The notes under the pieces: generated by a model
Database searches by the model: none
Told to the model about the DNA's origin: nothing
The model's input: only the letters and a program-made list of their open reading frames with translations
Assembly: GCA_013285585.1 (NCBI GenBank)
Contig: JABDHH010000002.1
Location: 8,198-72,197, forward strand
DNA: 64,000 bases
From: Chlamydiota bacterium
GTDB taxonomy: Bacteria; Chlamydiota; Chlamydiia; Chlamydiales; SM23-39
Direction: 5' to 3'
Program-made: the position numbers and the translations under genes
In this document: positions 1-64,000 of the stretch, piece after piece
How the letters are laid out: each line of letters starts with the position of its first letter
Position numbering within the stretch: the stretch's first letter is position 1

Positions 1-675
1 TTTTTCGGCGACTGCAAGGGCCATATCGGGGACGAGGATGCACTCTACTGGAGGGTCAGTGGCTTGATGAATGAACATAACGGTCTTTTCGATCGAACCG
101 GCCTTTTCAGCGTTGTCGATGAACGCCTGGTAGTCGTCGAATCGAAGCCCCATCCCGGCAAGAATGACCACATCGGCATTGGTCTGGTTGGCGATCCTCA
201 TCAACAAGAGATTATAAGGTTCTCCGGCAACGGAAAAAATCGGGATCTTTTGCGATTTGACCAAGCAATTGAAGATATCGATCATCGGAATGTTGGTCCG
301 GACAAGCTCTCGGGGCATGATCCTCTTGGTGGGGTTGAAAGAGGGCTGGCCGATGTCGACGGTCTCTCCTACGATTTCCGGCCCTTCGTCGATCGGAGCT
401 CCCGCGCCGTTCAATCGGCGGCCCAGCAACGAATCAGTAAACGTCGCAGCGATCTGGCGGCCCAGGAAGGTGACTTTATCGCCTGTAGAGATCCCGCGTG
501 TATTTTCGAAAACCTGCAACGTGACGAGATCCTCGTCGAAACGGAGAACTGATGCGAAGGTGGTGGTTCCATTGGCTTTATGGATCCGCGCTACCTCTCC
601 TAAGCAGACCCCTTCAGCCGCGACAGTAATCAGGTTGCCCCGCATGTCGATGATCCGGTCGTACACTTTCCTCAT
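1..675 (-). CDS. atpB: V-type ATP synthase subunit B, N-terminal 225 codons (3' end lies beyond the window start)
   Basis: Absent from the ORF track because it is open at the edge. My own translation from the ATG at 675 gives [22 protein letters not shown]...[19 protein letters not shown]...[13 protein letters not shown]..., typical of the A/V-ATPase B subunit. It lies directly downstream of atpA, as in Chlamydiaceae. Confidence 0.85.
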
Positions 676-703
676 GAACTATCTCTCATTTCCTATGAAT
701 TCA

Positions 704-2497
704 TTAATGATCAATTTTTCCTCTCGTCTTAGAATCGATCTTTTGTTCTACAGACTGGATTGCTGCTCGATAGCGTTCGGAATGGAATGGATTGAAGTTG
801 ATATTTTTGATGTCGTTTTGGAGATTGAGAAAGAAGCTTCTCGCCTCATCGTGGGCATCAAAATCGAACTCGGTGTCGAAAATCTTCTGAATCAATCGGA
901 ACATCTCGATCTGCCGCTCCAGAGGACAGTAAGCGTCTTCCTTATCGAAAGCGTTCTGCTGCAAATAAGCGAACTCGTAAAGCTCCGATTTGAGAAAGAC
1001 GATCATATCGACGAGCGCTACGCCTTCCTCGCCGACAACTTCCATCCGTTTGCCGATTTCATCCCCTTTACGAAGGATGGCGGCTGCCTTCCGGACCCGG
1101 TCAGCCCAGTTTGCGTACCGATCGTTGAGATTGCGCCCCACTTCGTCCAAGTATTTGGTCCAAGAGATCAAGGGATCGATTGCAGGATATCGCCGCGCAT
1201 CGGAACGAGCGCGGGAAAGTCCGTGGAAGGCTCCGACGATAGCGAGCGAAGCCTGGGTGACGGGCTCTTCGAAATTTCCTCCGGCTGGGGAGACGCTGCC
1301 GCCGATGGTCAGAGAGCCGGTCCGGCCGTTTTTCATCTCGATGACGCCAGACCGCTCATAGAACGATGAGATGCGGGAGGCGAGATAAGCGGGAAATGCC
1401 TCTTCTCCAGGGATCTCTTCAAGACGGCCCGACATCTCGCGCATTGCCTGAGCCCAACGAGAGGTCGAATCGGCCAAGAGAAGCACGTCGATGCCCATCT
1501 GGCGGTAATATTCTGCAATGGCGGCTCCCATGTAAACCGAAGCTTCGCGGGCTGCGACCGGCATAGACGAGGTATTGCAGATCATGACCGTCCGCTTCAT
1601 CAGAGATTCGTGCGTATGGGGATCGATGAGTTCCGGGAAGGTACGGAGAACTTCGACGATTTCGCCGGCCCTCTCTCCACATGCGACGATGACGACGATA
1701 TCGACAGCCGAATATTTGGAAAGGTGGTGCTGCATGACCGTCTTTCCGGCGCCGAATGGACCTGGAGAACAAAATGTGCCCCCTTTGAGAACGGGGAACT
1801 GGGTGTCGAAGATTCTAAGGCCAGTGTCCATCATCCGGCTCGGCTTGATTTTCCGCCCTTGGAGAAGAGGATTTTTGACAGGCCATTTTTGAACCATGGT
1901 GAAGGAGACTTTCCGTTCGGATTCATCGATGCCTTCTGCGATTTCGGCATCGATTGCGTAGATTCCGCTCTTTGCGACGCGGGTGATCGTCACCTTGCCG
2001 AAACAGGAAAAGGGAACCATGATGAGGTGCTGAAACCTCCCTTCAGGGACAGAACCGAGAGCATCGCCTCTCGTCAGGATATCTCCCGGTTTGGCAATCG
2101 GGGTAAAATCCCATTTTTTTTCCCGGTTCAGGGGCTGGATATAGATGCCGCGCGAAAGATAGACGCCCGTGGCATTCGCGACCTCTTCCAAGGGATTCTG
2201 CAAACCGTCGAAAATCGACGTGAGAAGGCCGGGTCCCAGTTCGGCTTCAAGCAAATGCCCTGCGAAATAGACGGGAGTGCCGAGCTTGACGCCGCGTGTA
2301 TCTTCAAACACCTGCATCTTCGCTTCTGAGCCTGCGATTTCGATCACCTCGGACAGAAGGAGGGAATTACCTACCTTGACCTGGGCTACCTCTCCCTGGC
2401 GGATCGAGCCATTGAATCGAACGTGCAAGAGGTTGCCGAATGCCTGGACAACGGTCCCGGTTGCGGTTTTTGGTTGGTCAATATCATTCATATTCAC
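704..2497 (-). CDS. atpA: V-type ATP synthase catalytic subunit A
   Basis: 597 aa. Walker A GPFGAGKT; ADSTSRWAQAMRE and SPAGGNFEEPVTQ motifs typical of A/V-type catalytic subunits. Confidence 0.95.
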   Translation of the reverse strand: MNMNDIDQPKTATGTVVQAFGNLLHVRFNGSIRQGEVAQVKVGNSLLLSEVIEIAGSEAKMQVFEDTRGVKLGTPVYFAGHLLEAELGPGLLTSIFDGLQNPLEEVANATGVYLSRGIYIQPLNREKKWDFTPIAKPGDILTRGDALGSVPEGRFQHLIMVPFSCFGKVTITRVAKSGIYAIDAEIAEGIDESERKVSFTMVQKWPVKNPLLQGRKIKPSRMMDTGLRIFDTQFPVLKGGTFCSPGPFGAGKTVMQHHLSKYSAVDIVVIVACGERAGEIVEVLRTFPELIDPHTHESLMKRTVMICNTSSMPVAAREASVYMGAAIAEYYRQMGIDVLLLADSTSRWAQAMREMSGRLEEIPGEEAFPAYLASRISSFYERSGVIEMKNGRTGSLTIGGSVSPAGGNFEEPVTQASLAIVGAFHGLSRARSDARRYPAIDPLISWTKYLDEVGRNLNDRYANWADRVRKAAAILRKGDEIGKRMEVVGEEGVALVDMIVFLKSELYEFAYLQQNAFDKEDAYCPLERQIEMFRLIQKIFDTEFDFDAHDEARSFFLNLQNDIKNINFNPFHSERYRAAIQSVEQKIDSKTRGKIDH

Positions 2498-3260
2498 TCA
2501 ATTTTTCTGCTTCCAATCTTCCTTTTTCCCGGTCGAGTCGAAACCAACTGTCTACGATGAGAAATCGGGCCACGTATCCAAGAACCTGATCGATCGAAAA
2601 AGGGGGGTCCCCATCTTCCATCTCTTCGATTTTTTTTAGGCGATACTCCAAGATCGCGCGGTCTAATTTTTCTGGATCGTGGGCTTTTTCTACAAACAAG
2701 ATTTTCAAATCTTCGAATTCTTTTGGAGGGATGAAATCGGCTGCGTCTTTTTGAGCCAGGATATCCGCGATGAAGGGATCGCTCGGGTCTTCGAATTGAA
2801 GCTCTCTGACGATGTCCCGACCGGTAGCTTTTGCCCTAAGCGCCGTTAGGATCAGCATTCGCTCCCTTTCAAAATGATAATACTTGCCCAAAAATCCCTT
2901 GAACTCTTCCCCTGTCTCCCGAAAGAGAGAGGCGACAAGAGAAGGGAATGCCTTGAGCCGCGTTTCCGTCGACTCATAACGGTCCAAAAATTCAACTAGA
3001 TACAAAGGAAGGTTATCGGGAACGAGCAGCGCGTCTTCGAGTTCTGTCGCCGTGAGATTTCCTCTTTCGTCCAATGGCTGTCCGAGCCATAAGGCCCGGA
3101 TATTATAAATGTCGATGGGGTGAAGGAGGATGCGCAATTTTTTCAAATCGGCAGGGGAAAGATTCAAAGAAAGAAGATCCTTCAATTCCTTGTGGGTCAT
3201 TTCGGGCGCCGACTTCAAGCTGAGCGGAGGAAGGGCCGGAAGCAAAAAATAATAAAGCAT
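2484..3260 (-). CDS. Conserved chlamydial V-ATPase operon protein (CT309-like; possible subunit C/d equivalent)
   Basis: 258 aa ORF between subunit E and subunit A, overlapping the atpA start by 14 nt. The position matches the hypothetical gene in chlamydial atpE-x-atpA-atpB operons. I recognised no catalytic motif. Confidence 0.6.
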   Translation of the reverse strand: MLYYFLLPALPPLSLKSAPEMTHKELKDLLSLNLSPADLKKLRILLHPIDIYNIRALWLGQPLDERGNLTATELEDALLVPDNLPLYLVEFLDRYESTETRLKAFPSLVASLFRETGEEFKGFLGKYYHFERERMLILTALRAKATGRDIVRELQFEDPSDPFIADILAQKDAADFIPPKEFEDLKILFVEKAHDPEKLDRAILEYRLKKIEEMEDGDPPFSIDQVLGYVARFLIVDSWFRLDREKGRLEAEKLSEYE

Positions 3261-3266
3261 CGCCGC

Positions 3267-3893
3267 CTATACGCTAAAAACGAGGTCTCGGAAATCCCGG
3301 CGTATGTATTCTGCGATCAGCTCGCGGACAACCACATCGGAAATATCGATCGTGATCTTGCGCCCCTTAAGACGCACCTGAACCCCGCCGGCGAAATCGC
3401 CTACTGCGATCCCCTCCTTTTTAACGCGCTCCAAGATTTGAGCGCTTAAGAGTGCGCTGATCGAGCGAGGGGAGATCGATTTCGGGATCACAGCGACGAA
3501 ATCGTCATCGATTCCTTTCTCTTCCATCATCCGCAGAAATGCGTTGAGAATGTGGGCGACTGTTTTCGGGTCTCCCATTTCTTTTTCAACCAGATCGAAA
3601 AGCTCGCGGTTAAATAGCTCCGTCTCGATTTTCTGCTTGAGTTGTTCGATGCCTTGGCGACAGGCCATCGCTAGCGTGGATTGGAAGACTTTTTTCTTCT
3701 CTTCGATTTCATTTTCGGCTTTGCGGATCGCAATTTCCGCTTGTTTTTTCGCTTCGCGAACGATTTCGGAAGCTGCGAGATGGGCGTTTTCAACGATCTC
3801 TCTCGCCTCTTGTTTGGCCGGCTCCAATGTCTCTTTTCTGAGGGCATCGCAGATCTTTTGTATCTTGTCCTTTCCTGTTTCCAATCCTTTCAT
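3267..3893 (-). CDS. atpE: V-type ATP synthase subunit E
   Basis: 208 aa. Highly charged N-terminal coiled coil (KQEAREIVENAHLAASEIVREAKKQAEIAIRKAENEIEEKKK) followed by a globular C-terminus. First gene of the V-ATPase block. Confidence 0.8.
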   Translation of the reverse strand: MKGLETGKDKIQKICDALRKETLEPAKQEAREIVENAHLAASEIVREAKKQAEIAIRKAENEIEEKKKVFQSTLAMACRQGIEQLKQKIETELFNRELFDLVEKEMGDPKTVAHILNAFLRMMEEKGIDDDFVAVIPKSISPRSISALLSAQILERVKKEGIAVGDFAGGVQVRLKGRKITIDISDVVVRELIAEYIRRDFRDLVFSV

Positions 3894-4224
3894 CCCGCCT
3901 CTCTAAATCATTCCTCCTCCATTCTACACCGCTTTCTATTTTTTTCCTAAGAAGGCGTTGAAAAATTCAGGTTTCGTCGCTTTTGTGATCCACAAACTCG
4001 GCGAAATCGAAGTTCATAGCGCTCTTTTTCAAAAGTTTTGAAAAGGAGCGCTAGGAACAATTTTCCTCATTTTATGGAGTCATGTTCCAAATTCGATTAA
4101 CCTAACTTGTTCTTACAAAGAGGTTTTTTACAATCTCTAGAAAAAATAGATAAAAAAATCTATAAATGGTATTTCCGAGTCGAAGGATTTCGGTGATACT
4201 TTTTTTCAACCTTGGAGGATTAGA

Positions 4225-4443
4225 ATGAAGAAGTTTACAATCTTAATGGCAGTCCTGGCGATGATGGGAACCAATGCCGCTTTTGCACAGAGCAACACCG
4301 GTAAAGCAGCCGCTGCCAGCGCAAACACAGGATCCAATAATATGGCTTGGCTCGTCGGCATAGGAACGGTTGGAGTCCTCGGTACGGTCGTTGGCATCAC
4401 TGCGGCTTCGGCCTCCAGTACGCCTTCTACTTATGGACACTAA
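4225..4443 (+). CDS. Small secreted/membrane protein, paralog 1 of a 4-member family (signal peptide, Gly-rich TM, C-terminal ...STYGH)
   Basis: 72 aa. RBS GGAGG 8 nt upstream. MKKFTILMAVLAMMGTNAAFA signal-like N-terminus; hydrophobic WLVGIGTVGVLGTVVGITAA; terminal His. Confidence 0.65.
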   Translation: MKKFTILMAVLAMMGTNAAFAQSNTGKAAAASANTGSNNMAWLVGIGTVGVLGTVVGITAASASSTPSTYGH

Positions 4444-4606
4444 GCTAGAGCGAACCACCTCCACTGAGAGAAGTGCTTCAAGCTTAGGCTTGCTAACCTG
4501 TTGTTGCAAAGCGGCTTTTTACAATTTGTAAAAAAACTGAATGAAAAATTGTATAACCTAGACAGTGGTCAACGGTTATACAATTTTTCAACTTCGTGGA
4601 GTTACG

Positions 4607-4837
4607 ATGAAGAAATTTACGATGTTCCTTGCAATCCTGGCGATGCTCGGAACCAATGAGGCTTTTGCTTTTGCAAGGGACAGGCCTGCCACGGGTAAAG
4701 GAGCTGCTGCTGGCGCAAACGCAGGATCCAACAAGATGGTTTGGCTCGTTGGCTTGGGAACAGCCGCACTTGTCGGCACGGTCGTTGGCCTTGCCGCCTC
4801 TTCTGCTGCGAGAGAGCCTTCTACCTATAGCCACTAG
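4607..4837 (+). CDS. Small secreted/membrane protein, paralog 2
   Basis: Internal ATG of ORF 4565..4837 gives MKKFTMFLAILAMLGTNEAFA...WLVGLGTAALVGTVVGLAASS...PSTYSH. It aligns with paralog 1, including the upstream leader. Confidence 0.65.
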   Translation: MKKFTMFLAILAMLGTNEAFAFARDRPATGKGAAAGANAGSNKMVWLVGLGTAALVGTVVGLAASSAAREPSTYSH

Positions 4838-4927
4838 GCAACTGATCGTGAATTGGATCCTTCCTTGGCCACCTGCGGCTCGTTGCTAGAAAGTCGGCGA
4901 TGTGACATAAGGAGCTTCGGGGGGATC

Positions 4928-5167
4928 ATGATCCATCGAGCTTTGCTTGTCATCTTGGCTTTGGCTTTTTTTACTACTGGATTTGCCCAGGAGGTAAGAG
5001 ATCCGCAGAGGTCCTCTCGGCGTGGAGAAAGCGCAGGCTATGGATCTCGGGATGCGACCGTCCTATCCATGATGGGTTGGGGAATCGGTTTAGGGGTGGG
5101 AATTGCGACCCTTTGCGCTTTGATACCCAACAATACGGGCGCCAGTACTGCCCATTCATCACATTAA
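4928..5167 (+). CDS. Small secreted/membrane protein, paralog 3
   Basis: ATG at 4928 preceded by AAGGAG. MIHRALLVILALAFFTTGFAQ signal, GWGIGLGVGIATLCALI hydrophobic segment, ends ...STAHSSH. Confidence 0.55.
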   Translation: MIHRALLVILALAFFTTGFAQEVRDPQRSSRRGESAGYGSRDATVLSMMGWGIGLGVGIATLCALIPNNTGASTAHSSH

Positions 5168-5185
5168 CTGTTAAAATAGGTCGAT

Positions 5186-5884
5186 ATGGCCCTTCGTTTG
5201 ATTCTCTCTTTGATTTTCCCCCTCTATCTGATTTGCTCATCGACAACTCCCATCCCGCTTTTCGATCCTCCGGAGGGTTGGGAGTGCGCGATTGCCGACA
5301 ACCTATCTCCTTGTATCCAAGTGGGATTCCTTGGCAAGGGATCGACCGCTTTCCGTCCGTCTGTCAACCTCGCGATAGAAGAAATCGATGTCAGCCTCAA
5401 GGAATACCTCAAAGCGGTGAAAGAAATCCACCTTGGGACTGCCGGGACGACTTGGCGGGATCTTGGAAAGTTCAAAACGCGTTCTGGAGAAGGGCGCCTT
5501 ACCGAGATCGGCACGAACTCTCCTCTCGGTCCCGTCAAAATGCTTCAAATGATCGTGATCTCGGGACACACCGCCTATATCCTTACAGGAGCTTCGATCA
5601 AAGAAGATTTTCTCCGATTCCAAGAAACATTCATGAAGACCTTCCAATCTCTCCGCCTGGCCGGGGATCTTTTTTCCCTTCTTCCTGAAGGGAAAAAAAA
5701 GCAGTTCGAGACGTTTTTTTCAAAGCTAGGGCAATCGATCGCAGACGATAGAGAACGGGAAGCGAAATGGGCCGATTTGCAAAAATTAGTGATCCAAGAA
5801 GCTCCCGAAATGGGAAATTACTGGCAAATTCTCGTATTGAAATCGGGCAGGGAAAAAATCTACAGCGATACTCAAACACAATAA
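5186..5884 (+). CDS. Hypothetical exported protein
   Basis: 232 aa with a hydrophobic N-terminus (MALRLILSLIFPLYLICSS). No motif recognised. It is embedded in the small-protein cluster. Confidence 0.5.
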   Translation: MALRLILSLIFPLYLICSSTTPIPLFDPPEGWECAIADNLSPCIQVGFLGKGSTAFRPSVNLAIEEIDVSLKEYLKAVKEIHLGTAGTTWRDLGKFKTRSGEGRLTEIGTNSPLGPVKMLQMIVISGHTAYILTGASIKEDFLRFQETFMKTFQSLRLAGDLFSLLPEGKKKQFETFFSKLGQSIADDREREAKWADLQKLVIQEAPEMGNYWQILVLKSGREKIYSDTQTQ

Positions 5885-6014
5885 GACAGAAAAGGACGCG
5901 ATCCTGTGGAGCTGAGCAGCCATTTCAATGTATTTGAGTATAAAACATAGACAGAATATAGGGAGCTTAAGACAGGTTCTTAGAGTATCGATATCTCTTC
6001 GGGAAGGTTTCTTC

Positions 6015-6218
6015 ATGAAAAGATTTCTTTTTTTGTTTACTCTTATTGCAACGATGTCCGGGCTTACCGCTCAGGAAACAGGTGCCGCAGCGGCCAGTTC
6101 CGCCGAAGCGACCCAAAGCAGCAACTGGCAGAATTGGGTATTCGCTGGCAGCGCGCTGGTTACTGCTACGGCCGGTGTTGTGATCATCTCACTCAATACC
6201 GGCAATACATCACATTAA
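6015..6218 (+). CDS. Small secreted/membrane protein, paralog 4
   Basis: ATG at 6015 gives MKRFLFLFTLIATMSGLTAQ...NWQNWVFAGSALVTATAGVVIISL...NTSH. Same architecture and same terminal His. Confidence 0.55.
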   Translation: MKRFLFLFTLIATMSGLTAQETGAAAASSAEATQSSNWQNWVFAGSALVTATAGVVIISLNTGNTSH

Positions 6219-6254
6219 TGACGTAAACAACCATCGACGACAAGCGTGGAGGCT

Positions 6255-6480
6255 TTTTGACACCCAACTCCGAAGAGCGGTGATTTATGGTCAGCCGTGG
6301 CTGCCACTTTACGGACGATTTACCTCGATCCGAAGATCTAGCGCCCGTTGCTCAACCGATAGATCGAGCAAGAGTCAGATTTAAGCGTCTGTTTCTTGCA
6401 CCAGCCCGAAGGCTTAACAAATAGGGTCGGGATTACTCCCGAGGCGGAGACAACTCAATGCCGTTGCACACCCTAAGATG
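6255..6480 (-). ncRNA. Candidate structured RNA of unknown class
   Basis: A 347-bp gap free of convincing ORFs. On the minus strand there are three C(UUCG)G tetraloop hairpins (plus-strand coordinates 6403-6414, 6327-6338, about 6268-6277) and a 6-bp TTGCTC/GAGCAA hairpin. Boundaries are uncertain. Confidence 0.3.
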
Positions 6481-6565
6481 TGCATAAGTTTAAGAGTGAG
6501 AACATTTAAATACAAGGAGCGCCTTCCTCCAACAGCACAAGGCTGGTGGCTTCCGGCGTTAAATT

Positions 6566-7045
6566 TTGATGAAGTTCATCCCTTTTTTGATCGCACTTTT
6601 GGCCGGCTGCACTGTGTCAACCCCTTGGAAGTTCGAAACCATTGCGACAGGAGAACAAGTCTTCGACTCGGCTCGGATGATCTATAGCGAGAACGACTCC
6701 CCTCTCCACTTTGAAATCGTCCGTCTGGAAGAGGGACTCGTAGCATTTTTGAATCTAAAGAAATTTAAGTTCAATACTCCGGACGATGTGACCATTGAAT
6801 TTGAGATCGGAGAAGAAAAGTCCGAAATATCCGTCCCTTCCCTAGAAGGGCGGATGCGCCTCCGAATCCCCTCGGATACGGCGGAACAGATCATCCTGGC
6901 CTTGCAAGAAGGCAAGGAAGTCGCTATTATGGTCGAGGGTTTTGAACAGCGGCTCCAACCTGAGCGCTTTATCAAGCAATATCAGAAGCTAACTGGCAAC
7001 AAAGCTATTTTCCGAAATCCCTTTAAAGGAATTTTTGATCCATGA
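6566..7045 (+). CDS. Hypothetical lipoprotein
   Basis: 159 aa. Lipobox LLAGC after a hydrophobic N-terminus ([16 protein letters not shown]). Stop overlaps the tal start (ATGA). Confidence 0.6.
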
Positions 7046-7998
7046 GCATGAACCAACTCGAACAATTGAAAAAATTCACTACCGTCGTCGCCGACACGGG
7101 AGATTTCGAAACCCTGAAACATTATCATCCAACCGATTCGACGACCAATCCTTCCCTTATTTTTGCAGCGAGCCAACAGTCGCAATATAAACACCTGGTC
7201 GACGATGCCATTCGCTACGGCAAGGCGAAGGGAGACAAGAGCGTCGGCCATGCCCTCGATAAAGTGTTCGTCAATTTCGGGATTGAGATTCTCAAACTCA
7301 TCCCGGGACGGGTCTCTACCGAAGTAGATGCCCGACTTTCCTTCGATGTAGAGGGAAGCATTGCCAAGGCGCACCACCTGATCTCGCTTTACGAATCCTC
7401 CGGCATCGACCGGAAGCGGATCTTGATCAAGCTCGCCTCCACATGGGAAGGAGTCTTAGCTGCCCGCGAGCTTGAAAAAGAAGGGATCCACTGCAATATG
7501 ACGCTCATGTTCAGTCTCTCTCAAGCGATCGCTTGCGCGGAAGCAAAGGCCACCCTCATCTCCCCTTTCGTTGGCCGTATTCTCGACTGGCACAAGAAAA
7601 ACGATGGCGTCGCTTCCTACCCTCCGGCTGAAGACCCAGGAGTCAAATCGGTAACCCAGATCTTTAACTATTATAAAAAATTCGGCTTTAAAACACAGAT
7701 CATGGGAGCCTCTTTCCGCAATAAAGACGAGATCCTCGAGCTCGCAGGCTGCGACCTCCTCACCATCGCCCCTCCCTTCCTTGAAGAACTCAAAACTTCG
7801 TCGGCCCCTATTTCCCGTAAACTCGATCCCGAAAAGTCAAAATCGGCTCCGATCGAGAAGATCGCCATCGATGAGAAGTCCTTCCGTTATCTCCTAAACG
7901 AGGACGCGATGGCGACTGACAAGCTCGCAGAAGGGATCCGCAACTTCGCCAAAGACATCGTGAAACTAGAAGCGATCCTTAAGCAGAAAATGGGGTGA
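7042..7998 (+). CDS. tal: Transaldolase
   Basis: 318 aa. VVADTGDF...[14 protein letters not shown] and [11 protein letters not shown] motifs of class I transaldolase B. Confidence 0.93.
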
Positions 7999-9078
7999 TC
8001 AAGCCTTATCTTGAGGCAGAGCGGTAGGCTCACTCTTAAAAGTTCGAACGGGATTACCCAAGACCCAGTTGCCTTTAGAATCTATAGGAAAAAAGTTCCA
8101 GAGACTTAGTTTTTTTCCGATCCACGAGGAAGTAGTAAGGTATGGATTAAAATACGCGGAAAAACCAACTACTTCTATACCGCTGACATGACGAGAGACT
8201 TTTTCTGCTAAAGAGTTGTTTCCGGTCGCAGTGTTGCAGCTAGCGAGGATCATTTGCGCATCGGGTTGTAAGTGTTTTCTTACGCAGGCAGTTTCGTAAC
8301 TTTGCCCTTCAAAATAAGCATAATCGTTTAGCTTTATATGATTTTCACCCCCATGGCCAAGAATAGCGAGGATATCCACATGGCCCCTAAGCGCTTTTTT
8401 CCCCTTCTTGGCAGCATCGCATACAGGAGTATTTGAATCAGGATCGGCCCGATATGTCCGTACATCGCAATTGCGATAGAGTTCTTCTGCAAGAGGCCAA
8501 GAATGATCCCTTAGCATATCCCCCCATTGGCTTGAACTTCCATCGATAATGACTGCGCGGCAGTTTTTCTTCTGCCCAGCAAGGGACTCTATAGAACGGT
8601 GCTTTAAAATGAAGTACTGTTGTTCAGAATCAAGAGATCTGTATGCAACAAGACCTAAAGCTATGTTTTTGATGGCATGCGCCACTGAGGCCAGTCCAGC
8701 GATTCCAATGCCGCTTAAAACGGTTCTTTGGGATGAGCTTGAGTAACTTATGTCTAAAGCTTTATCCACACCAGTGATGCCGATTTTGAGAGAGCGGATA
8801 CTTCCTATTGCTGCTGATGCGAACACTCCAGCATCTGCCAACAAGCTCACCCCTACCCCAAAAACAGGCGAGATAAGAGAGATCCGGCCTATTGTCAACA
8901 ATCCAATTGGATGCGCAAAACTCAAGGACTCGAGAACTGAACGATAGGATAAACAACAAAGGGCGAAAGGCATCAAACTTATCGGAATATTGACCAAAGG
9001 CAGAATAGAACTTGTCCGAGTCAACATAGGCAAGACTGAAGGTAAATGGGACAATAAATTTAAATTTTCAATTCTCAT
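7999..9078 (-). CDS. Membrane protein with a C-terminal His/Cys (CPD/peptidase C80-like) domain
   Basis: 359 aa. The N-terminal ~170 aa are strongly hydrophobic. The C-terminus has ILAILGHGGENHIKL ... AQMILASCNTATGNNSLAEKV, a clan-CD-like His-Gly / hydrophobic-block-Cys pattern. Confidence 0.45.
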   Translation of the reverse strand: MRIENLNLLSHLPSVLPMLTRTSSILPLVNIPISLMPFALCCLSYRSVLESLSFAHPIGLLTIGRISLISPVFGVGVSLLADAGVFASAAIGSIRSLKIGITGVDKALDISYSSSSQRTVLSGIGIAGLASVAHAIKNIALGLVAYRSLDSEQQYFILKHRSIESLAGQKKNCRAVIIDGSSSQWGDMLRDHSWPLAEELYRNCDVRTYRADPDSNTPVCDAAKKGKKALRGHVDILAILGHGGENHIKLNDYAYFEGQSYETACVRKHLQPDAQMILASCNTATGNNSLAEKVSRHVSGIEVVGFSAYFNPYLTTSSWIGKKLSLWNFFPIDSKGNWVLGNPVRTFKSEPTALPQDKA

Positions 9079-9133
9079 ATATATTTATTACAAATAATTT
9101 ATAAAATTAATTTACATTCATTTATTGCAACTG

Positions 9134-9397
9134 TTATTCAGAATCAAGAGATCTATATCCCAAAACAGGCGGGGTAAGAGAGATTAGATGCGCACTACTC
9201 AAGGGGAGTAAATGATAAAAAAACTTTTCATGAAATTGATTTTGATGATAAAAAAATGCTAGCCCCAGCACTATCGCAGTTATTTTCAAAGACATCAGAG
9301 TTATTACCGTAGGTACCACACTTGTCCGAGTCAACATAGGCAAGACTGCTGCAGATAGATGAACCAATAAATTTGATTTTTTAATACACATATACAT
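9134..9397 (-). pseudogene. Truncated paralog/fragment of the 7999..9078 gene
   Basis: 87 aa. LPMLTRTS and YRSLDSE segments, and the DNA string ttcagaatcaagagatct, are shared with the neighbouring gene. It lacks the C-terminal domain. Confidence 0.45.
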
Positions 9398-9552
9398 TTA
9401 TCATAGATAATTCATAAAATGAACTTATTTGGTATTACATTCATTTATTATGACTTTTTTTCAACTAAAACTAAAAAAAAATAGGATCCCGTTATCTATT
9501 TATTAGGATTGTGGCCAGCCGACAAAAATCAACTCCTGGACTCTCCGGGGGC

Positions 9553-9583
9553 AGAAAAAACCCCTTCCGGAATAGGGAAGGGG
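9553..9583 (-). terminator. Rho-independent terminator downstream of rpoC
   Basis: Minus strand: CCCCTTCC-loop-GGAAGGGG followed by TTTTTTCT, beginning 10 nt after the rpoC stop. Confidence 0.75.
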
Positions 9584-9592
9584 ATGCGATTT

Positions 9593-12500
9593 TTATACGA
9601 TTGCAACCGCAGCTTCACTCGTAAAGTCGATATCGAGCTGTTCGGTCGTCTGCGCTTCAATATAGCGGTTGACTCTCTTGTGATACTCGTACCCAGTTCC
9701 GCCCGGGATCATGTGACCCATGATCAGATTGGCCTTCATATCGAGCATGTAGTCGGTCTTGCTCTCGCTCGCCGCTTCGGTAAGGACGCGGGTCGTCTCT
9801 TGGAAAGAGGCAGCAGAGATGAACGACTCGGTTCCAAGAGAAGCGCGGGTGATGCCAAGAAGAACCGGCGCTGCAGCCGCAGGCTTGCCGCCCTCTTCGA
9901 TCGTCTTCCGGTTCTGCTCGTGGAACGCTTTGCGGTCGATATCTTCTCCATGGAGGAAAATAGTGTCGCCTGGATCGGTAATTCGCACTTTTTGCAGCAT
10001 CTGCCGCACGATGATTTCGATGTGCTTGTCGTTGATATCGACCCCCTGGAGACGGTAGACTTCTTGGACCTGGTTCACGAGATATTTCTGGAGCTCGCGA
10101 ACCCCGCAGATATCGAGGATCTCTTGGAGAACGACGAGTCCCTCGGTAAGCTGCTGGCCTTTGACGACGTTGTCCCCTTTTTGGACGATCAAGTGCTTGG
10201 TGAGAGGGATGAGATGTTCTTCTTCCATGCCTGTCGTTTCGTCTCGTACGACCACGATCCGCTTATTTTTCTGGACGCCGCGGAAATCGATGATTCCATC
10301 GAGTTTCGCGATTTCGGCTGCGTCTTTCGGACGGCGGGCTTCGAAAAGTTCGGCAACGCGCGGAAGACCGCCGGTAATGTCCTTCGTCTTGATAGCTCCG
10401 CGAGGCAGCTTCGCAAGGACCATACCAGCCGAGACATATTGACCTTCGCGAGTTGAAATGACCGCGCTTGAAGGGATCGCATAGGTTCCGACCAGTTCGG
10501 TATACTCCGCATCCGTATAGATAACGATCTGAGGATGGAGTTCGCCTCGGTGCTGCTTCACGATAAGCTCGACCTGGCCCGTTTGCTTATTGACCTCGCG
10601 CTGTGTGGAAATCCCTTCGACAAGGTCTTCGTATTTGACATAGCCTGGGCGTTCGCAAATGATCGGGCTGCTGTGCTGCTCCCACTGGCCTACTTTCACC
10701 TTTTTCTTCACTTTTGTAGCGTCGGCGAAAAGGATCTTCGTCCCGAGTTCGATGGTGAAGCTTTGGAGAGGCTCGATCGATTTGTTGCTGAGGAGCTTCT
10801 TGTAGTCTTCAAGAGATCTTCCTTCATCTCGGACGAGTTGGAGCGAGCCGTTCTTATTGAGGGCAAGCCAGTGTCCTTCTTCGTTCTGGACAACGCGGAG
10901 ACCCATATAGATGAGGACTCCGTCGTGCTCGGAGATCAGCTCAGGACTAAGTCCGGCAGATGCGATACCGCCCAAGTGGAACGTTCTCATCGTGAGCTGC
11001 GTTCCCGGTTCTCCGATCGACTGCGCTGCGATGATCCCGATCGCTTCGCCCATTCCTACCACGTTGCCGGTAGCGAGGTTGAGCCCATAGCACTTTGCGC
11101 AGATTCCGCGGCGACTTTCACAAGTCAGAGCGGAGCGGATGCGAATCGTTTCGATGCTGACATCATCGATGGCTTCGGCTTGTCCTGCTGTCAAGATGTC
11201 GCCGGAGCGAGCGAGGATCTTAGTGCTATTGCCAGGCTGGTAGATATCTTCGAGGACGGTCCGTCCGTAGATCCTATCTTTGATCGGCAGAAGCTCCTCA
11301 GTGCCTTGCTTGATGGCCCCGATTTCGATGCCATTGAGCGTTCCGCAGTCTTCGCGGGTCACGGTGACGTCTTGCGCTACGTCGACCAATCGGCGCGTGA
11401 GATATCCGGAGTCGGCGGTTTTCAACGCCGTATCGGAGAGACCTTTACGGGCTCCGTGCGTAGAAATGAAGTACTCCATCACAGTCAATCCTTCTCGGAA
11501 ATTCGCTGTAATCGGAGATTCGATGATCTCGCCGGATGGACGGGCCATAAGTCCGCGGAGTGCTCCCAACTGTTTTACCTGGGATTTGTTACCTCTGGCT
11601 CCCGAGTCGACCATGAGATAGAGCGGGTTGAGGTGGCCGGTGGACGTATCATAGATCAGTTTGAACAAATCTTCGGAAAGTTTGTCGGAAACCTCAGTCC
11701 AGATGCTGATGATTTTCGAGTGCCGCTCCCCTTCCGTGATGATTCCGTCCTCGTATTGCTTCTTGACGATCGCAACGCGCTTGGCGGCTTCTTCGAGCAT
11801 TTGCTTCTTGTGCACAGGGACTTTCACATCGCTAGTACCCATGGAGATCGCGGCTTTGGTCGCTTCGGCAAAACCGAGGTTTTTCATCTTATCCAAGAAC
11901 CGAACGGTCGCCTCCAGGCTGATTTTCTTGTAGCACTCTAGAACGAGTTCGGAGAGCCTCTTTTTCCGTAGGACGTAGTTCTGAAAACCGAGTTCTTTCG
12001 GTACGATCGTATTGAAAATAACTCGTCCCGGAGTCGTTTCAATGATGCCGCCATCGATCAAAACTTTGATCTTCTGGTGTATATGCAAACCTCTGCCAAA
12101 ATGGTCGATCCGCTGGTTCATAGCGGGCTTTTCGTGCCAGTTGTAACTTCCGCTCGAATGATAAGCCATGAGGACTTCTTCAGGGCTGCCGAATATTTTG
12201 ATCGGTTGGTTGACCTTTTCAGGGATGAAGATCGGGTCGTGCATCAGGTAATAAAGGCCAAGGATCATGTCCTGCGAAGGAACAGCGACCGGTTTACCGG
12301 AGGATGGGAGAAAAATATTGTCTGGAGCCATCATGAGAAGTTTCGCTTCGAGCTGTGCCTCTATTGAAAGCGGGATATGGACGGCCATCTGGTCGCCATC
12401 GAAGTCGGCATTGAAGGCAGTCGTCACCAATGGATGGATCCGAATGGCTTTTCCCTCTATGAGGATAGGTTCGAACGCTTGGATTCCAAGCCTATGGAGC

Positions 12501-13789
12501 GTCGGAGCTCGGTTCAGAAGAACCGGGTGCCCTTTGATGATCTCTTCGAGAACGTCCCAAACTTCAGGAGCTTGTTTCTGGATCAATTTTTTGGCGGAAC
12601 GGATCGTATAGACGTATCCGAGATCTTTAAGCCGTTTTACTATGAACGGTTCGAAAAGATCGAGCGCCATTTTTTTCGGCAAACCGCACTGGTTGAACTT
12701 CAGCTCGGGTCCTACGACGATCACCGAGCGGCCTGAATAATCCACCCGTTTTCCGAGGAGGTTCTGGCGGAAGCGGCCTTGCTTTCCCTTCAACATTTCG
12801 GAAAGGGCTTTGAGAGGGCGGTTTCCGGCCCCCATGACAGGATGGCCGTGGCGGCCGTTGTCGAATAGCGCGTCGACGGCTTCCTGGAGCATCCGTTTCT
12901 CGTTGCGGACGATGACGTCGGGAGTTTTCAGCTTCAAAATCGACTTGAGGCGGTTATTGCGATTGATGACGCGGCGGTAGAGGTCGTTGAGATCGGAAGT
13001 CGCAAATCGTCCTCCATCGAGAGGTACGAGGGGGCGCAGGTCCGGGGGGATGACGGGAACTTTTGCCAAAACCATCCACTCGGGTTTGTTGGTCGACTGA
13101 GAAAAGCCTTCGACAATTTTAAGGCGCTTGGCAAGTTTCATGCGCGCTTGCATCGACTTGGTTTTGCGGAGTTTTTCTTTGAGTTCGACGACAAGAGAGG
13201 ATAGGTCTTCGGATTGGAGGAGGAGTTTGATCGCTTCGCCGCCCATTTTCGCAACGAAGCCGTCCGTGCCCCATTTTTCTTGGGCTTCCCGATACTCGTT
13301 ATCGTTCAAAAGCTGCTTTTTTTGAAGATCGGTGCGTCCAGCATCGGTGACGACATATTCTTCGTAATAAATGACCCGTTCCAGATCCGCAGTCGACATT
13401 CCTAATAAATTGCCGATCCGGGATGGCATCGTCTTGAAAAACCAAATATGGACGACGGGAACAGCTAGGTCGATATGCGCCATCCGCTCGCGGCGAACCT
13501 TAGATAGAGTGACTTCAACGCCGCAGCGATCGCAAACGATCCCTTTATGCTTGATTTTCTTGTATTTACCGCATGCGCATTCCCAGTCGCGAGTCGGTCC
13601 GAAGATCTTCTCGCAGAACAGGCCGCCTTTTTCAGGCTTGAACGTTCGGTAATTGATCGTTTCAGGTTTCTTAATTTCGCCACGGGACCACTGGTTTCCG
13701 ATCACATCATCGGAAGCAATTTTAATGGTCAACTTATCGAAATGGGCACTTCTTACGTCTTCGTCTGCTTCAAAAGGGGGCATCTTCAA
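9593..13789 (-). CDS. rpoC: DNA-directed RNA polymerase subunit beta'
   Basis: 1398 aa. [12 protein letters not shown] catalytic motif; zinc-binding CxCGK...CxxCGVE at the N-terminus. Confidence 0.98.
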
Positions 13790-13849
13790 CCTTATATTTC
13801 CTAGATTTTTTAACTGCCGAGCGCATCGGGCCGCTCAGCAGGTTGCCAT

Positions 13850-16800
13850 TTACTCTACAAATTCAGTGCGGATGTCCAGGCATAGCCCTTGCATCTCTTT
13901 CACCAATACGTTGAACGACTCTGGCGTTCCGGCTACAAGTGTGTTCTCGCCTTTGACGATCGATTCATAGATTCTGGTTCTTCCTGCTACGTCATCCGAT
14001 TTGACCGTCATCATTTCTTGGAGAAGATGGGCTGCTCCGTATGCTTCGAGCGCCCATACTTCCATCTCCCCGAATCGTTGGCCGCCCATCTGAGCCTTTC
14101 CCCCAAGCGGCTGTTGGGTCACGAGAGAGTAAGGACCAATGGAGCGTGCATGGATCTTGTCGGCAACAAGGTGGCTGAGCTTCATCATATAGATGTAGCC
14201 AACGACTACCTGGTTGTCGAAACGCTCGCCTGTCCGTCCGTCGTAAAGATGGACCTTTCCATCCTTGAACATAGGCTGCGACTTCATCATTTCCCAGATT
14301 TTAGATTCTGGGAAGCCTTCGAAGACGGGGCTTTTTACGTAAATGCCGGCTTTCTTTGCGGCATATCCAAGATGGGTCTCAAGCAACTGCCCCATGTTCA
14401 TACGAGATGGGACGCCGAGAGGATTGAGGATGATCTCGATCGTATCTCCGTTCGGCAAATAGGGCACATCGGCTTCAGGAACCAAACGGGCGACTACCCC
14501 TTTGTTTCCGTGGCGGCCTGCCATCTTATCGCCGACTTGAAGCTTCCGTTTCGTCGCGACATAGACTTTGACCTGACGGATTACACCGGGATCAAGATCC
14601 GTGTCGCCTTTGCGCATGAATTCGATCTCGGTCTTGTGCTGCATCTGGAGGCTTTGATAGGTCAACTCAAAATCGCGAAGGATCTTTTTGAGCTCTATAT
14701 AGATTTCTTTGTCGGCCATGATCAGGTCTTCGGCCTTCTCATTTTCCAACTGCTCTAGCATTTCTTGCGTGATAGCCTCGCCTTCTTCGATCAATACTTC
14801 CCCTGTTTTGCGATGCATGATGGAAGAGGGGGCTTTTTCGTTCAGCAGCAATGCGCCGAGTTTTTCATGGAACTCGATCTGCAACTCTGCTTCCTTCGTC
14901 TTGAAATCGGAATGGATATCCTTGATCCGCGTCGCTTCTTCGACAAGTTCGTCATCTGTTTTAGAGAGCCGATCGCGCCGTGAGAACACCTTCACGTCCA
15001 TAACGACCCCTTCAGTGCCGGGAGGCGCTGTCAAAGAGGCGTCTTTTACATCTGCCGCCTTTTCGCCGAAAATAGCTCTGAGAAGCCGTTCTTCCGGAGA
15101 GAGCTCCGTTTCCGATTTCGGTGTGATTTTGCCTACAAGAATAGAACCAGGTTCGACCTGAGCCCCGATGCGGATGATTCCATCTTCGCCGAGATCCTTC
15201 AACATCTCTTCGGAAACATTCGGGATATCCTTCGTGATTTCTTCTTTTCCTAGTTTGGTGTCTCGCGCCGTGAGCTCGAACTCTTCCAGATAAATGGAAG
15301 TATACGCATCTTCGCGGATCAGCTTTTCGGAAATAATGATCGCGTCTTCGTAGTTGTAGCCGCACCAGGGCATAAACGCTACCAGCACGTTTTTGCCGAG
15401 TCCGATTTCCCCTTTGTCGGTTGCAGGGCCGTCAGCGAGGACGTCTCCCGCATGGATTTTGTCTCCTACGTTGCAAAGCGGCGTCTGATTGATGCAACTA
15501 CCGCTGTTGGAGCGCATGAACTTTTTCAAGACGTACGCATGCTTATTGAGCGGGTTGTCCTTCGGTGCTACGACGATCTTATACCCGTCGACGTATTCGA
15601 CGACGCCGTCTTCGACTGCTACGATAACGGCTCCAGAGTCGCGAGCGGATCGCCCTTCCAAGCCTGTTCCGACGATCGGAGCTTCCGGTATGAGAAGCGG
15701 GACGGCCTGTCTTTGCATATTCGAACCCATGAGAGCCCGGTTCGCATCGTCGTGCTCCAAGAAGGGAATCAATCCCGCAACGATGGAAACAAGCTGTTTG
15801 GATGAGACGTCCATATGAGTAATTTTTGTCGTCTCGATTTCCATCGGTTCGCCGCGTTGGTGAGCCCAGCAGAGCTGCCCTTCAAACATATTGAATTTAT
15901 CGAGTGGAGTGGAGGCTTGGGTAATGATCAGATCCGTCTCTTGATCCGCCGTCATGTATTCAATTTCATCGGTAACGACTCCTTCGCGGACGATCCGGTA
16001 GGGCGTTTCGATAAATCCGAATTCATTGATTTTAGCAAAAGTGGAGAGAGAGGTGATCAAACCGATATTTGGACCTTCAGGCGTCTCGATCGGGCAAATC
16101 CTGCCGTAGTGGGATGGATGGACGTCGCGAACTTCGAATCCCGCCCGTTCTCGGTTCAGGCCGCCGGGTCCTAGGCAAGAAAGCCGTCGCTTATGAGTAA
16201 GCTCGGAGATCGGGTTCGTCTGATCCATGAATTGGGAAAGCTGCGAACGTCCAAAGAAGTCCTTAAGAACGCCAGCTAATCCTTTGGCGGAGACGATTTT
16301 TCCAGGAGTCATCGTATCGGATGAGAAGTCGAATAGATTCATCCGTTCCTTGATGATCTTTTCCATACGGGCCAATCCGATGCGGCATTGATTTTGAATC
16401 AATTCCCCTACGGAGCGGACACGGCGGTTGCCCAAATGGTCGATATCGTCCACATAAGCATTTTCATCGCCGAGTTTTAAACGGATGGCATATTTGAGCG
16501 CAGCAATCACATCTTCCTTGCGAAGTGTGACAACGCTCATATCTTCTTCGGAGGTGCCTAAATTGAGCTTTCGGTTCAACTTATAACGGCCTACCCTCCC
16601 TAAGTTATATCGCTTCGGGTCGAAAAAGAGGCGCATAATCGTCGAGCGGGCATTGGAGAGCGTTGGCGGTTCTCCCGGACGGATCTTTCGATAAAAATCT
16701 TTCAGGGCGGATTCATAGGAATCCGTAGTATCCTTCGAGAGCATTTTAATGATAGGATGCGTCTCGTCCGCTTCTTCAGCGATCCTAACAGCTTGAATCC

Positions 16801-17614
16801 CCTCGTCGACCATTCGTTTGAGCATCGCGGTCGTCAGCTTCTCGCTTGCTTTGCCGAAAACAAGGCCCGTCTGTTCATCCACTACGTCCTCGGCCAAGAT
16901 CTTGCCGACGAGTTTCACAAAGTCCTTTTCGCTCTTAATCTTGACTTTAACCGTTTCAAAGAACTCCTCGAGAATATCAGAATCGGTGGAGTAACCCAGT
17001 GTGCGGATAAACGTAGATGCGAGTATCTTGCGGCGTCGCTTCTTCCGGTCGATATAGATATAGACCATGTCATTGTTGTCGAAGGAAGCCTCCAACCAGC
17101 TGCCGCGGTATGGGATAATGCGGAAGGAGTAGATCATTGTCCCTTTCGGATGCCGTTCCTGCTCGAATGAAATGCCGGGAGAGCGGTGGAGCTGTGATAC
17201 GATGACCCTTTCTGCGCCATTGACGATGAAGGTGCCTTTGTCCGTCATAATGGGGATCGTGCCCATATAGACTTCTTCTTCTTTGATCCCTGTCTCATCC
17301 GTTAGGCGGAATTTTACTTTCAGAGTCACATTGTAGGTAATGCCTCTTCGGATGCATTCTTCCGGAGAATATTTAGGAATGCCTAGGTTATAGGACAGAA
17401 ACTCCAAAACGGTTTTTTCATCGTACGATTTGATGGGGAATATTTCGGTAAAAACCTCTTGAAGCCCAACATTTTCCCTCTCGTGAGGCAAAAGATGGGA
17501 TTGCAGAAATTGGTTATAGGACTTAATCTGGATTTCGATCAGATTCGGGAGATCGATAATCTCTTCCCGTTCGCGAAAACTCACCCGTTTAGGGGGCTTT
17601 TTTAACATGGGCAC
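13850..17614 (-). CDS. rpoB: DNA-directed RNA polymerase subunit beta
   Basis: 1254 aa. Conserved [16 protein letters not shown] and [18 protein letters not shown] motifs. Confidence 0.98.
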
Positions 17615-17635
17615 TCGCTCCTACACACAGACTGA

Positions 17636-17677
17636 TTAAAAAACATAAGAACAGAAGCTGCTCAACGAACAGCTTCT
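17636..17677 (-). terminator. Possible rplL-rpoB intergenic attenuator hairpin
   Basis: Minus strand: 9-bp stem CAGAAGCTG/CAGCTTCTG followed by a T-rich tract (TTCTTATGTTTTTT), just upstream of the rpoB start. This is the position of the known partial terminator in E. coli. Confidence 0.45.
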
Positions 17678-17879
17678 GCGTAAAAATAGTATCACTCTAA
17701 CTTGAGTTTGTACACATTTTTGAGACATCTCTAAAAAAATCCTTGCGAACTTATCAAATTTTCGTTGATATTCCTACGGTTTTGTCTACGAATTCCACGA
17801 AAACATACTAAGCATTCAAAGACTTTTATCAAAGTCTGCTCATCAAAACTAGTGTAAAATCGTGTTTTGACACAAAAAT

Positions 17880-18269
17880 TTACAGCCCTTTCAGGGTAAC
17901 TTTAGCGCCGGCAGCAGTGATTTTTTTCTTAATTTCTTCTGCTTCTGCTTTAGGGCAAGTCGCTTTCAAGTCTTTCGGAGCCCCTTCAACGAGATCTTTT
18001 GCTTCTTTCAGGCCAAGACCCGTCACTTCGCGTACGGCTTTAATGACAGAGATCTTCTTATCGTCTGGAATTGGACCTTCTAGAATGACTTTGAATTCGG
18101 TTGATTCAGAAGCGGCGGCTTCAGCGGGAGCAGCCCCTGCAGGCGCAGCAGCAACCGCAACAGCGGCTTTAACGCCCCACTTTTCTTCTAGTTTTTCTTT
18201 GAGCTTAGCCATGTCCAATACGGAGAGCTGGCTTAGCTTTTCGACGAGTTCGTCTAATTGTTGACTCAT
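17880..18269 (-). CDS. rplL: 50S ribosomal protein L7/L12
   Basis: 129 aa. Ala-rich hinge and KVILEG...[23 protein letters not shown]. Confidence 0.95.
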
Positions 18270-18290
18270 GGTGATATTCTCCTCAAATTT

Positions 18291-18800
18291 TCATTCACTT
18301 TTTTGGCTAATAATCGAAAGCGGCTCCGCCATAACGGCTTCCAGGACGGCGAGCATTTGGGACATCGGCGATGTGAAGAGTCCCAGAAGCATAGCGCGCA
18401 TTTCGTCGATTCCCGGCAATTTGGAGAGTATTTCCAAATCAGCGCCAGGAACGAATTTTCCTTCAATTTGTCCACCAAGAACTTCCAGGATCTGTCCATT
18501 CTCTTCCGAGAATTTGTAGATCAACTTTGTCGAAGGCATGGCATCAGGCTGCTTCACAAATACGATTCCCACATGCCCCTTCAACAGGGTTTCATCGATG
18601 GGTATTCCTGATTGCTCAGCAGCTTTCATAAACACTTGCTTCCGCACAACTTCGAAAAATCCGCCTGATTTTGCAAGCTGATCGCGGAGTTTCCAAGATG
18701 TGTTAGGCGCGAGTTTTTCGTATCGAGTGAGGATGATTGCTGTCGAGCCATCGATCTTCTCTTTAATCTCGTTCAATAGGAGTTGTTTTTCCTTTCTCAT
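18291..18800 (-). CDS. rplJ: 50S ribosomal protein L10
   Basis: 169 aa. Position between rplA and rplL; L10-like sequence. Confidence 0.9.
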   Translation of the reverse strand: MRKEKQLLLNEIKEKIDGSTAIILTRYEKLAPNTSWKLRDQLAKSGGFFEVVRKQVFMKAAEQSGIPIDETLLKGHVGIVFVKQPDAMPSTKLIYKFSEENGQILEVLGGQIEGKFVPGADLEILSKLPGIDEMRAMLLGLFTSPMSQMLAVLEAVMAEPLSIISQKSE

Positions 18801-18810
18801 CTCAGTCCCC

Positions 18811-19509
18811 TTAAGCCAAATCCAGCGATTGCAGATCGATTTTCAACCCAGGCCCCATTGTCGTAGAGACATAGAGCGAACGGAGGAAGTTGCCTTTAGC
18901 GCTAGCGGGCCTTGTGCGGGAGATAGCCTGCAGCAAAGACTTCAAATTGTCGACCAATTGAGTCGCACTAAAAGACATTTTCCCTACGGCATTGTTGACG
19001 TTTCCGGTTTTATCTACTTTAAATTCGATTTTACCGGCTTTGACCTCTTTGACTGCCTTCGCTACATCGGTCGTTACGGTTCCGGCCTTTGGAGTTGGCA
19101 TCAAGCCTCTTGGACCCAACACCTTACCAAGCTTGCCGAGTTCGCGCATCATATCCGGCGTTGCAATCAAGGCCGAAAAATCGGTCCAACCACCTTTGAT
19201 CTTCTCCAGAAGTTCGTCCGCTCCGACGAGATCAGCACCTGCTTCCAGAGCTTCTTTGGCTTTTTCGCCTTTGGCAATCACCACCAGGACAATTTTCTGA
19301 CCTGTACCGTGTGGAAGCGATACTGTGCCCCGGACTTGCTGATCCGATTTTTTCGGATCGATGCCGATCTTCAATGCGGCATTCACCGACTGGTCGAATT
19401 TAACAGGGGGACATTTTTTTAAGATGTCCACGGCTTCTTCCAACCTGTAGGATTTCATGATATCGACCATCTCGTCGATTTTTTTCATTCGTTTCGATCG
19501 ATGCGCCAT
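18811..19509 (-). CDS. rplA: 50S ribosomal protein L1
   Basis: I prefer the ATG at 19509 ([10 protein letters not shown]...), 1 nt after the rplK stop and with GGAGG upstream. The ORF track extends to 19530. Contains the [11 protein letters not shown] motif. Confidence 0.93.
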
Positions 19510-19510
19510 C

Positions 19511-19939
19511 TTACGCCTCCTCGATGTCAACGCCCATGGAGCGGGCCGTTCCCATCACCATCATCTCAGCGGCTTCAACGGATACGATCCGCATGTCTTC
19601 CGCTTTCGATTGTGCGATCTTTTTTACTTGCGTGCGCGTCAGTTTGCCGACTTTGTCGCGGTTCGGCACCTTTGATCCGGACTCGATCCCGAGTTCTTTC
19701 AGGATCATGCGGGAAACAGGCGGCTGTCTTGTAATAAAAGTGAACGATTTGTCCGCGTAAACGTTGATGATAACAGGCAGGACGTCTCCTGCTTTATCTT
19801 GCGTTTTTGCGTTGAATTCCTTACAGAATGCCATAATATTGATACCTGCCGACCCTAAGGCAGGTCCAATGGGCGGCGCGGGATTTGCCTTCCCTGCAGG
19901 AATTTGCAGCTTGATCTGTTTGACTAGTTTTTTTGCCAT
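19511..19939 (-). CDS. rplK: 50S ribosomal protein L11
   Basis: 142 aa. [21 protein letters not shown] signature. Confidence 0.96.
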
Positions 19940-19995
19940 TTCATTCCTCTTATGAGTCCATGCGAAGGGATTACTCCCCTCTCCTCATCGTTTTG

Positions 19996-20541
19996 TTAAC
20001 CTGCATTCTCTGCGGTAGACTGTTCTACTTGCCAGAATTCCAGGTCATCGACGCGCGTATCGCGCCCGAAAATCGATACCATGACGCTTAGGCGCCCCTT
20101 CTCGTGATTGACTTCAGTCACCGTTCCAATGAAATTAACGAAAACTCCATCGGTAATCTTGACCTTATCGCCTATATCGACTTTGTGCTTTTGCACAATT
20201 CCTTTTTGCCGGTCTTCAAGCTCTTTCATGATATCGGAGACTTCCTTCTCCGTTAAAGGAGCTGGATGTTCGCCGCCCAAAAAATCGATAACGCCGGTAG
20301 TATCTTTAACGTAAGCCCAAGCCTCTTCCGTGAGGTTCATTTTCACCAGAAGATAGCCAGGCCACATCCGCTTCTCGCTGATTTTTTGCTGGCCTCGTTT
20401 TACCTCTGAAATATTTTCAGTGGGAATCAAAATTTCAGAGATATCATCGTCGAATCCTTTCGAATGCCGAAATTCTTCAAGAGCTTTTTTCACTTTTCTC
20501 TCATGGCTCGACATGACTTGGACGACATACCACTTATGCAT
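19996..20541 (-). CDS. nusG: Transcription termination/antitermination factor NusG
   Basis: ATG at 20541 gives MHKWYVVQV..., the NGN domain start. A KOW region follows (GDKVKITDGVFVNFIGTV). The ORF track starts earlier, at 20589, overlapping secE. Confidence 0.92.
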   Translation of the reverse strand: MHKWYVVQVMSSHERKVKKALEEFRHSKGFDDDISEILIPTENISEVKRGQQKISEKRMWPGYLLVKMNLTEEAWAYVKDTTGVIDFLGGEHPAPLTEKEVSDIMKELEDRQKGIVQKHKVDIGDKVKITDGVFVNFIGTVTEVNHEKGRLSVMVSIFGRDTRVDDLEFWQVEQSTAENAG

Positions 20542-20551
20542 ATTTCTTCCT

Positions 20552-20803
20552 TTATCCGAAAATGACCTGGAACAAAGCATTAGCGGCATTCAAAACACCG
20601 CCGATCGCCAAGTCGACCAAATAAATCGCAAAACCAAACAGGAATGTGGCTATGATGACGGCCTTGGTACAAAAAATCAGTTCACCTTTCGCAGTCCATG
20701 TAACTTTTTTTAGTTCATTTTGAACTTCTCGAAAGTACGATATTTTTTTCTTTTCCGTCGTAATCGTCGTCACCTTTACCTCTTCCGCTTTCCTGCCTAC
20801 CAT
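20552..20803 (-). CDS. secE: Preprotein translocase subunit SecE
   Basis: 83 aa. C-terminal TM helix preceded by ELKKVTW. Position between tRNA-Trp and nusG. Confidence 0.88.
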   Translation of the reverse strand: MVGRKAEEVKVTTITTEKKKISYFREVQNELKKVTWTAKGELIFCTKAVIIATFLFGFAIYLVDLAIGGVLNAANALFQVIFG

Positions 20804-20808
20804 TTAAT

Positions 20809-20881
20809 CGAGTGCGGAGGGACTCGAACCCCCGACCCGCGACTTTGGAGATCGCTGCTCTACCAGCTGAGCTACACACCC
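20809..20881 (-). tRNA. trnW: tRNA-Trp (anticodon CCA)
   Basis: Cloverleaf folded by hand. Acceptor GGGTGTG/CGCACTC; D-arm TAGCTCAGCTGGTAGAGC; anticodon loop CTCCAAA; T-loop TTCGAGT. CCA is not encoded. Confidence 0.9.
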
Positions 20882-20936
20882 CTGAGCTTCAAGAGCTCCA
20901 AACGGAGGGATGGGCTCCCTCCGTCAGCCCACAATC

Positions 20937-22121
20937 CTACTTCAAGATTTTTGATATGGTTCCGGCGCCAATCGTTCTGCCACCCTCGCGAATCGCGAAG
21001 CGCATCCCTTCTTCCATCGCGATCGGATGGATTAATTCGGCAGTCAATTCGACGTTATCGCCTGGCATCACCATCTCGGTTCCTGCCGGCAGCTCTACGG
21101 TTCCGGTTACGTCGGTAGTGCGCAGATAAAACTGCGGACGGTAACCGGTAAAGAACGGCTTATGGCGTCCACCTTCATCTTTGTTCAGAACATATACAGT
21201 TCCTTTGAACTTCGTGTGGGGCGTGCAAGTGCCAGGAGCCGCGAGAACCATTCCGCGCTCTACATCATTTTTTTCGATGCTGCGGAGAAGAACCCCGACG
21301 TTTTCACCGGCTAACGCCTCATCCAAAAGCTTATTGAACATTTCAAGACCGGTCGCAACCGTATCACGAGTTTCGCGGATACCGATGAGCTGGATCTTGT
21401 CGTTGACCTTGATTTTGCCTCGCTCGACGCGGCCCGTTACTACAGTTCCGCGGCCTGAGATCGAGAACACGTCCTCGATCGGCATCAAGAAAGGTTTATC
21501 TACTTCGCGAGCCGGAGTAGGAATTTTTTCGTCGACGGTCTCCATCAATTTGACAATCGACTGAACATAGGTCGGATCGCCTTCCAGAGCTTTTAGAGCG
21601 GACCCGCGGATGATCGGGACATTCTTGTAACCCTTGGACTCGAGGAGTTCGGTTAGCTCCATCTCCACGAGTTCGACAAGTTCTTCATCTCCTTTGCCGA
21701 TCATATCCATCTTATTAAGGAACACGACGATCGCGGGTACGCCAACCTGTCTTGCGAGGAGGATGTGCTCTTTAGTCTGAGGCATTGGACCATCAGTCGC
21801 AGCAACGACTAGGATAGCGCCGTCCATCTGAGCTGCGCCGGTGATCATGTTTTTGACATAGTCGGCATGGCCTGGGCAGTCTACGTGCGCATAGTGTCTC
21901 TTCTCTGTTTGATATTCCACGTGGGACGCATTGATCGTAATCCCGCGGGCTTTCTCTTCAGGCGTATTGTCGATCGACGCATAGTCGCGAAACTTCGCTT
22001 GGCCCTTTTCAGCCAAAACCTTAGTGATGGCAGCGGTTAGAGTTGTTTTGCCGTGGTCGACGTGTCCGATTGTTCCAATGTTTACGTGGGGTTTCGTTCT
22101 CTGATAAGCTTCTTTTGCCAT
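20937..22121 (-). CDS. tuf: Elongation factor Tu
   Basis: 394 aa. [17 protein letters not shown] and NKMD GTPase motifs. Confidence 0.98.
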
Positions 22122-22149
22122 TTTCTTAGATCCTCCGTTCTTTGTTTTT

Positions 22150-22221
22150 TGCCCAAGATAGGAATCGAACCTACGACCACTTGCTTACCATGCAAGTGCT
22201 CTACCACTGAGCTACCTGGGC
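22150..22221 (-). tRNA. trnT: tRNA-Thr (anticodon GGU)
   Basis: Acceptor GCCCAGG/CTTGGGC; TAGCTCAGTGGTAGAGC D-arm; anticodon loop ATGGTAA; T-loop TTCGATT. The usual position upstream of tuf. Confidence 0.9.
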
Positions 22222-22295
22222 GTGCTTTCCTCTGTCTTAAAAGCATACAAGCTTAAGGCACTTGGGACAATAAAATCAATCCTTTTCAAGCCAAT

Positions 22296-22514
22296 CTATT
22301 TTTGACGGTATACGATCCGCGCCTTCGTCAAATCATAAGGCGACATCTCGACAGTTACGGCATCTCCGGCGTAGACCCGGATGTTGCGCATCCTCATCTT
22401 CCCGCTTAGATGCGCGATGACTCTCATCCCGTTTTCCAGGACAACGCTAAAATTCATGTTGGGCAATAGCTCTTCGACTTTGCCCTCCATCTTGATCGTT
22501 TCTTCTTTCGACAT
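22296..22514 (-). CDS. infA: Translation initiation factor IF-1
   Basis: 72 aa. S1-like fold sequence: [20 protein letters not shown]...[29 protein letters not shown]. Confidence 0.95.
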
Positions 22515-22596
22515 AGAATATTTGGCTCGGAAATGCTTACAATGAAACAGGATTTAGGGTATGTTGTCAAACACTAAATGTTAAAGACTCAATTTT

Positions 22597-23043
22597 ATGA
22601 GCGAAACTTTTCAAAAAAAATCGGACGCGATCAAAAAAATCTTCACCCAGTTGGCATCGGATGAAGATCGTTACAAGGCCTTGATCGAATTGGGACGCCG
22701 CTTGCCGCCATTAGCTCCCGAGTTTAAAATCCCTGAAAATCTCGTTTCGGGCTGCCAAAGCAATCTCTACTTGTCCTCTCGATTGATTAACGGCTTGATG
22801 GTTTTCGAAGCTGCGTCGGACGCCTTGATTTCCTCTGGCCTGGCAGCCCTTCTCCTATCGGTTTATAGTGGAGAATCCCCTGAAACGATCTTGAAAGAGC
22901 CTCCTCAGTTTCTTACCGATCTCGGTATCCATGCCTCTCTTTCTCCTAACCGGTCAAATGGACTGTCTCACATTCATCTGCGCATGAAGAAAGACGCATT
23001 AAAATATTTAGTTTCCTCTAACTCTTTCTTAGCCGTTTTTTAG
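22597..23043 (+). CDS. sufE: SufE-like cysteine desulfuration protein
   Basis: 148 aa. Conserved VSGCQSNLYL active-site Cys context and SDALISSGL. Confidence 0.8.
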   Translation: MSETFQKKSDAIKKIFTQLASDEDRYKALIELGRRLPPLAPEFKIPENLVSGCQSNLYLSSRLINGLMVFEAASDALISSGLAALLLSVYSGESPETILKEPPQFLTDLGIHASLSPNRSNGLSHIHLRMKKDALKYLVSSNSFLAVF

Positions 23044-23099
23044 TGGGAATTTACTTCCGGATCCTCTATCCTTCTTAGAGCAAAACAATTCATATATTT

Positions 23100-23954
23100 A
23101 TGTCTGTACTGATTTCATCTAGACCAGCGCCCTCTCTTCAGTTAAGCCGATATGTGACTGAAATTCCGCAAAAAATGGCCGCTGAGCAGGGGCGTAAAGC
23201 TGTTTTATACAGCTTGGCTTCAAAAGTCTGTGTCGTAGCGTTCATTGCGATCCTCGCTGTCATCCTATCGATCTCTATGGGACTTCTCCCCCCCCTTTCC
23301 CCGGCCCTTACATTCGGCATGATCCTCTCCACCCTCCCGCTGCAGGTAGGCTTTCAATCCTATATGCTTCGTTCGCGAGAATGTTCGACTAAAGCGGGTA
23401 TCGCAGATGAAAAGGCCCAGGAGTTTGCCAGCATTCAGCATTGGGCAAAGCCGCAAATCGAAACATTTTTCAAAAAACATAACCTTTCTATGGAAAAGCT
23501 GCCGATGGACTTGCTGCGCCGGCGCAACCCAAAGGAGCCCCTGCGAGCTCTTCTCCCGGCGATCGCATCCTATAACCATCTATGCAATACAGCTCGGAAG
23601 CACTTTAAAGAACATGAAGAGAATCTCTATAACAGGCTCGAAAATCCCACCTTGCACTATCTAGCAAGGCAAACGGGTTGGCATATCTTGGAATATCAAG
23701 CGATCCCTTCAGCGCTTCAAGCTGCATTCGTTCTGCAGATCATCGCAGATCCGACGATTCAATCGAATCTGGAAGATCTTGGAGCCTGCCATGCGAAAGA
23801 ATTCGATCGGCGTCGTTTCGACCAGTTGCTCGACGGGAATGATGATTGTTTCGTTTTCAAAGATGAAAACCGCGCCCAGCTGACTTTCGGCGCGGTGCAG
23901 CAAATGGTCTCCAAACAAGATTTCGATGGACTAAGACTCAAGCTGTTCTCATAA
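23100..23954 (+). CDS. Hypothetical membrane protein with an Inc-like bilobed hydrophobic domain
   Basis: 284 aa. VCVVAFIAILAVILSISMGLL-PPLSP-ALTFGMILSTLPLQVGF, two TM lobes separated by a short turn, near the N-terminus. The rest is soluble. Confidence 0.5.
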   Translation: MSVLISSRPAPSLQLSRYVTEIPQKMAAEQGRKAVLYSLASKVCVVAFIAILAVILSISMGLLPPLSPALTFGMILSTLPLQVGFQSYMLRSRECSTKAGIADEKAQEFASIQHWAKPQIETFFKKHNLSMEKLPMDLLRRRNPKEPLRALLPAIASYNHLCNTARKHFKEHEENLYNRLENPTLHYLARQTGWHILEYQAIPSALQAAFVLQIIADPTIQSNLEDLGACHAKEFDRRRFDQLLDGNDDCFVFKDENRAQLTFGAVQQMVSKQDFDGLRLKLFS

Positions 23955-24118
23955 CCTGAGTTTTGGGTTCGTTTTCCTCAGAATCAAGAGAGATTTTCGA
24001 GAGAATTGCGCCGATTTTTTCCGAGATCATAGCCGAAGGCGCTATTTTCGAGGAAAAATCGGCGCCAAGATCGCGAAAAAATCCTTGAGTCTGAGTTGGA
24101 TCGAACTCAAAACTCAGG
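23955..24118. repeat. Approx. 164-bp palindromic (MITE-like) element filling the gap between convergent genes
   Basis: Terminal inverted repeats CCTGAGTTTTGGGTTCG / CGAACTCAAAACTCAGG. Internal arms are also self-complementary (GCGCCGATTTTTTCC / GGAAAAATCGGCGCC). Starts 1 nt after one stop codon and overlaps the other. Confidence 0.6.
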
Positions 24119-25298
24119 TTCCGAGAGAATGGAGCTGATCCTGCTCTCCTCCGGTTACTTGGACCTGTCCCTCTGGATGTATGTAGACATCCGATTCTAG
24201 GCGGATACCGAATTCCCCAGGGAAATAGATCCCCGGTTCGATCGAAAAGCAGGTCCCTGGCAGGATGGGCCTATCGTCATGCATCTCAAGGTTGTCGATG
24301 TGAGTGCCGCTTCCATGCAAATGGACCTCGATGCTATGGCCGGTTCTGTGAATAAAATAATCGCCGAAGCCCGCGTCCTTAATGACCTTCCTCACTGCGT
24401 CATCCACTTCGAATCCCATGACCTTTTTTTTCTCTGCAAAGCGGCGTTTCACGAGGTCGATCCCCGCTTTTTGGGCGCTCCGGACGATATCGAATAGGGA
24501 TTTTTGCCGCTCGGTGGGCACCTGCCTTGCGACTGCGACCCGGGTAATGTCTCCGAACACAGCTCCTTCAACCCGTTCCTTCGCCCATAAGTCGATCAGA
24601 AGGAAATCTCCTTTTCGCAATGGACTCGAATCAGTAGGGCGCGTTTCAAAGTGGGGATCGGCGCTGTGGGCATTCACAGCTATGATCGGGAGAGCGTCGG
24701 TGATCAAATTGCGCCGTTCCAGCTCCTTCACGATCTTCTGTTGGATCTTGTATTCGTCTATGGGCTTGTCCTGACTAAGGTGCTCTGAGATCCAATCCCA
24801 CGTCTCTTTGACAATCCGATCTAGGGCCGACGCAGCGCGGATATGGCTTTTCCCCTGCTCGGCATCGATGACGGCCGTGAAATGCGATAAAAACGCTCCC
24901 GAGCTGACAACTTCCGGTCCAAAAGAGCGGACCAGGTCGATCGTTCCGCCGTCCACCTGAGATACATAGGGGTTTCCGTTAGAATATTCCATCGCCACCC
25001 GCTTGGCTCCGGATACGGCCGCCCCGACTTCTTTGCGGAGAGACTGCCAGGAGAGAAACGTTTTTATTTCTCCCGGCCAAGCATCTAAAACATGGGATTC
25101 GATTGCATGGAGGATCTTGATGGGACAGCCTACCGCCGGTATCCAATAAAAAAAGCGTCGGGAGACCATCGCGCGTTCTGGGATTTCGAGAAATAGGTGC
25201 GCTAGGTAGTTGCTTCTATGAAAATCATAGAGCAGCCATCCATCCGCGCCCATTTCTTTTAGATAGTTTTGCGCTTCGCGTACTTTTTTTTCTCTCAT
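24114..25298 (-). CDS. M24 family metallopeptidase (Xaa-Pro aminopeptidase-like)
   Basis: 394 aa. Pita-bread fold motifs DLWA.., HRTGHSIEVHLHG, FSIEPGIY, IRLESDV. Confidence 0.85.
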   Translation of the reverse strand: MREKKVREAQNYLKEMGADGWLLYDFHRSNYLAHLFLEIPERAMVSRRFFYWIPAVGCPIKILHAIESHVLDAWPGEIKTFLSWQSLRKEVGAAVSGAKRVAMEYSNGNPYVSQVDGGTIDLVRSFGPEVVSSGAFLSHFTAVIDAEQGKSHIRAASALDRIVKETWDWISEHLSQDKPIDEYKIQQKIVKELERRNLITDALPIIAVNAHSADPHFETRPTDSSPLRKGDFLLIDLWAKERVEGAVFGDITRVAVARQVPTERQKSLFDIVRSAQKAGIDLVKRRFAEKKKVMGFEVDDAVRKVIKDAGFGDYFIHRTGHSIEVHLHGSGTHIDNLEMHDDRPILPGTCFSIEPGIYFPGEFGIRLESDVYIHPEGQVQVTGGEQDQLHSLGT

Positions 25299-25316
25299 TG
25301 GATTGATTCCTATGGC

Positions 25317-27071
25317 TCATCGGTTAATGCATTGGATGAGCGCCGCTGCGGCAGCGACTCGTAAAATGGGAAACGGCTCACGGAATACCCCCACCAAAAA
25401 GCTGAACGAGCGGGCATTGCCCATGCGCCCTAGAGCTTCCAGAATATGGAGCTTCCGCTCATGGTCTGCTCCCGCATAGGCGCCTTGCAGATCGCTCAAG
25501 ACCGATTCGTCACGGCCCATCATCGCCAATACGAGACATGCTTGCAGACGGATATTGGCATCGCTATCGTCCAAACATCCTCGAACGACTCCGAGGGCCG
25601 ACTCGTCTCCCTCTTGAAGGAGGGTAGCTGCGGCGACGCCGCTGATCCCCCAGGTCCTTTTCTGCAAAAAACTCTTGAGAGCAGCGCTTGCTCTGAGATC
25701 CTCTACGATCGCGAGCAGCGATACCAGACTCAGGCGGGTCATTTGATCGATGGCTTCAGGATAGTTAGGGATATGGTCGATATAGCGGACTTGGCTTGGG
25801 GCCAGAACTTGGAAAAGGGGGTTCGGACGAGTATCCCACATCCACATTCTCTTTTCGCCATTCAAAAATTCATAGATGCAATCGCAGCAAAAGACCGTTT
25901 CGATCCTCTGCCCTAAAAGACCTATGGAAAGGTTGGCTTTTACATAGAGATCGCCCGTTTCGCGGAGAATTTTCAGGGCAAGCTCGGTCCCTCTCCCTCC
26001 CGTGGCTGTCAGCGCAGCCGCCGCTAGCCGCCGATTTTCCGAAAGCGCGTCAATTAGCCAGCTTTCGAGAGCAGGCCCTCCCCATGCAGGATCGACTAGC
26101 ATGGCAGCCCATGCCGCCGTGATCGCCACGGCAGGATGCGGATCTTTGAGCACTCCCTCAAGAGCCTCCATCGCTTCGCTTTTGGAAGCTTTCTCTCGAT
26201 AAACGAGGCCGAACGCGTTCAATGCCGCGATCCGCACATCGGGATGGGGGTCCTGGACGAGTTTTAAAATCTCTTTCTTAGCATCTTCGAGTTCGAAAAA
26301 GGCGGCGATCGAACAGGCCAAATGGCGGATTCCCGCTCGATTGCTCGCTGCCAGCGTCTTGAATTCGGAAAGGGATATGTTTTCGTAAATATTCAAAAGC
26401 GCTTCGATAGCGAGCTGGCGTTCTTCGTAAGTAGCCCGTTCCGACTGGACGATCGCCTGGAGCTTCGGAGCCAGCGATTTCATCTTCAAAACGCCGATCG
26501 CCTTGATGACTTCGAGGCGGACGACCCAGACCCGCTCTTCGTCCATCAAGCGGACGATCTCGTCTTTCAGAGGGGCGTCCTGATAAGAACAAGACATCTG
26601 GACAGCCACGGAGCGGATCACAGCATTGGAGTCCCGCATCATCTTTTGCAAGATCGGCACGGCCCGCACATCACGGGTCAGATAAGCCCCGATCAATGAC
26701 GCCAGCCTTACGCCGTTCTGGGTAGAATCAAGACCTTTTTTTAAAATCCCCCAGGAAAGCTCTTCCATCAAATGGCGGTCTAACAGGAGATCGGGATATT
26801 TGATCGAAAGACGGTTCCACGCGTCGAGGGCTTCCTCTTCCTGCTTTCCCGCGGCCAGGGCTTCGACGAGGATCGACCCGGCGAGCCGTGAATCGGGGTA
26901 CTGCTCGGCCAGGCTAACCGCTTCTTGGAGAGCCGAGGCCGGATCATCGATCAGGAGGTGGGCTTGGACTCTCCTGGCTCCCTCCTCTTCATTGCTGATC
27001 GAAGAGGCGCCTACTAAGAAAATCGCCAAGAGGGGTAGATATCTCATATCTCTTTCCTTATGCCAGATCAT
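25317..27071 (-). CDS. HEAT/PBS-lyase repeat protein with signal peptide
   Basis: 584 aa. Repeated D-x-(D/N/H)-x-x-(V/I)R-x-x-A units (DSNAVIRSVA, DPHPDVRIAAL, DSDANIRLQA). N-terminal hydrophobic leader. Confidence 0.7.
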   Translation of the reverse strand: MIWHKERDMRYLPLLAIFLVGASSISNEEEGARRVQAHLLIDDPASALQEAVSLAEQYPDSRLAGSILVEALAAGKQEEEALDAWNRLSIKYPDLLLDRHLMEELSWGILKKGLDSTQNGVRLASLIGAYLTRDVRAVPILQKMMRDSNAVIRSVAVQMSCSYQDAPLKDEIVRLMDEERVWVVRLEVIKAIGVLKMKSLAPKLQAIVQSERATYEERQLAIEALLNIYENISLSEFKTLAASNRAGIRHLACSIAAFFELEDAKKEILKLVQDPHPDVRIAALNAFGLVYREKASKSEAMEALEGVLKDPHPAVAITAAWAAMLVDPAWGGPALESWLIDALSENRRLAAAALTATGGRGTELALKILRETGDLYVKANLSIGLLGQRIETVFCCDCIYEFLNGEKRMWMWDTRPNPLFQVLAPSQVRYIDHIPNYPEAIDQMTRLSLVSLLAIVEDLRASAALKSFLQKRTWGISGVAAATLLQEGDESALGVVRGCLDDSDANIRLQACLVLAMMGRDESVLSDLQGAYAGADHERKLHILEALGRMGNARSFSFLVGVFREPFPILRVAAAAALIQCINR

Positions 27072-27088
27072 TCCCTTATTATGGAAGA

Positions 27089-27799
27089 ATGGGAATCTCG
27101 ATCTTTACCGGGGAAGGGGCCATGCTACTTCCCCTCTCAGGACGTCTTTTGAGCGCTGCCGATATCGTCGGCACCTCTTGGAATGCGTCATGCTCTCTTT
27201 TTATCATGCCGGGAGGTAGGGACCGGCCTTACCACGCAGCCCTCCAAGGCGAGGGATGCCGCCGGATCCGACAATATGTCGAAAACGGCGGGACCTATCT
27301 TGGCATCTGCGCAGGGGCCTATTTCGCGGCTGAGAGGATCGAATTCGATCCAGGCTTTCCTTTAGAGGTCTGTGAAGATCGAGAACTTGCATTCTTTCGC
27401 GGCGCGGCGGTAGGGCCTGCCTATGGGAATGGATCGTTCGATTACAATAGCCGAAGAGGCGCTCGGGCAGCGAAGCTCAAAACAGAAGAATGTTATTTTC
27501 ATGCTTACTATAACGGCGGCTGCACATTCAAAGGAGACTTGTCGAATTGCCGGATCCTAGCTCGTTACGCCGATCTGCCTGGCGAGCCTCCCGCGATCCT
27601 CGAGTGCCAGGTCGGCAAAGGAAAAGCTTTTCTCAGCGGGGTGCATCTTGAGGCCGCTGCCGAGTCTTTAGACCGCAATGATCCGTTTTTAGCGGAATTC
27701 ATCCCAATCTTGACTGCCTCGGAATCGTCAAGAAGACGCTACTGGGAACAGCTAGTACAGTTTAACAAAAGTTTAGGTTTTTCAGGCCATACTGCCTAA
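27089..27799 (+). CDS. BPL_N / class I glutamine-amidotransferase-like domain protein
   Basis: 236 aa. LFIMPGGRDRPY...IRQYVENGGTYLGICAGAYFA resembles the biotin-protein-ligase N-terminal GATase1-like fold. Confidence 0.5.
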   Translation: MGISIFTGEGAMLLPLSGRLLSAADIVGTSWNASCSLFIMPGGRDRPYHAALQGEGCRRIRQYVENGGTYLGICAGAYFAAERIEFDPGFPLEVCEDRELAFFRGAAVGPAYGNGSFDYNSRRGARAAKLKTEECYFHAYYNGGCTFKGDLSNCRILARYADLPGEPPAILECQVGKGKAFLSGVHLEAAAESLDRNDPFLAEFIPILTASESSRRRYWEQLVQFNKSLGFSGHTA

Positions 27800-28123
27800 G
27801 ATGCGGCCGCCGATCAAATGGAAATGGAGATGGAAGATCATCTGGCCGGCATCCGGACCGTTGTTCGTGAGCAATCGATAGCCGTCGGCAATCCCCTTCT
27901 CGACCGCTATTTTCTGAGCCACTTCTATGATCTCACCGATCAAGGGCAAGTCGTGCGGCTCGACGCGTTGCAGGCTAGGGATCTCTTTTTTCGGCATGAT
28001 GAGGATGTGGACGCGTGCGATCGGATGGATATCCTCGATCGCCAAGATCCGCTCGTTTTCGAATACCTTTTTGCAAGGGATCTTTCCTTGAATGATTTTC
28101 CCAAATACGGTCGTCATAGTCAT
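27782..28123 (-). CDS. HIT family (HinT-like) nucleotide hydrolase
   Basis: 113 aa. Histidine triad HLHFHLIGG. Confidence 0.9.
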   Translation of the reverse strand: MTMTTVFGKIIQGKIPCKKVFENERILAIEDIHPIARVHILIMPKKEIPSLQRVEPHDLPLIGEIIEVAQKIAVEKGIADGYRLLTNNGPDAGQMIFHLHFHLIGGRILGSMA

Positions 28124-28989
28124 GATTGCCTCTTCATAGCGATATGCATGGCTTTGATAGCGTCTTCCTTGGTTTCCCAGATGGAGATGAAGCGTCCTTT
28201 ATGGCAAAAAATCGCGCCGGGGATCCCGCAGACTTTTTTCAGATCTTCTTCATGAAGACCCGCCCAGCTTTCCGGCAAGGGTTTCCTGACCTTCATCCGT
28301 TCATGGAGGCTGGGAGGAATCCCGCGGAGTTTCCAGTGCTTGCCTGCAGGCATGATCACAAATTCGGCCGGATGCAAATCTCCTCCCAGTTCGAAAAAAT
28401 TCTCCATCCAGGGAAGCGGGTGGTCGAAGATAAGGGCATGCTGCGACTGAGCCATGGCAATTTTGACGTCGCTCTCGCAATTGAGCGTATAGAAAAAACG
28501 CTTTTGGAGCCGGTCCAAGTGTCCAACAACGAAATCAATCGCTTGGAAAAACGCAGCTTGCATGACCTCGGGAGTCGATTCATATTCAATGGGGAGGAAA
28601 TTGGAAACGACCTGAGAAAATGACGTGACTCCCGGCTCGGGAGTCGCGCGGCCATTGTCATGCGCGTCGACTCCCATGATGATCACTTTGTTGAGCGTTT
28701 CGTAGAGATGAGGGGAAATCAATTCTTGGTTTTTCAAGTACATAAGAATCATTCCGGCGCTGCTCATCGGCCCTTGATACTCCACCTGATGATGGTCGAA
28801 ACGCCTTTTTTCCAGCTCGTAAACGCCGCCCACATCGCAAACATAATCACAGTTAGCCAGTACATCGGGATCTCTGCTCCGATAAATCTTATCCCGGTCG
28901 ATCCGGTCGAACAAGAGGAGGAGCGAGCAGGCCGTCACTTCATCGGCGTGGAAAGATCCGTCGTGGGTGCCAAAACTTCTTGGAAGCAT
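28120..28989 (-). CDS. MYG1/UPF0160 family metal-dependent hydrolase
   Basis: 289 aa. N-terminal GTHDGSFHADEVTAC and HHQ motifs typical of MYG1. Confidence 0.8.
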   Translation of the reverse strand: MLPRSFGTHDGSFHADEVTACSLLLLFDRIDRDKIYRSRDPDVLANCDYVCDVGGVYELEKRRFDHHQVEYQGPMSSAGMILMYLKNQELISPHLYETLNKVIIMGVDAHDNGRATPEPGVTSFSQVVSNFLPIEYESTPEVMQAAFFQAIDFVVGHLDRLQKRFFYTLNCESDVKIAMAQSQHALIFDHPLPWMENFFELGGDLHPAEFVIMPAGKHWKLRGIPPSLHERMKVRKPLPESWAGLHEEDLKKVCGIPGAIFCHKGRFISIWETKEDAIKAMHIAMKRQS

Positions 28990-29041
28990 AAATTATTCAA
29001 GTGTATGCTCAAGATGAATTTGTCTCAATAGGAGCTTCATC

Positions 29042-29503
29042 ATGCGTCTGACAAGTCTCGCATTCAAAGAAGGGGGCATTATCCCATCGATCTATACTTG
29101 CGAAGGGCAAAATATCAGCCCGCCTCTCGAGATAGGAGACGTGCCGCCGAATGCGAAAAGCTTGTGTCTGATCATGGATGACCCGGATGTTCCCGCGCAC
29201 ATCCGGCCAGAGCGGATGTACGACCATTGGATCGTTTTCAATATCATCCCCCACCATCATAAAATCGCCGAAAAAACAGCGCCTCAAGGCCTTCAAGGGC
29301 GAAATACCGGGGGCAAGAATCAGTATATCGGTCCGTGCCCTCCCGACGGCGAGCACCGTTATTTCTTCAAGCTGTATGCTTTGGACAAAATGCTCGATTT
29401 GCATGTCGGCGCGACCAAACATGAAGTGGAAAGAGCGATGCAAGGTCATATCATCGCTCAATGCCAACTCATGGGCCGCTACGAAAAAGGGAAGGGATAT
29501 TAA
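29042..29503 (+). CDS. YbhB/YbcL family PEBP (Raf kinase inhibitor-like) protein
   Basis: 153 aa. DDPDVP...HW...GPCPPDGEHRYFFKLYALD. Confidence 0.88.
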   Translation: MRLTSLAFKEGGIIPSIYTCEGQNISPPLEIGDVPPNAKSLCLIMDDPDVPAHIRPERMYDHWIVFNIIPHHHKIAEKTAPQGLQGRNTGGKNQYIGPCPPDGEHRYFFKLYALDKMLDLHVGATKHEVERAMQGHIIAQCQLMGRYEKGKGY

Positions 29504-29631
29504 ACGATTTTCGATTCAAATTTTTGGGAGGGATTCTCAACTTTCCACGGCCAAAATAATCCAAAAAAGCGATGAAGCAATCTTGACTGACTACTGGTAG
29601 AGGTTCTTACATTGCGAACACCCTCTGACTC

Positions 29632-31782
29632 GTGTTATGTAAGAAATCAATGGACGGTTATCTTTCTCCCCACTATTACGACCTGGTCACTCCGGACGGC
29701 CATATCGTCGATCTCAAGCGTTTGGATAACAAAAGGCGTGTCGCTACGGTCGCCATCTCCGGAATCTTCCCGGGTTTCGTCGGCTACGAGATCGATCCGC
29801 GCCTTGTGTTTTTCAATTTGAAAAGCACCCTCGCCCAAATTGGAATCGAAGGGATCGGCCGCGAGTTTCACTTAGACAGGAAACACAACCGGGCCGAGGT
29901 CAAAGTCGAGCTCATCCCATACGGCGATATCGCTTCGGCTATGCTGGATCTTCTTCCGGTAGGAGCCTACATCGGAAAACTGTTTGCCGCAGACGACCGA
30001 AGGCGAGTCCGAGATCCCGACTACCTTCTTCGGATGTCTTCCCGTTCCGACCAGGAAGGGCGCCCGCTTCTCTCTCTCGGCGGTCTCGAAGGCAGCCGAG
30101 AGCTGATCTTGGAAAAAAACAACGGCCGCACCGTCGCCTTCCTTTCTCTAAAAGACGGTACCCTCAGCTACGAGCCCGCCCTATTCGGGTTTCTCCCTAC
30201 CCTCGCCAAAGCCCTTCGCAAGAATTTGTCCCACACTCGCCAGCTTCTGCATCTCCACCATCATTGGCAAGCAGGAGCGCCCCGAATAGTACGCGAAAAC
30301 GAGATTCTTCTCGTCCGTACAGCCCCCCTCCATATCCGCACTGTATATGCCCGCGTCGTCAATTATCTGCTCCCTCAAGGCTATCATCACACATCTGCCT
30401 GCGTGCTGCAGCCCGATACGGCTGAATCGGGCGATATTTACGAACTTTACGGCAACAGTCTTCAGGTCATCGACGATCTTCCCCTCGAATTTTACACACT
30501 CGAACCGCACCGCGAGCACGTTTTCTTTTCCGACCGAGACCAACTGATCGCTTTGCTCGAAGATCCGCAAAGCCTTTTCAACGCCTTTGCCACCGCTCCC
30601 GGTCCATCGAGCGTTCTTGCTTCGGTCTTCCTTGTCAAAGGAACTCAGATGCTCGCTCTCCAAGAAAGCGATTGGATCGTTCGCGCCTCCCCCAAACACG
30701 ACTTCCCCGGCCTTATCGATCCATCCCGGCAAGCACTCATAACCGAAAAATATATCGAAAACCAACCCCAATACCCCTTTCTCAAAGCGATCGAAAACGG
30801 CTTCATCACCTCGCAAGGGATCCTTCTTTGCCGCCATTTCCCAACGCCCCTGTTGAAAAGGCTGCTCCTCAACGATCTCGTCGCCCGCTGCCTCAAACGA
30901 ATCTATTTCCAATACCCCTCTTTCTCTCACGACGGATTTTTTTTCCATGAAGACCGTTCTATGCTCCTCGATCTTGCCAAATTCGGCATCCCTGTCTATT
31001 GGGCCGAACCCGATGAGAAAACCCTTCTTCAATTCGTTCTCAGACCTGAAAAAGACGCAGGCCTTTTCGTCCCCATCCCCCTCATCGAGACATTCCGCAA
31101 AGCCACCGTCCTAGGAGTCTACGGATCGAATCTTCAGGAAGGAAGTTTCGGCATCGAGCTGCGCATTCTTCTCGCAGGGCTGCTCGCTATGCGTGCAGAA
31201 GTGGACCATCCTCTTCTTGGCCGCGATACTCCGCTCGCCCTCGTTACCGACGGCGGCCCGGGTGCGATGGAAGTCGGCAACCGCGTAGCGAAAGAACTCG
31301 GCATTCTATCCTGCGCCAACATCGTCGATTTCCGCGCTCGCGATGGCGCCGTCGTGAAAGAACAGCTCCAAAACCGTTATATCGATGCGAAGATGACCTA
31401 CCGCTTAGACCGGCTCGTCGAACGGCAAGCCGAGTTCTGTCTCGACCTACCTATTTTTGTTTCCGGCGGCATCGGCTTGGATTTTGAATATTCTCTGGAA
31501 GAAGTGCGGCGTAAAACTGGCTCAGCGCCAGCGAATCCGATCCTTCTCTACGGCAGCATAGATTATTGGAAGCGCAAAGTTTCTTCCCGATTCCGCTTGA
31601 ACAAAGAGACAGGGACAATCGCCGGCTCGGAATGGATCTCAAATTGTTTTTATTGCATCCAGACAGCCGCGCAAGGACTCGCGATCTACAGAAAATTTTT
31701 CAAAAACGAACTCCCGATAGGCAAGAAAGGCCCCGTATACGAAGATGGTTTTTATGCAATTGCCTCCATTGATCAAAAATAA
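29632..31782 (+). CDS. Large protein with a C-terminal LOG/PpnN-like (TIGR00730-type) nucleotide-binding domain
   Basis: 716 aa. The C-terminal third has VYGS..., TDGGPGAMEVGNRVAKELG and FVSGGIGLDFEYSLE (LOG GGGxGxM / PGGxGTxxE-like). I do not recognise the N-terminal ~450 aa. Confidence 0.55.
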   Translation: MLCKKSMDGYLSPHYYDLVTPDGHIVDLKRLDNKRRVATVAISGIFPGFVGYEIDPRLVFFNLKSTLAQIGIEGIGREFHLDRKHNRAEVKVELIPYGDIASAMLDLLPVGAYIGKLFAADDRRRVRDPDYLLRMSSRSDQEGRPLLSLGGLEGSRELILEKNNGRTVAFLSLKDGTLSYEPALFGFLPTLAKALRKNLSHTRQLLHLHHHWQAGAPRIVRENEILLVRTAPLHIRTVYARVVNYLLPQGYHHTSACVLQPDTAESGDIYELYGNSLQVIDDLPLEFYTLEPHREHVFFSDRDQLIALLEDPQSLFNAFATAPGPSSVLASVFLVKGTQMLALQESDWIVRASPKHDFPGLIDPSRQALITEKYIENQPQYPFLKAIENGFITSQGILLCRHFPTPLLKRLLLNDLVARCLKRIYFQYPSFSHDGFFFHEDRSMLLDLAKFGIPVYWAEPDEKTLLQFVLRPEKDAGLFVPIPLIETFRKATVLGVYGSNLQEGSFGIELRILLAGLLAMRAEVDHPLLGRDTPLALVTDGGPGAMEVGNRVAKELGILSCANIVDFRARDGAVVKEQLQNRYIDAKMTYRLDRLVERQAEFCLDLPIFVSGGIGLDFEYSLEEVRRKTGSAPANPILLYGSIDYWKRKVSSRFRLNKETGTIAGSEWISNCFYCIQTAAQGLAIYRKFFKNELPIGKKGPVYEDGFYAIASIDQK

Positions 31783-31818
31783 TCTTCAGAAGTGCGGGCG
31801 GCTTGCAGTCCTTCGCTC

Positions 31819-32802
31819 TCACTCTCGAAAATGCTTTTGAAACAAGCTACTATAATAGAGTGGTTTCGTCTTCTGATTTCTTAGATAGATTAGCGCAACC
31901 TTAGGAGATTGATCATGCTCCAAATTGTTTGACTCTGATTCTGGAAGCGTGAGTTCCTCTGGTTCTGGAAGCGTGAGTTCCTCTGGTTCTGGAAGCGTGA
32001 GTTCCTTTGGTTTTGGAAGCGTGAGTTCCGGCGGCGTCAAATCTGGAGAGGAATTTTCTTCTACCTCATCTTTAGGAGCAAAAAGTAAGTCTGAGTCCTC
32101 TTGATTATTCTCTAGGTCCAGGTTCCTACCGCTGTTAACCGGTGTAGAAGTTCGGCTTACAAACGGCGTTGAATATTGAGAATCTTCGAGCGATTCCTCT
32201 CTATGTTCAAATGATGCTTTTGGATTATAAAGTGAGTCTTCTTTCTCACTATCGGAGTCCTGATCCTCACCTTTTATGGCCGGCTCAGCAGCAGGAATAA
32301 GAGGAGCCACCCGCATGGATGATGAAAGAGGGATCCAACTTACTTGCCCTCCTTCCAGTTCCCAACTTACTTGCTGTTCTCGCAGTTGAGGGGGATCTTC
32401 TTGTGACCTACGGGAATGTGAGAAAGACCATTCCTTGTGGTTCGATTCCACACTCTCTTCACCTGAACCATGTTTAGAAGCAGAATCAAAAAGTGAATGT
32501 TTAGAAGCAGGATCAAAAAGTGAATTTGAGTCCTCTCGGCTATCCGCTAGGTAAGGAGGAGCGGGAGGTATCTGGGACATCTCCATAGAAGGAAGAGGGG
32601 AAATGATCCGGGCGGATACAGGAGAAGGAAGAGAAGCACGGTTTCCGCTTGGAGACCTTGCCTGAGAAGAGTTATAGACGTCTTGCACTACTGCCTCTGT
32701 ATTTGCACAAGAACCTGCCACAGAAGAGCCAGTCCTTATCATCTGAGGAGAACCTGAATTATTTCGATTACAACAGAAACAAGATAAACAAGAAAAAACC
32801 AT
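31819..32802 (-). CDS. Disordered S/P/E-rich protein with an N-terminal Cys cluster (family member 1)
   Basis: 327 aa. MVFSCLSCFCCNRNN with GGAGG RBS. Contains PEELTLPE and SLFD(P/S)ASKH tandem repeats. Confidence 0.6.
   Translation of the reverse strand: MVFSCLSCFCCNRNNSGSPQMIRTGSSVAGSCANTEAVVQDVYNSSQARSPSGNRASLPSPVSARIISPLPSMEMSQIPPAPPYLADSREDSNSLFDPASKHSLFDSASKHGSGEESVESNHKEWSFSHSRRSQEDPPQLREQQVSWELEGGQVSWIPLSSSMRVAPLIPAAEPAIKGEDQDSDSEKEDSLYNPKASFEHREESLEDSQYSTPFVSRTSTPVNSGRNLDLENNQEDSDLLFAPKDEVEENSSPDLTPPELTLPKPKELTLPEPEELTLPEPEELTLPESESNNLEHDQSPKVALIYLRNQKTKPLYYSSLFQKHFRE
31939..32030 (-). repeat. 24-bp in-frame tandem repeat (about 3.8 copies) encoding (P)EELTLPE
   Basis: Unit TTCTGGAAGCGTGAGTTCCTCTGG repeated head-to-tail. 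A second 27-bp x2 repeat lies at 32471-32524. Confidence 0.9.
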
Positions 32803-32953
32803 AAAAACCTCCAGAATTTACGGAGATTTTACAGAATCTTGACATTTTAATTCAACAGTCTTGGATGGACTGATCTATTCCAGACACCTTAAAAATAATT
32901 TTACGCCACTTGGCCGGCTTCAAGCACGTCCGTGCCAAGGACTGTTAAACTAG

Positions 32954-34084
32954 CTACGTTCTGCCATCCGGCAGCCGCTCCACCCATATTACTCTACCGT
33001 CCAGCAGCATCTCTTTCCAGTATATTCTCCCGTCCGAAGACCGTATTGTATCGTCCACTGACCTTAGGCTGCCGTTCTGAAAAACTTGATAGGGCTCCAA
33101 CTCACGTTCTCTGCGTTTTGGCTGGATTTGCCAAACCGTTTGAGTCCTCGCTTCCTCCTCATCATCGGACAAGATTTCTCGCCTTTCCCGGTATGGAGCC
33201 CGGACTCCATTCGATATATAAGGCGTCATTTGAGGCGCAGGCGGAGGGATTCTTTTCGTTTTATGCTTTGGAGGAGTGTCTTCACCTTCCTTCGCTCCGG
33301 AAGTCTCGCCTTTACCTGGCTTCTCGTCGGACAAGACAAAGTCAACCACTCTCCTCGCCAAATCTTCTTCATCATCGGAAGCACCTTCTCGGAAAACCCG
33401 AGAAGGATCCGCCTGAGACGTCGAAGTACTTTGAGGCAGGGACAAAGTGTCTCTTTCGAGTTCTGCTCCAAGTAAGTCTTTACAAGGAAGAGAGAGGGAG
33501 GGCATCGTCACCTGACTTGCCCTGTGAAACGGTTGCACTGAATCGTACGAGTCTTTTCGCAATCTCGGATGAGGAGCCTTGAGTCCGCTTGATATATAAG
33601 AAGAGGGCACGGGCGGCCGAGATGGAGGGACTCTTAGGAAAGTAAGGTTTTTCTCCGGTTTTTGCATTCCAGTATCGTCTCTGTAAGGAAGCGGGGCGAT
33701 GGGCATCGACCACACTTTCGACGATGCTGTTCCTACCTGCTTCAACATGTGAAAAGGTTGAACTGAATCGCAAGAGTTTTTTCGCGATGTTGGAGGAGCC
33801 TTGAGTCCGCTTGAAGAAGAGGTCACTGGAGGACAAGGCGGAGGGTTTTTCTGAGGCGGAAAGTTTCTCTCCATTTTTTTCCCTGGAGAATTTTTTGCCC
33901 ACATTCCGAAAGACTCTCGTAGGTCTAACTTGGGATTCGAGGAAGCCATTTCCTTTATCGCAACTGTTTTCACTCTCTCAGGCAAACGGCCAGAGTAAGG
34001 AGGAACGGGTATCCGCTCATTCCTTAACGCTGTTTCCGGCCTTATCGTGTGAGAAGATTTAAAGGAAGCAACACACATAGACAC
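32954..34084 (-). CDS. Disordered repeat protein, family member 2
   Basis: 376 aa (probable ATG at 34078 gives MCVASF...). Internal duplication SSGLKAP...DSVQPFH x2. Shares PPP.P.MTPYIS.GVRAP and VW.I.P motifs with member 3. Confidence 0.55.
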   Translation of the reverse strand: MSMCVASFKSSHTIRPETALRNERIPVPPYSGRLPERVKTVAIKEMASSNPKLDLRESFGMWAKNSPGKKMERNFPPQKNPPPCPPVTSSSSGLKAPPTSRKNSCDSVQPFHMLKQVGTASSKVWSMPIAPLPYRDDTGMQKPEKNLTFLRVPPSRPPVPSSYISSGLKAPHPRLRKDSYDSVQPFHRASQVTMPSLSLPCKDLLGAELERDTLSLPQSTSTSQADPSRVFREGASDDEEDLARRVVDFVLSDEKPGKGETSGAKEGEDTPPKHKTKRIPPPAPQMTPYISNGVRAPYRERREILSDDEEEARTQTVWQIQPKRRERELEPYQVFQNGSLRSVDDTIRSSDGRIYWKEMLLDGRVIWVERLPDGRT

Positions 34085-34156
34085 CTCTCGGAATTTACAG
34101 ATTAAATAAATTGTTTTTTAAGTTAAGAATAAGACACTGAAATTTTTTTTGCAATA

Positions 34157-34322
34157 GAGCCAGTTGCAAAACTCGCTTCGCTGCCCAAATTCGATGATTT
34201 CAAAGCCGGTTCGGTTTTTCGCAAATCGACATATCCTATTGGTCATAGGCGATTTGCGAAAAATCCGAATCCGGCGAAGAAAGCGCGGGTTTGGGTCCGA
34301 ATTGGAGTTTTGCAACTGGCTC
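34157..34322. repeat. 166-bp palindromic MITE-like element, copy A
   Basis: 18-bp terminal inverted repeats GAGCCAGTTGCAAAACTC / GAGTTTTGCAACTGGCTC. About 98 percent identical to 56435-56601. Nested internal inverted repeats (TTCGCAAATCG/CGATTTGCGAA). Confidence 0.85.
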
Positions 34323-34380
34323 AATACCTAATTCGAAAAATCTGAGGGGAAAGAACCCACAACTCCAAGCGTTCATTAGC

Positions 34381-35067
34381 TTAAGGTTCCTCCGTCTCTG
34401 TATGTGCCAGAGGGAAGAACCTAACACCTTGCGCTGAAATTTCATAGGGTCTGTCAGCAGGGCCTTGGCCTTGCCTTGGATGAATGTGCCAAACCTTTTG
34501 CGTTTTCACTACGCCCCCGGGTTCATCATCGGAATCGGAAGAGTCTTTTCGCGCTATCCGAGGAGGAGCCCGGACTCCCCTAGATATGTAAGGAGTCATT
34601 GCGGGAGAGGGAGGAGGAAGGTTTCTCTTGGTTTTTTGCGCTGAACCTCCTCCCTCTCCAGATCTTGAGGGTCCAGGTAGGTGTTGTTTGTCATCATCGG
34701 AAGAGATTCGCAACATTCCTTTTGGCTCTGGAGGAGAATTTTCTTCCATATCGGAGCCTATATCACGGTCTGGCGATTCCTCTCCGTAGCGAACCGGTAT
34801 CTTGTTTGACCATGGAGCGGAAGTCCTTGTGAACCCCGTTTTTGGCGGAGGAAAATCTTCTGCCCTCCCCTCTCCTGAAGACCGCCGTTGACTTGACCTG
34901 GACTCAGGGGAACCGCCAATTTCTCTTTTCGCAACCGATCCCACTCTATCTTCTAATGCAGAATATAAAGGCGAAGCCTCAACCGTAGAGGCGAGATGGC
35001 TCAAAGGACTATCGACAACATTCCGAGGACAACAACAGAAACAAGAAAACCAACACATAGGCACCAC
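34381..35067 (-). CDS. Disordered protein with an N-terminal CFCCC cluster, family member 3
   Basis: 228 aa (probable ATG at 35058 gives MCWFSCFCCCPRNVVDSPLSH...). The N-terminal ~45 aa are almost identical to member 4. Confidence 0.6.
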   Translation of the reverse strand: MVPMCWFSCFCCCPRNVVDSPLSHLASTVEASPLYSALEDRVGSVAKREIGGSPESRSSQRRSSGEGRAEDFPPPKTGFTRTSAPWSNKIPVRYGEESPDRDIGSDMEENSPPEPKGMLRISSDDDKQHLPGPSRSGEGGGSAQKTKRNLPPPSPAMTPYISRGVRAPPRIARKDSSDSDDEPGGVVKTQKVWHIHPRQGQGPADRPYEISAQGVRFFPLAHTETEEP

Positions 35068-35396
35068 TTCTGAAATTTATAGAAATAATAAAGATTCATT
35101 CTTTTTTCAGAAGAAAATATTGAAAGAGTCATTGCTATTCAGCTATTTAAATTTCTGTTGTTTTTTGAGTGGGTCGCAAAGCGGCCAAAAATAATCCTCA
35201 AAAGCGCCGAAGCTGAATTTTACAACACCCTCTAAACTCCGTAGGAGATGTTATACTGCGTGCGGCTGAGAAGTTAAAGTTATGCCAAAGAGGCGCCCTG
35301 AATTTGGCTCAGGTGCAGCCGGCGCCAAAGGCCAAAGGGGTTCTCCAAAAATGCATCATTTTTGGGGAGAGGCCGTTGCAGCTAAACTTAAAAAGT

Positions 35397-35855
35397 TTAG
35401 CGATGCCCGGGGTCGGGCAATTTTGCAAGCGGATTACTTTCATCATCAGTGGAAGAATCTTCCGAGCTCGCTTTATGTAGCTTCCATGGCCCGTTTTCGT
35501 TATCGTTATCGGGAGAGTCTATATCGGAAGAGTCTATAACGGAGTCTGGCGACTTCGCTCTGGATCCGTAGTCAAGTGGCACCTTGTTTGACCATCCAGC
35601 GCGAGCCTTTGTTAGCCTCTTTTTTGGCTCTGAAGAAGAATTTTCTTTCGTCCCCACTCCGGAAGCCAGCCGTTGACTTGACTTGGACTCCAGGGAGACA
35701 CCAATTTTATTTTGCGCAAACGATCCCACTCTATCTTCTAATGCAGGATATAAAGATGAAGCCTCAACCGTAGAGGCGATATGGCTCAAAGGACTATCGA
35801 CAACATTCCGAGGACAACAACAGAAACAAGAGAACCAAGATGAACACATAGGCAC
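35397..35855 (-). CDS. Disordered protein with an N-terminal CFCCC cluster, family member 4
   Basis: 152 aa (probable ATG at 35849 gives MCSSWFSCFCCCPRNVVDSPLSH...). The upstream ~110 bp leader is duplicated with member 3. Confidence 0.6.
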   Translation of the reverse strand: MPMCSSWFSCFCCCPRNVVDSPLSHIASTVEASSLYPALEDRVGSFAQNKIGVSLESKSSQRLASGVGTKENSSSEPKKRLTKARAGWSNKVPLDYGSRAKSPDSVIDSSDIDSPDNDNENGPWKLHKASSEDSSTDDESNPLAKLPDPGHR

Positions 35856-36129
35856 CCCTTCCGAAATTTATAGAAAATATAAAAACTCATTCTTTTTTTT
35901 AGAAGAAAAATTGAAGGAGTCCTTGCTATTCAGCAGGTTAAATTGCTGTCGTTTTTTGAGTGCTTTGGAAAGGGCAGCTCGCTGCAATCGCGCGTCCTTT
36001 AGGAACCGATTCAAGCGAGCTATAGGATTATTTGCAGTAAAGAACTTGCTGCCCATTGCTGGAGCGAAGAATCTTCTCTCCTTCTGAGAGAGTTCTTCAA
36101 ATGCGCCGCCCCCGGTTTTAGGACAGGTT

Positions 36130-37329
36130 CTAAAATCCGTAGGAGATGTTATATTCCATGTAGTGGTCGCGCATTTTCGAGAACTGCCCTTCGTACGAAT
36201 AGCCATGATGGTATTCGACATAAAACCGGAATTTGCGGCCGATTCCCTGTAATTTGCTGAACTCGTAACCTCCGCGGTACGTTCCGTCGAAATTCCAATC
36301 CAGCTCTTGCATGTTGCGGAAATGGAGCGTTAGATAGAGCGTTCCATACAACCTTTGCTTGTCGAATTTGGTCCCCAGGAAACGAACTTCAGTCCCATAT
36401 TCAATATACAGCGGCTTCCATCGAAACGTTGGATCGCTATGGACGATCACAGCCGGCCCAACATAAAGCCGGATCGCTTCTTTCGCTTGATAGGACACAA
36501 AGAAATCGATTACTTCGTTGCTTGGATTGACTCGATGGAACCCCGGGTGGTTGATTAAAAATTCATCCCCCAAATGGCTGGATACATGGAAGCCTCTGAG
36601 GCGAAACGACCACTTGTTTCGCGCGTAGGTGATGGGGATGCCCGCGTAAAAGTCCGTATTGACCAGCTCCGTGCCGCCGGCAATATCCGGGTGGGGATCG
36701 AAATTGAAGACTGACCAGATACACGCTTCGATCCCGATCTGCAGATCGCCTCCGTAGATCACATCGAGCCATCGATAAATGGGGAAGTCGTCGCCCAATG
36801 AAATATCGGCGCATTTGTTGCCGATGATCTCGTCTCCGCTCCGGTAACCCAAAGTATAGGAAATTACCCTTGGCGAGCCGATGATCGGCTGAAACAATTC
36901 TGTCATCTGGGGGAACCAGATTCCGTTGATCTTCGGACGCTCCACATACTTCACCCGAAGTTCTTCGTTTTCCGTAGGAACTTCCTCTAAGATCTGGACA
37001 TCTTTGACTCCGGGGACATCCTTGACGAATTGAATGATACTCTTCGCTGTTAATTCATTTTTGGGCAAGTTCGCCAGCCAGATGTGTTTATCTTTAGCGA
37101 TGACAATCACCCTGTATTCCGCGTAGTGCATGTCGATCAGAGCCTGGACGTAACCCTCGAAGTAGGCATCGGGCGCTTTTTCCACGCCATCGGGAATGCT
37201 GTCCGACCGAGTGAGCACGACGGCCACTTCCGATTCAATCGGAAGCTCGTCTATTTGACTGTCAGTAGAAAAACCAGAGCCGGAGAAGAGAATGCAGAAA
37301 ACAACGGCTCCCGATTGGAGTGCACGCAT
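36130..37329 (-). CDS. Putative outer-membrane beta-barrel protein with an N-terminal BON-like region
   Basis: 399 aa. Signal peptide MRALQSGAVVFCILFSGSGFS. Alternating amphipathic strands. C-terminal ...YNISYGF with terminal Phe, typical of OMPs. Confidence 0.55.
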   Translation of the reverse strand: MRALQSGAVVFCILFSGSGFSTDSQIDELPIESEVAVVLTRSDSIPDGVEKAPDAYFEGYVQALIDMHYAEYRVIVIAKDKHIWLANLPKNELTAKSIIQFVKDVPGVKDVQILEEVPTENEELRVKYVERPKINGIWFPQMTELFQPIIGSPRVISYTLGYRSGDEIIGNKCADISLGDDFPIYRWLDVIYGGDLQIGIEACIWSVFNFDPHPDIAGGTELVNTDFYAGIPITYARNKWSFRLRGFHVSSHLGDEFLINHPGFHRVNPSNEVIDFFVSYQAKEAIRLYVGPAVIVHSDPTFRWKPLYIEYGTEVRFLGTKFDKQRLYGTLYLTLHFRNMQELDWNFDGTYRGGYEFSKLQGIGRKFRFYVEYHHGYSYEGQFSKMRDHYMEYNISYGF

Positions 37330-37376
37330 ATCAGTGTCCTTGAAATCCTATATATGCAAATGGACCAATTTTTTTC

Positions 37377-38669
37377 TTAAATTTTTTGAGCGATCTCGTC
37401 TTTTTTTGCAAATCGGCTTTTTAGCAGCCTTGCTCCGCTGTAGAAACAGAGCGCTCCTCCTAAAACCAGAACCTCGATCGGCCCCAAAACGACTGCCAGC
37501 CAGCCCCCCAAAGGCGGAGCCACGGCTCCCCTCAAGCCCCCCATCATCAGTCCGACCCCCGTGAACCGGGAACTCTCCTCTTTCCCTGCGAAGATCGGCC
37601 CCGACATATGCCACACCAAATGACTTCCTCCTTGCCCTACCCCGTACCAGAAATAAGCCAAGTAGAACCACCCGATCCACCAGGTCGAGCACGCCATCAG
37701 CACGGGGAACAATGCCACCGACAAGAAAACCCAACTCGCCAACTTCAATACATTGACCCGCTCGATCCACTTTGCCCATACCGGCGACGACAGAGCGAAC
37801 CCTAGTCCTTTCGCGATCGAGATCCCGCCCGCCGCCATTGTGTGCGACACACCTAAATCATCCACAGCGAAGATCGGCAACGCCGGCTGGATCAGCATGA
37901 TCCCGAACCCGCAAACCATGAACCCCCACTGATACCGCGCAAAATCGGGCCTAGTCCGGATCAACCGGTAGCTATCCTTCCATGGCCTTGCCACCAATTC
38001 CCGCCACTTCAGCCTCTCTCCTTCCCATGCTTTCTCTTCCACTGGAATCCGCGCCTGGATCGCAAGCACTCCCATGCCGACCAATGACGCTCCGAAAAAT
38101 AAGATCTTCCACAGTCCCGGATCATGGTCGAGCACGCATCCCATGCCGAGCGACAAGACGACTCCTTCCGCATACCCGAATGCCGAACTCAGTGAAAAGA
38201 GCTTTCCCCGCTTCCCTGCGTCCATGTTCCTCTTGATGATTTCCATCCATCCGGGGATTACCGCCCTATGGAAGAACATATAGTTCACCGCCGCCCCGAT
38301 CACAAACCATACCGAATCGAAAAAGGGACATAATAAAAACGGCGCCCGCATCAAGAAGCCCGCCCAGAGGACGTTGGACTTGATCTTCCCGCTCCGCCCC
38401 AACCCTGCGCTCCAATAGAACGACAAGATCGTGATGAGCGGTTTCAGCATTGTCATCAAAGCGATCTGCCACGCGCTCGCCCCCAGATCCTTGTACAAGA
38501 TGATCGCGACCAAGCCGTACAATGTGAAAAGGGGCTCGCTCAGCGCGCTGCTCCAGAAAAGCGCCCGCCCTGTCTTCGTGTGTTTCAAAACCGATGCACT
38601 CATGAGGCCATCCATCATACCCGTTCTCTTCGATTTTGAGAAACCCTGGCAAAAAATTAAAATATGCAA
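37377..38669 (-). CDS. MFS-type transporter
   Basis: 430 aa, about 12 hydrophobic segments with a central loop. Family assignment is from topology only. Confidence 0.65.
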   Translation of the reverse strand: MHILIFCQGFSKSKRTGMMDGLMSASVLKHTKTGRALFWSSALSEPLFTLYGLVAIILYKDLGASAWQIALMTMLKPLITILSFYWSAGLGRSGKIKSNVLWAGFLMRAPFLLCPFFDSVWFVIGAAVNYMFFHRAVIPGWMEIIKRNMDAGKRGKLFSLSSAFGYAEGVVLSLGMGCVLDHDPGLWKILFFGASLVGMGVLAIQARIPVEEKAWEGERLKWRELVARPWKDSYRLIRTRPDFARYQWGFMVCGFGIMLIQPALPIFAVDDLGVSHTMAAGGISIAKGLGFALSSPVWAKWIERVNVLKLASWVFLSVALFPVLMACSTWWIGWFYLAYFWYGVGQGGSHLVWHMSGPIFAGKEESSRFTGVGLMMGGLRGAVAPPLGGWLAVVLGPIEVLVLGGALCFYSGARLLKSRFAKKDEIAQKI

Positions 38670-38849
38670 TTACAAGAATATAAAAACTAATAAAATTTAA
38701 AAACTAAATATGCCGAATGACTTACAAACTAGATCAGATTTGTATAATTACGAAATATTTGATTGACGAATTTCACGCATTTTTCAGGTATCCAAACAAC
38801 TTGAAAAGTTCTTTTCCACAAGATAAAGTTGTATCTTCAAAGCTTTTAA

Positions 38850-38922
38850 GGGGCAATAGCTCAGCGGTTAGAGCAGCGGACTCATAACCCGTCGGTCTCT
38901 GGTTCAAATCCAGGTTGCCCCA
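38850..38922 (+). tRNA. tRNA with CAU anticodon (Met, or Ile2 if lysidine-modified); island integration site
   Basis: Acceptor GGGGCAA/TTGCCCC; D-arm TAGCTCAGCGGTTAGAGC; anticodon loop CTCATAA; T-arm CTGGTTCAAATCCAG. Overall similarity to ileX-type tRNAs. CCA is not encoded. Confidence 0.88.
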
Positions 38923-39086
38923 TCTCCATAACCAGCACAATCCACTGCACTTAAGGCGCATTCAGCTTGATCCAATATCAAGTTAAAGTTTAAAATATAC
39001 GCCGACGGTGCAATGGCGGTGCAACAAAGAATAATCTTAACCGGCAGCGCCATCCAACCCAAAACCGTTAACCCAAGGTTGGAATC

Positions 39087-40157
39087 ATGGCATCTATTTT
39101 CAAACGCAAAAACGAAGACGGAACGACCGTCTGGCGCGCGGTCGTCCGCATCAAGGGCTACCCTACCGTCTGCAATCATTTCGAACGCAAACAGGAAGCT
39201 GACGATTGGGCGAAGGACGTCGAAAGAAAGATCAAACTCGGCGAATTCAAGTTCGACCAACATAATCAAATCCGCACCTTTGCTGAACTTACGGATCGCT
39301 ACATCCAAGACGGCGCCCTTGAACACCATCGTTCAGCCGACGATACCAATCGCCATCTCGCCTACTGGAAAACCCGTCTAGGCGCCTACGCCCTCGTTCA
39401 CATCACTCCTGAACTTCTCGGAAAAGAGCGCCAGTTCCTCATCGATACTCCAACACCCAAGGGACGTAAACGAACGTCTTCCACAACGAACCGCTACTTC
39501 GCCTCCCTCTCCTCTCTTCTCACCTACGCGGCCCAACATCTTCGCTGGATCAGCGAGAATCCAGCTCTCCGCCTCATCAAACTCAAAGAGAACCCAGGTC
39601 GCGATCGCGTCCTGACGGAAGACGAGATCGCTCGCCTTCTTTCCGCCTCACGCACAAGCAAATCCCCTTATCTCTATTGCATCATCATCCTTTCTCTCAC
39701 GACCGGCGCTCGTCAGGGAGAAATCCTCAATCTCGAATGGAAACATATCGATTTCGAAAACAAAATCGCCTACATCAAGCAAAGCAAAAACGGCCGTCCT
39801 CGTAGCATCGCACTCTCTGATCCCGTTGTAGCCGAACTGCGCCGCCTCTACGATCTACGCAATCCGCAAAAACCTCTCGTATTCGCTAGCAAGACTGCCT
39901 TCGGCCGCATCGACATCAAAAAAGCCTGGCAACAAGCTCTCAAACGCGCCTGCATCACAAATTGCCGGGCCCACGACATGCGCCACACTTTTTGCACTTA
40001 CGCCGCGGCAAAAGGAGCCTCCAATCTCCAGTTACAAACCGCCACGGGTCATCGCACTTTGTCGATGCTCCTCCAATACACACACATGGACGTAGAAGTC
40101 ACAAAACAGTTCAGTAACCAAATCTCGAACCAGATCCTGAAAGGAGAATCCCCATGA
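39087..40157 (+). CDS. int: Tyrosine-type site-specific integrase
   Basis: 356 aa. SAM-like N-domain and catalytic residues in TGARQGE (R), AHDMRHTF (HxxR) and GHRTLSMLLQYTH (H...Y). Confidence 0.93.
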   Translation: MASIFKRKNEDGTTVWRAVVRIKGYPTVCNHFERKQEADDWAKDVERKIKLGEFKFDQHNQIRTFAELTDRYIQDGALEHHRSADDTNRHLAYWKTRLGAYALVHITPELLGKERQFLIDTPTPKGRKRTSSTTNRYFASLSSLLTYAAQHLRWISENPALRLIKLKENPGRDRVLTEDEIARLLSASRTSKSPYLYCIIILSLTTGARQGEILNLEWKHIDFENKIAYIKQSKNGRPRSIALSDPVVAELRRLYDLRNPQKPLVFASKTAFGRIDIKKAWQQALKRACITNCRAHDMRHTFCTYAAAKGASNLQLQTATGHRTLSMLLQYTHMDVEVTKQFSNQISNQILKGESP

Positions 40158-40293
40158 ATCACGAATTGGTCCAACAACTTGTTGGCCAATTGTCGTTACG
40201 CGATACGACAATTGCCGCAGCTCCCAACATGGTAAGGATGTGGTACTTAAAAACAGGTTTACACAAACGTTACCAAAATGGTAACTTTTATAC

Positions 40294-40872
40294 ATGAGCA
40301 CAAGAAGTAAGCTTTTTGAAATAGCCGACCGTCAGCAAGGCTTTTTTACCACACGACAGGCGCAAGAATGCGGAATCTCACGCTCTCATTTTCATCGCAA
40401 ACTACTTTCTGGAGAATGGATAAAGGAGTTGAGAGGTATTTATCGCCTAGCTCACTACCCTGCCACCGATCGACCGGAACTTGTTCTTTGGACTCTTTGG
40501 AGCCGAGATAAAAAGGATCATCCCCAGGGGGTATGGTCCCATGATACAGCTCTCGATATTCATGATCTAAGCGACAACATGCCTTCGAAAATGCATATGA
40601 CTGTCCCGCTCCGATTCCGAAAACAAATCGCAATTCCTAAAGCGATCAAACTCTATTTTGCAAGCCTTTCCAAAAGCGACATCGAAATTTGTCAAGGATA
40701 TCGAGTCACCACACCCCTTCGCACTTTACTCGATGTAATTGCAGAAGGAAAAATTTCTCCAGACTTGATTGCTCAAGCAATACGTGAAGGACTGCGAAAA
40801 GGGATTCTTCTTCTTCGCGACGTAAATCAAACACCCCAACTTTTGAAATATAAACATGAATACAAAATTTAA
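40294..40872 (+). CDS. AbiEi-family (type IV TA) antitoxin / transcriptional regulator
   Basis: 192 aa. N-terminal winged-helix pattern LFEIADRQQGFFTTRQAQECGISRSHFHRKLLSGEWIKELRGIYRL, typical of AbiEi_4. Overlaps the toxin gene by 17 nt. Confidence 0.75.
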   Translation: MSTRSKLFEIADRQQGFFTTRQAQECGISRSHFHRKLLSGEWIKELRGIYRLAHYPATDRPELVLWTLWSRDKKDHPQGVWSHDTALDIHDLSDNMPSKMHMTVPLRFRKQIAIPKAIKLYFASLSKSDIEICQGYRVTTPLRTLLDVIAEGKISPDLIAQAIREGLRKGILLLRDVNQTPQLLKYKHEYKI

Positions 40873-41716
40873 AACTGCCGGAGCTTTCCGCACAAGCCTT
40901 GAAGCTCGCCTCAAGAATTTAGCTATTTCAACTGGCGAAGACCTCCAACGCCTTCGTCGCAAAGTCGCATTCGACCGATTCCTCGCAAGGATTTTCTCTC
41001 AAGAAAAACCGAAGTTTTTTCTCAAAGGTGGATATGCAATGGAATTGCGCATCGCCCATGCCCGAGCTACGAAAGACATTGACCTGACCTGCATTCGACG
41101 AGTGAAAAATGAAAACGAGCTTTTAAGTGAACTGATCTTAATCGATCTTCAAGACCTTTCTCAGCAAGATCTGAACGATCATTTCATCTATCAAGTTGGA
41201 AAGGCCCAGATCGACCTGGAAAACGCCCCATATGGAGGCGCCCGATATCCGGTTTCATCCTTGATCGGCGAGAAAATCTTTGTTCGCTTCCAGCTAGATG
41301 TAGGCGCCGATTTCCTTCTCGATCAGATTGAAACAATTCAAGGTTCCAACTGGCTTGAATTTTGCGGGGTTCCTGCACCGGTTATTCCCATGATTTCCAT
41401 TGAACAACAGTTCGCTGAAAAACTGCACACTTACACCTTGATTCGCGGTCAGAGAGTCAATTCCCGTGCAAAGGATCTAATCGATATGGTTCTTCTATTG
41501 AACATGAAAATTCCCAAGCCCGATGAAATGCTTCGCGCACTGCAAAAAGTCTTTAAAAAGCGCGATACCCATCCGCTACCGCAGAGATTAGACCCGCCGC
41601 CGAAAGAATGGAAATCTCAATTTATCAATATGGCAGCCGAGTGCGGTCTCACTCAGGATATGCAAGAGAGCTTCGAGAAAATATCAGACTTCTTCAATCG
41701 CATTATCACCATCTAG
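40856..41716 (+). CDS. AbiEii/AbiGii-family nucleotidyltransferase toxin
   Basis: 286 aa. FFLKGGYAMELR...ATKDIDL nucleotidyltransferase-fold motifs characteristic of AbiEii. Confidence 0.75.
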   Translation: MNTKFKTAGAFRTSLEARLKNLAISTGEDLQRLRRKVAFDRFLARIFSQEKPKFFLKGGYAMELRIAHARATKDIDLTCIRRVKNENELLSELILIDLQDLSQQDLNDHFIYQVGKAQIDLENAPYGGARYPVSSLIGEKIFVRFQLDVGADFLLDQIETIQGSNWLEFCGVPAPVIPMISIEQQFAEKLHTYTLIRGQRVNSRAKDLIDMVLLLNMKIPKPDEMLRALQKVFKKRDTHPLPQRLDPPPKEWKSQFINMAAECGLTQDMQESFEKISDFFNRIITI

Positions 41717-41731
41717 TGCAAAGGAATTCTC

Positions 41732-41848
41732 ATGAACAGCGCAAACGATCCTCTCGAAAAAGCGAAAGAAGTCCTCTGGCAAAAACTACAGCAAGCGATA
41801 GCACAAGCATGGCATCGGCTGGATGATGGTATTTTGAGGACACGATGA
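41732..41848 (+). CDS. Possible 38-aa small ORF coupled to the downstream gene
   Basis: Below the ORF-track cutoff. ATG with an AAAGGA RBS. Its stop overlaps the next start as ATGA (41845-41848). Product: MNSANDPLEKAKEVLWQKLQQAIAQAWHRLDDGILRTR. Confidence 0.3.
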   Translation: MNSANDPLEKAKEVLWQKLQQAIAQAWHRLDDGILRTR

Positions 41849-42537
41849 CAGGTAGACCTCCTGCTCAAAATGACTGTCTTGGAGGAATACTGTATCGTTC
41901 TCTATTTCCCACGGAAGAAGATCGTTATAAGGGATATTTCAAAGAGGATTGGTGGTCGCTTGAGGAATTTGCCTGTTTAATGGCTGGGACGATTCCTGAA
42001 GTCTATCAGGGGATATTGGCAAAGAATGAAAAATACATGAACCTCAAAAATATCAAAAGAGCGCTTGAAGCGAACAAGATCTTTCGACGTTTTTTGAGCG
42101 AAATTGAGGAGATACGTGTGACGGATGAAATTCGCCATGATCAAAACTACGCGATGTCATCTTGGCGTTTTATGAAGTGGGCGGCGATTAAGGATTTGCC
42201 GATTAAACGGCGTTTTTTGGATGCTCTGCCTTTTCCCCTCCTCGAAATTTTCTTGGAGTTTTTATCTGAAAACTCTCCATTACACACAAAGCCAAAATCC
42301 AGTCAGGCATATCATAGAGCCCTCTACTTGAAAGCTGCCAAAAATTTGGTCGGCAAATTTGAATACAGGCTAAGCAGAGACGAAATCTATGATCATCCAC
42401 GTATGCAGAGCGCTCTTCGTCAGATCAGAGCTCTTGGAGGTCACTACAAGAAAAGGACGATCACAGATGCATGGCTGGCCCAATTGGAAGAGCGCAAGAA
42501 AGGCCGTCCAAAAAAGAAGGAATTAATCGAAAAATGA
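41845..42537 (+). CDS. Hypothetical island protein
   Basis: 230 aa. No motif recognised. Confidence 0.5.
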   Translation: MTGRPPAQNDCLGGILYRSLFPTEEDRYKGYFKEDWWSLEEFACLMAGTIPEVYQGILAKNEKYMNLKNIKRALEANKIFRRFLSEIEEIRVTDEIRHDQNYAMSSWRFMKWAAIKDLPIKRRFLDALPFPLLEIFLEFLSENSPLHTKPKSSQAYHRALYLKAAKNLVGKFEYRLSRDEIYDHPRMQSALRQIRALGGHYKKRTITDAWLAQLEERKKGRPKKKELIEK

Positions 42538-42672
42538 AGTACACAAGGGATCAATTAAATACAGTGTCAATACCTCTCTAAAAACCATCTCCTCTATGTA
42601 GAAAAATACAGTCTCTAATCCGGCCTTAAAAAAATCCAGTATCATTGAGCTTAATCCAAGGAGTTGAACTAA

Positions 42673-42879
42673 ATGGAAGCTTATACTTACTGGTCCCCTC
42701 AACAAATTGTATCAAGCGGGCGATATCCTTTTACGATGGGTCAGATCCGCCATCTGCTTCTCTACCGGCATAGGAACAATCTTGAAAAAGTAGTGAGAAA
42801 AGTCGGTAAACGTCTTGTTTTCAGAATGGATTTGTTCGATCAATGGATTGAAGAACAAGCCTCCCAGTCATCCCGATAA
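42673..42879 (+). CDS. AlpA/excisionase-like helix-turn-helix protein
   Basis: 68 aa. ...FTMGQIRHLL...VRKVGKRLVFRMDLFDQWIEEQ matches the short MerR-superfamily excisionase pattern (G-R/K-x-x-F...W). Confidence 0.6.
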   Translation: MEAYTYWSPQQIVSSGRYPFTMGQIRHLLLYRHRNNLEKVVRKVGKRLVFRMDLFDQWIEEQASQSSR

Positions 42880-44602
42880 CGAGGTTTTTGTGGAATTTCA
42901 TTCCTTTATAGAAATCCTCGAAACAAAAACGGCTAAATCTCTGAAAAAAACAGGTTCTGGCTTCATGGCTTGTTGCCCAGCTCATGACGATGATAATCCG
43001 AGCCTTTCGGTTAGAGAAGGATGCGATGGGAAAATTCTCTTAAAATGCTTTACTGGGTGTCCCCTAGACGCTATATGCGCTGCGCTTGGTCTAGAAGTAT
43101 CCGACCTGTTCGAATCCGATTTCTCTTCCAAAAACTCCATGACACGAACCGTCTATTCCTACACAGATGAAGATGGCCGCGAACTCTATCGAAAAATCCG
43201 TATTGAACCGGGCTACGACGGCAAAGCAAAAAGCTTCTACTCGGAACGTGTCGATGAAAACGGTCAGATCATTCGAAGCCTCCAAGGATGCCGCAGGATT
43301 CTTTACCGGCTGCCAGAGGTCCTGAAAGGGATTGCCGAAGGCAAAACAATTTATCTTGTCGAAGGGGAGAAAGATGCCGATAACCTCCATTCCATCGGCC
43401 TTGTTGCAACGACTTCTCCAGAGTCTCTCAAATGGTCCGATGAATTCACGGAATCCCTCAAGGGGGCTGACGTAGTCATCCTCTACGACATGGATGAGAC
43501 AGGGCTGAAGCGAAAAGAGATTCTCTGCAAGAGCCTTGCTAACAGGGTAAAACGGCTCCGGGTTGTCGATCTCCCCGGACTCGAATTCCAGAAATCCCAC
43601 GGTCCTGATGTCAGTGATTGGTTGATGCGGGGGCATATGACCGAGGAGCTCATTGAGCTCACTGAGAAAACGTCCGATTACAGACTTGCGGAACCTACTA
43701 GTAGAATCCGTGCCGTTACCCTCGATGAGTTTCTCCTGATGGAATTGCCTAAGCGGGAGATGATTCTATCGCCCTTCTTGCCTTCGCAAGGACTTGGCCT
43801 TCTTTACGCTAAACGGGGGGTGGGGAAAACTCACGTCGCACTCGGGATTGCCTATGCGGTAGCCACGGGAGGAGCCTTCTTGAAATGGCAAGCTCCCAAG
43901 CCGCGAAAGGTGATCTACATTGACGGCGAGATGCCGGCGCCTGCAATGCAGGAGAGATTGAAACGTATTTCAGTGGGCGAAGATCTGAAGCCGCCTGATC
44001 CTACCTACCTCCGCCTGGTGACACCCGATTTGCAAGAGGGCCCAATGCCCGATCTTTCTTCCAAAGAAGGAAGAGAGGCTCTCGAACCACTCATCGTCGA
44101 TTGCGATTTAATCATCATCGATAACATTTCGACCCTTTTTCGCAGCGGCGATGAGAATGAGGCGGAGAGCTGGCAACCCATTCAAGATTGGGGCTTAAGC
44201 CTACGCAAAAGAGGAAAGTCAATCCTTTTTGTCCATCATGCAGGCAAAAGCGGCCAGCAAAGAGGAACCAGCAAAAAAGAAGATACCCTCGATGTAGTGA
44301 TCAATTTGAAGCCCCTGCAAGGGCACTCTTTGGAAGAGGGAGCGGCTTTTGAGGTCATTTTCGAGAAGACGCGTAATTTCGCCGGCGAGGGAGCTGCCGA
44401 TTTCCAAGTTCGCCTTCGAGTTCAAGACGATGGTCTTTGGAAATGGGAAATAGAAGAACCGGAAGTCGATCCGGAGGTCGTAGCAGTGGCACAATCCTGC
44501 AAAGAGGGGTTGACCATCGACCAGATCAGAAAGAAAACCGGGCTCACCAAGTCGCAGGTTGAAACAAGAAAGGGAAAAGCTAAAAAACAAGGACTTATAT
44601 GA
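42815..44602 (+). CDS. P4-alpha-like DNA primase (CHC2 zinc finger + Toprim) fused to a RepA/AAA_25-type ATPase
   Basis: CCPAHDDDNPSLSV...KCFTGC zinc finger. Toprim IYLVEGEKDADNL and VILYDMDETG. Walker A KRGVGKTH, Walker B LIIIDNIS. The probable true start is the GTG at 42890 (RBS GAGG), just after the upstream stop. Confidence 0.85.
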   Translation: MFSEWICSINGLKNKPPSHPDNEVFVEFHSFIEILETKTAKSLKKTGSGFMACCPAHDDDNPSLSVREGCDGKILLKCFTGCPLDAICAALGLEVSDLFESDFSSKNSMTRTVYSYTDEDGRELYRKIRIEPGYDGKAKSFYSERVDENGQIIRSLQGCRRILYRLPEVLKGIAEGKTIYLVEGEKDADNLHSIGLVATTSPESLKWSDEFTESLKGADVVILYDMDETGLKRKEILCKSLANRVKRLRVVDLPGLEFQKSHGPDVSDWLMRGHMTEELIELTEKTSDYRLAEPTSRIRAVTLDEFLLMELPKREMILSPFLPSQGLGLLYAKRGVGKTHVALGIAYAVATGGAFLKWQAPKPRKVIYIDGEMPAPAMQERLKRISVGEDLKPPDPTYLRLVTPDLQEGPMPDLSSKEGREALEPLIVDCDLIIIDNISTLFRSGDENEAESWQPIQDWGLSLRKRGKSILFVHHAGKSGQQRGTSKKEDTLDVVINLKPLQGHSLEEGAAFEVIFEKTRNFAGEGAADFQVRLRVQDDGLWKWEIEEPEVDPEVVAVAQSCKEGLTIDQIRKKTGLTKSQVETRKGKAKKQGLI

Positions 44603-45540
44603 CAAATCAACAAATTTCCGATTTTCCGATTCTCATAGAAAAAGAAGAAATCGGAAATGGGAAAAAGGAGGCAAAAATGACGACTGAAAAACAATTGAAT
44701 GCAAACCGCTTGAATGCCTTGCAGTCCACGGGGCCAAAAACAGACGAAGGCAAGGCAATCGTTTCCTCAAATGCTATGAGGCATGGCATTTTCACCAAGG
44801 ATTTGATCATTTCTTCCCACCTCGGTAAAGAAGACGAGAGGGAGTACATAGAAATGTTAACCAATCTGATAGGCTGTCTCGCTCCGCAGAATCAAATGGA
44901 AAGCTTGCTGGTCGAAAAAATCGCAATCGATTTTTGGAGACTGCGACGTGTGATACGATTTGAAGCCGGAAGCATTGGAAAATACCTTGAGACGATCTTC
45001 AACGATTTCTACTCCTACCCAAGAAAAACCAACAAGAAAATCGATACAGAAATAGAGGGGAAAAAGAAATATCTTGAATGGCTCTCTTCCTATATGGAAT
45101 GTCTCAAAAAGGAAGAAGTAAGCTTTGATCAACCTATGTGGGAAGGAGAAGCGATTGAAAGCGATATTCTCGAGGACTTCTATCTCATCATCAAAACCAT
45201 AGACACCATCCCATATGCGGAGAAAGAGAAATTGTTGTACGGCGACAGTAGTTTCGCGCAGTTGAAAAAGATTCTGGAGCAGCATGGATATTCTTCGAAA
45301 AAAGAAATTTCCGCAAAGCTCATTGAGGTCTCTGCACAACAAAGACGGCAGCTCGAAGAAGAAATTGAGAAATTAGAGCACGAAAGAGTCGCCAATATCG
45401 AGGCTGACAAGCTCAATAGAATGCTTGGGACGCTTCCCCAAGAAGACAATACAGAAAAAATCCTAAAGTATGAGCGGTCTATACAAAAGTCGATTTTTCA
45501 AAATCTCTTCCTATTGAAGAAGCTGCAAGGGTCGTTCTAG
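44599..45540 (+). CDS. Hypothetical coiled-coil island protein
   Basis: Probable start is the ATG at 44677 (AAGGAGG RBS), giving MTTEKQLNANRLNALQSTGPKTDEGKAIVSSNAMRHGIF... The rest is helical and charged. Confidence 0.5.
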   Translation: MTNQQISDFPILIEKEEIGNGKKEAKMTTEKQLNANRLNALQSTGPKTDEGKAIVSSNAMRHGIFTKDLIISSHLGKEDEREYIEMLTNLIGCLAPQNQMESLLVEKIAIDFWRLRRVIRFEAGSIGKYLETIFNDFYSYPRKTNKKIDTEIEGKKKYLEWLSSYMECLKKEEVSFDQPMWEGEAIESDILEDFYLIIKTIDTIPYAEKEKLLYGDSSFAQLKKILEQHGYSSKKEISAKLIEVSAQQRRQLEEEIEKLEHERVANIEADKLNRMLGTLPQEDNTEKILKYERSIQKSIFQNLFLLKKLQGSF

Positions 45541-45646
45541 AAAATGGGTTTGTTTTGGAAAAAATGCTTCGACTTTGTTCATAGCTTGCGACTCAAGGAT
45601 TATCAACCCCGATCTTTCGTTGATCCCCAGCAATGATTTCAGCCAA

Positions 45647-46768
45647 TTAGTCAGTCCGTAGTAAATCGATCATTTCTTTGACTGAATCCACGATGATCTG
45701 AGGCTGATTGAGCGTCACCATGTGGTCGCTTTCCTCGGCAAAAATCTGCTTCCCTCGCGTCGATTTGGTCACAAGATCTTTTTGAAGCTCTTTGAAGGGA
45801 ATATGAATAGCATCAATTTGCTCCTGAGTAAGACCACTGCCCTCCACAGAGATCGCTTTGACGGCTGAGATAACGATGAGCAGCTTATCGCCTAGATGAC
45901 CGCCTGCGGCTTTCAGTTGATCGCAACTAGTTTTGAAATGGGATGATTCTTGAAGGACAGTGCGCATGAACTTTGTAGTACGCAATTGAGCCAGGAGCTG
46001 CTTTTGGACTTGTTCCGGGAAAGCTGCAACAACGCCTTTCTTATACATTGCCGTATGAGTGAAAAGACGAATGATTCCAAGATGGGTAGCAAGCATCATC
46101 ATGGTAGGATGCAACTGCGGCCTGGGTATTTTTTCATATTGATCTTCATGAGCGGAATCGACAAGAACGACGCCAAGTACTTTATCTGGGTGCAGACTCG
46201 CAAAAAGACGCATATCGAGTCCTCCGAAGGAATGCCCCACTAGGATGTAGGGGCCCGGGATATTCGCCTTGCAGAGAGCAGTATGAAGCTCGGTAACGAT
46301 GTTTTGGCTAGTCCTTTCTAGAGGGCTTTCATCGCTCCAGCCATTGCCTGGCCGATCAAATGAGGTGACTCGGGTAAATTTGGCGATCTCTGGTTGAACA
46401 AGTGACCACCCGAGGGCATTGCAACCCAGCCCAGCATCGAGAACAACGGTCGGTCCACCCGTGCCTGTAGTGTAGAGATGCATATTGTAACCGCCGACAT
46501 CGACAAGCTTGCCAATGGGTGGATATTTCTTGGCATCGATTTTTGTGCTCACTACCTGATAGAGAGCTCCGCTAATAGCAAGCGTAGCGAGGGTACCGGC
46601 CAGGCCAAGCCCTACCCATTTAGTCCAGTTCCAAAACATAAGTGATTTCCCTGAAGTAGTCTGACTGTTAATTGCGGAGTGAAATGAATGAGTCTGCGGC
46701 CGAACGATCCGGCTTGACCCGAGAATGCTCGTCGAGAAAGAACGGAAAATATTTTTCAAACTATTCAT
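45647..46768 (-). CDS. Alpha/beta-fold hydrolase with an N-terminal TM anchor
   Basis: 373 aa. Nucleophile elbow GHSFGG; HTTGTGGPTVVLDAG oxyanion region; C-terminal DH. Confidence 0.8.
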   Translation of the reverse strand: MNSLKNIFRSFSTSILGSSRIVRPQTHSFHSAINSQTTSGKSLMFWNWTKWVGLGLAGTLATLAISGALYQVVSTKIDAKKYPPIGKLVDVGGYNMHLYTTGTGGPTVVLDAGLGCNALGWSLVQPEIAKFTRVTSFDRPGNGWSDESPLERTSQNIVTELHTALCKANIPGPYILVGHSFGGLDMRLFASLHPDKVLGVVLVDSAHEDQYEKIPRPQLHPTMMMLATHLGIIRLFTHTAMYKKGVVAAFPEQVQKQLLAQLRTTKFMRTVLQESSHFKTSCDQLKAAGGHLGDKLLIVISAVKAISVEGSGLTQEQIDAIHIPFKELQKDLVTKSTRGKQIFAEESDHMVTLNQPQIIVDSVKEMIDLLRTD

Positions 46769-47547
46769 CGATCTCTCCTATTTTCGTTCTCATCGCCAAA
46801 AAATTCCGCTGCAAACACGTCCATAGCCTCATAGATAAATTCTGGCATTTTCGGGTGATAAGCTGCGTAGGCATCCCTCTGTTCCAGAACAACATCCCTG
46901 AGCTTTAAAAAGATTTCTTTCGTTACTGGATTAAATTCTGTTAGGAGATCGTAATATCGCTTGATTAACTCTTGGACTTCTTTGGAATTAGCCTTTAGCC
47001 CTTGCTCGATCGCTTTAGAAGCATCCTTCATCAGTTTATTGGATCGGTCTGTTAGCTCTTCAACCTGCTCCTCCGAAAGAGCTTCAACTTTTTCTTTACC
47101 TTCTTTGATCTTTTCTTTCCCAAATTCCTTGATCTGGAGCTCTTCCACTTCTTTCATCGTGTTTTGCAAGGATCGGAATTTATCAAGCCTCTCCTTCTGG
47201 CTCAAGGTGCAATTCTTATAATAGGGAATGGTTACGTCAATGCTGGCGGCATATCGCTGCAGCCTTTTGATCTCCTTAGCGAGCTCCTGTCTTCTTGTTA
47301 CTAAGATAGCCGCAGCTGCCTTGCTATAATCCTTCAAAAGGAAGATCCCCTTGATCTTGGGCAAGCTTAAACCGATCTTTTTGAAGAAAATGATCTCGAA
47401 AAGGCGCAAGAACTGTTCGTCGCTATAAATTCGTTTCCCATTTGCCATACGTATCGAGGGTTTTAGCAAGCCGATGTGATCGTAGTGGCGCAGGGTACGG
47501 ACGCTCACTCGGGCCTGTTTGGCTAAGGAAGCGATGCTGTATTCCAT
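46765..47547 (-). CDS. MerR-family transcriptional regulator (TipA-like C-terminal domain)
   Basis: 260 aa. YSIASLAKQARVSVRTLRHYDHIGLLKP HTH. Overlaps the hydrolase start by 4 nt. Confidence 0.85.
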   Translation of the reverse strand: MEYSIASLAKQARVSVRTLRHYDHIGLLKPSIRMANGKRIYSDEQFLRLFEIIFFKKIGLSLPKIKGIFLLKDYSKAAAAILVTRRQELAKEIKRLQRYAASIDVTIPYYKNCTLSQKERLDKFRSLQNTMKEVEELQIKEFGKEKIKEGKEKVEALSEEQVEELTDRSNKLMKDASKAIEQGLKANSKEVQELIKRYYDLLTEFNPVTKEIFLKLRDVVLEQRDAYAAYHPKMPEFIYEAMDVFAAEFFGDENENRRDR

Positions 47548-47562
47548 AAATAGTCTCCCGGA

Positions 47563-47585
47563 TTGTATATATTACCAGAATACAA
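47563..47585. promoter_or_regulatory. Candidate MerR operator palindrome
   Basis: TTGTAT-N11-ATACAA perfect dyad, 16 nt upstream of the merR-family start codon. Confidence 0.35.
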
Positions 47586-47862
47586 CATTACGTTACGTCA
47601 ACTGCAACAGGCATTTATTAAAAAAAATACGATAGAGAAACTAACTTTCTATTACCATCTCAATTAAAGTTTGGACAAGAAATGGTTATTTTTTCTCAAA
47701 GAATCAGCAGACTAAGGCTATTTGGCATAGTGAGGGGTAAGTAGATGCACGTACTTTGGACTTTAGAGATCAATGGGGCCCGTTCCATGGCATGCCCTAT
47801 ACAAGAATCCTTATGGACGATATTGAGAGAAACCGATCAAAAGTCATAGCTTGTGCAACAAA

Positions 47863-48624
47863 TCACTCTTGATCCTTGAGGTGTTTCCGGACCGCTGACC
47901 GATAGTTGCAAAAATCGCAGGACGCCTTAACCTGCGGGAATTCATCCGATTCAAGACATACGCGAATCTCGAACAGGGTCGGCTCTACCCAGGAATCGTC
48001 ACCCGCATAGGGAAGAACGGAAATAGAAAACTCCAATTTCCCTCCGAAACGGTCCTTCGAATCATCCCCGTTGCAATAGATGAAATATCCCGTGTTCGAG
48101 ACCGAGAATCCTTTCCGTCTCAATAGCCACTGATAGACTTCGATCTGATTCTTCAACTTGGTCTTGTAGTCGCTGTCGTCCAATTGGATTTCTTTGGGAG
48201 TCGCGGTTGCCTTGTAGTCGACTACGATCAATTCCCCGGAGGAGCTGATCCAGAGATCGTCGATAGCGCCGGTAATGATGAAATTCGTCGGTTCGTGATG
48301 ATATTGGACTCCCTGGAAGTTCTCTCTCCAAGCATCCAAATCAGGATGGGCATAGGGAACCGCCTCAATGCCTTGTTCAATCATTAAAGGATGAGGCACT
48401 TGGTTGGACCGGCATAGATCGAATTCTTTTTTAAGCAGGGTGTCGACTGCCGTGTTCAAGCGAAAGGGCGGTCCACCGGGCTGACCCGTCCCGCAACGTC
48501 GATCGATGTAAAAGCACCGCGGGCAATCGAGGAAATTCTGGATTTTTGTGCGACTAAGTTTGAAAGGCTTCGGGTTTTTTGGATAAAACAAATTTCTGGA
48601 ACGTTGTGAGTTGTAATTGCTCAT
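47863..48624 (-). CDS. PD-(D/E)XK nuclease, Cas4/RecB-like, with Cys cluster
   Basis: 253 aa. CPRCFY near the N-terminus, IDDLW...LIVVDYK core, QIEVYQWLL (QxxxY), C-terminal C...CDFC. This pattern resembles Cas4-type Fe-S nucleases. Confidence 0.55.
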   Translation of the reverse strand: MSNYNSQRSRNLFYPKNPKPFKLSRTKIQNFLDCPRCFYIDRRCGTGQPGGPPFRLNTAVDTLLKKEFDLCRSNQVPHPLMIEQGIEAVPYAHPDLDAWRENFQGVQYHHEPTNFIITGAIDDLWISSSGELIVVDYKATATPKEIQLDDSDYKTKLKNQIEVYQWLLRRKGFSVSNTGYFIYCNGDDSKDRFGGKLEFSISVLPYAGDDSWVEPTLFEIRVCLESDEFPQVKASCDFCNYRSAVRKHLKDQE

Positions 48625-48912
48625 AAAATTTTTTAGACGGACTCCGTTTTTTTGGAATAAAAAGATTTTTTCTCACTTTGTAATGTAAGTAAAAAATTTC
48701 ACACAACTACAATAATTAACTTCAGAATGACTTAATAACACAAAGTACAGTAGCATAATTTAGGATAAAAAACGAAATTGAAAAAATAATTGATATCCAG
48801 GACTTCCCTGTGCTACGGAAAGAAAAAATAGGAGAAGGAAGCGAGAACTTGGCCAAGCCGAGCATCATGCGCAACCTATTGATCCTAAAGTAGCTTTTAA
48901 GGGAAAAATACA

Positions 48913-49908
48913 ATGAAAAGAAAACAAACCGAACTGTCAAAGAAAACTAGTTATCAGAAATTAAAAGCAAAGTATTCCGTAGTCTCGTTCTTTTGCGGCT
49001 GCGGAGGTCTCGATTTGGGATTTGCTGGGGGCTTTTCATATAAGGAGATTAAAATTCCGAAACTCCCCTTTGAAGTGCTCGCGGCTTATGACAACGACGA
49101 AAACTGTATTAAGACCTATCGTCAAAATATCGCCGATCACGCTGAGGTTAAAGACTTATCTAGTTACAATCCCCACTCATGTCCTCCTGCCGATATTCTA
49201 ATAGGAGGATTTCCTTGTCAGGACTTTTCTGTCTGTGGCCCACGAGCAGGCTTAAAATCACATCGTGGCAGGCTCTATCAAGCTCTCATCCAGTATATGG
49301 AAGTCCACAAACCAATGATCGTGGTTGGAGAAAATGTTCCTGGGCTAGCAAATGTAATGAAAGGCGAAATTCTTGAAACAATAAAAAAAGAGTTGAGTGG
49401 AGTAGGCTACCAAGTCGAGGTTTGGACTTTATTCGCTCCAGATTATGGTATTCCACAAAACCGAACAAGACTTTTCATAGTAGCGGTTCGTGATGATTTA
49501 AATGGTTTTCCAAGTATACCAATTAAAAAATACACAAACGAAGAATATCGCACAATAAAATGGGCAATTGATGATCTTAAACAACTAAGAGATGATTCCG
49601 TACCAAACCAATCTCAATATTTCAAAGCCGCAAAATCTAAAAACAGAAGTCAGGGAGACGAAACCTCCCCCGCAGATTCACCTTCATATACAATAAGAGC
49701 AAATTCCCATTCACATATTCAGTTCCATTACGCCTTGAAACGCCGCCTTACTGTCCGAGAATGCGCCAGAATTCAAACATTCCCAGATGATTTTATTTTC
49801 CCGCATTCCACTACCACCAACATGATGCAGATAGGTAACGCCGTGCCACCGTTATTAGGGAATATTGTGGCAAAATCAGTTTTTGAATTTTTAGAAAAAT
49901 TAAAGTGA
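48913..49908 (+). CDS. dcm: DNA (cytosine-5)-methyltransferase
   Basis: 331 aa. Motif I FFCGCGGLDLGF, IV GGFPCQDFS, VI GENVPGL, VIII QNRTRLFIVA, IX RRLTVRECARIQTFPDDF, X GNAVPP. Confidence 0.93.
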   Translation: MKRKQTELSKKTSYQKLKAKYSVVSFFCGCGGLDLGFAGGFSYKEIKIPKLPFEVLAAYDNDENCIKTYRQNIADHAEVKDLSSYNPHSCPPADILIGGFPCQDFSVCGPRAGLKSHRGRLYQALIQYMEVHKPMIVVGENVPGLANVMKGEILETIKKELSGVGYQVEVWTLFAPDYGIPQNRTRLFIVAVRDDLNGFPSIPIKKYTNEEYRTIKWAIDDLKQLRDDSVPNQSQYFKAAKSKNRSQGDETSPADSPSYTIRANSHSHIQFHYALKRRLTVRECARIQTFPDDFIFPHSTTTNMMQIGNAVPPLLGNIVAKSVFEFLEKLK

Positions 49909-52274
49909 AAATGAACGAATTAATTGATCAAGTTGTTGATATTACACCAACACCAAGAATATTGCGTACTCTTGGAGATATTCCATTTGCTGCGTGGCAA
50001 TGCTTAGCTGAACTTATGGATAATTCTTTGGATGCTTTCAATGATGCGGAGAGCAAAGGAAAGATCATTAGCAAACCAAGGATCGATATCCACTGGTCAA
50101 GCGATATGGTACCCGCCAAAGATCGTGAAATTGTAATTGAAGATAATGGCCTAGGCATGAGCCTCGAAGTTATGCAAAAAGCAGCCAAGGCTGGTTATTC
50201 AAATAATGATCCGATTCATAATTTAGGTTTATTTGGGATGGGATTTAATATCGCCACAGCCCGTCTTGGTGATGAAACCATATTTTTATCTACTACCTCT
50301 GAAAGCAATGAATGGGTTGGGATCAAGATCAGTTTTGAGCAACTCATAAAAGATCAAACCTTTTCAGCTCCCATCATCAGAAAGCCAAAAAAGAATGCGC
50401 AAGAATCCGGAACAAAAATTATTGTACGGAATTTAAAAGATGGAGTGTTTGGAGAAATGCATAGAAAGGAAGGGGCGATCCGCCGACAACTTGAGACAAT
50501 ATATACTCCGATTTTAAACAAAAATAAAATTCCCGTATTCATTCAAGGGAAACAGCTCTCGCCGCGCCCACATTGTGTATGGAGCGATTCTAGGTTTGCA
50601 ATAAAAAAAGGCGTTAAAGTTGAAGCGATCCAACACATAAATCGTGATTTAGGAGAAACATATTTCGACATATCTAGAAATAGATATCTCACTGAAGCAG
50701 AGTCAATTGAATTAGATATTCTTGCTAGCAAAAGTAACGCATCTCTTCCACAAAAAATAGTCAAACGTTCTCGTAGACTCAAGGGTTGGATTGGGATTCA
50801 ACGGTTTGCCGACCCGACTGATTTTGGAATCGACTTTGTGAGAAATGGCCGAAAAATACTTGTCTCCGATAAGTCTCTCTTCGGATATGAGAATCCCGAT
50901 ACTGGAACTTATACCTCGGAATATCCGCTAGAATTGGGATCGACAATTGGTGGTCGAATTGTCGGTGAATTACATGTCGATTATTTGATACCAACATACC
51001 AAAAAAATGGTTTTGACACTTCGGATAAAGCATGGCGCTTAACCGTTGATGCAATAAGAGGCGCTGGCCCAATACTTCCTAAAAAAAGGGACATTTTAGG
51101 ATACGACGGAGAGAATGATTCTCCTCTCGGAAAACTTGTAAATACCTACAGAAGAACAGATCCAGGAACTAAAAATCTCGCAATAACCAATTCGTTGGCA
51201 AAAGACTTCTCAAAACGTTTCTTTGCTGGTGAGCCAGAGTATCAATCGGATGAAAAATGGTACAAAATCGCCCAAGAATCTGACCGGGAGCGTGGAGAGG
51301 GGGAAACCGGGCTAACCCCAGTCAACAGCGGTACCTCACCTTCAGACGATGTTACTATTTACACTGATTCAGAAAGTTCACCAAGTAAAAATGAAAACAC
51401 AAATATATCTCCTTCAAATTTAGTCGTCGGCTCGACGAGTCCCATTACTTCTGAGAGAGATCAACTTATTCAACACTCTGAAAAAGAAGCAGCAATCTCA
51501 GGTAAATATTCCTACGACAATCTCCCGGGTATGGAAATTACCGCATGGCGTTTGCGAGATAGGCATATACGAGTTCATGGAAAACGCGTTCCTTCTCATT
51601 TATTTCAAGACGGAGTTGAAGTAGATTTTTTTTATGACCCAACTCATTCGATCCTCTCGGAATATCCTTTGTCCCCCAAACAACTTCTACTCCAAGGACT
51701 AGCCGAAAAGTTCGCATTGCGCGATCCCGGGGTTTCAATTCAGTCAGCATTTCTTGGATTAATCGACAATCATTTATCTGAAGAACGAATTAATGCTCAG
51801 GCTTTACAAGAACGCGCTTACTCTATTGCATCCAGCATCCGCGAAAAATTACCAGCTCTTTTGGGGCATCGGTTTTCTAAAGTAAAAGAAATTATCCAAT
51901 CGGTAGAAAGTGAGGAGGAAGAACTCGCGAAAAAGCTTCTAGATGAGGCGCCGCAATTTCTTGTCGCATATCAAGAATCAAGCAATGAAGCCGCACGATC
52001 TTTAGCATATGTTTGCGATGCCACAATCAAACGATTTATAGCAGAATTTCCAGAAGAATTCATGGACAAAAAATTATTTGCTCAGCCGTATATAAACTTA
52101 AAAATTGGTAGCGAATCAACATGCGACCGATTACGTAAAAACTCACTCGAAAGAGTACTCTCGTATTTTTCAGATATCGTCCTGCTGCTTCAAGGTGGAA
52201 GAGTTCAAAACAAGTATGAGCTTCTACGACATTCAAACACACTCTCTCTTCTCGAAGGCTTGTTAGTGGATTAA
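49905..52274 (+). CDS. GHKL (Bergerat-fold, MORC/HATPase_c_3-like) ATPase, 789 aa
   Basis: N-box ELMDNSLDA, G1 IEDNGLGM, G2 GLFGMGFN within the first 130 aa. I do not recognise the long C-terminal region. Start GTG overlaps the dcm stop (GTGA), or ATG 2 nt after it. Confidence 0.75.
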   Translation: MKMNELIDQVVDITPTPRILRTLGDIPFAAWQCLAELMDNSLDAFNDAESKGKIISKPRIDIHWSSDMVPAKDREIVIEDNGLGMSLEVMQKAAKAGYSNNDPIHNLGLFGMGFNIATARLGDETIFLSTTSESNEWVGIKISFEQLIKDQTFSAPIIRKPKKNAQESGTKIIVRNLKDGVFGEMHRKEGAIRRQLETIYTPILNKNKIPVFIQGKQLSPRPHCVWSDSRFAIKKGVKVEAIQHINRDLGETYFDISRNRYLTEAESIELDILASKSNASLPQKIVKRSRRLKGWIGIQRFADPTDFGIDFVRNGRKILVSDKSLFGYENPDTGTYTSEYPLELGSTIGGRIVGELHVDYLIPTYQKNGFDTSDKAWRLTVDAIRGAGPILPKKRDILGYDGENDSPLGKLVNTYRRTDPGTKNLAITNSLAKDFSKRFFAGEPEYQSDEKWYKIAQESDRERGEGETGLTPVNSGTSPSDDVTIYTDSESSPSKNENTNISPSNLVVGSTSPITSERDQLIQHSEKEAAISGKYSYDNLPGMEITAWRLRDRHIRVHGKRVPSHLFQDGVEVDFFYDPTHSILSEYPLSPKQLLLQGLAEKFALRDPGVSIQSAFLGLIDNHLSEERINAQALQERAYSIASSIREKLPALLGHRFSKVKEIIQSVESEEEELAKKLLDEAPQFLVAYQESSNEAARSLAYVCDATIKRFIAEFPEEFMDKKLFAQPYINLKIGSESTCDRLRKNSLERVLSYFSDIVLLLQGGRVQNKYELLRHSNTLSLLEGLLVD

Positions 52275-53968
52275 TGGAAAATCGTCTAAAAAATTTTCTC
52301 ACACCATCTGTAATGCAAGGTGGAGACTGGCGAACGTTGGAGCATGCTGTATCACGCATTTTACTACATTGCGGATGGCGAGATATCCAATATGTAGGTG
52401 AAAGCGGAGATAAAGGAGCCGACGTTTTAGCGGTTAGATATAACTCAGCTAAAGCAGTCGATGATTCTTATCTTATTCAGGTTAAAGCCGTCAATTCGAA
52501 TTCTTATGTAGGCAAATCTGCCGTAGATCAAGCACTAAAGGGGCAATCCTATTACAAGGCCAGAATTGTTGTGATCGCTACAAACGGTGAATTCACCCGC
52601 TCTGCCTATCAGCGTAGAGATGAGTTAATTAAGGAAGGCTATGATGTTAGGTTGTGGAATGGCGCATTTTTATTGGATCTTGTCGATAAATGGGAGGACT
52701 ACAGTTCAGAGCGTAGAAATCTGCGCGAATATCAAGCAAGAATTAGTGATTCAATCATCAAGAGCTATATTAAAGGATGTCGAAAGTCCCTTTTCATAGT
52801 CGCCACGGGCCTTGGAAAAACTGTGATAGCCTCCGTTATCGCTGATAAACTCTATCACCAGGGACTAAAAAAGATCTTAGTTCTATGCCATTCAACGGAT
52901 TTGGCGTTTCAATTACAAAAAGCATTCTGGGGGCAAATATCCAAACAAATTTCAACAAGACTCTTCATGGACGGAGAACCGCCTGTCCCCATAGATGGCA
53001 TTAATTTTGGCCTTTATCAGACTTTATTCGGGTATCTTGGAGGTATTGAGCCTCATGCCTTTGATCTCATTATAGTGGACGAAGCGCACCACGCTCTAGC
53101 TAATGCATTTGCCACATGCATTCAATATCTCAGTCCAAAATTACTCGTTGGCATGACAGCTACACCTTGGCGAGGAGACGGCACTTCAATAGAGTCTATA
53201 TTTGGAGAGCCCATTGAACGTATTTCTCTCGTGGATGGGATGCGCATGGGATATCTTGCTAAAGTTGATTATAGACTAATGTGCGACAACATCGACTGGA
53301 ACGAAATTCCAAACCTGGCAAAGAACTCTCTTACAATTCGAGATCTTAACAAAAAACTATTTCTCCCCCAGAGAGACGATGCGGTAATTGCGCAACTTCT
53401 GGATGTAGCTACGAAAATTCAAAATCCAAAAATCGCGATTTTCTCCCCTTCGAAAAATCATGCGGAGACATTTGCTGGGAAATTAGTTTCAGCCGGAATC
53501 TCAGCCGCCAATATGTCCGTTAATGACAAGGTGAAAAGAAGACAGATTCTCTTAAATTTTTCAGCGGGCAAAATCAAAGCCATAACTGCTGTAGATGTAT
53601 TGAATGAAGGAATTGACGTTCCGGATGTCAATATCTTAGTTTTCCTGCGGGCAACACATTCTCGTCGTATTTTTATTCAGCAATTAGGACGGGGTCTTAG
53701 AATTTCTTCTGGCAAGAACAAAGTGATCGTATTAGATTTTGTAACCGATATTCGTCGAATTGCCGCTGTAAGAGAACTCGATAAAGAAGCGAAATCCGAG
53801 CCTAAACCATCTGAAATCGAAACCGTTTTTCTTCGAGATGGAGTCGTAACATTTAGTAACGAGAGAGTTCAGAATTTCGTAGATGCCTGGTTGGATGATG
53901 TCACTAGTCTCCAGGATAGCGAGGATGCGGAAAAGTTAGCATTTCCCAATACCGATGGTTGGTTATGA
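52274..53968 (+). CDS. Mrr-type restriction-endonuclease domain fused to an SF2 (ResIII/DEAH) helicase
   Basis: N-terminus: GDKGADVLA...IQVK...ATNGEFTRSA...LWNG (Mrr_cat pattern). Helicase motifs: I ATGLGKT, II IIVDEAHH, III MTATPWR, V/VI VDVLNEGIDVP, QQLGRGLR. Start overlaps the upstream stop (TAATG). Confidence 0.85.
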   Translation: MENRLKNFLTPSVMQGGDWRTLEHAVSRILLHCGWRDIQYVGESGDKGADVLAVRYNSAKAVDDSYLIQVKAVNSNSYVGKSAVDQALKGQSYYKARIVVIATNGEFTRSAYQRRDELIKEGYDVRLWNGAFLLDLVDKWEDYSSERRNLREYQARISDSIIKSYIKGCRKSLFIVATGLGKTVIASVIADKLYHQGLKKILVLCHSTDLAFQLQKAFWGQISKQISTRLFMDGEPPVPIDGINFGLYQTLFGYLGGIEPHAFDLIIVDEAHHALANAFATCIQYLSPKLLVGMTATPWRGDGTSIESIFGEPIERISLVDGMRMGYLAKVDYRLMCDNIDWNEIPNLAKNSLTIRDLNKKLFLPQRDDAVIAQLLDVATKIQNPKIAIFSPSKNHAETFAGKLVSAGISAANMSVNDKVKRRQILLNFSAGKIKAITAVDVLNEGIDVPDVNILVFLRATHSRRIFIQQLGRGLRISSGKNKVIVLDFVTDIRRIAAVRELDKEAKSEPKPSEIETVFLRDGVVTFSNERVQNFVDAWLDDVTSLQDSEDAEKLAFPNTDGWL

Positions 53969-54543
53969 GCAGAGGTATACCAGAGAAAATTTCCAAAGAA
54001 ATAAAGGCGAAAGTTTTCCTTGAAGCTGATCGTATCAACTATCTTGCGCGAAATACCTCAGACAACAACGCATTTATTAACAATCTTGTTGCCATGCCAG
54101 AAGTTGGAGGAAGACTGTCTCAATTTATTAATAAAATGGAACTGCGCACGTACATCAAAGATGCAATTCTCCATAGATATTCAGAACAAAAAGCAAAAGA
54201 GAACCGACCAAATAAAATTGAGCCCATAATTAATGAATTAATGGGGATCACGGCGGAACTTCTTGAAACCGACCTTAAAAACCAAATAAATATTTTCAAG
54301 TCTCTTAACGACGGTCGTTTTATAGTAGTAACCGATGGAACCATTCTCAAATGGGAAACTGCTCTCCGCAAGGCTTTATTGTACATAACATCAAAACCTC
54401 TTTCAGATCAAAAAGAAATGAAAATCAGCATCATATTGACTCTTTTCGCAAGGCGTCAAAAAGTTTCTCCCTCAGATATGCGGCATCTCGAAAAAGCGCT
54501 ATCACTTTGCAATGCGGTTCCTTACGTTTACGGCGAAGGCTGA
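53959..54543 (+). CDS. Orphan 194-aa protein inside the methyltransferase/GHKL/helicase/Vsr operon
   Basis: ATG at 53965 overlaps the helicase stop (ATGA). The 3' end overlaps the vsr start by 32 nt. No motif recognised. Confidence 0.55.
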   Translation: MVMSRGIPEKISKEIKAKVFLEADRINYLARNTSDNNAFINNLVAMPEVGGRLSQFINKMELRTYIKDAILHRYSEQKAKENRPNKIEPIINELMGITAELLETDLKNQINIFKSLNDGRFIVVTDGTILKWETALRKALLYITSKPLSDQKEMKISIILTLFARRQKVSPSDMRHLEKALSLCNAVPYVYGEG

Positions 54544-54964
54544 ATTGGATAACATTAGCAGAGAAGAGAGAAGTCATGTCATGAGCTTGGTCAAACAAAA
54601 AAATACCAAGCCTGAAATTATTGTACGTTCTTTCTTACATCGGAAAGGACTTCGATATCGACTCCATGATAAAACTCTTAACGGAAAGCCAGATTTAGTA
54701 TTTCCAAAATACAAAACGATAGTTTTTGTTCATGGCTGTTTTTGGCATGGTCATGACTCCCCTTTGTGTAAATTGGCACGAACCCCCAAATCCAAAATCG
54801 ACTTTTGGACAGCCAAAGTTGTTAGAACTAAAGAAAGAGATACTAGCAATATGGCTATCCTAAAATCGACCGGCTGGCGCACATTAATCATTTGGGAATG
54901 CGAGTTATCGAAACAAGAATCATTAGAACGTTTGTTTCTCAACATCACGAATGAATCAAAATAG
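54512..54964 (+). CDS. vsr: Very-short-patch repair endonuclease
   Basis: 150 aa. RSHVMSLVKQKNTKPE...GLRYRLH...PDLVFPKYKTIVFVHGCFWHGH...FW..K...N..RD...GW..L.IWECE, collinear with E. coli Vsr. Confidence 0.92.
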   Translation: MRFLTFTAKAELDNISREERSHVMSLVKQKNTKPEIIVRSFLHRKGLRYRLHDKTLNGKPDLVFPKYKTIVFVHGCFWHGHDSPLCKLARTPKSKIDFWTAKVVRTKERDTSNMAILKSTGWRTLIIWECELSKQESLERLFLNITNESK

Positions 54965-55127
54965 GATGCTCTGGATGAAACAAGAGTAGACGGTGCACTG
55001 GCGGTGCAATAGACCTCCCCTTTAACCGGTTTTGATCGGTAGAATCCAGTTGCGCTATTTTCCCAACCAACTTATATTTATACCCATAAAGGTTGGATAG
55101 CGCTGGGTGGGATGGAATGCTCCCTCC

Positions 55128-55170
55128 CTCATAACCCGTCGGTCTCTGGTTCAAACCCAGGTTGCCCCAT
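55128..55170 (+). repeat. attR: 43-bp duplicate of the tRNA(CAU) 3' half
   Basis: CTCATAACCCGTCGGTCTCTGGTTCAAACCCAGGTTGCCCCAT versus 38881-38923, with a single T/C difference. Confidence 0.9.
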
Positions 55171-55244
55171 ATTTATATTAAGTGACTTACGTTAGTTACA
55201 AATTGAAGATGAGAAAATTTGGGAAATGATGCGGGAGTCTTCAA

Positions 55245-55466
55245 ATGTCAAAATCTAAAAAATCTGATATAAATCAAATGCTATTAAAAGCCCATAAACT
55301 CGGGGTCAAACAAGCCATAGATATTTCAGCTCGAACAAACACATCTTTGATAGTGTATGAGAATGGTAAGATCAAATCAATTAAACCAAAATTTAAATAC
55401 GTTCGCGTCCCTGTCACAACAAAAAAACAGACGTCCTCTCCTCGCTCTCAAAAAAAGAAAAAATAA
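55245..55466 (+). CDS. Small basic hypothetical protein
   Basis: 73 aa with a Lys-rich tail. Sits upstream of the CPBP protease in the second island segment. Confidence 0.4.
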   Translation: MSKSKKSDINQMLLKAHKLGVKQAIDISARTNTSLIVYENGKIKSIKPKFKYVRVPVTTKKQTSSPRSQKKKK

Positions 55467-55490
55467 TGCGAACAAAAGGACTCACAAAGA

Positions 55491-56219
55491 ATGAACTCTC
55501 TCACTGCTCGCCAAAGCAAAAAAAGGTTTTTCATTCTATGGATTCTATGTCTCATAGGTTCATGGTCTGTTCTTCCTTACATTCAATATTTAGGAATCCT
55601 TCCTCCGTCGGTTTCGATTCTCAGAGCCTTATTTTTAGGAACACTTCAAGCAGCCTTCCTTTACGGACTTGTTTGTTACCTTAGCTATAAACTCGTGCCG
55701 AAGACCGATCTTCACCCATTTGTAATAAAAAACCCTCTCAAGCAAAGCATCTATCCTGGAATCATTTCCGGCGTAACCGTTGGACTTGTGATCTATTTCT
55801 TGAATAAAACAATCTTCTCTTCATCTCTTCTTGCTGTCGAAGGAATCCATCCCCCAGCTTGGGCGGGTGCCTTAGCCTCTCTTTATGGCTCCATTAATGA
55901 GGAGGTCTTGTTAAGGCTGTTTTTATTTACTTTGGTCTATTTTATTTTTGGAAAAATCGTTAAATTTACGTCTCACAAGCGATTGCTATTTCTTTGGGTC
56001 ACAAACATCATTGTAGCGATCATTTTTGGACTAGGTCATTTACCCACCGCTTTCAAGCTGATTACACCCTCTTCCTTTGAAATTGCTAGAATCCTGATTC
56101 TCAATGGCATTCCCGGCATTGTCTTTGGCTGGCTATACTGGTCGAGAGGGCTGTGGTCAGCCATAACAGCCCATTTGGTAGCAGATCTCATGATCCATGT
56201 GTTTTTGCAAGAACTATAG
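55491..56219 (+). CDS. CPBP (CAAX protease / Abi) family intramembrane metalloprotease
   Basis: 242 aa polytopic. NEEVLLRLF (EExxxR), FGLGHL (HxxxN/H-type) and TAHLVADL motifs. Confidence 0.8.
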   Translation: MNSLTARQSKKRFFILWILCLIGSWSVLPYIQYLGILPPSVSILRALFLGTLQAAFLYGLVCYLSYKLVPKTDLHPFVIKNPLKQSIYPGIISGVTVGLVIYFLNKTIFSSSLLAVEGIHPPAWAGALASLYGSINEEVLLRLFLFTLVYFIFGKIVKFTSHKRLLFLWVTNIIVAIIFGLGHLPTAFKLITPSSFEIARILILNGIPGIVFGWLYWSRGLWSAITAHLVADLMIHVFLQEL

Positions 56220-56377
56220 CAGGGAAAAGGTTATGACCTATTTTTCCGCATTTTTTCCGCAATTAACCGGAAATCTCCTGAATTTTTGAGAACCCATCTG
56301 AACCCAATCACAATCCCTTTGCCTATGAAAACCTGATTCTGGTTTAATCGTTGTCGTTCAGAGTGATACTTAAGATG

Positions 56378-56424
56378 GGACTCATCATAACCCGTCGGTT
56401 TCTGGTTCAAATCCAGGTTGCCCA
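56378..56424 (+). repeat. Degenerate third copy of the tRNA 3' half (older att remnant)
   Basis: GGACTCAT(CAT)AACCCGTCGGTTTCTGGTTCAAATCCAGGTTGCCCA. Relative to the tRNA it has a 3-nt insertion, 1 substitution and a 1-nt deletion. Confidence 0.8.
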
Positions 56425-56434
56425 ATTCTCATAA

Positions 56435-56601
56435 GAGCCAGTTGCAAAACTCGCTTCGCTGCTCAAATTCGACGATTTCAAAGCCGGTTCGGTTTTTCGC
56501 AAATCGACATATCCTATTGGTCATAGGCGATTTTGCGAAAAATCCGAATCCGGCGAAGAAAGCGCGGGTTTGGGTCCGAATTGGAGTTTTGCAACTGGCT
56601 C
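56435..56601. repeat. 167-bp palindromic MITE-like element, copy B
   Basis: Near-identical to 34157-34322, including the 18-bp terminal inverted repeats. It abuts the att remnant. Confidence 0.85.
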
Positions 56602-56754
56602 TAGATTAATAACAATTTTTTTGTTTCAGAGCAAATGGAACGATGTCAGCGCAGCAGTTCCCGCTCGAATCTTAAAGGAGCTGGAGGTTTTGGTAATTCA
56701 AAAAGTGTAGATTGGATATTCATACAATTCCCATATGATTGGGTAGAAATTGTA

Positions 56755-56916
56755 ATACCAAATATCAGAAATAACGTTGGGTTTGGCTACGTCAGCTCTG
56801 CAACAAATTTTTCGTCTTCACTCGTGCCTTGCCATGCTGGCAATGGTCACTCGTTCCAGACAAAAAATTTGTGCAGCTTCCTTGCCAAACCCAACGTTAT
56901 TTCTGATATTTGGTAT
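56755..56916. repeat. Long hairpin with 33-bp perfect inverted-repeat arms
   Basis: ATACCAAATATCAGAAATAACGTTGGGTTTGGC (56755-56787) is the exact reverse complement of 56884-56916. The interior is also partly self-complementary. Confidence 0.8.
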
Positions 56917-56999
56917 AACATAACAATAATCTTATCTCCCTAAAATTCAACGAGTAAGTATTTTTTCACAGCCTCGAAGGAGGGGTTTTGCAATCGGCC

Positions 57000-57848
57000 C
57001 TAAACTGTATCGACCGAAATCATGACGCATAGCACAGTAATGATCACGAGGGAAAGGCGAAACATGCTGCGCGCCCAAAGTCGATCGTTTTCTGCCTTGA
57101 ACCCTTTGACCGACAGGTAAAGCCAAGCGGCGCTGAGCATGGAGGCGACGACGACATAAGCGATGCCGACATACCCGAACAACATCAGCAAAAGCGTAGC
57201 GGCAGCAAAAGCGATCACATAGAGAAGCATCTGGACCTTGGTAGCAAAGGCTCCTCGTTTGTTAGGCAATACGGGAATGGAGGCTGCTGCATATTCGCTC
57301 TGGCGGTACATCGCGATCGCAAAGAAATGGGGCATTTGCCAGAGGACGAGAATCGCGAAGAGCAAGATCGCTCCTGCGTCGAGACGGTGGCTTACGGCAG
57401 AATATCCGACAACCGGAGGGATTGCCCCTGAAATGCTCCCAACAAGAGTCGCATGCATCGAGCGGGTCTTCCAAAGGCTGTAGAGAACCACATAAACGAA
57501 GAAGCCGGAGGCGGCGATCCCGGCCGCTAAATAATTGGTGTAGAGGCTTAAGACCGCAAGGCCAAAAACGCCGAGAACAAGAGCGAAACAGATCGCCTTC
57601 CAGGGCGCGATCAGTCCCCTTGCCAAGGCCCGATTTTGAGTCCTTGCCATTTTCGCGTCCGAGATCCGATCGATATAGTTGTTGCATACGCAAGCCGACG
57701 CAATGACAGGGCCGAGTCCGAGCAGCATGGCTAAAAAAAGCCAAAAGTCGATCTGTCCTCTCGAAGCTAGGGCGAACCCTCCGGCCGTCGTGATCAGGTT
57801 GCCCATTACGATCCCAGGTTTCGTGAGCAAATAATAAGATTTCATCAT
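57000..57848 (-). CDS. cyoE: Protoheme IX farnesyltransferase (heme O synthase)
   Basis: 282 aa polytopic UbiA-family protein. NNYIDRISDAKMARTQNR (NxxxDxxxD) motif. Last gene of the cyo operon. Confidence 0.9.
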   Translation of the reverse strand: MMKSYYLLTKPGIVMGNLITTAGGFALASRGQIDFWLFLAMLLGLGPVIASACVCNNYIDRISDAKMARTQNRALARGLIAPWKAICFALVLGVFGLAVLSLYTNYLAAGIAASGFFVYVVLYSLWKTRSMHATLVGSISGAIPPVVGYSAVSHRLDAGAILLFAILVLWQMPHFFAIAMYRQSEYAAASIPVLPNKRGAFATKVQMLLYVIAFAAATLLLMLFGYVGIAYVVVASMLSAAWLYLSVKGFKAENDRLWARSMFRLSLVIITVLCVMISVDTV

Positions 57849-58150
57849 GGGTGGAGCATCAAGTTATAGTTTAAATGATACATGATCCAGATGGAGCCTA
57901 CAAGGATAAGCGCAGCCACGCCGATCATGCAGAGAAAAACAGTCATGTTCCAGCGAGGCTTCCGCTCTTGGCCGAGCTCCAAATAGACGAATATAAAGAG
58001 GCATCCTTGCAATGCTGCGATGGCGGCGATAGTCAAATCCAAATGCATCTTGGAAAAAAGATGCCAGGAAGCGACGAAATAGGCCGCCAAGGTTAAAATG
58101 AGGCATGCCGCAAATCCCAGCAGATATGACTTCAAATTGCCCTGTCCCAT
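57845..58150 (-). CDS. cyoD: Cytochrome o ubiquinol oxidase subunit IV
   Basis: 101 aa, three TM helices. Position between cyoC and cyoE, with ATGA overlap. Confidence 0.8.
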   Translation of the reverse strand: MGQGNLKSYLLGFAACLILTLAAYFVASWHLFSKMHLDLTIAAIAALQGCLFIFVYLELGQERKPRWNMTVFLCMIGVAALILVGSIWIMYHLNYNLMLHP

Positions 58151-58151
58151 T

Positions 58152-64000: not shown

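Follow-up and report, generated by a model that had tools for sequence, protein, structure and literature searches.

Classic eukaryotic S-acylation sites are clustered cysteines with hydrophobic flanks at the extreme N-terminus, as in GAP-43 and PSD-95. In multi-Cys N-termini such as those of GAP-43 (MLCCMRR), PSD-95 (MDCLCIV) and cysteine-string protein, the cluster is enough by itself to direct the protein to membranes. Among bacterial effectors, host S-palmitoylation targets SspH2, SseI, GobX and LpdA, and N-terminal acylation motifs coexist with type III secretion (T3S) signals in AvrRpm1/AvrPto and SspH2/SseI (PMC4951486, PMC5780409). S-acylation sites follow no strict consensus, a variable number of Cys in a hydrophobic context being typical (PMC4951486). 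In Salmonella SspH2/SseI and in Shigella IpaH members, T3SS effectors that host DHHC enzymes S-palmitoylate on an N-terminal Cys, this Cys lies within the first approximately 10 residues and overlaps the T3S signal region; SspH2/SseI have one conserved Cys (Cys9), set in a folded and homologous N-terminal domain ahead of an enzymatic one. Pseudomonas syringae effectors of the AvrRpm1/AvrB/AvrPto/AvrPphB type (MGC...) likewise combine an extreme N-terminal acylation motif (myristoylation/palmitoylation) with a T3S signal. Legionella, an intracellular bacterium of amoebae, uses host palmitoylation to target GobX and LpdA to organelles (PMC5780409); these are enzyme-bearing proteins of the type IV (Dot/Icm) system, with Cys sites located internally or at the C-terminus. 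The chlamydial early effectors Tarp and TepP are largely disordered, have tandem repeats and length polymorphism and act via short linear motifs (PMC4951486). These are Tyr-phosphorylated repeats and actin-binding elements. To our knowledge, Tarp and TepP have no N-terminal Cys string, and in the literature we came across no chlamydial effector described as palmitoylated.

We analysed a window of 64 000 nucleotides from the genome of an environmental (soil) member of the Chlamydiota. Four consecutive minus-strand genes, m1–m4, fill a slot between two conserved convergent genes, a 716-aa gene and a DUF1207 gene. These two adjoin directly in most chlamydial loci (synteny table), and the content of the slot is variable. 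The features are as follows:

29632..31782, plus strand: 716-aa gene, conserved chlamydial, one anchor of the slot; 182 relatives in genome contigs
31819–32802, minus strand: m1, 327 aa, N-terminus MVFSCLSCFCCNRNN (ORF and translation)
31933..32029, minus strand: tandem repeat in m1, 24 bp × 4.0, in frame, ELTLPxPx (Tandem Repeats Finder, 95% matches, score 173)
32470..32525, minus strand: tandem repeat in m1, 27 bp × 2.1, in frame, SLFDxASKH (Tandem Repeats Finder, 96% matches)
32803..32900, minus strand: m1 leader, blocks GAATAGCA and TCTnTAAATT, then Shine-Dalgarno; homologous to the other three leaders
32954–34078, minus strand: m2, 374 aa, MCVASF; paralogue without the Cys cluster
33113..33262, minus strand: C-terminal conserved module of m2, KTKRIPPPAPQMTPYISNGVRAPYRERREILSDDEEEARTQTVWQIQPK; invariant alignment columns, best-matching stretch in the profile search
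34079..34176, minus strand: m2 leader, homologous to those of m1, m3 and m4
34381–35058, minus strand: m3, 225 aa, MCWFSCFCCCPRN; disordered, with C-terminal module
34471..34638, minus strand: C-terminal conserved module of m3, KTKRNLPPPSPAMTPYISRGVRAPPR..SSDSDDE..TQKVWHIHPR
35059..35181, minus strand: m3 leader, 77% identical to the m4 leader
35218..35262, minus strand: second copy of the DUF1207 gene's final codons and stop (YNISYGV-stop), 80% identical to 36116–36160
35282..35420, no strand assigned: perfect hairpins clustered at the junction of the duplication, fold energy −60.7 kcal/mol; gives the m4 3′ end
35397–35849, minus strand: m4, 150 aa, MCSSWFSCFCCCPRN; truncated 5′ duplicate of a P0012-like gene
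35850..35972, minus strand: m4 leader, 77% identical to the m3 leader
36130..37329, minus strand: DUF1207 gene, the other anchor (Pfam PF06727, E = 7.8e-64)

The 716-aa gene has no Pfam or NCBIfam match. The best matches of its protein are in Chlamydiae/Parachlamydiales MAGs (up to 80% identity); these and a V-type ATPase encoded within the window make it a reasonable guess that the bacterium lives inside the cells of a eukaryotic host. No T3SS gene or chaperone was found within the window. The DUF1207 gene, which m1–m4 adjoin, is of outer-membrane type.

The first-pass annotation had read the region as four consecutive minus-strand genes, each starting at an ATG behind a ribosome-binding site; ORFs, translations and the purine-rich Shine-Dalgarno sequence ahead of each ATG (GGAGG, GAGAGGTG, GAAGTGGTG and GGAAGGGGTG) agree with this. 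A homologous leader of approximately 90 nt with a ribosome-binding site is common to all four genes and conserved in orthologues (mean column identity 65% over nine sequences), so m1–m4 are all paralogues. All 20 indels that separate m2 and m3 from their orthologues are multiples of three, and both frames remain open in relatives at 12–38% nucleotide divergence (probability 0.0006–0.03 under random substitution). Apart from the annotated frames (150–374 codons), every frame in the region is interrupted by stops. Public gene calls are identical to the minus-strand proteins (P0001, P0002, P0011 and P0015): m1 and m3 are 100% identical to the NCBI/JGI proteins P0015 and P0001, respectively, and P0002 matches m4 exactly. 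The codon-usage score of m1–m4 is non-genomic (−0.08 to −0.14, versus +0.29 in conserved genes) and no better than that of other frames, and no promoter or terminator enrichment was found at the locus. Long antisense ORFs are present, for example at 32932–33582 (216 aa) and 35282–35539 (85 aa), and had been flagged as potentially the real genes. We regard this as extremely improbable, however: in L002 the antisense ORFs are broken differently (157, 95, 98 and 105 aa) while the sense ORFs are full-length, none has the conserved leader and Shine-Dalgarno, the plus frames contain 4–21 stops across each gene span, the 85-aa ORF falls in the hairpin element, and the public calls are those of the minus strand.

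m1–m4 evolve almost neutrally, with dN/dS values of 0.54–1.2 (1.2 for m4 versus P0012) compared with 0.04 for the DUF1207 gene and 0.13 for the 716-aa gene, and with substitutions evenly distributed over the three codon positions. Orthologues, known for m1 in L002 and L085 and for m2 as P0003 (truncated at its contig end) and L084:4455–5309, differ by in-frame indels of 120–288 nt and by repeat number. The in-frame 24-bp and 27-bp repeats reported at first pass are both carried by m1; an internal duplication in m2 (33510–33592 versus 33735–33814) has the unit PPxP..SSGLKAP..DSVQPFH. The family is very narrow: a profile search gave seven matching proteins among 1.84 billion representatives, there was no match in 185 579 species genomes, and in the JGI metagenome collection the family is on one contig. 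The earlier view of a rapidly evolving family is upheld.

The charge-hydropathy boundary places each of m1–m4 on its disordered side, and the four proteins have no transmembrane segment (maximum 19-residue hydropathy below 1.0). The mean AlphaFold pLDDT is 53 for m3 and 47 for m2, in which it is about 80 for aa 340–374; a small beta domain is predicted at aa 331–368 of m2. The N-terminal Cys cluster, first ascribed to all four genes, is present in three (m1, m3 and m4); the one Cys of m2, at position 2, is Tyr in the L084 orthologue (MYVSSF). The string comprises Cys 5, 8, 10 and 11 in m1, with four of its five Cys in the first 12 residues, and Cys 2, 6, 8, 9 and 10 in m3, with none elsewhere; in m4, too, all Cys lie within the first 12 residues. 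These strings are hydrophobic, embedded in W/F/L residues, and form the best-conserved part between the distant paralogues m1 and m3/m4. The N-terminal Cys are conserved in the m3 orthologue P0012 (MCSCWFSCFCCCPRD), m1 orthologues retain just two or three of four (MVFSCLSGLWCNRN and MVSSCLSCLWCKRN), and Cys count and spacing vary freely among orthologues. Given m2 and the m1 orthologues, the string is dispensable or variable in part of the family. The C-terminal module of m2 and m3, where the common blocks seen at first pass recur (KTKRxPPPxPxMTPYISxGVRAP and TQxVWxIxP), runs from a Pro-rich segment through YISxGVRAP and an acidic Ser/Asp/Glu cluster to ΦWxIxP(K/R). The N- and C-terminal motifs are kept between paralogues of merely about 20% identity; two short elements, the Cys string at one end and the C-terminal motif at the other, are retained against a drifting, repeat-prone linker.

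The common stretch of m3 and m4 covers 205 nt at 87% identity, or about 68 codons rather than the approximately 45 first noticed, and they are also 77% identical over 153 nt reaching about 120 nt upstream. The copy of the DUF1207 3′ end, earlier attributed to segmental duplication, indeed marks the edge of the m4/m3 duplication. The hairpin element, copies of which also lie in intergenic DNA of L012 and L014, supplies the last 12 codons and stop of m4. In L084, a close relative, a single gene (P0012) stands at the place of m4 and m3, so the duplication is lineage-specific. m4 is a truncated duplicate of recent origin; its dN/dS of 1.2 and its hairpin-derived 3′ end look like those of a possibly decaying gene.

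In other chlamydial MAGs, the same slot contains same-strand, otherwise dissimilar ORFs that begin with Cys clusters:

L007: two ORFs, starting MSIKGCCDCLWRCF and MSCISRICDCLCGCL
L012: start MIRCCCGG
L019: start MGICSLFSCCF
L025: start MKIGSLFCCCA

Several are short (76–98 aa) and unannotated. A neighbouring ORF in L007 (12851–13111) is Cys-rich throughout and metallothionein-like. Cys-cluster starts are enriched in slot ORFs (Fisher odds ratio 10.8, p = 1.7e-6) at a threshold of ≥3 Cys, which left out the L029 ORF (MFSCCVGK) with two Cys only. In the L012 and L019 ORFs, moreover, ΦxxIx[PE][KR] comes after an acidic cluster (two seen versus about 0.009 expected by chance), and the motif-retaining MAGs are 66–73% identical in the neighbouring gene. 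Since Cys-cluster ORFs recur in the slot and two keep the C-terminal motif, these two elements are what is retained, and the recurring Cys starts of dissimilar ORFs support a Cys string that is probably functional. In the closest GTDB relatives, L005 and L009 (77–80% identity), the slot is empty.

The Cys of m1, m3 and m4 lie where those of SspH2/SseI and the IpaH members do, and the proposed host-membrane anchoring and a life inside eukaryotic cells would be further likenesses to SspH2/SseI (PMC4951486, PMC5780409). The m-family differs in its string of 4–6 Cys, followed by a disordered chain without a domain. m1–m4 show no homology to SspH2/SseI, GobX, LpdA or any Pfam/NCBIfam family, and no known effector or lipidated protein is homologous to them. 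The L019 ORF begins MG-x-C, a likeness to the Pseudomonas-type motif; the window proteins lack Gly2, which makes N-myristoylation impossible and would leave them dependent on S-acylation alone, and protists, not plants, are their likely hosts. The likeness to eukaryotic multi-Cys motifs is compositional: the m-genes are bacterial, and the string is followed by P-R-N or N-R-N instead of a basic patch. Disorder and tandem repeats recall Tarp and TepP, but m1–m4 have no such Tyr-phosphorylated or actin-binding motif, no WH2 domain and no homology to them. Palmitoylation is plausible from the resemblance of the Cys string of m1, m3 and m4 to eukaryotic S-acylation sites.

The disordered proteins could be secreted effectors with a Cys string that does not take up lipid, which we consider unlikely; the string might instead serve as part of the secretion signal or chaperone-binding region, bind Zn, Cu or Fe-S, form a redox-sensitive disulfide or oligomerisation patch, or act as a weak intrinsic membrane-insertion tip. 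The strings are placed exactly where T3S signals lie, among W/F/L residues, their Cys number and spacing are as free as many functions tolerate, and the Cys-rich L007 ORF would suit a metal-binding role. The strings lack CxxC/CxxH-type spacing, however, and the proteins have no Cys further along that could act as partner ligands or disulfide partners; variable Cys number in a hydrophobic context is, moreover, typical of S-acylation (PMC4951486).

Somewhat less probable again is that the proteins stay in the bacterial cell, for example as developmental-stage (elementary-body) proteins whose N-terminal Cys cross-link them into the disulfide-bonded envelope or nucleoid, or as small regulatory or scaffold disordered proteins. 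Chlamydial elementary bodies do depend on disulfide cross-linked Cys-rich proteins, the well-conserved common leader suggests co-regulation, possibly stage-specific, and an outer-membrane-type gene lies next door. Yet in OmcA/OmcB-type proteins Cys are dispersed throughout and not N-terminal only, m1–m4 have no Sec signal peptide or lipobox and hence no route to the envelope, transmembrane segments are absent, and neither dN/dS of 0.5–1.2 nor huge in-frame indels nor a genus-level distribution is expected of housekeeping or structural proteins. We give an equally low weight to a recombination and duplication hot spot holding weakly selected, young or decaying ORFs, at least m4, with Cys strings and motifs as functionless remnants. 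Values of dN/dS near 1, evenly spread substitutions and non-genomic codon usage also fit such ORFs, as do the truncation of m4 by the hairpin element, the empty slot of the nearest relatives and the absence of promoter or terminator enrichment. Against this, every indel is in frame and the ORFs stay open against expectation, start codon, Shine-Dalgarno and leader are conserved in all paralogues and orthologues, and the terminal motifs persist between distant paralogues and across MAGs.

Our best, though tentative, joint explanation is that m1–m4 are real translated paralogues of a lineage-specific, very fast-evolving, intrinsically disordered family, which may be exported to the host and, in the case of m1, m3 and m4, S-acylated at the Cys string. 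A T3SS is described for all known Chlamydiae (PMC6925127), and the proteins would presumably enter the eukaryotic host by this system, the T3S signal likewise being at the N-terminus. Host DHHC acyltransferases would then S-acylate the Cys string, so that the disordered chain would be pinned to a membrane of the host and its C-terminal short linear motif could there engage a partner from the host cell; in m2 the family would have a variant that is not anchored. m1–m4 are credible new candidate effectors of a known kind.

The slot, a variable intergenic interval between a 716-aa gene (29632–31782, plus strand) and a DUF1207 gene (36130–37329, minus strand), holds four tandem genes, m1–m4:

31819–32802, minus strand: m1, 327 aa, N-terminus MVFSCLSCFCCNRNN
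32954–34078, minus strand: m2, 374 aa, N-terminus MCVASF
34381–35058, minus strand: m3, 225 aa, N-terminus MCWFSCFCCCPRN
35397–35849, minus strand: m4, 150 aa, N-terminus MCSSWFSCFCCCPRN

The ORFs and their translations bear out the four consecutive genes and the N-termini proposed in the first-pass annotation, and a purine-rich Shine-Dalgarno sequence precedes the ATG of each. The 24-bp and 27-bp tandem repeats that it described were recovered by Tandem Repeats Finder as two in-frame arrays in m1, one of 4.0 copies of a 24-bp unit (31933–32029) encoding ELTLPxPx and one of 2.1 copies of a 27-bp unit (32470–32525), while the internal duplications were located in m2 (33510–33592 versus 33735–33814). 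The blocks said to be common to m2 and m3 form a C-terminal module, KTKRxPPPxPxMTPYISxGVRAPxR..SDDEEE..TQxVWxIxP(K/R). The proposed kinship of m3 and m4 in their 5′ parts and leaders also held, with 205 nt at 87% identity and a further 153 nt at 77%, extending approximately 120 nt upstream (duplicated families D1/D2), as did the copy of the DUF1207 3′ end, a 45-nt stretch at 35218–35262 (D11) comprising the last codons and stop of that gene. m4 is a 5′ duplicate, and a hairpin cluster at 35282–35420 supplies its last 12 codons and its stop. This cluster, located at the m4/m3 duplication junction, consists of three to four perfect hairpins (such as CTCCCCAAAAATG/CATTTTTGGGGAG and CTAAACTT/AAGTTTAG; −60.7 kcal/mol). 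Related hairpin copies are found in intergenic DNA of two other loci (L012, 6728–6805; L014, 6728–6801), and the cluster could be a repeated or mobile element of small size.

Comparison of m2 and m3 with the orthologous contigs L084 and L002, at a nucleotide divergence of 12–23%, revealed that the length of every one of the 20 internal indels is divisible by three, among them those of 120, 135, 162 and 288 nt. The frames remain open in the orthologs, for which the probability under random substitution is 0.0006–0.03. A leader of approximately 90 nt is homologous upstream of all four genes and five orthologs, with the blocks GAATAGCA and TCTnTAAATT followed by the Shine-Dalgarno sequence; its mean column identity of 65% is above that of the coding regions. 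The homology of the leader in all four genes implies that m1–m4 are true paralogs, and suggests that they are co-regulated. The leaders (32803–32900, 34079–34176, 35059–35181 and 35850–35972), which can be set beside an amino acid identity of only about 20% between m1 and m3, may represent a common promoter, operator or 5′ UTR element. By eye they fit neither the sigma-54 nor the sigma-28 consensus, and a promoter and terminator consensus scan gave counts at or below shuffle expectation.

The earlier view of a rapidly evolving family is upheld by dN/dS values of 0.54–0.82 for m1–m3 and 1.2 for m4, compared to values, at equal divergence, of 0.04 in DUF1207 and 0.13 in the 716-aa gene. Codon usage in m1–m4 is unlike that of conserved genes, and in a six-frame log-odds comparison the annotated frames scored no better than the others. 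The comparison is compatible with coding and non-coding frames alike and probably reflects the S/P/E-rich composition, although we still count it as evidence against. Weighing the in-frame indels, open frames and leaders against the high dN/dS and odd codon usage, we conclude that the genes are coding but very weakly constrained overall. Real genes on the opposite strand are extremely improbable and this arrangement was rejected, as the antisense ORFs are fragmented in a different pattern in the relative, and the annotated frames are the only stop-free ones across the m1–m4 spans. m1–m4 form a genuine family of disordered paralogs with fast turnover, in a lineage that is obligately intracellular.

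The first-pass annotation placed an N-terminal Cys cluster in all four genes. This stands for m1 (Cys residues 5/8/10/11), m3 (2/6/8/9/10) and m4 (2/8/10/11/12), each with zero or one Cys beyond residue 12, but fails for m2, which has a single Cys at position 2. By inspection, the context in m1, m3 and m4, 4–5 Cys at residues 2–12 beside W/F/L, is suitable for DHHC-mediated S-acylation; in m2 it is absent, the lone Cys2 being Tyr in an ortholog with the Cys-free N-terminus MYVSSF. Orthologs of m1 start with MVFSCLSGLWCNRN or MVSSCLSCLWCKRN (2–3 Cys each), and the m3/m4 ortholog P0012 with MCSCWFSCFCCCPRD. The hydrophobic poly-Cys string at the N-terminus is retained. Two other Cys-bearing products were noted in related loci: a 581-aa coiled-coil protein upstream of the 716-aa gene in a chlamydial MAG (L082, 491–2236; N-terminus MLTFPSLVGRCCCCSRSKK), another candidate N-terminal Cys-string protein, and an 86-aa ORF with 14 Cys throughout (metallothionein-like) amid the Cys-cluster ORFs of L007 (12851–13111).

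None of the four proteins matched a Pfam or NCBIfam family (E ≤ 0.1 / 0.01). Polar or disorder-promoting residues make up 67–70% of each, and all fall on the disordered side of the charge-hydropathy boundary. The Kyte-Doolittle maximum mean over 19 residues is 0.52–0.99, with no 19-residue window hydrophobic enough for a membrane span, and the sole hydrophobic stretch is the Cys string of approximately 10 residues. AlphaFold modelled m2 with a mean pLDDT of 47, the only confident part being a small β unit (residues 331–368), and m3 with a mean pLDDT of 53 and no domain, the latter a weak, single-sequence prediction.

Known protein classes were compared with these features. Inc proteins were rejected, since m1–m4 lack the bilobed hydrophobic domain (some 40 residues or longer), as were Lgt/Lsp-processed bacterial lipoproteins, the Cys starting at residues 2–5 without a lipobox ([LVI][ASTVI][GAS]C). 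The N-termini have neither the basic n-region nor the 10–15-residue h-region of a Sec/Tat signal peptide. An OmcA/OmcB-type envelope protein was discounted for want of a signal peptide, of Cys spread along the protein and of a family match. Pfam, NCBIfam and profile searches gave no similarity to the SspH2/SseI N-terminal translocation/palmitoylation domain. Tarp/TepP-like chlamydial effectors combine disorder and tandem repeats with Tyr-phosphorylation repeats or WH2/actin-binding elements; in m1–m4 there are disorder and repeats, no WH2 or other Pfam domain was matched, and the conserved YISxGVRAP motif departs by eye from the WH2 consensus. For the C-terminal module as a whole, WH2 (IxxGxxLKKV), PPxY and FFAT were each discarded on visual comparison, and a canonical LIR ([WFY]xx[LIV]) was rejected because m2 and m3 both carry the W in the wrong register. 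Again by eye, m2, its ortholog P0003 and a 167-aa protein of L002 match a class I SH3 ligand (RxxPxxP) but m3 does not, and the module was assigned to none of these classes.

The family is lineage-specific: a profile of m2, m3 and P0003 retrieved seven proteins from 1.84 billion cluster representatives, and word-indexed searches returned the same few. Exact look-ups of m1 and m3 found no match in the contig index, while both are present in the protein collection. A scan of 185,579 species genomes with alignment A3 yielded 510 pattern matches and zero relatives, alignment A2 being too divergent to yield a pattern. Metagenome scans with the N-terminal patterns WFSCFCC and CPR[ND]VVDSP gave no relatives, and those with C-terminal patterns only the already known JGI contig. 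Relatives that match exactly or nearly so derive from soil and further environmental assemblies. P0012 (425 aa) is the product of a single L084 gene at the position of m4 and m3, and holds three copies of an internal unit of approximately 40 aa.

The flanking 716-aa protein lacks a Pfam or NCBIfam match and is conserved phylum-wide. Its 182 relatives among species-representative genomes (best 80% identical) are mostly from Chlamydiae, Parachlamydiales, Rhabdochlamydiaceae, Waddliaceae or Simkania MAGs, which identifies the source as an environmental chlamydia. Across Chlamydiota loci (L004–L083) it shows 58–80% identity and its gene is almost always convergent with the DUF1207 gene. Five MAGs deposited as ‘Verrucomicrobia/Verrucomicrobiota bacterium’ (L019, L026, L042, L055 and L065) carry the same pair at 60–70% identity and probably belong to Chlamydiota.

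In most of 80 related chlamydial loci these two genes are convergent and directly adjacent, and in a subset they are separated by a variable insert. The same-strand ORFs of this insert start with Cys clusters in four other MAGs: L007 (MSIKGCCDCLWRCF; MSCISRICDCLCGCL), L012 (..MIRCCCGG), L019 (MGICSLFSCCF) and L025 (MKIGSLFCCCA). In a fifth, L029, the ORF starts MFSCCVGK, whose two Cys fall below our threshold of at least three in the first 15 residues, and was left uncounted. Cys-cluster ORFs account for 9 of 109 in the slot (including the window's own three and one signal-peptide false positive, L061) versus 21 of 2540 elsewhere (odds ratio 10.8, p = 1.7e-6). In the ORFs of L012 and L019 there is also an acidic cluster with ΦxxIx[PE][KR] after it (DDDEGEILCVMQIHEREK and DSDDEGGGRFCSICPRK), resembling SDDEEEARTQTVWQIQPKR of m2; this loose motif has 46 occurrences in 2.5 million six-frame residues, which gives an expectation of about 0.009 for these ORFs. 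The two ends, an N-terminal Cys string and a short C-terminal motif, therefore persist while the whole sequence between them drifts. The slot is empty in the closest GTDB relatives, L005 and L009, so the family is patchy. A search with the L019 ORF was uninformative on Cys-string conservation, as most matches came from an in-frame repeat rather than from true homologs. The repeat is a three-hairpin element of approximately 120 nt (L019, 5235–5354, and 1–152) occupying aa 42–81 of the Cys-cluster ORF, EPRPKGRGMIWEEFRTPPKFGCELPGPKGPGFRRP. Its peptide recurs at about 90% identity within LptF/G, DAHP synthase, TrmB and a SAM methyltransferase of the same MAG, which resembles the in-frame insertion of palindromic elements into Rickettsia genes.

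Elsewhere the window carries V-type ATPase, rpoB/C, NusG and EF-Tu genes, and an Rfam scan found three tRNAs only. From 38850 to 56500, where GC falls to 0.39–0.46, a tRNA (38850–38922) is followed by a phage-type integrase (39087–40157), an AbiEi/AbiEii toxin-antitoxin pair, a primase-like Zn-ribbon/AAA_25 protein, a MerR/TipAS regulator, a PD-(D/E)XK nuclease, a C5 DNA methylase (48913–49908), a GHKL-ATPase protein and an Mrr-ResIII helicase. The arrangement resembles a genomic island integrated at a tRNA and carrying restriction/defence cargo. At its edge lies an Rce1-like CAAX-protease-family (CPBP) membrane protein (55491–56219), probably a CPBP protease of the usual bacterial sort.

On the comparative evidence the Cys string looks functional, but every mechanistic step is one that we infer. 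We tentatively favour, at somewhat short of even chances, a family of effectors that would be exported by the chlamydial T3SS and S-acylated on the Cys string by host DHHC enzymes, the acylated chain being anchored at a membrane where the C-terminal motif could bind a host factor. N-terminal Cys clusters of the eukaryotic GAP-43/PSD-95 type suffice for membrane targeting. Bacterial precedents are the host-palmitoylated SspH2/SseI, GobX and LpdA, and the P. syringae effectors with N-terminal acylation motifs beside the T3S signal (PMC4951486, PMC5780409). All known Chlamydiae are reported to possess a T3SS (PMC6925127); the window itself holds no T3SS genes or chaperones. Secreted proteins in which the Cys string serves another purpose are an unlikely alternative, and non-secreted bacterial proteins are less likely again. 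Young or decaying ORFs, largely functionless, appear similarly improbable: the weak constraint, most evident in m4, would suit them, against which stand the in-frame indels and open frames of m2 and m3.

Extending the host-acylated effector reading, m1–m4 might belong to the first host-lipidated effector family of Chlamydiota, clade-wide and positionally conserved in the slot, with selection on two motifs only; we consider this fuller version doubtful. The selected elements would be an N-terminal poly-Cys S-acylation string mimicking GAP-43/PSD-95-type anchors and a C-terminal docking motif of an acidic cluster and ΦWxIxP(K/R), joined by a disordered, repeat-expanding tether free to drift. Such a minimal lipid-anchored motif-display effector would turn over by duplication and truncation. 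The family has no homology to known lipidated effectors; if the acylation reading is right, it would be a host-lipidated effector family unusual for its multi-Cys N-terminal string without Gly2 and its otherwise domain-free disordered body. The reviews and full-text literature searched report no palmitoylated chlamydial effector; for CteG, covalent modification is speculated only.

The locus illustrates how an effector repertoire may turn over, combining a fixed intergenic slot and a segmental duplication carrying a piece of the neighbouring gene with truncation at a hairpin element and change in repeat length. Almost nothing is known about effectors in environmental chlamydiae. Should the Cys string prove to be acylated, N-terminal poly-Cys plus disorder would provide a simple signature by which effectors could be mined from MAGs of uncultured Chlamydiota, the conserved C-terminal motif would give a way to its host target, and the family would exemplify an effector design pared down to two short linear motifs joined by a linker that drifts.

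Follow-up and report, generated by a model that had tools for sequence, protein, structure and literature searches.

A probable integrated element with a primase-ATPase backbone and exchangeable defence cargo at a tRNA-Met gene of a Chlamydiota bacterium

The locus described here lies on contig JABDHH010000002.1 of a Chlamydiota bacterium, of which a stretch of 64,000 nucleotides was analysed (the window; all positions refer to it). An intact tRNA-Met(CAU) gene, recognised by ARAGORN and Rfam, marks its left end, and a repeat search confirmed what an earlier note on this DNA had described, namely that the 3' 43 nt of this tRNA recur with one mismatch at the far end of a 16.3-kb island (Table 1). 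The match begins in the anticodon loop, covers the rest of the tRNA and leaves the attL and attR cores different at one of 43 positions. Shuffled sequence is expected to yield 0 matches to the 43-mer, against three copies observed. The distal repeat does not belong to a second complete tRNA gene, as nothing left of 55128 aligns with the tRNA 5' half, and ARAGORN and Rfam called no further tRNA between 38000 and 57500. With a site-specific recombinase beside the tRNA gene and the tRNA 3' end directly repeated at the far boundary, the locus has the layout of a tRNA-integrating island. The bounds first proposed (38850-55170) stand for the tRNA and the 43-nt direct repeat but not for the outer edge, which lies at 56426, beyond a 1.25-kb remnant and at the end of one more att copy. 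This third copy, more decayed with its three mismatches, is the oldest of the att sites, and the inserted DNA truly ends with it; the locus is a tandem array of the 16.3-kb island and the remnant of an older insertion. The remnant has a GC content of 0.391 and includes a tandem 11-bp repeat.

Table 1. Features of the island and the adjoining remnant (window coordinates).
Feature	Position	Strand	Support or detail
tRNA-Met(CAU), integration target	38850..38922	+	ARAGORN; Rfam tRNA (66 bits)
attL core, 3' 43 nt of the tRNA	38881-38923	+	repeat search
P' arm	38924..39086	+	GGTGCA at 39007 and 39018, TTAACCGG at 39037
GGTTGGA boxes of P' arm	39053; 39077	-; +	motif coordinates
Tyrosine integrase, 356 aa	39087..40157	+	Pfam Phage_integrase 1.7e-31; PHROG 1 integrase 3e-63
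AbiEi antitoxin	40294-40872	+	Pfam AbiEi_4 8e-11; PADLOC AbiEi 1e-62
AbiEii nucleotidyltransferase toxin	40856-41716	+	Pfam AbiEii 1.6e-29; PADLOC AbiEii 2e-83
orf230, semi-conserved backbone gene	41845..42537	+	homologs at same position in L010, L016, L017, L021
orf68, small predicted DNA-binding protein, HTH_17-like	42673..42879	+	weak HTH_17 match
Replication protein, CHC2 + Toprim (DnaG-type) primase + AAA_25 ATPase	42815..44602	+	
orf313, conserved backbone protein, helical with coiled coil	44599..45540	+	341 homologs
Alpha/beta hydrolase	45647-46768	-	Pfam
MerR-TipAS regulator	46765-47547	-	Pfam
PD-(D/E)XK (Cas4-like) nuclease	47863..48624	-	Pfam PDDEXK_1 2e-11; PADLOC Cas4 4e-9
Defence cargo operon, Dcm to Vsr	48913..54964	+	co-oriented, overlapping genes
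Dcm	48913-49908	+	Pfam DNA_methylase; PADLOC
GHKL ATPase, 789 aa	49905-52274	+	Pfam HATPase_c_3; PADLOC
Mrr_cat + SF2 helicase	52274-53968	+	Pfam Mrr_cat + ResIII + Helicase_C; PADLOC
orf194	53959-54543	+	
Vsr	54512-54964	+	Pfam; PADLOC
P arm	54989..55127	+	GGTGCA at 54992 and 55003, TTAACCGG at 55022, GGTTGGATAGCGCTGG from 55091
attR core, one mismatch	55128..55170	+	repeat search
Older-insertion remnant	55171..56383	+	between attR core and third copy
orf73, in remnant	55245-55466	+	
CPBP/Rce1-like membrane protease, in remnant	55491-56219	+	Pfam Rce1-like 6.5e-11
TCCGCA x2 + TTAACCGG module, in remnant	56245-56270		139 bp left of third core
Third, outermost copy of tRNA 3' end, 3 mismatches	56384..56426	+	repeat search

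The integrase is indeed immediately adjacent to the tRNA, starting 164 bp after it, and is full length with its R...HxxR...H...Y catalytic motifs readable in the translation. Its relatives range from 94% (locus L005) down to 48% identity, and every one of them adjoins a tRNA gene. Two backbone genes stand before the primase: orf230, without a match in Pfam, NCBIfam, PHROG or PADLOC, and orf68, which in this family invariably comes immediately before the primase gene. An AlpA-like excisionase had been proposed at this place. The small HTH gene is there, but the searches speak less clearly for AlpA: the HTH_17 match (E 0.025, 15 bits) falls below the cutoff of 27, Phage_AlpA gave no match, and a single-sequence structure model was uninformative. 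In an alignment of orf68 from 12 family members, eight show a weak HTH_17 match and nine a DUF6462 match, and orf68 is best described from its sequence as a candidate excisionase or regulator. The replication protein is, as had been suggested, a CHC2/Toprim primase fused to a RepA-type ATPase; Pfam detects Zn_ribbon_DnaG and AAA_25 (1.6e-28, RepA/DnaB-like), NCBIfam the dnaG domain and PHROG a primase/helicase. Its Toprim motifs VEGEKD and DxD are invariant across the primase alignment, and translation probably begins further downstream than the TTG at 42815. The next protein, orf313, is probably 287 aa long with a start at 44677; none of its 341 homologs contains a Pfam domain, and its AlphaFold model (pLDDT 75.5) found no fold match in PDB or BFVD. 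The PD-(D/E)XK nuclease had been listed as Cas4-like cargo. Its domain is as described, but the gene sits at the same place in relatives (L011, L014, L021, L167, L168 and L172) and is a backbone gene that forms the left edge of a cargo slot.

Pfam and PADLOC support the domain assignments made earlier for the AbiE genes, the MerR and hydrolase pair, the Cas4-like nuclease and the methylase/GHKL operon. The AbiE genes have the order expected of a type IV toxin-antitoxin/abortive-infection system, AbiEi then AbiEii with a 17-nt overlap; an AbiE pair occupies the same slot in L015, and here it probably stabilises the island, keeping the element in the cell. The hydrolase/MerR-TipAS pair is an insertion relative to the closest relatives and is absent in L172-L175. 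At the right end, one operon unites a GHKL ATPase, in which the N-box, G1 and G2 motifs are readable, with an SF2 helicase, an RE-fold nuclease, a methylase and Vsr; it is predicted from these domains to encode a MORC/paraMORC-type restriction-modification system. The GHKL-helicase-small ORF order, together with Dcm and Vsr, also appears on two unrelated plasmids, one of Ruegeria and one of Rhodococcus. The MORC/paraMORC class is predicted from gene context, and we know of no biochemical characterisation of it. In the prediction of Iyer, Abhiman and Aravind in 2008 (PMC2292703), the class has the same parts as the operon here, namely a GHKL ATPase, an RE-fold SF2 helicase, a cytosine methylase and Vsr.

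Base composition follows these modules. The GC content is 0.497 in the flanks, 0.462 in the backbone and 0.405 in the restriction-modification operon, and GC3 is ~0.34 in the operon versus ~0.6-0.7 in flank genes, steps that bear out a mosaic composition. The earlier note had described host-like GC in the int-proximal half and an AT-rich part at 48.6-55 kb; low GC also extends to ~57000, past 55170. Stepwise change of cargo, formerly proposed from composition, is seen directly in the closest relatives as homology breakpoints with different genes after each. In L005 and L006, which carry the same int, homology reaches no further than the int gene itself (to window 40141) and other genes lie downstream; in L172-L175 it breaks off where orf313 ends (window 45563), and the PD-(D/E)XK gene follows directly. 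Content at this site varies among related genomes (L005, L006, L172-L175, L007 and L001), with synteny to L001 breaking off precisely at the cyoE end.

Arm sequences flank the core on either side. A module of the form GGTGCA-N5-GGTGCA-N13-TTAACC is conserved independently of the tRNA targeted, and 0 matches to the 21-nt arm repeat are expected by chance. An alignment of P' arms shows GGTGCAA and GGTGCA to be invariant in eight members of the family with tRNA-Met, -Lys and -Thr as targets, and a second alignment shows the P arm to be conserved in L011, L014, L017 and L018. While the core sequence of the Met-, Lys- and Thr-targeting elements follows the target tRNA, the arm module stays invariant.

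The island belongs to a widespread family in Chlamydiota and Dependentiae that is apparently undescribed. More than 2000 primase homologs were found, and representative genomes have dozens of islands with the same backbone at their tRNA genes. The view that mobile islands of this kind are rare in Chlamydiae does not hold for environmental Chlamydiota, in which they are common. Relatives of 10-16 kb lie between repeats of the tRNA 3' end at genes for tRNA-Met, tRNA-Lys and tRNA-Asn, and repeat-bounded elements of 10.5-14.5 kb are found in L011, L014, L017, L018, L022 and L025. Another relative adjoins tRNA-Thr, with its right end not located, and a sister architecture uses a serine recombinase. 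The backbone order is common to L010, L011, L014-L018, L021, L025, L045, L167 and L168. Each relative has a different defence system in the right-hand slot, and the slots hold Type I R-M, split Type IIG-like, HmaA/HmaB, Mrr-helicase and N6_N4 methylase systems. The locus is not one at which all relatives carry identical genes without repeat boundaries. These data refute the reading in which no element was inserted and chance repeats or a partial tRNA duplication happen to enclose ordinary chromosomal genes. The lack of an experimentally verified empty site is all that speaks for it, against three observed 43-mer matches where none is expected, the adjoining integrase, the conserved arms, the shifts in composition and the att-bounded elements of relatives, and we leave it a negligible probability.

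The island could be a resident that is no longer mobile, an old insertion fixed at tRNA-Met in which only the cargo turns over by recombination, and several observations fit such a history. The same chromosomal site is recognisable in several species, where the integrase-bearing loci have orf399 and MFS neighbours (L014, L018) or an orf399 neighbour (L021, L025). The closest relatives, with flanks 96-97% identical at the nucleotide level, retain int (89.8%) and primase/orf313 (93.6%) with other modules in between, and a circular form was not detected. Set against these points are the full-length integrase with its catalytic motifs, the conserved, predicted binding-site module retained in both arms, the near identity of attL and attR, and the presence of the family at many different tRNA genes, with the site of at least one relative apparently unoccupied. 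In addition, int has diverged further than the genes in the flanks, a point against simple co-inheritance. On balance we find loss of mobility somewhat unlikely. The relative just mentioned is L007, in which neither an integrase nor an arm motif occurs within 292 bp of the tRNA-Met, so that its site appears unoccupied; L007 covers no more than those 292 bp, and a long clean empty-site contig was not recovered.

The region is very probably an integrated element of this family, att-bounded, with an int and primase-ATPase backbone and exchangeable cargo. In the mechanism that we propose, the tyrosine integrase would have recombined the attachment site of the element with the tRNA-Met(CAU) gene over the segment from anticodon loop to 3' end, so restoring the tRNA and shifting the 43-nt copy that it replaced to the far end. 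The integration module is made up of int and the arm sites that flank the att core. The conserved core of the element consists of orf230, the small HTH protein, the DnaG-type primase-RepA/DnaB-type ATPase, orf313 and the PD-(D/E)XK nuclease, and exchangeable slots hold the AbiE pair, the MerR/hydrolase pair and, at the right end, the Dcm/GHKL/Mrr-helicase/Vsr system. The island presumably entered a site already occupied by an older element, of which only the right-hand 1.25 kb and its att copy would survive. Excision may be carried out by Int together with the HTH protein, and replication as a circle may be driven by the primase-ATPase; the element may be active at present, and we put the chance that it can still excise at about even. 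The attP-junction pattern (55127 joined to 38924) is absent from IMG/VR and all fetched loci, no contig was circular, and no replication origin or iterons were identified in the island.

Relaxase, oriT, terminase and capsid genes were likewise not found in the island, and without them the element cannot transfer on its own. One route would be that of an integrative mobilizable element or integrated plasmid, moved after excision by a type IV secretion system (T4SS) encoded elsewhere, for example an F-like tra system of Parachlamydiaceae/Simkaniaceae. T4SS gene sets do occur on chlamydial plasmids and chromosomes (PMC7846284, PMC548262), and in its RepA/DnaB-like AAA_25 ATPase the island has a replication function of plasmid type. 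Genes for a primase, an integrase, an excisionase and a toxin-antitoxin pair are reported together on the 9.1-kb plasmid of Estrella lausannensis (PMC4333871), an example from Chlamydiales of these functions on a free circular molecule; judged by this reported gene content, it resembles what an excised circular form of the island would carry, but it has a partition protein and the island does not. However, neither the island nor its relatives showed a recognisable relaxase or oriT, no island ORF has a relaxase or T4SS domain, and no T4SS genes were seen in the loci examined. A search of 72,556 PLSDB plasmids gave no close relative, the best match being partial and 32% identical. Conceivably orf230 or orf313 is a non-canonical relaxase, but overall we judge this route unlikely.

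Another possible route for the integrated element would be packaging, with the island as a minimal phage satellite built on int, AlpA and a primase (similar to PICMI or to tycheposons with cargo), which would excise and replicate on infection by a helper phage and be packaged in the capsids of that phage. We know of no tailed phage isolated from Chlamydiota, which counts against this possibility. Int, a small HTH protein and a primase are the mandatory set of PICMI satellites (PMC10803314) and also the hallmark of tycheposons, elements that occur in tandem arrays with partial tRNAs as well. Some relatives of the island have a small HTH protein after the primase with a weak match to HTH_Tnp_1_2 (phage/transposase HTH; E 4e-5), and hotspots of defence cargo are typical of satellites (PMC13586616). 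Yet domain searches found no terminase, capsid, cos or pac function in any member, and among 2.9 million IMG/VR viral contigs and the INPHARED phages there was no close relative, the best viral matches being partial and at most 50% identical. PICI, cfPICI and PICMI are recognised by packaging or capsid-redirecting genes or by a demonstrated helper phage, and the island has no terminase or capsid domains. We regard a satellite as quite improbable.

The backbone had also been called P4-like, and as a claim of homology this is rejected. P4-like satellites, as defined in SatelliteFinder (PMC10085698), have an alpha homolog, the capsid-hijacking genes Psu, Delta and Sid, Ash/epsilon, and an integrase together with an AlpA-type regulator. 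By BLASTP the island primase gives a best E of 0.68 against P4 alpha. The island has a tyrosine integrase, but not one of P4 type (E 0.031 against P4 Int; 20 bits against NCBIfam PRK09692), and its small HTH protein has the sub-threshold HTH_17 match. Psu, Sid, Delta and epsilon gave nothing better than E 0.2 by tblastn against the island and no Pfam match, Ash is absent, and a tblastn of the primase against phages returned no Escherichia or Enterobacteria in the organism summary, which listed all but six organism groups, or among the matches listed (25 of 151). The resemblance is one of functional layout: both have an integrase adjoining a tRNA gene, a large primase-helicase preceded by a small HTH regulator/excisionase, an attP whose core is flanked by arm repeats, and a defence-cargo hotspot. 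The att core of the island spans 43 bp from the anticodon loop, whereas the annotated P4 core is 20 bp. P4 alpha carries a superfamily-3 helicase, in contrast to the RepA/DnaB-like AAA_25 ATPase of the island.

Further parallels come from PICMI and tycheposons. PICMI of Vibrionaceae need int, an AlpA-type HTH protein and a primase for excision and replication and have no packaging genes (PMC10803314), a minimal set to which int, the small HTH protein and the primase of the island correspond, and packaging genes were not found in the island either. They are ~6 kb long and lie downstream of fis, compared with 16 kb and a tRNA gene for the island, and they have DUF3987/DUF5906 primases and a demonstrated helper phage, where the island has a DnaG-type primase and no known helper. 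All architectural features that define the tycheposons, elements of Prochlorococcus (Hackl et al., bioRxiv 10.1101/2020.12.28.424599), recur in the window or in relatives of the island, a likeness of architecture and of how the element works. Both integrate at tRNA genes and leave partial tRNA repeats, both combine an excisionase (a candidate one in the island) and a primase/helicase replication module with variable cargo, and successive insertions produce tandem arrays with degraded remnants in tycheposons as at this locus. Tycheposons mostly have a tyrosine recombinase and in fewer cases a large serine recombinase; here too both types occur, the serine type in the sister architecture. Variants with capsid or terS, as in tycheposons, were not seen in this family, and its orf230, orf313 and PD-(D/E)XK nuclease backbone proteins are its own. 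The hosts differ as well, obligate intracellular Chlamydiota and Dependentiae as opposed to free-living marine cyanobacteria, and so does the cargo, which serves nutrient acquisition in tycheposons and defence in every member of the present family that was examined.

The island begins at a tRNA gene. Of the three window tRNAs that ARAGORN predicts, one is a tRNA-Met(CAU) on the + strand at 38850-38922, and Rfam concurs at 66 bits. Elongator Met and lysidine-modified Ile2 tRNAs are indistinguishable to ARAGORN; an initiator tRNA seems unlikely, as the paired 1:72 ends argue against it. A 43-nt segment (38881-38923) spanning the anticodon loop to one base beyond the tRNA 3′ end is repeated at 55128-55170 with one mismatch (att copy 2) and at 56384-56426 with three (att copy 3, or att3). 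The window thus holds three copies of this 43-mer at up to three mismatches, as against none in 100 shuffles. The earlier note had set the repeat boundary at copy 2 and had overlooked copy 3. It had also named a second complete tRNA gene as an alternative source of the repeat, which is not the case: the tRNA 5′ half gives no alignment to the sequence left of copy 2 or copy 3, and no other tRNA or RNA was found at the island by ARAGORN or by Rfam, which reports the tRNA alone.

Just within both island ends lies a 21-nt direct repeat, GACGGTGCA(A/C)TGGCGGTGCAA (39004-39024 and 54989-55009), for which zero occurrences are expected by chance. Each copy consists of two GGTGCA hexamers, the second starting 11 bp after the first, and TTAACCGG follows 13 bp further on. 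GGTTGGA boxes are present at 55091 (+), 39053 (-), and 39077 (+), shortly before the int start codon. When both arms were aligned among up to eight elements, including those that target tRNA-Lys and tRNA-Thr, the arm blocks were invariant and the core between the arms varied according to the target tRNA. This pattern is as expected for arm-type binding sites of Int and/or the small HTH protein, and we treat the blocks as candidate sites. This conservation is good, though indirect, evidence of selection on the recombination machinery.

Gene and domain annotation bore out the gene content listed in the earlier note (table).

Genes of the island and base composition of its segments (window positions; strand and composition as reported)
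Feature	Position	Strand	Composition
Tyrosine integrase (int)	39087-40157		
AbiEi/AbiEii	40294-41716		
Unknown 230-aa ORF (orf230)	41845-42537		
68-aa ORF (orf68)	42673-42879		
CHC2 zinc finger + Toprim primase fused to AAA_25 (RepA/DnaB/RecA-like) ATPase	42815-44602		
Unknown 313-aa ORF (orf313)	44599-45540		
Alpha/beta hydrolase	45647-46768	-	
MerR-TipAS regulator	46765-47547	-	
PD-(D/E)XK Cas4-like nuclease	47863-48624	-	
Tight single operon: Dcm, 789-aa GHKL ATPase, Mrr_cat + ResIII/Helicase_C protein, 194-aa ORF, Vsr	48913-54964		
Flanks			GC 0.497
Backbone	38923-48650		GC 0.462
R-M operon			GC 0.405; GC3 0.32-0.38 (0.62-0.70 in flank genes)
Remnant segment	55171-56383		GC 0.391
Spacer segment	56427-56999		GC 0.415

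The 68-aa protein had been called AlpA-like; it has no match at E <= 0.01, and its HTH_17 match is weak. In a 12-member orf68 alignment, such matches occur in eight sequences (E 0.025 for the window's own) and DUF6462 matches in nine, and the C-terminal pattern KIGKR...R.DLF..WIE resembles an excisionase-type winged helix. It is plausible that the protein is of excisionase type; its single-sequence structure model (pLDDT 72) returned no structural match. The orf313 model (pLDDT 75.5) matched nothing but generic coiled coils in PDB and BFVD. The orf313 N-terminal motif NA..STGP.T.EGK..S..NA.KHG (window 44677-44800), covered by no Pfam family, recurs in much shorter post-primase proteins at two related loci (L016 12576-12818 and L027 11399-11842). 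Iyer et al. (PMC2292703) predicted a MORC/paraMORC class of R-M systems, and the R-M cassette fits that class; plasmids of Ruegeria and Rhodococcus have its GHKL-helicase-small ORF core, with Dcm and Vsr, in an identical order.

Segment GC and GC3 values confirm the mosaic composition proposed previously. The part that had been described as AT-rich is so, and the block continues beyond the right boundary drawn for it. Separately, GC skew is strongly negative, at -0.15 to -0.26, over ~37-41 kb (MFS gene, tRNA, and integrase) and is near zero in the rest of the island. The sites form a tandem series, in which the tRNA is followed by the 16.3-kb island as far as att copy 2 and then by another 1.25 kb as far as att copy 3. 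On that 1.25-kb stretch are a 73-aa ORF and a gene for a CPBP/Rce1-like membrane protease, and no integrase. By the usual logic, set out in the tycheposon paper (Hackl et al., bioRxiv 10.1101/2020.12.28.424599), this outer segment would be the older of the two elements and the oldest site would be att copy 3, because successive integrations enter a regenerated tRNA. Two TCCGCA copies in tandem, spaced 11 bp and with TTAACCGG after them, are found 139 bp to the left of att3; the GGTGCA pair of the main island starts 136 bp left of the island's own core. We considered whether the sequence left of att3 is a homolog of the family P arm and rejected this, as the two are unalignable and resemble each other only in how their repeats are laid out and how far these lie from the core. 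The layout hints that the remnant may retain the arm of a different, similarly built element. The 573-bp spacer between att3 and cyoE folds at -134 kcal/mol (z = -14.9). It contains a 168-bp imperfect palindrome (56434-56601), with a 98%-identical copy 22 kb off at 34156-34322, and an unrelated adjoining palindrome of ~160 bp (56755-56916). Both have the appearance of MITE-like or REP-like palindromic repeats.

On the right flank lies the gene for heme o synthase (cyoE), part of a cox operon, whose product finds its best homologs among proteins of Chlamydiales and Chlamydiota MAGs. The closest right-side contig (L001, 92% nt) is collinear to window 57001 and diverges beyond. When the empty site was sought from the cyoE side in L001-L004, synteny was lost directly after cyoE and no tRNA was present; no gene is common to the right flanks after attR across species. 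With the right flank not conserved, no empty site is definable from that side. The left side was more informative. In two soil-metagenome contigs (L005 and L006) with flanking genes 96-97% identical to the window at the nt level, the same tRNA is followed by a 94%-identical integrase, whose 89.8% nt identity is below that of the adjoining chromosomal genes. Homology extends as far as the int end at window 40141 and then gives way to unrelated genes in convergent orientation. In other contigs of the same metagenomes (L172-L175), the primase and orf313 genes are 93.6% identical at the nt level, and homology ends at window 45563. Beyond this breakpoint are a PD-(D/E)XK-T5orf172 fusion, 60% aa identical to the window nuclease, and an N6_N4 methylase. 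On this comparison, the swapped modules are the hydrolase/MerR pair, the nuclease, and the R-M operon, and the breakpoints at 40141 and 45563 lend direct support to the stepwise cargo gain that had been suggested. Among more distant relatives, the same tRNA is accompanied in L009 (76% nt) by a 62%-identical integrase, and in L007 (77% nt) the 292 bp available after the tRNA contain neither integrase nor arm motifs. The convergent genes of L005 (73-3286; a 93%-identical relative) encode proteins of 714 aa (TPR-containing), 115 aa, and 222 aa. The 714-aa and 222-aa proteins have a common C-terminal motif, VRVMPG..SP.P.QQ.PY(V/I)V, the 115-aa and 222-aa proteins have an N-terminal domain in common, and the whole looks like a toxin/immunity-type cassette.

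The earlier view that such islands are rare in Chlamydiae is contradicted, for environmental Chlamydiota, by more than 2000 primase-ATPase homologs at E <= 1e-10 and by loci that share the gene order. Over nearly the full length, identity is 54% or more for each of the best 120 homologs, and named sources among them are Parachlamydia, Neptunochlamydia, Simkaniaceae, and other Chlamydiota MAGs. A scan of one genome per species yielded 258 relatives, and we compared the 77 loci obtained from these with the island proteins by tblastn. The shared order runs from int through variable genes (AbiE, DUF1016/YhcG, Fic), orf230, orf68, and the primase-ATPase to orf313 or another small protein, PD-(D/E)XK on the opposite strand, and large cargo genes. 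Four loci occupy the same tRNA-Met site, two of them (L014 and L018) with the orf399 and MFS neighbors of the window and two (L021 and L025) with orf399. Others target tRNA-Lys (L010 and L017), tRNA-Asn (L022), or tRNA-Thr (L045). The tRNA 3′-end repeat was found 10.5-14.5 kb downstream in six (L011, L014, L017, L018, L022, and L025). As in the window, the cargo of the relatives is defense: Type I R-M (L011, L045, and L167), a split Type IIG-like pair (L014), HmaA/HmaB (L021), an Mrr-helicase giant (L018), and ResIII with an N6_N4 methylase (L168). An orphan AbiEi gene just outside the L018 attR (17927-18505), 80% aa identical to that of the window, suggests tandem remnants at the sites of other members too. 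Two independent Logan contigs (L167 and L168, both at 1-60) start within the tRNA T-arm, ~180 bp before int, as expected for assembly breaks at the repeated att core. The practical warning is that islands of this family fragment metagenome assemblies.

A second architecture pairs the same primase, at about 10001-11700, with a large serine recombinase just downstream (L020, L024, and L027 in Chlamydiota; L029 and L037 in Dependentiae/Babeliales). An orf313-like gene sits between the two in L020 and L024. The recombinase has the N-terminus MKAI.LARVSSK..E.GQSI and adjoins a tRNA (Tyr/Asn/Gln/Asp) or tmRNA gene on the opposite strand. Chlamydiota and Dependentiae are both obligate intracellular bacteria of protists. 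The Dependentiae loci are not binning artifacts, because their contigs are as long as 393 kb or are closed chromosomes and five share one common tRNA-Asp/Asn/Val site. One closed 2.28-Mb chromosome (OY970364.1) houses both architectures, tyrosine-type L011 and serine-type L030. The literature searched contained no description of the island family in Chlamydiae or Dependentiae. Our joint reading, held tentatively and at slightly less than even likelihood, is an undescribed two-phylum family of self-replicating, tRNA/tmRNA-integrating "defense carriers." Its defining set would be the DnaG-primase/RepA-ATPase, the orf313 protein, and the PD-(D/E)XK nuclease; it would alternate tyrosine and large serine recombinases; and its tyrosine branch would hold GGTGCA-N5-GGTGCA-N13-TTAACC constant while the core is retargeted between tRNAs. 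Such a family could be the main vehicle of restriction and abortive-infection systems among these bacteria in shared amoebal hosts.

The data demonstrate the boundaries and modules of the island, its place in the family, the conservation of the arms, and the turnover of cargo. We consider it very likely that the locus is an integrated element of this primase/orf313/PD-(D/E)XK family. By analogy with lambda/P4-type biology, Int and the small HTH protein, as directionality factor, would excise the element as a circle, which the primase-ATPase would replicate. AbiE would act as an addiction or abortive-infection module, and the right-end slot beside the PD-(D/E)XK gene would gain defense cassettes. 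The chances that the island is still excision-capable appear evenly balanced. Searches found no relaxase, T4SS, terminase, or capsid genes, nothing closely related among PLSDB plasmids, INPHARED phages, or IMG/VR viral contigs, no terminal overlap of contigs indicating free circles, no match to the attP-junction pattern, and no convincing iterons by tandem-repeat and repeat searches for an origin.

The island is a real, well-delimited integrative element of a familiar kind. What lifts it above routine is the breadth of the family in two intracellular phyla, the att sites with conserved arms and variable core, the tyrosine/serine swap, and the consistent defense cargo. Obligate intracellular bacteria are usually credited with few routes of gene exchange, and the literature found for Chlamydiae deals mainly with plasmids and a single F-like tra island. 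The locus and its relatives show that a modular family of tRNA-integrating replicative islands is common in environmental chlamydiae. Its variable slot holds restriction, Hma, Abi, and similar systems, which makes the family a concrete vehicle by which defense genes can flow among amoeba-associated bacteria, Dependentiae as another phylum among them. Conserved arms around a changing core offer a clean natural system for studying tyrosine integrase retargeting. Chlamydiae are difficult to manipulate genetically, and the integrase, defined att sites, and replication protein are candidate tool parts. Among known systems, the P4-like backbone proposed earlier does not hold by homology (direct comparison gives E 0.68 for alpha and 0.031 for Int) and survives as a likeness in layout only. 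P4 Psu, Sid, delta, and epsilon are absent, and the island is not a P4-like satellite under the definition by seven components (PMC10085698). Its closest functional analogue is the tycheposons and its closest minimal-satellite analogue is PICMI. The 9.1-kb plasmid of Estrella lausannensis, with its reported primase, integrase, excisionase, and toxin-antitoxin pair (PMC4333871), may be a free form of a related element.
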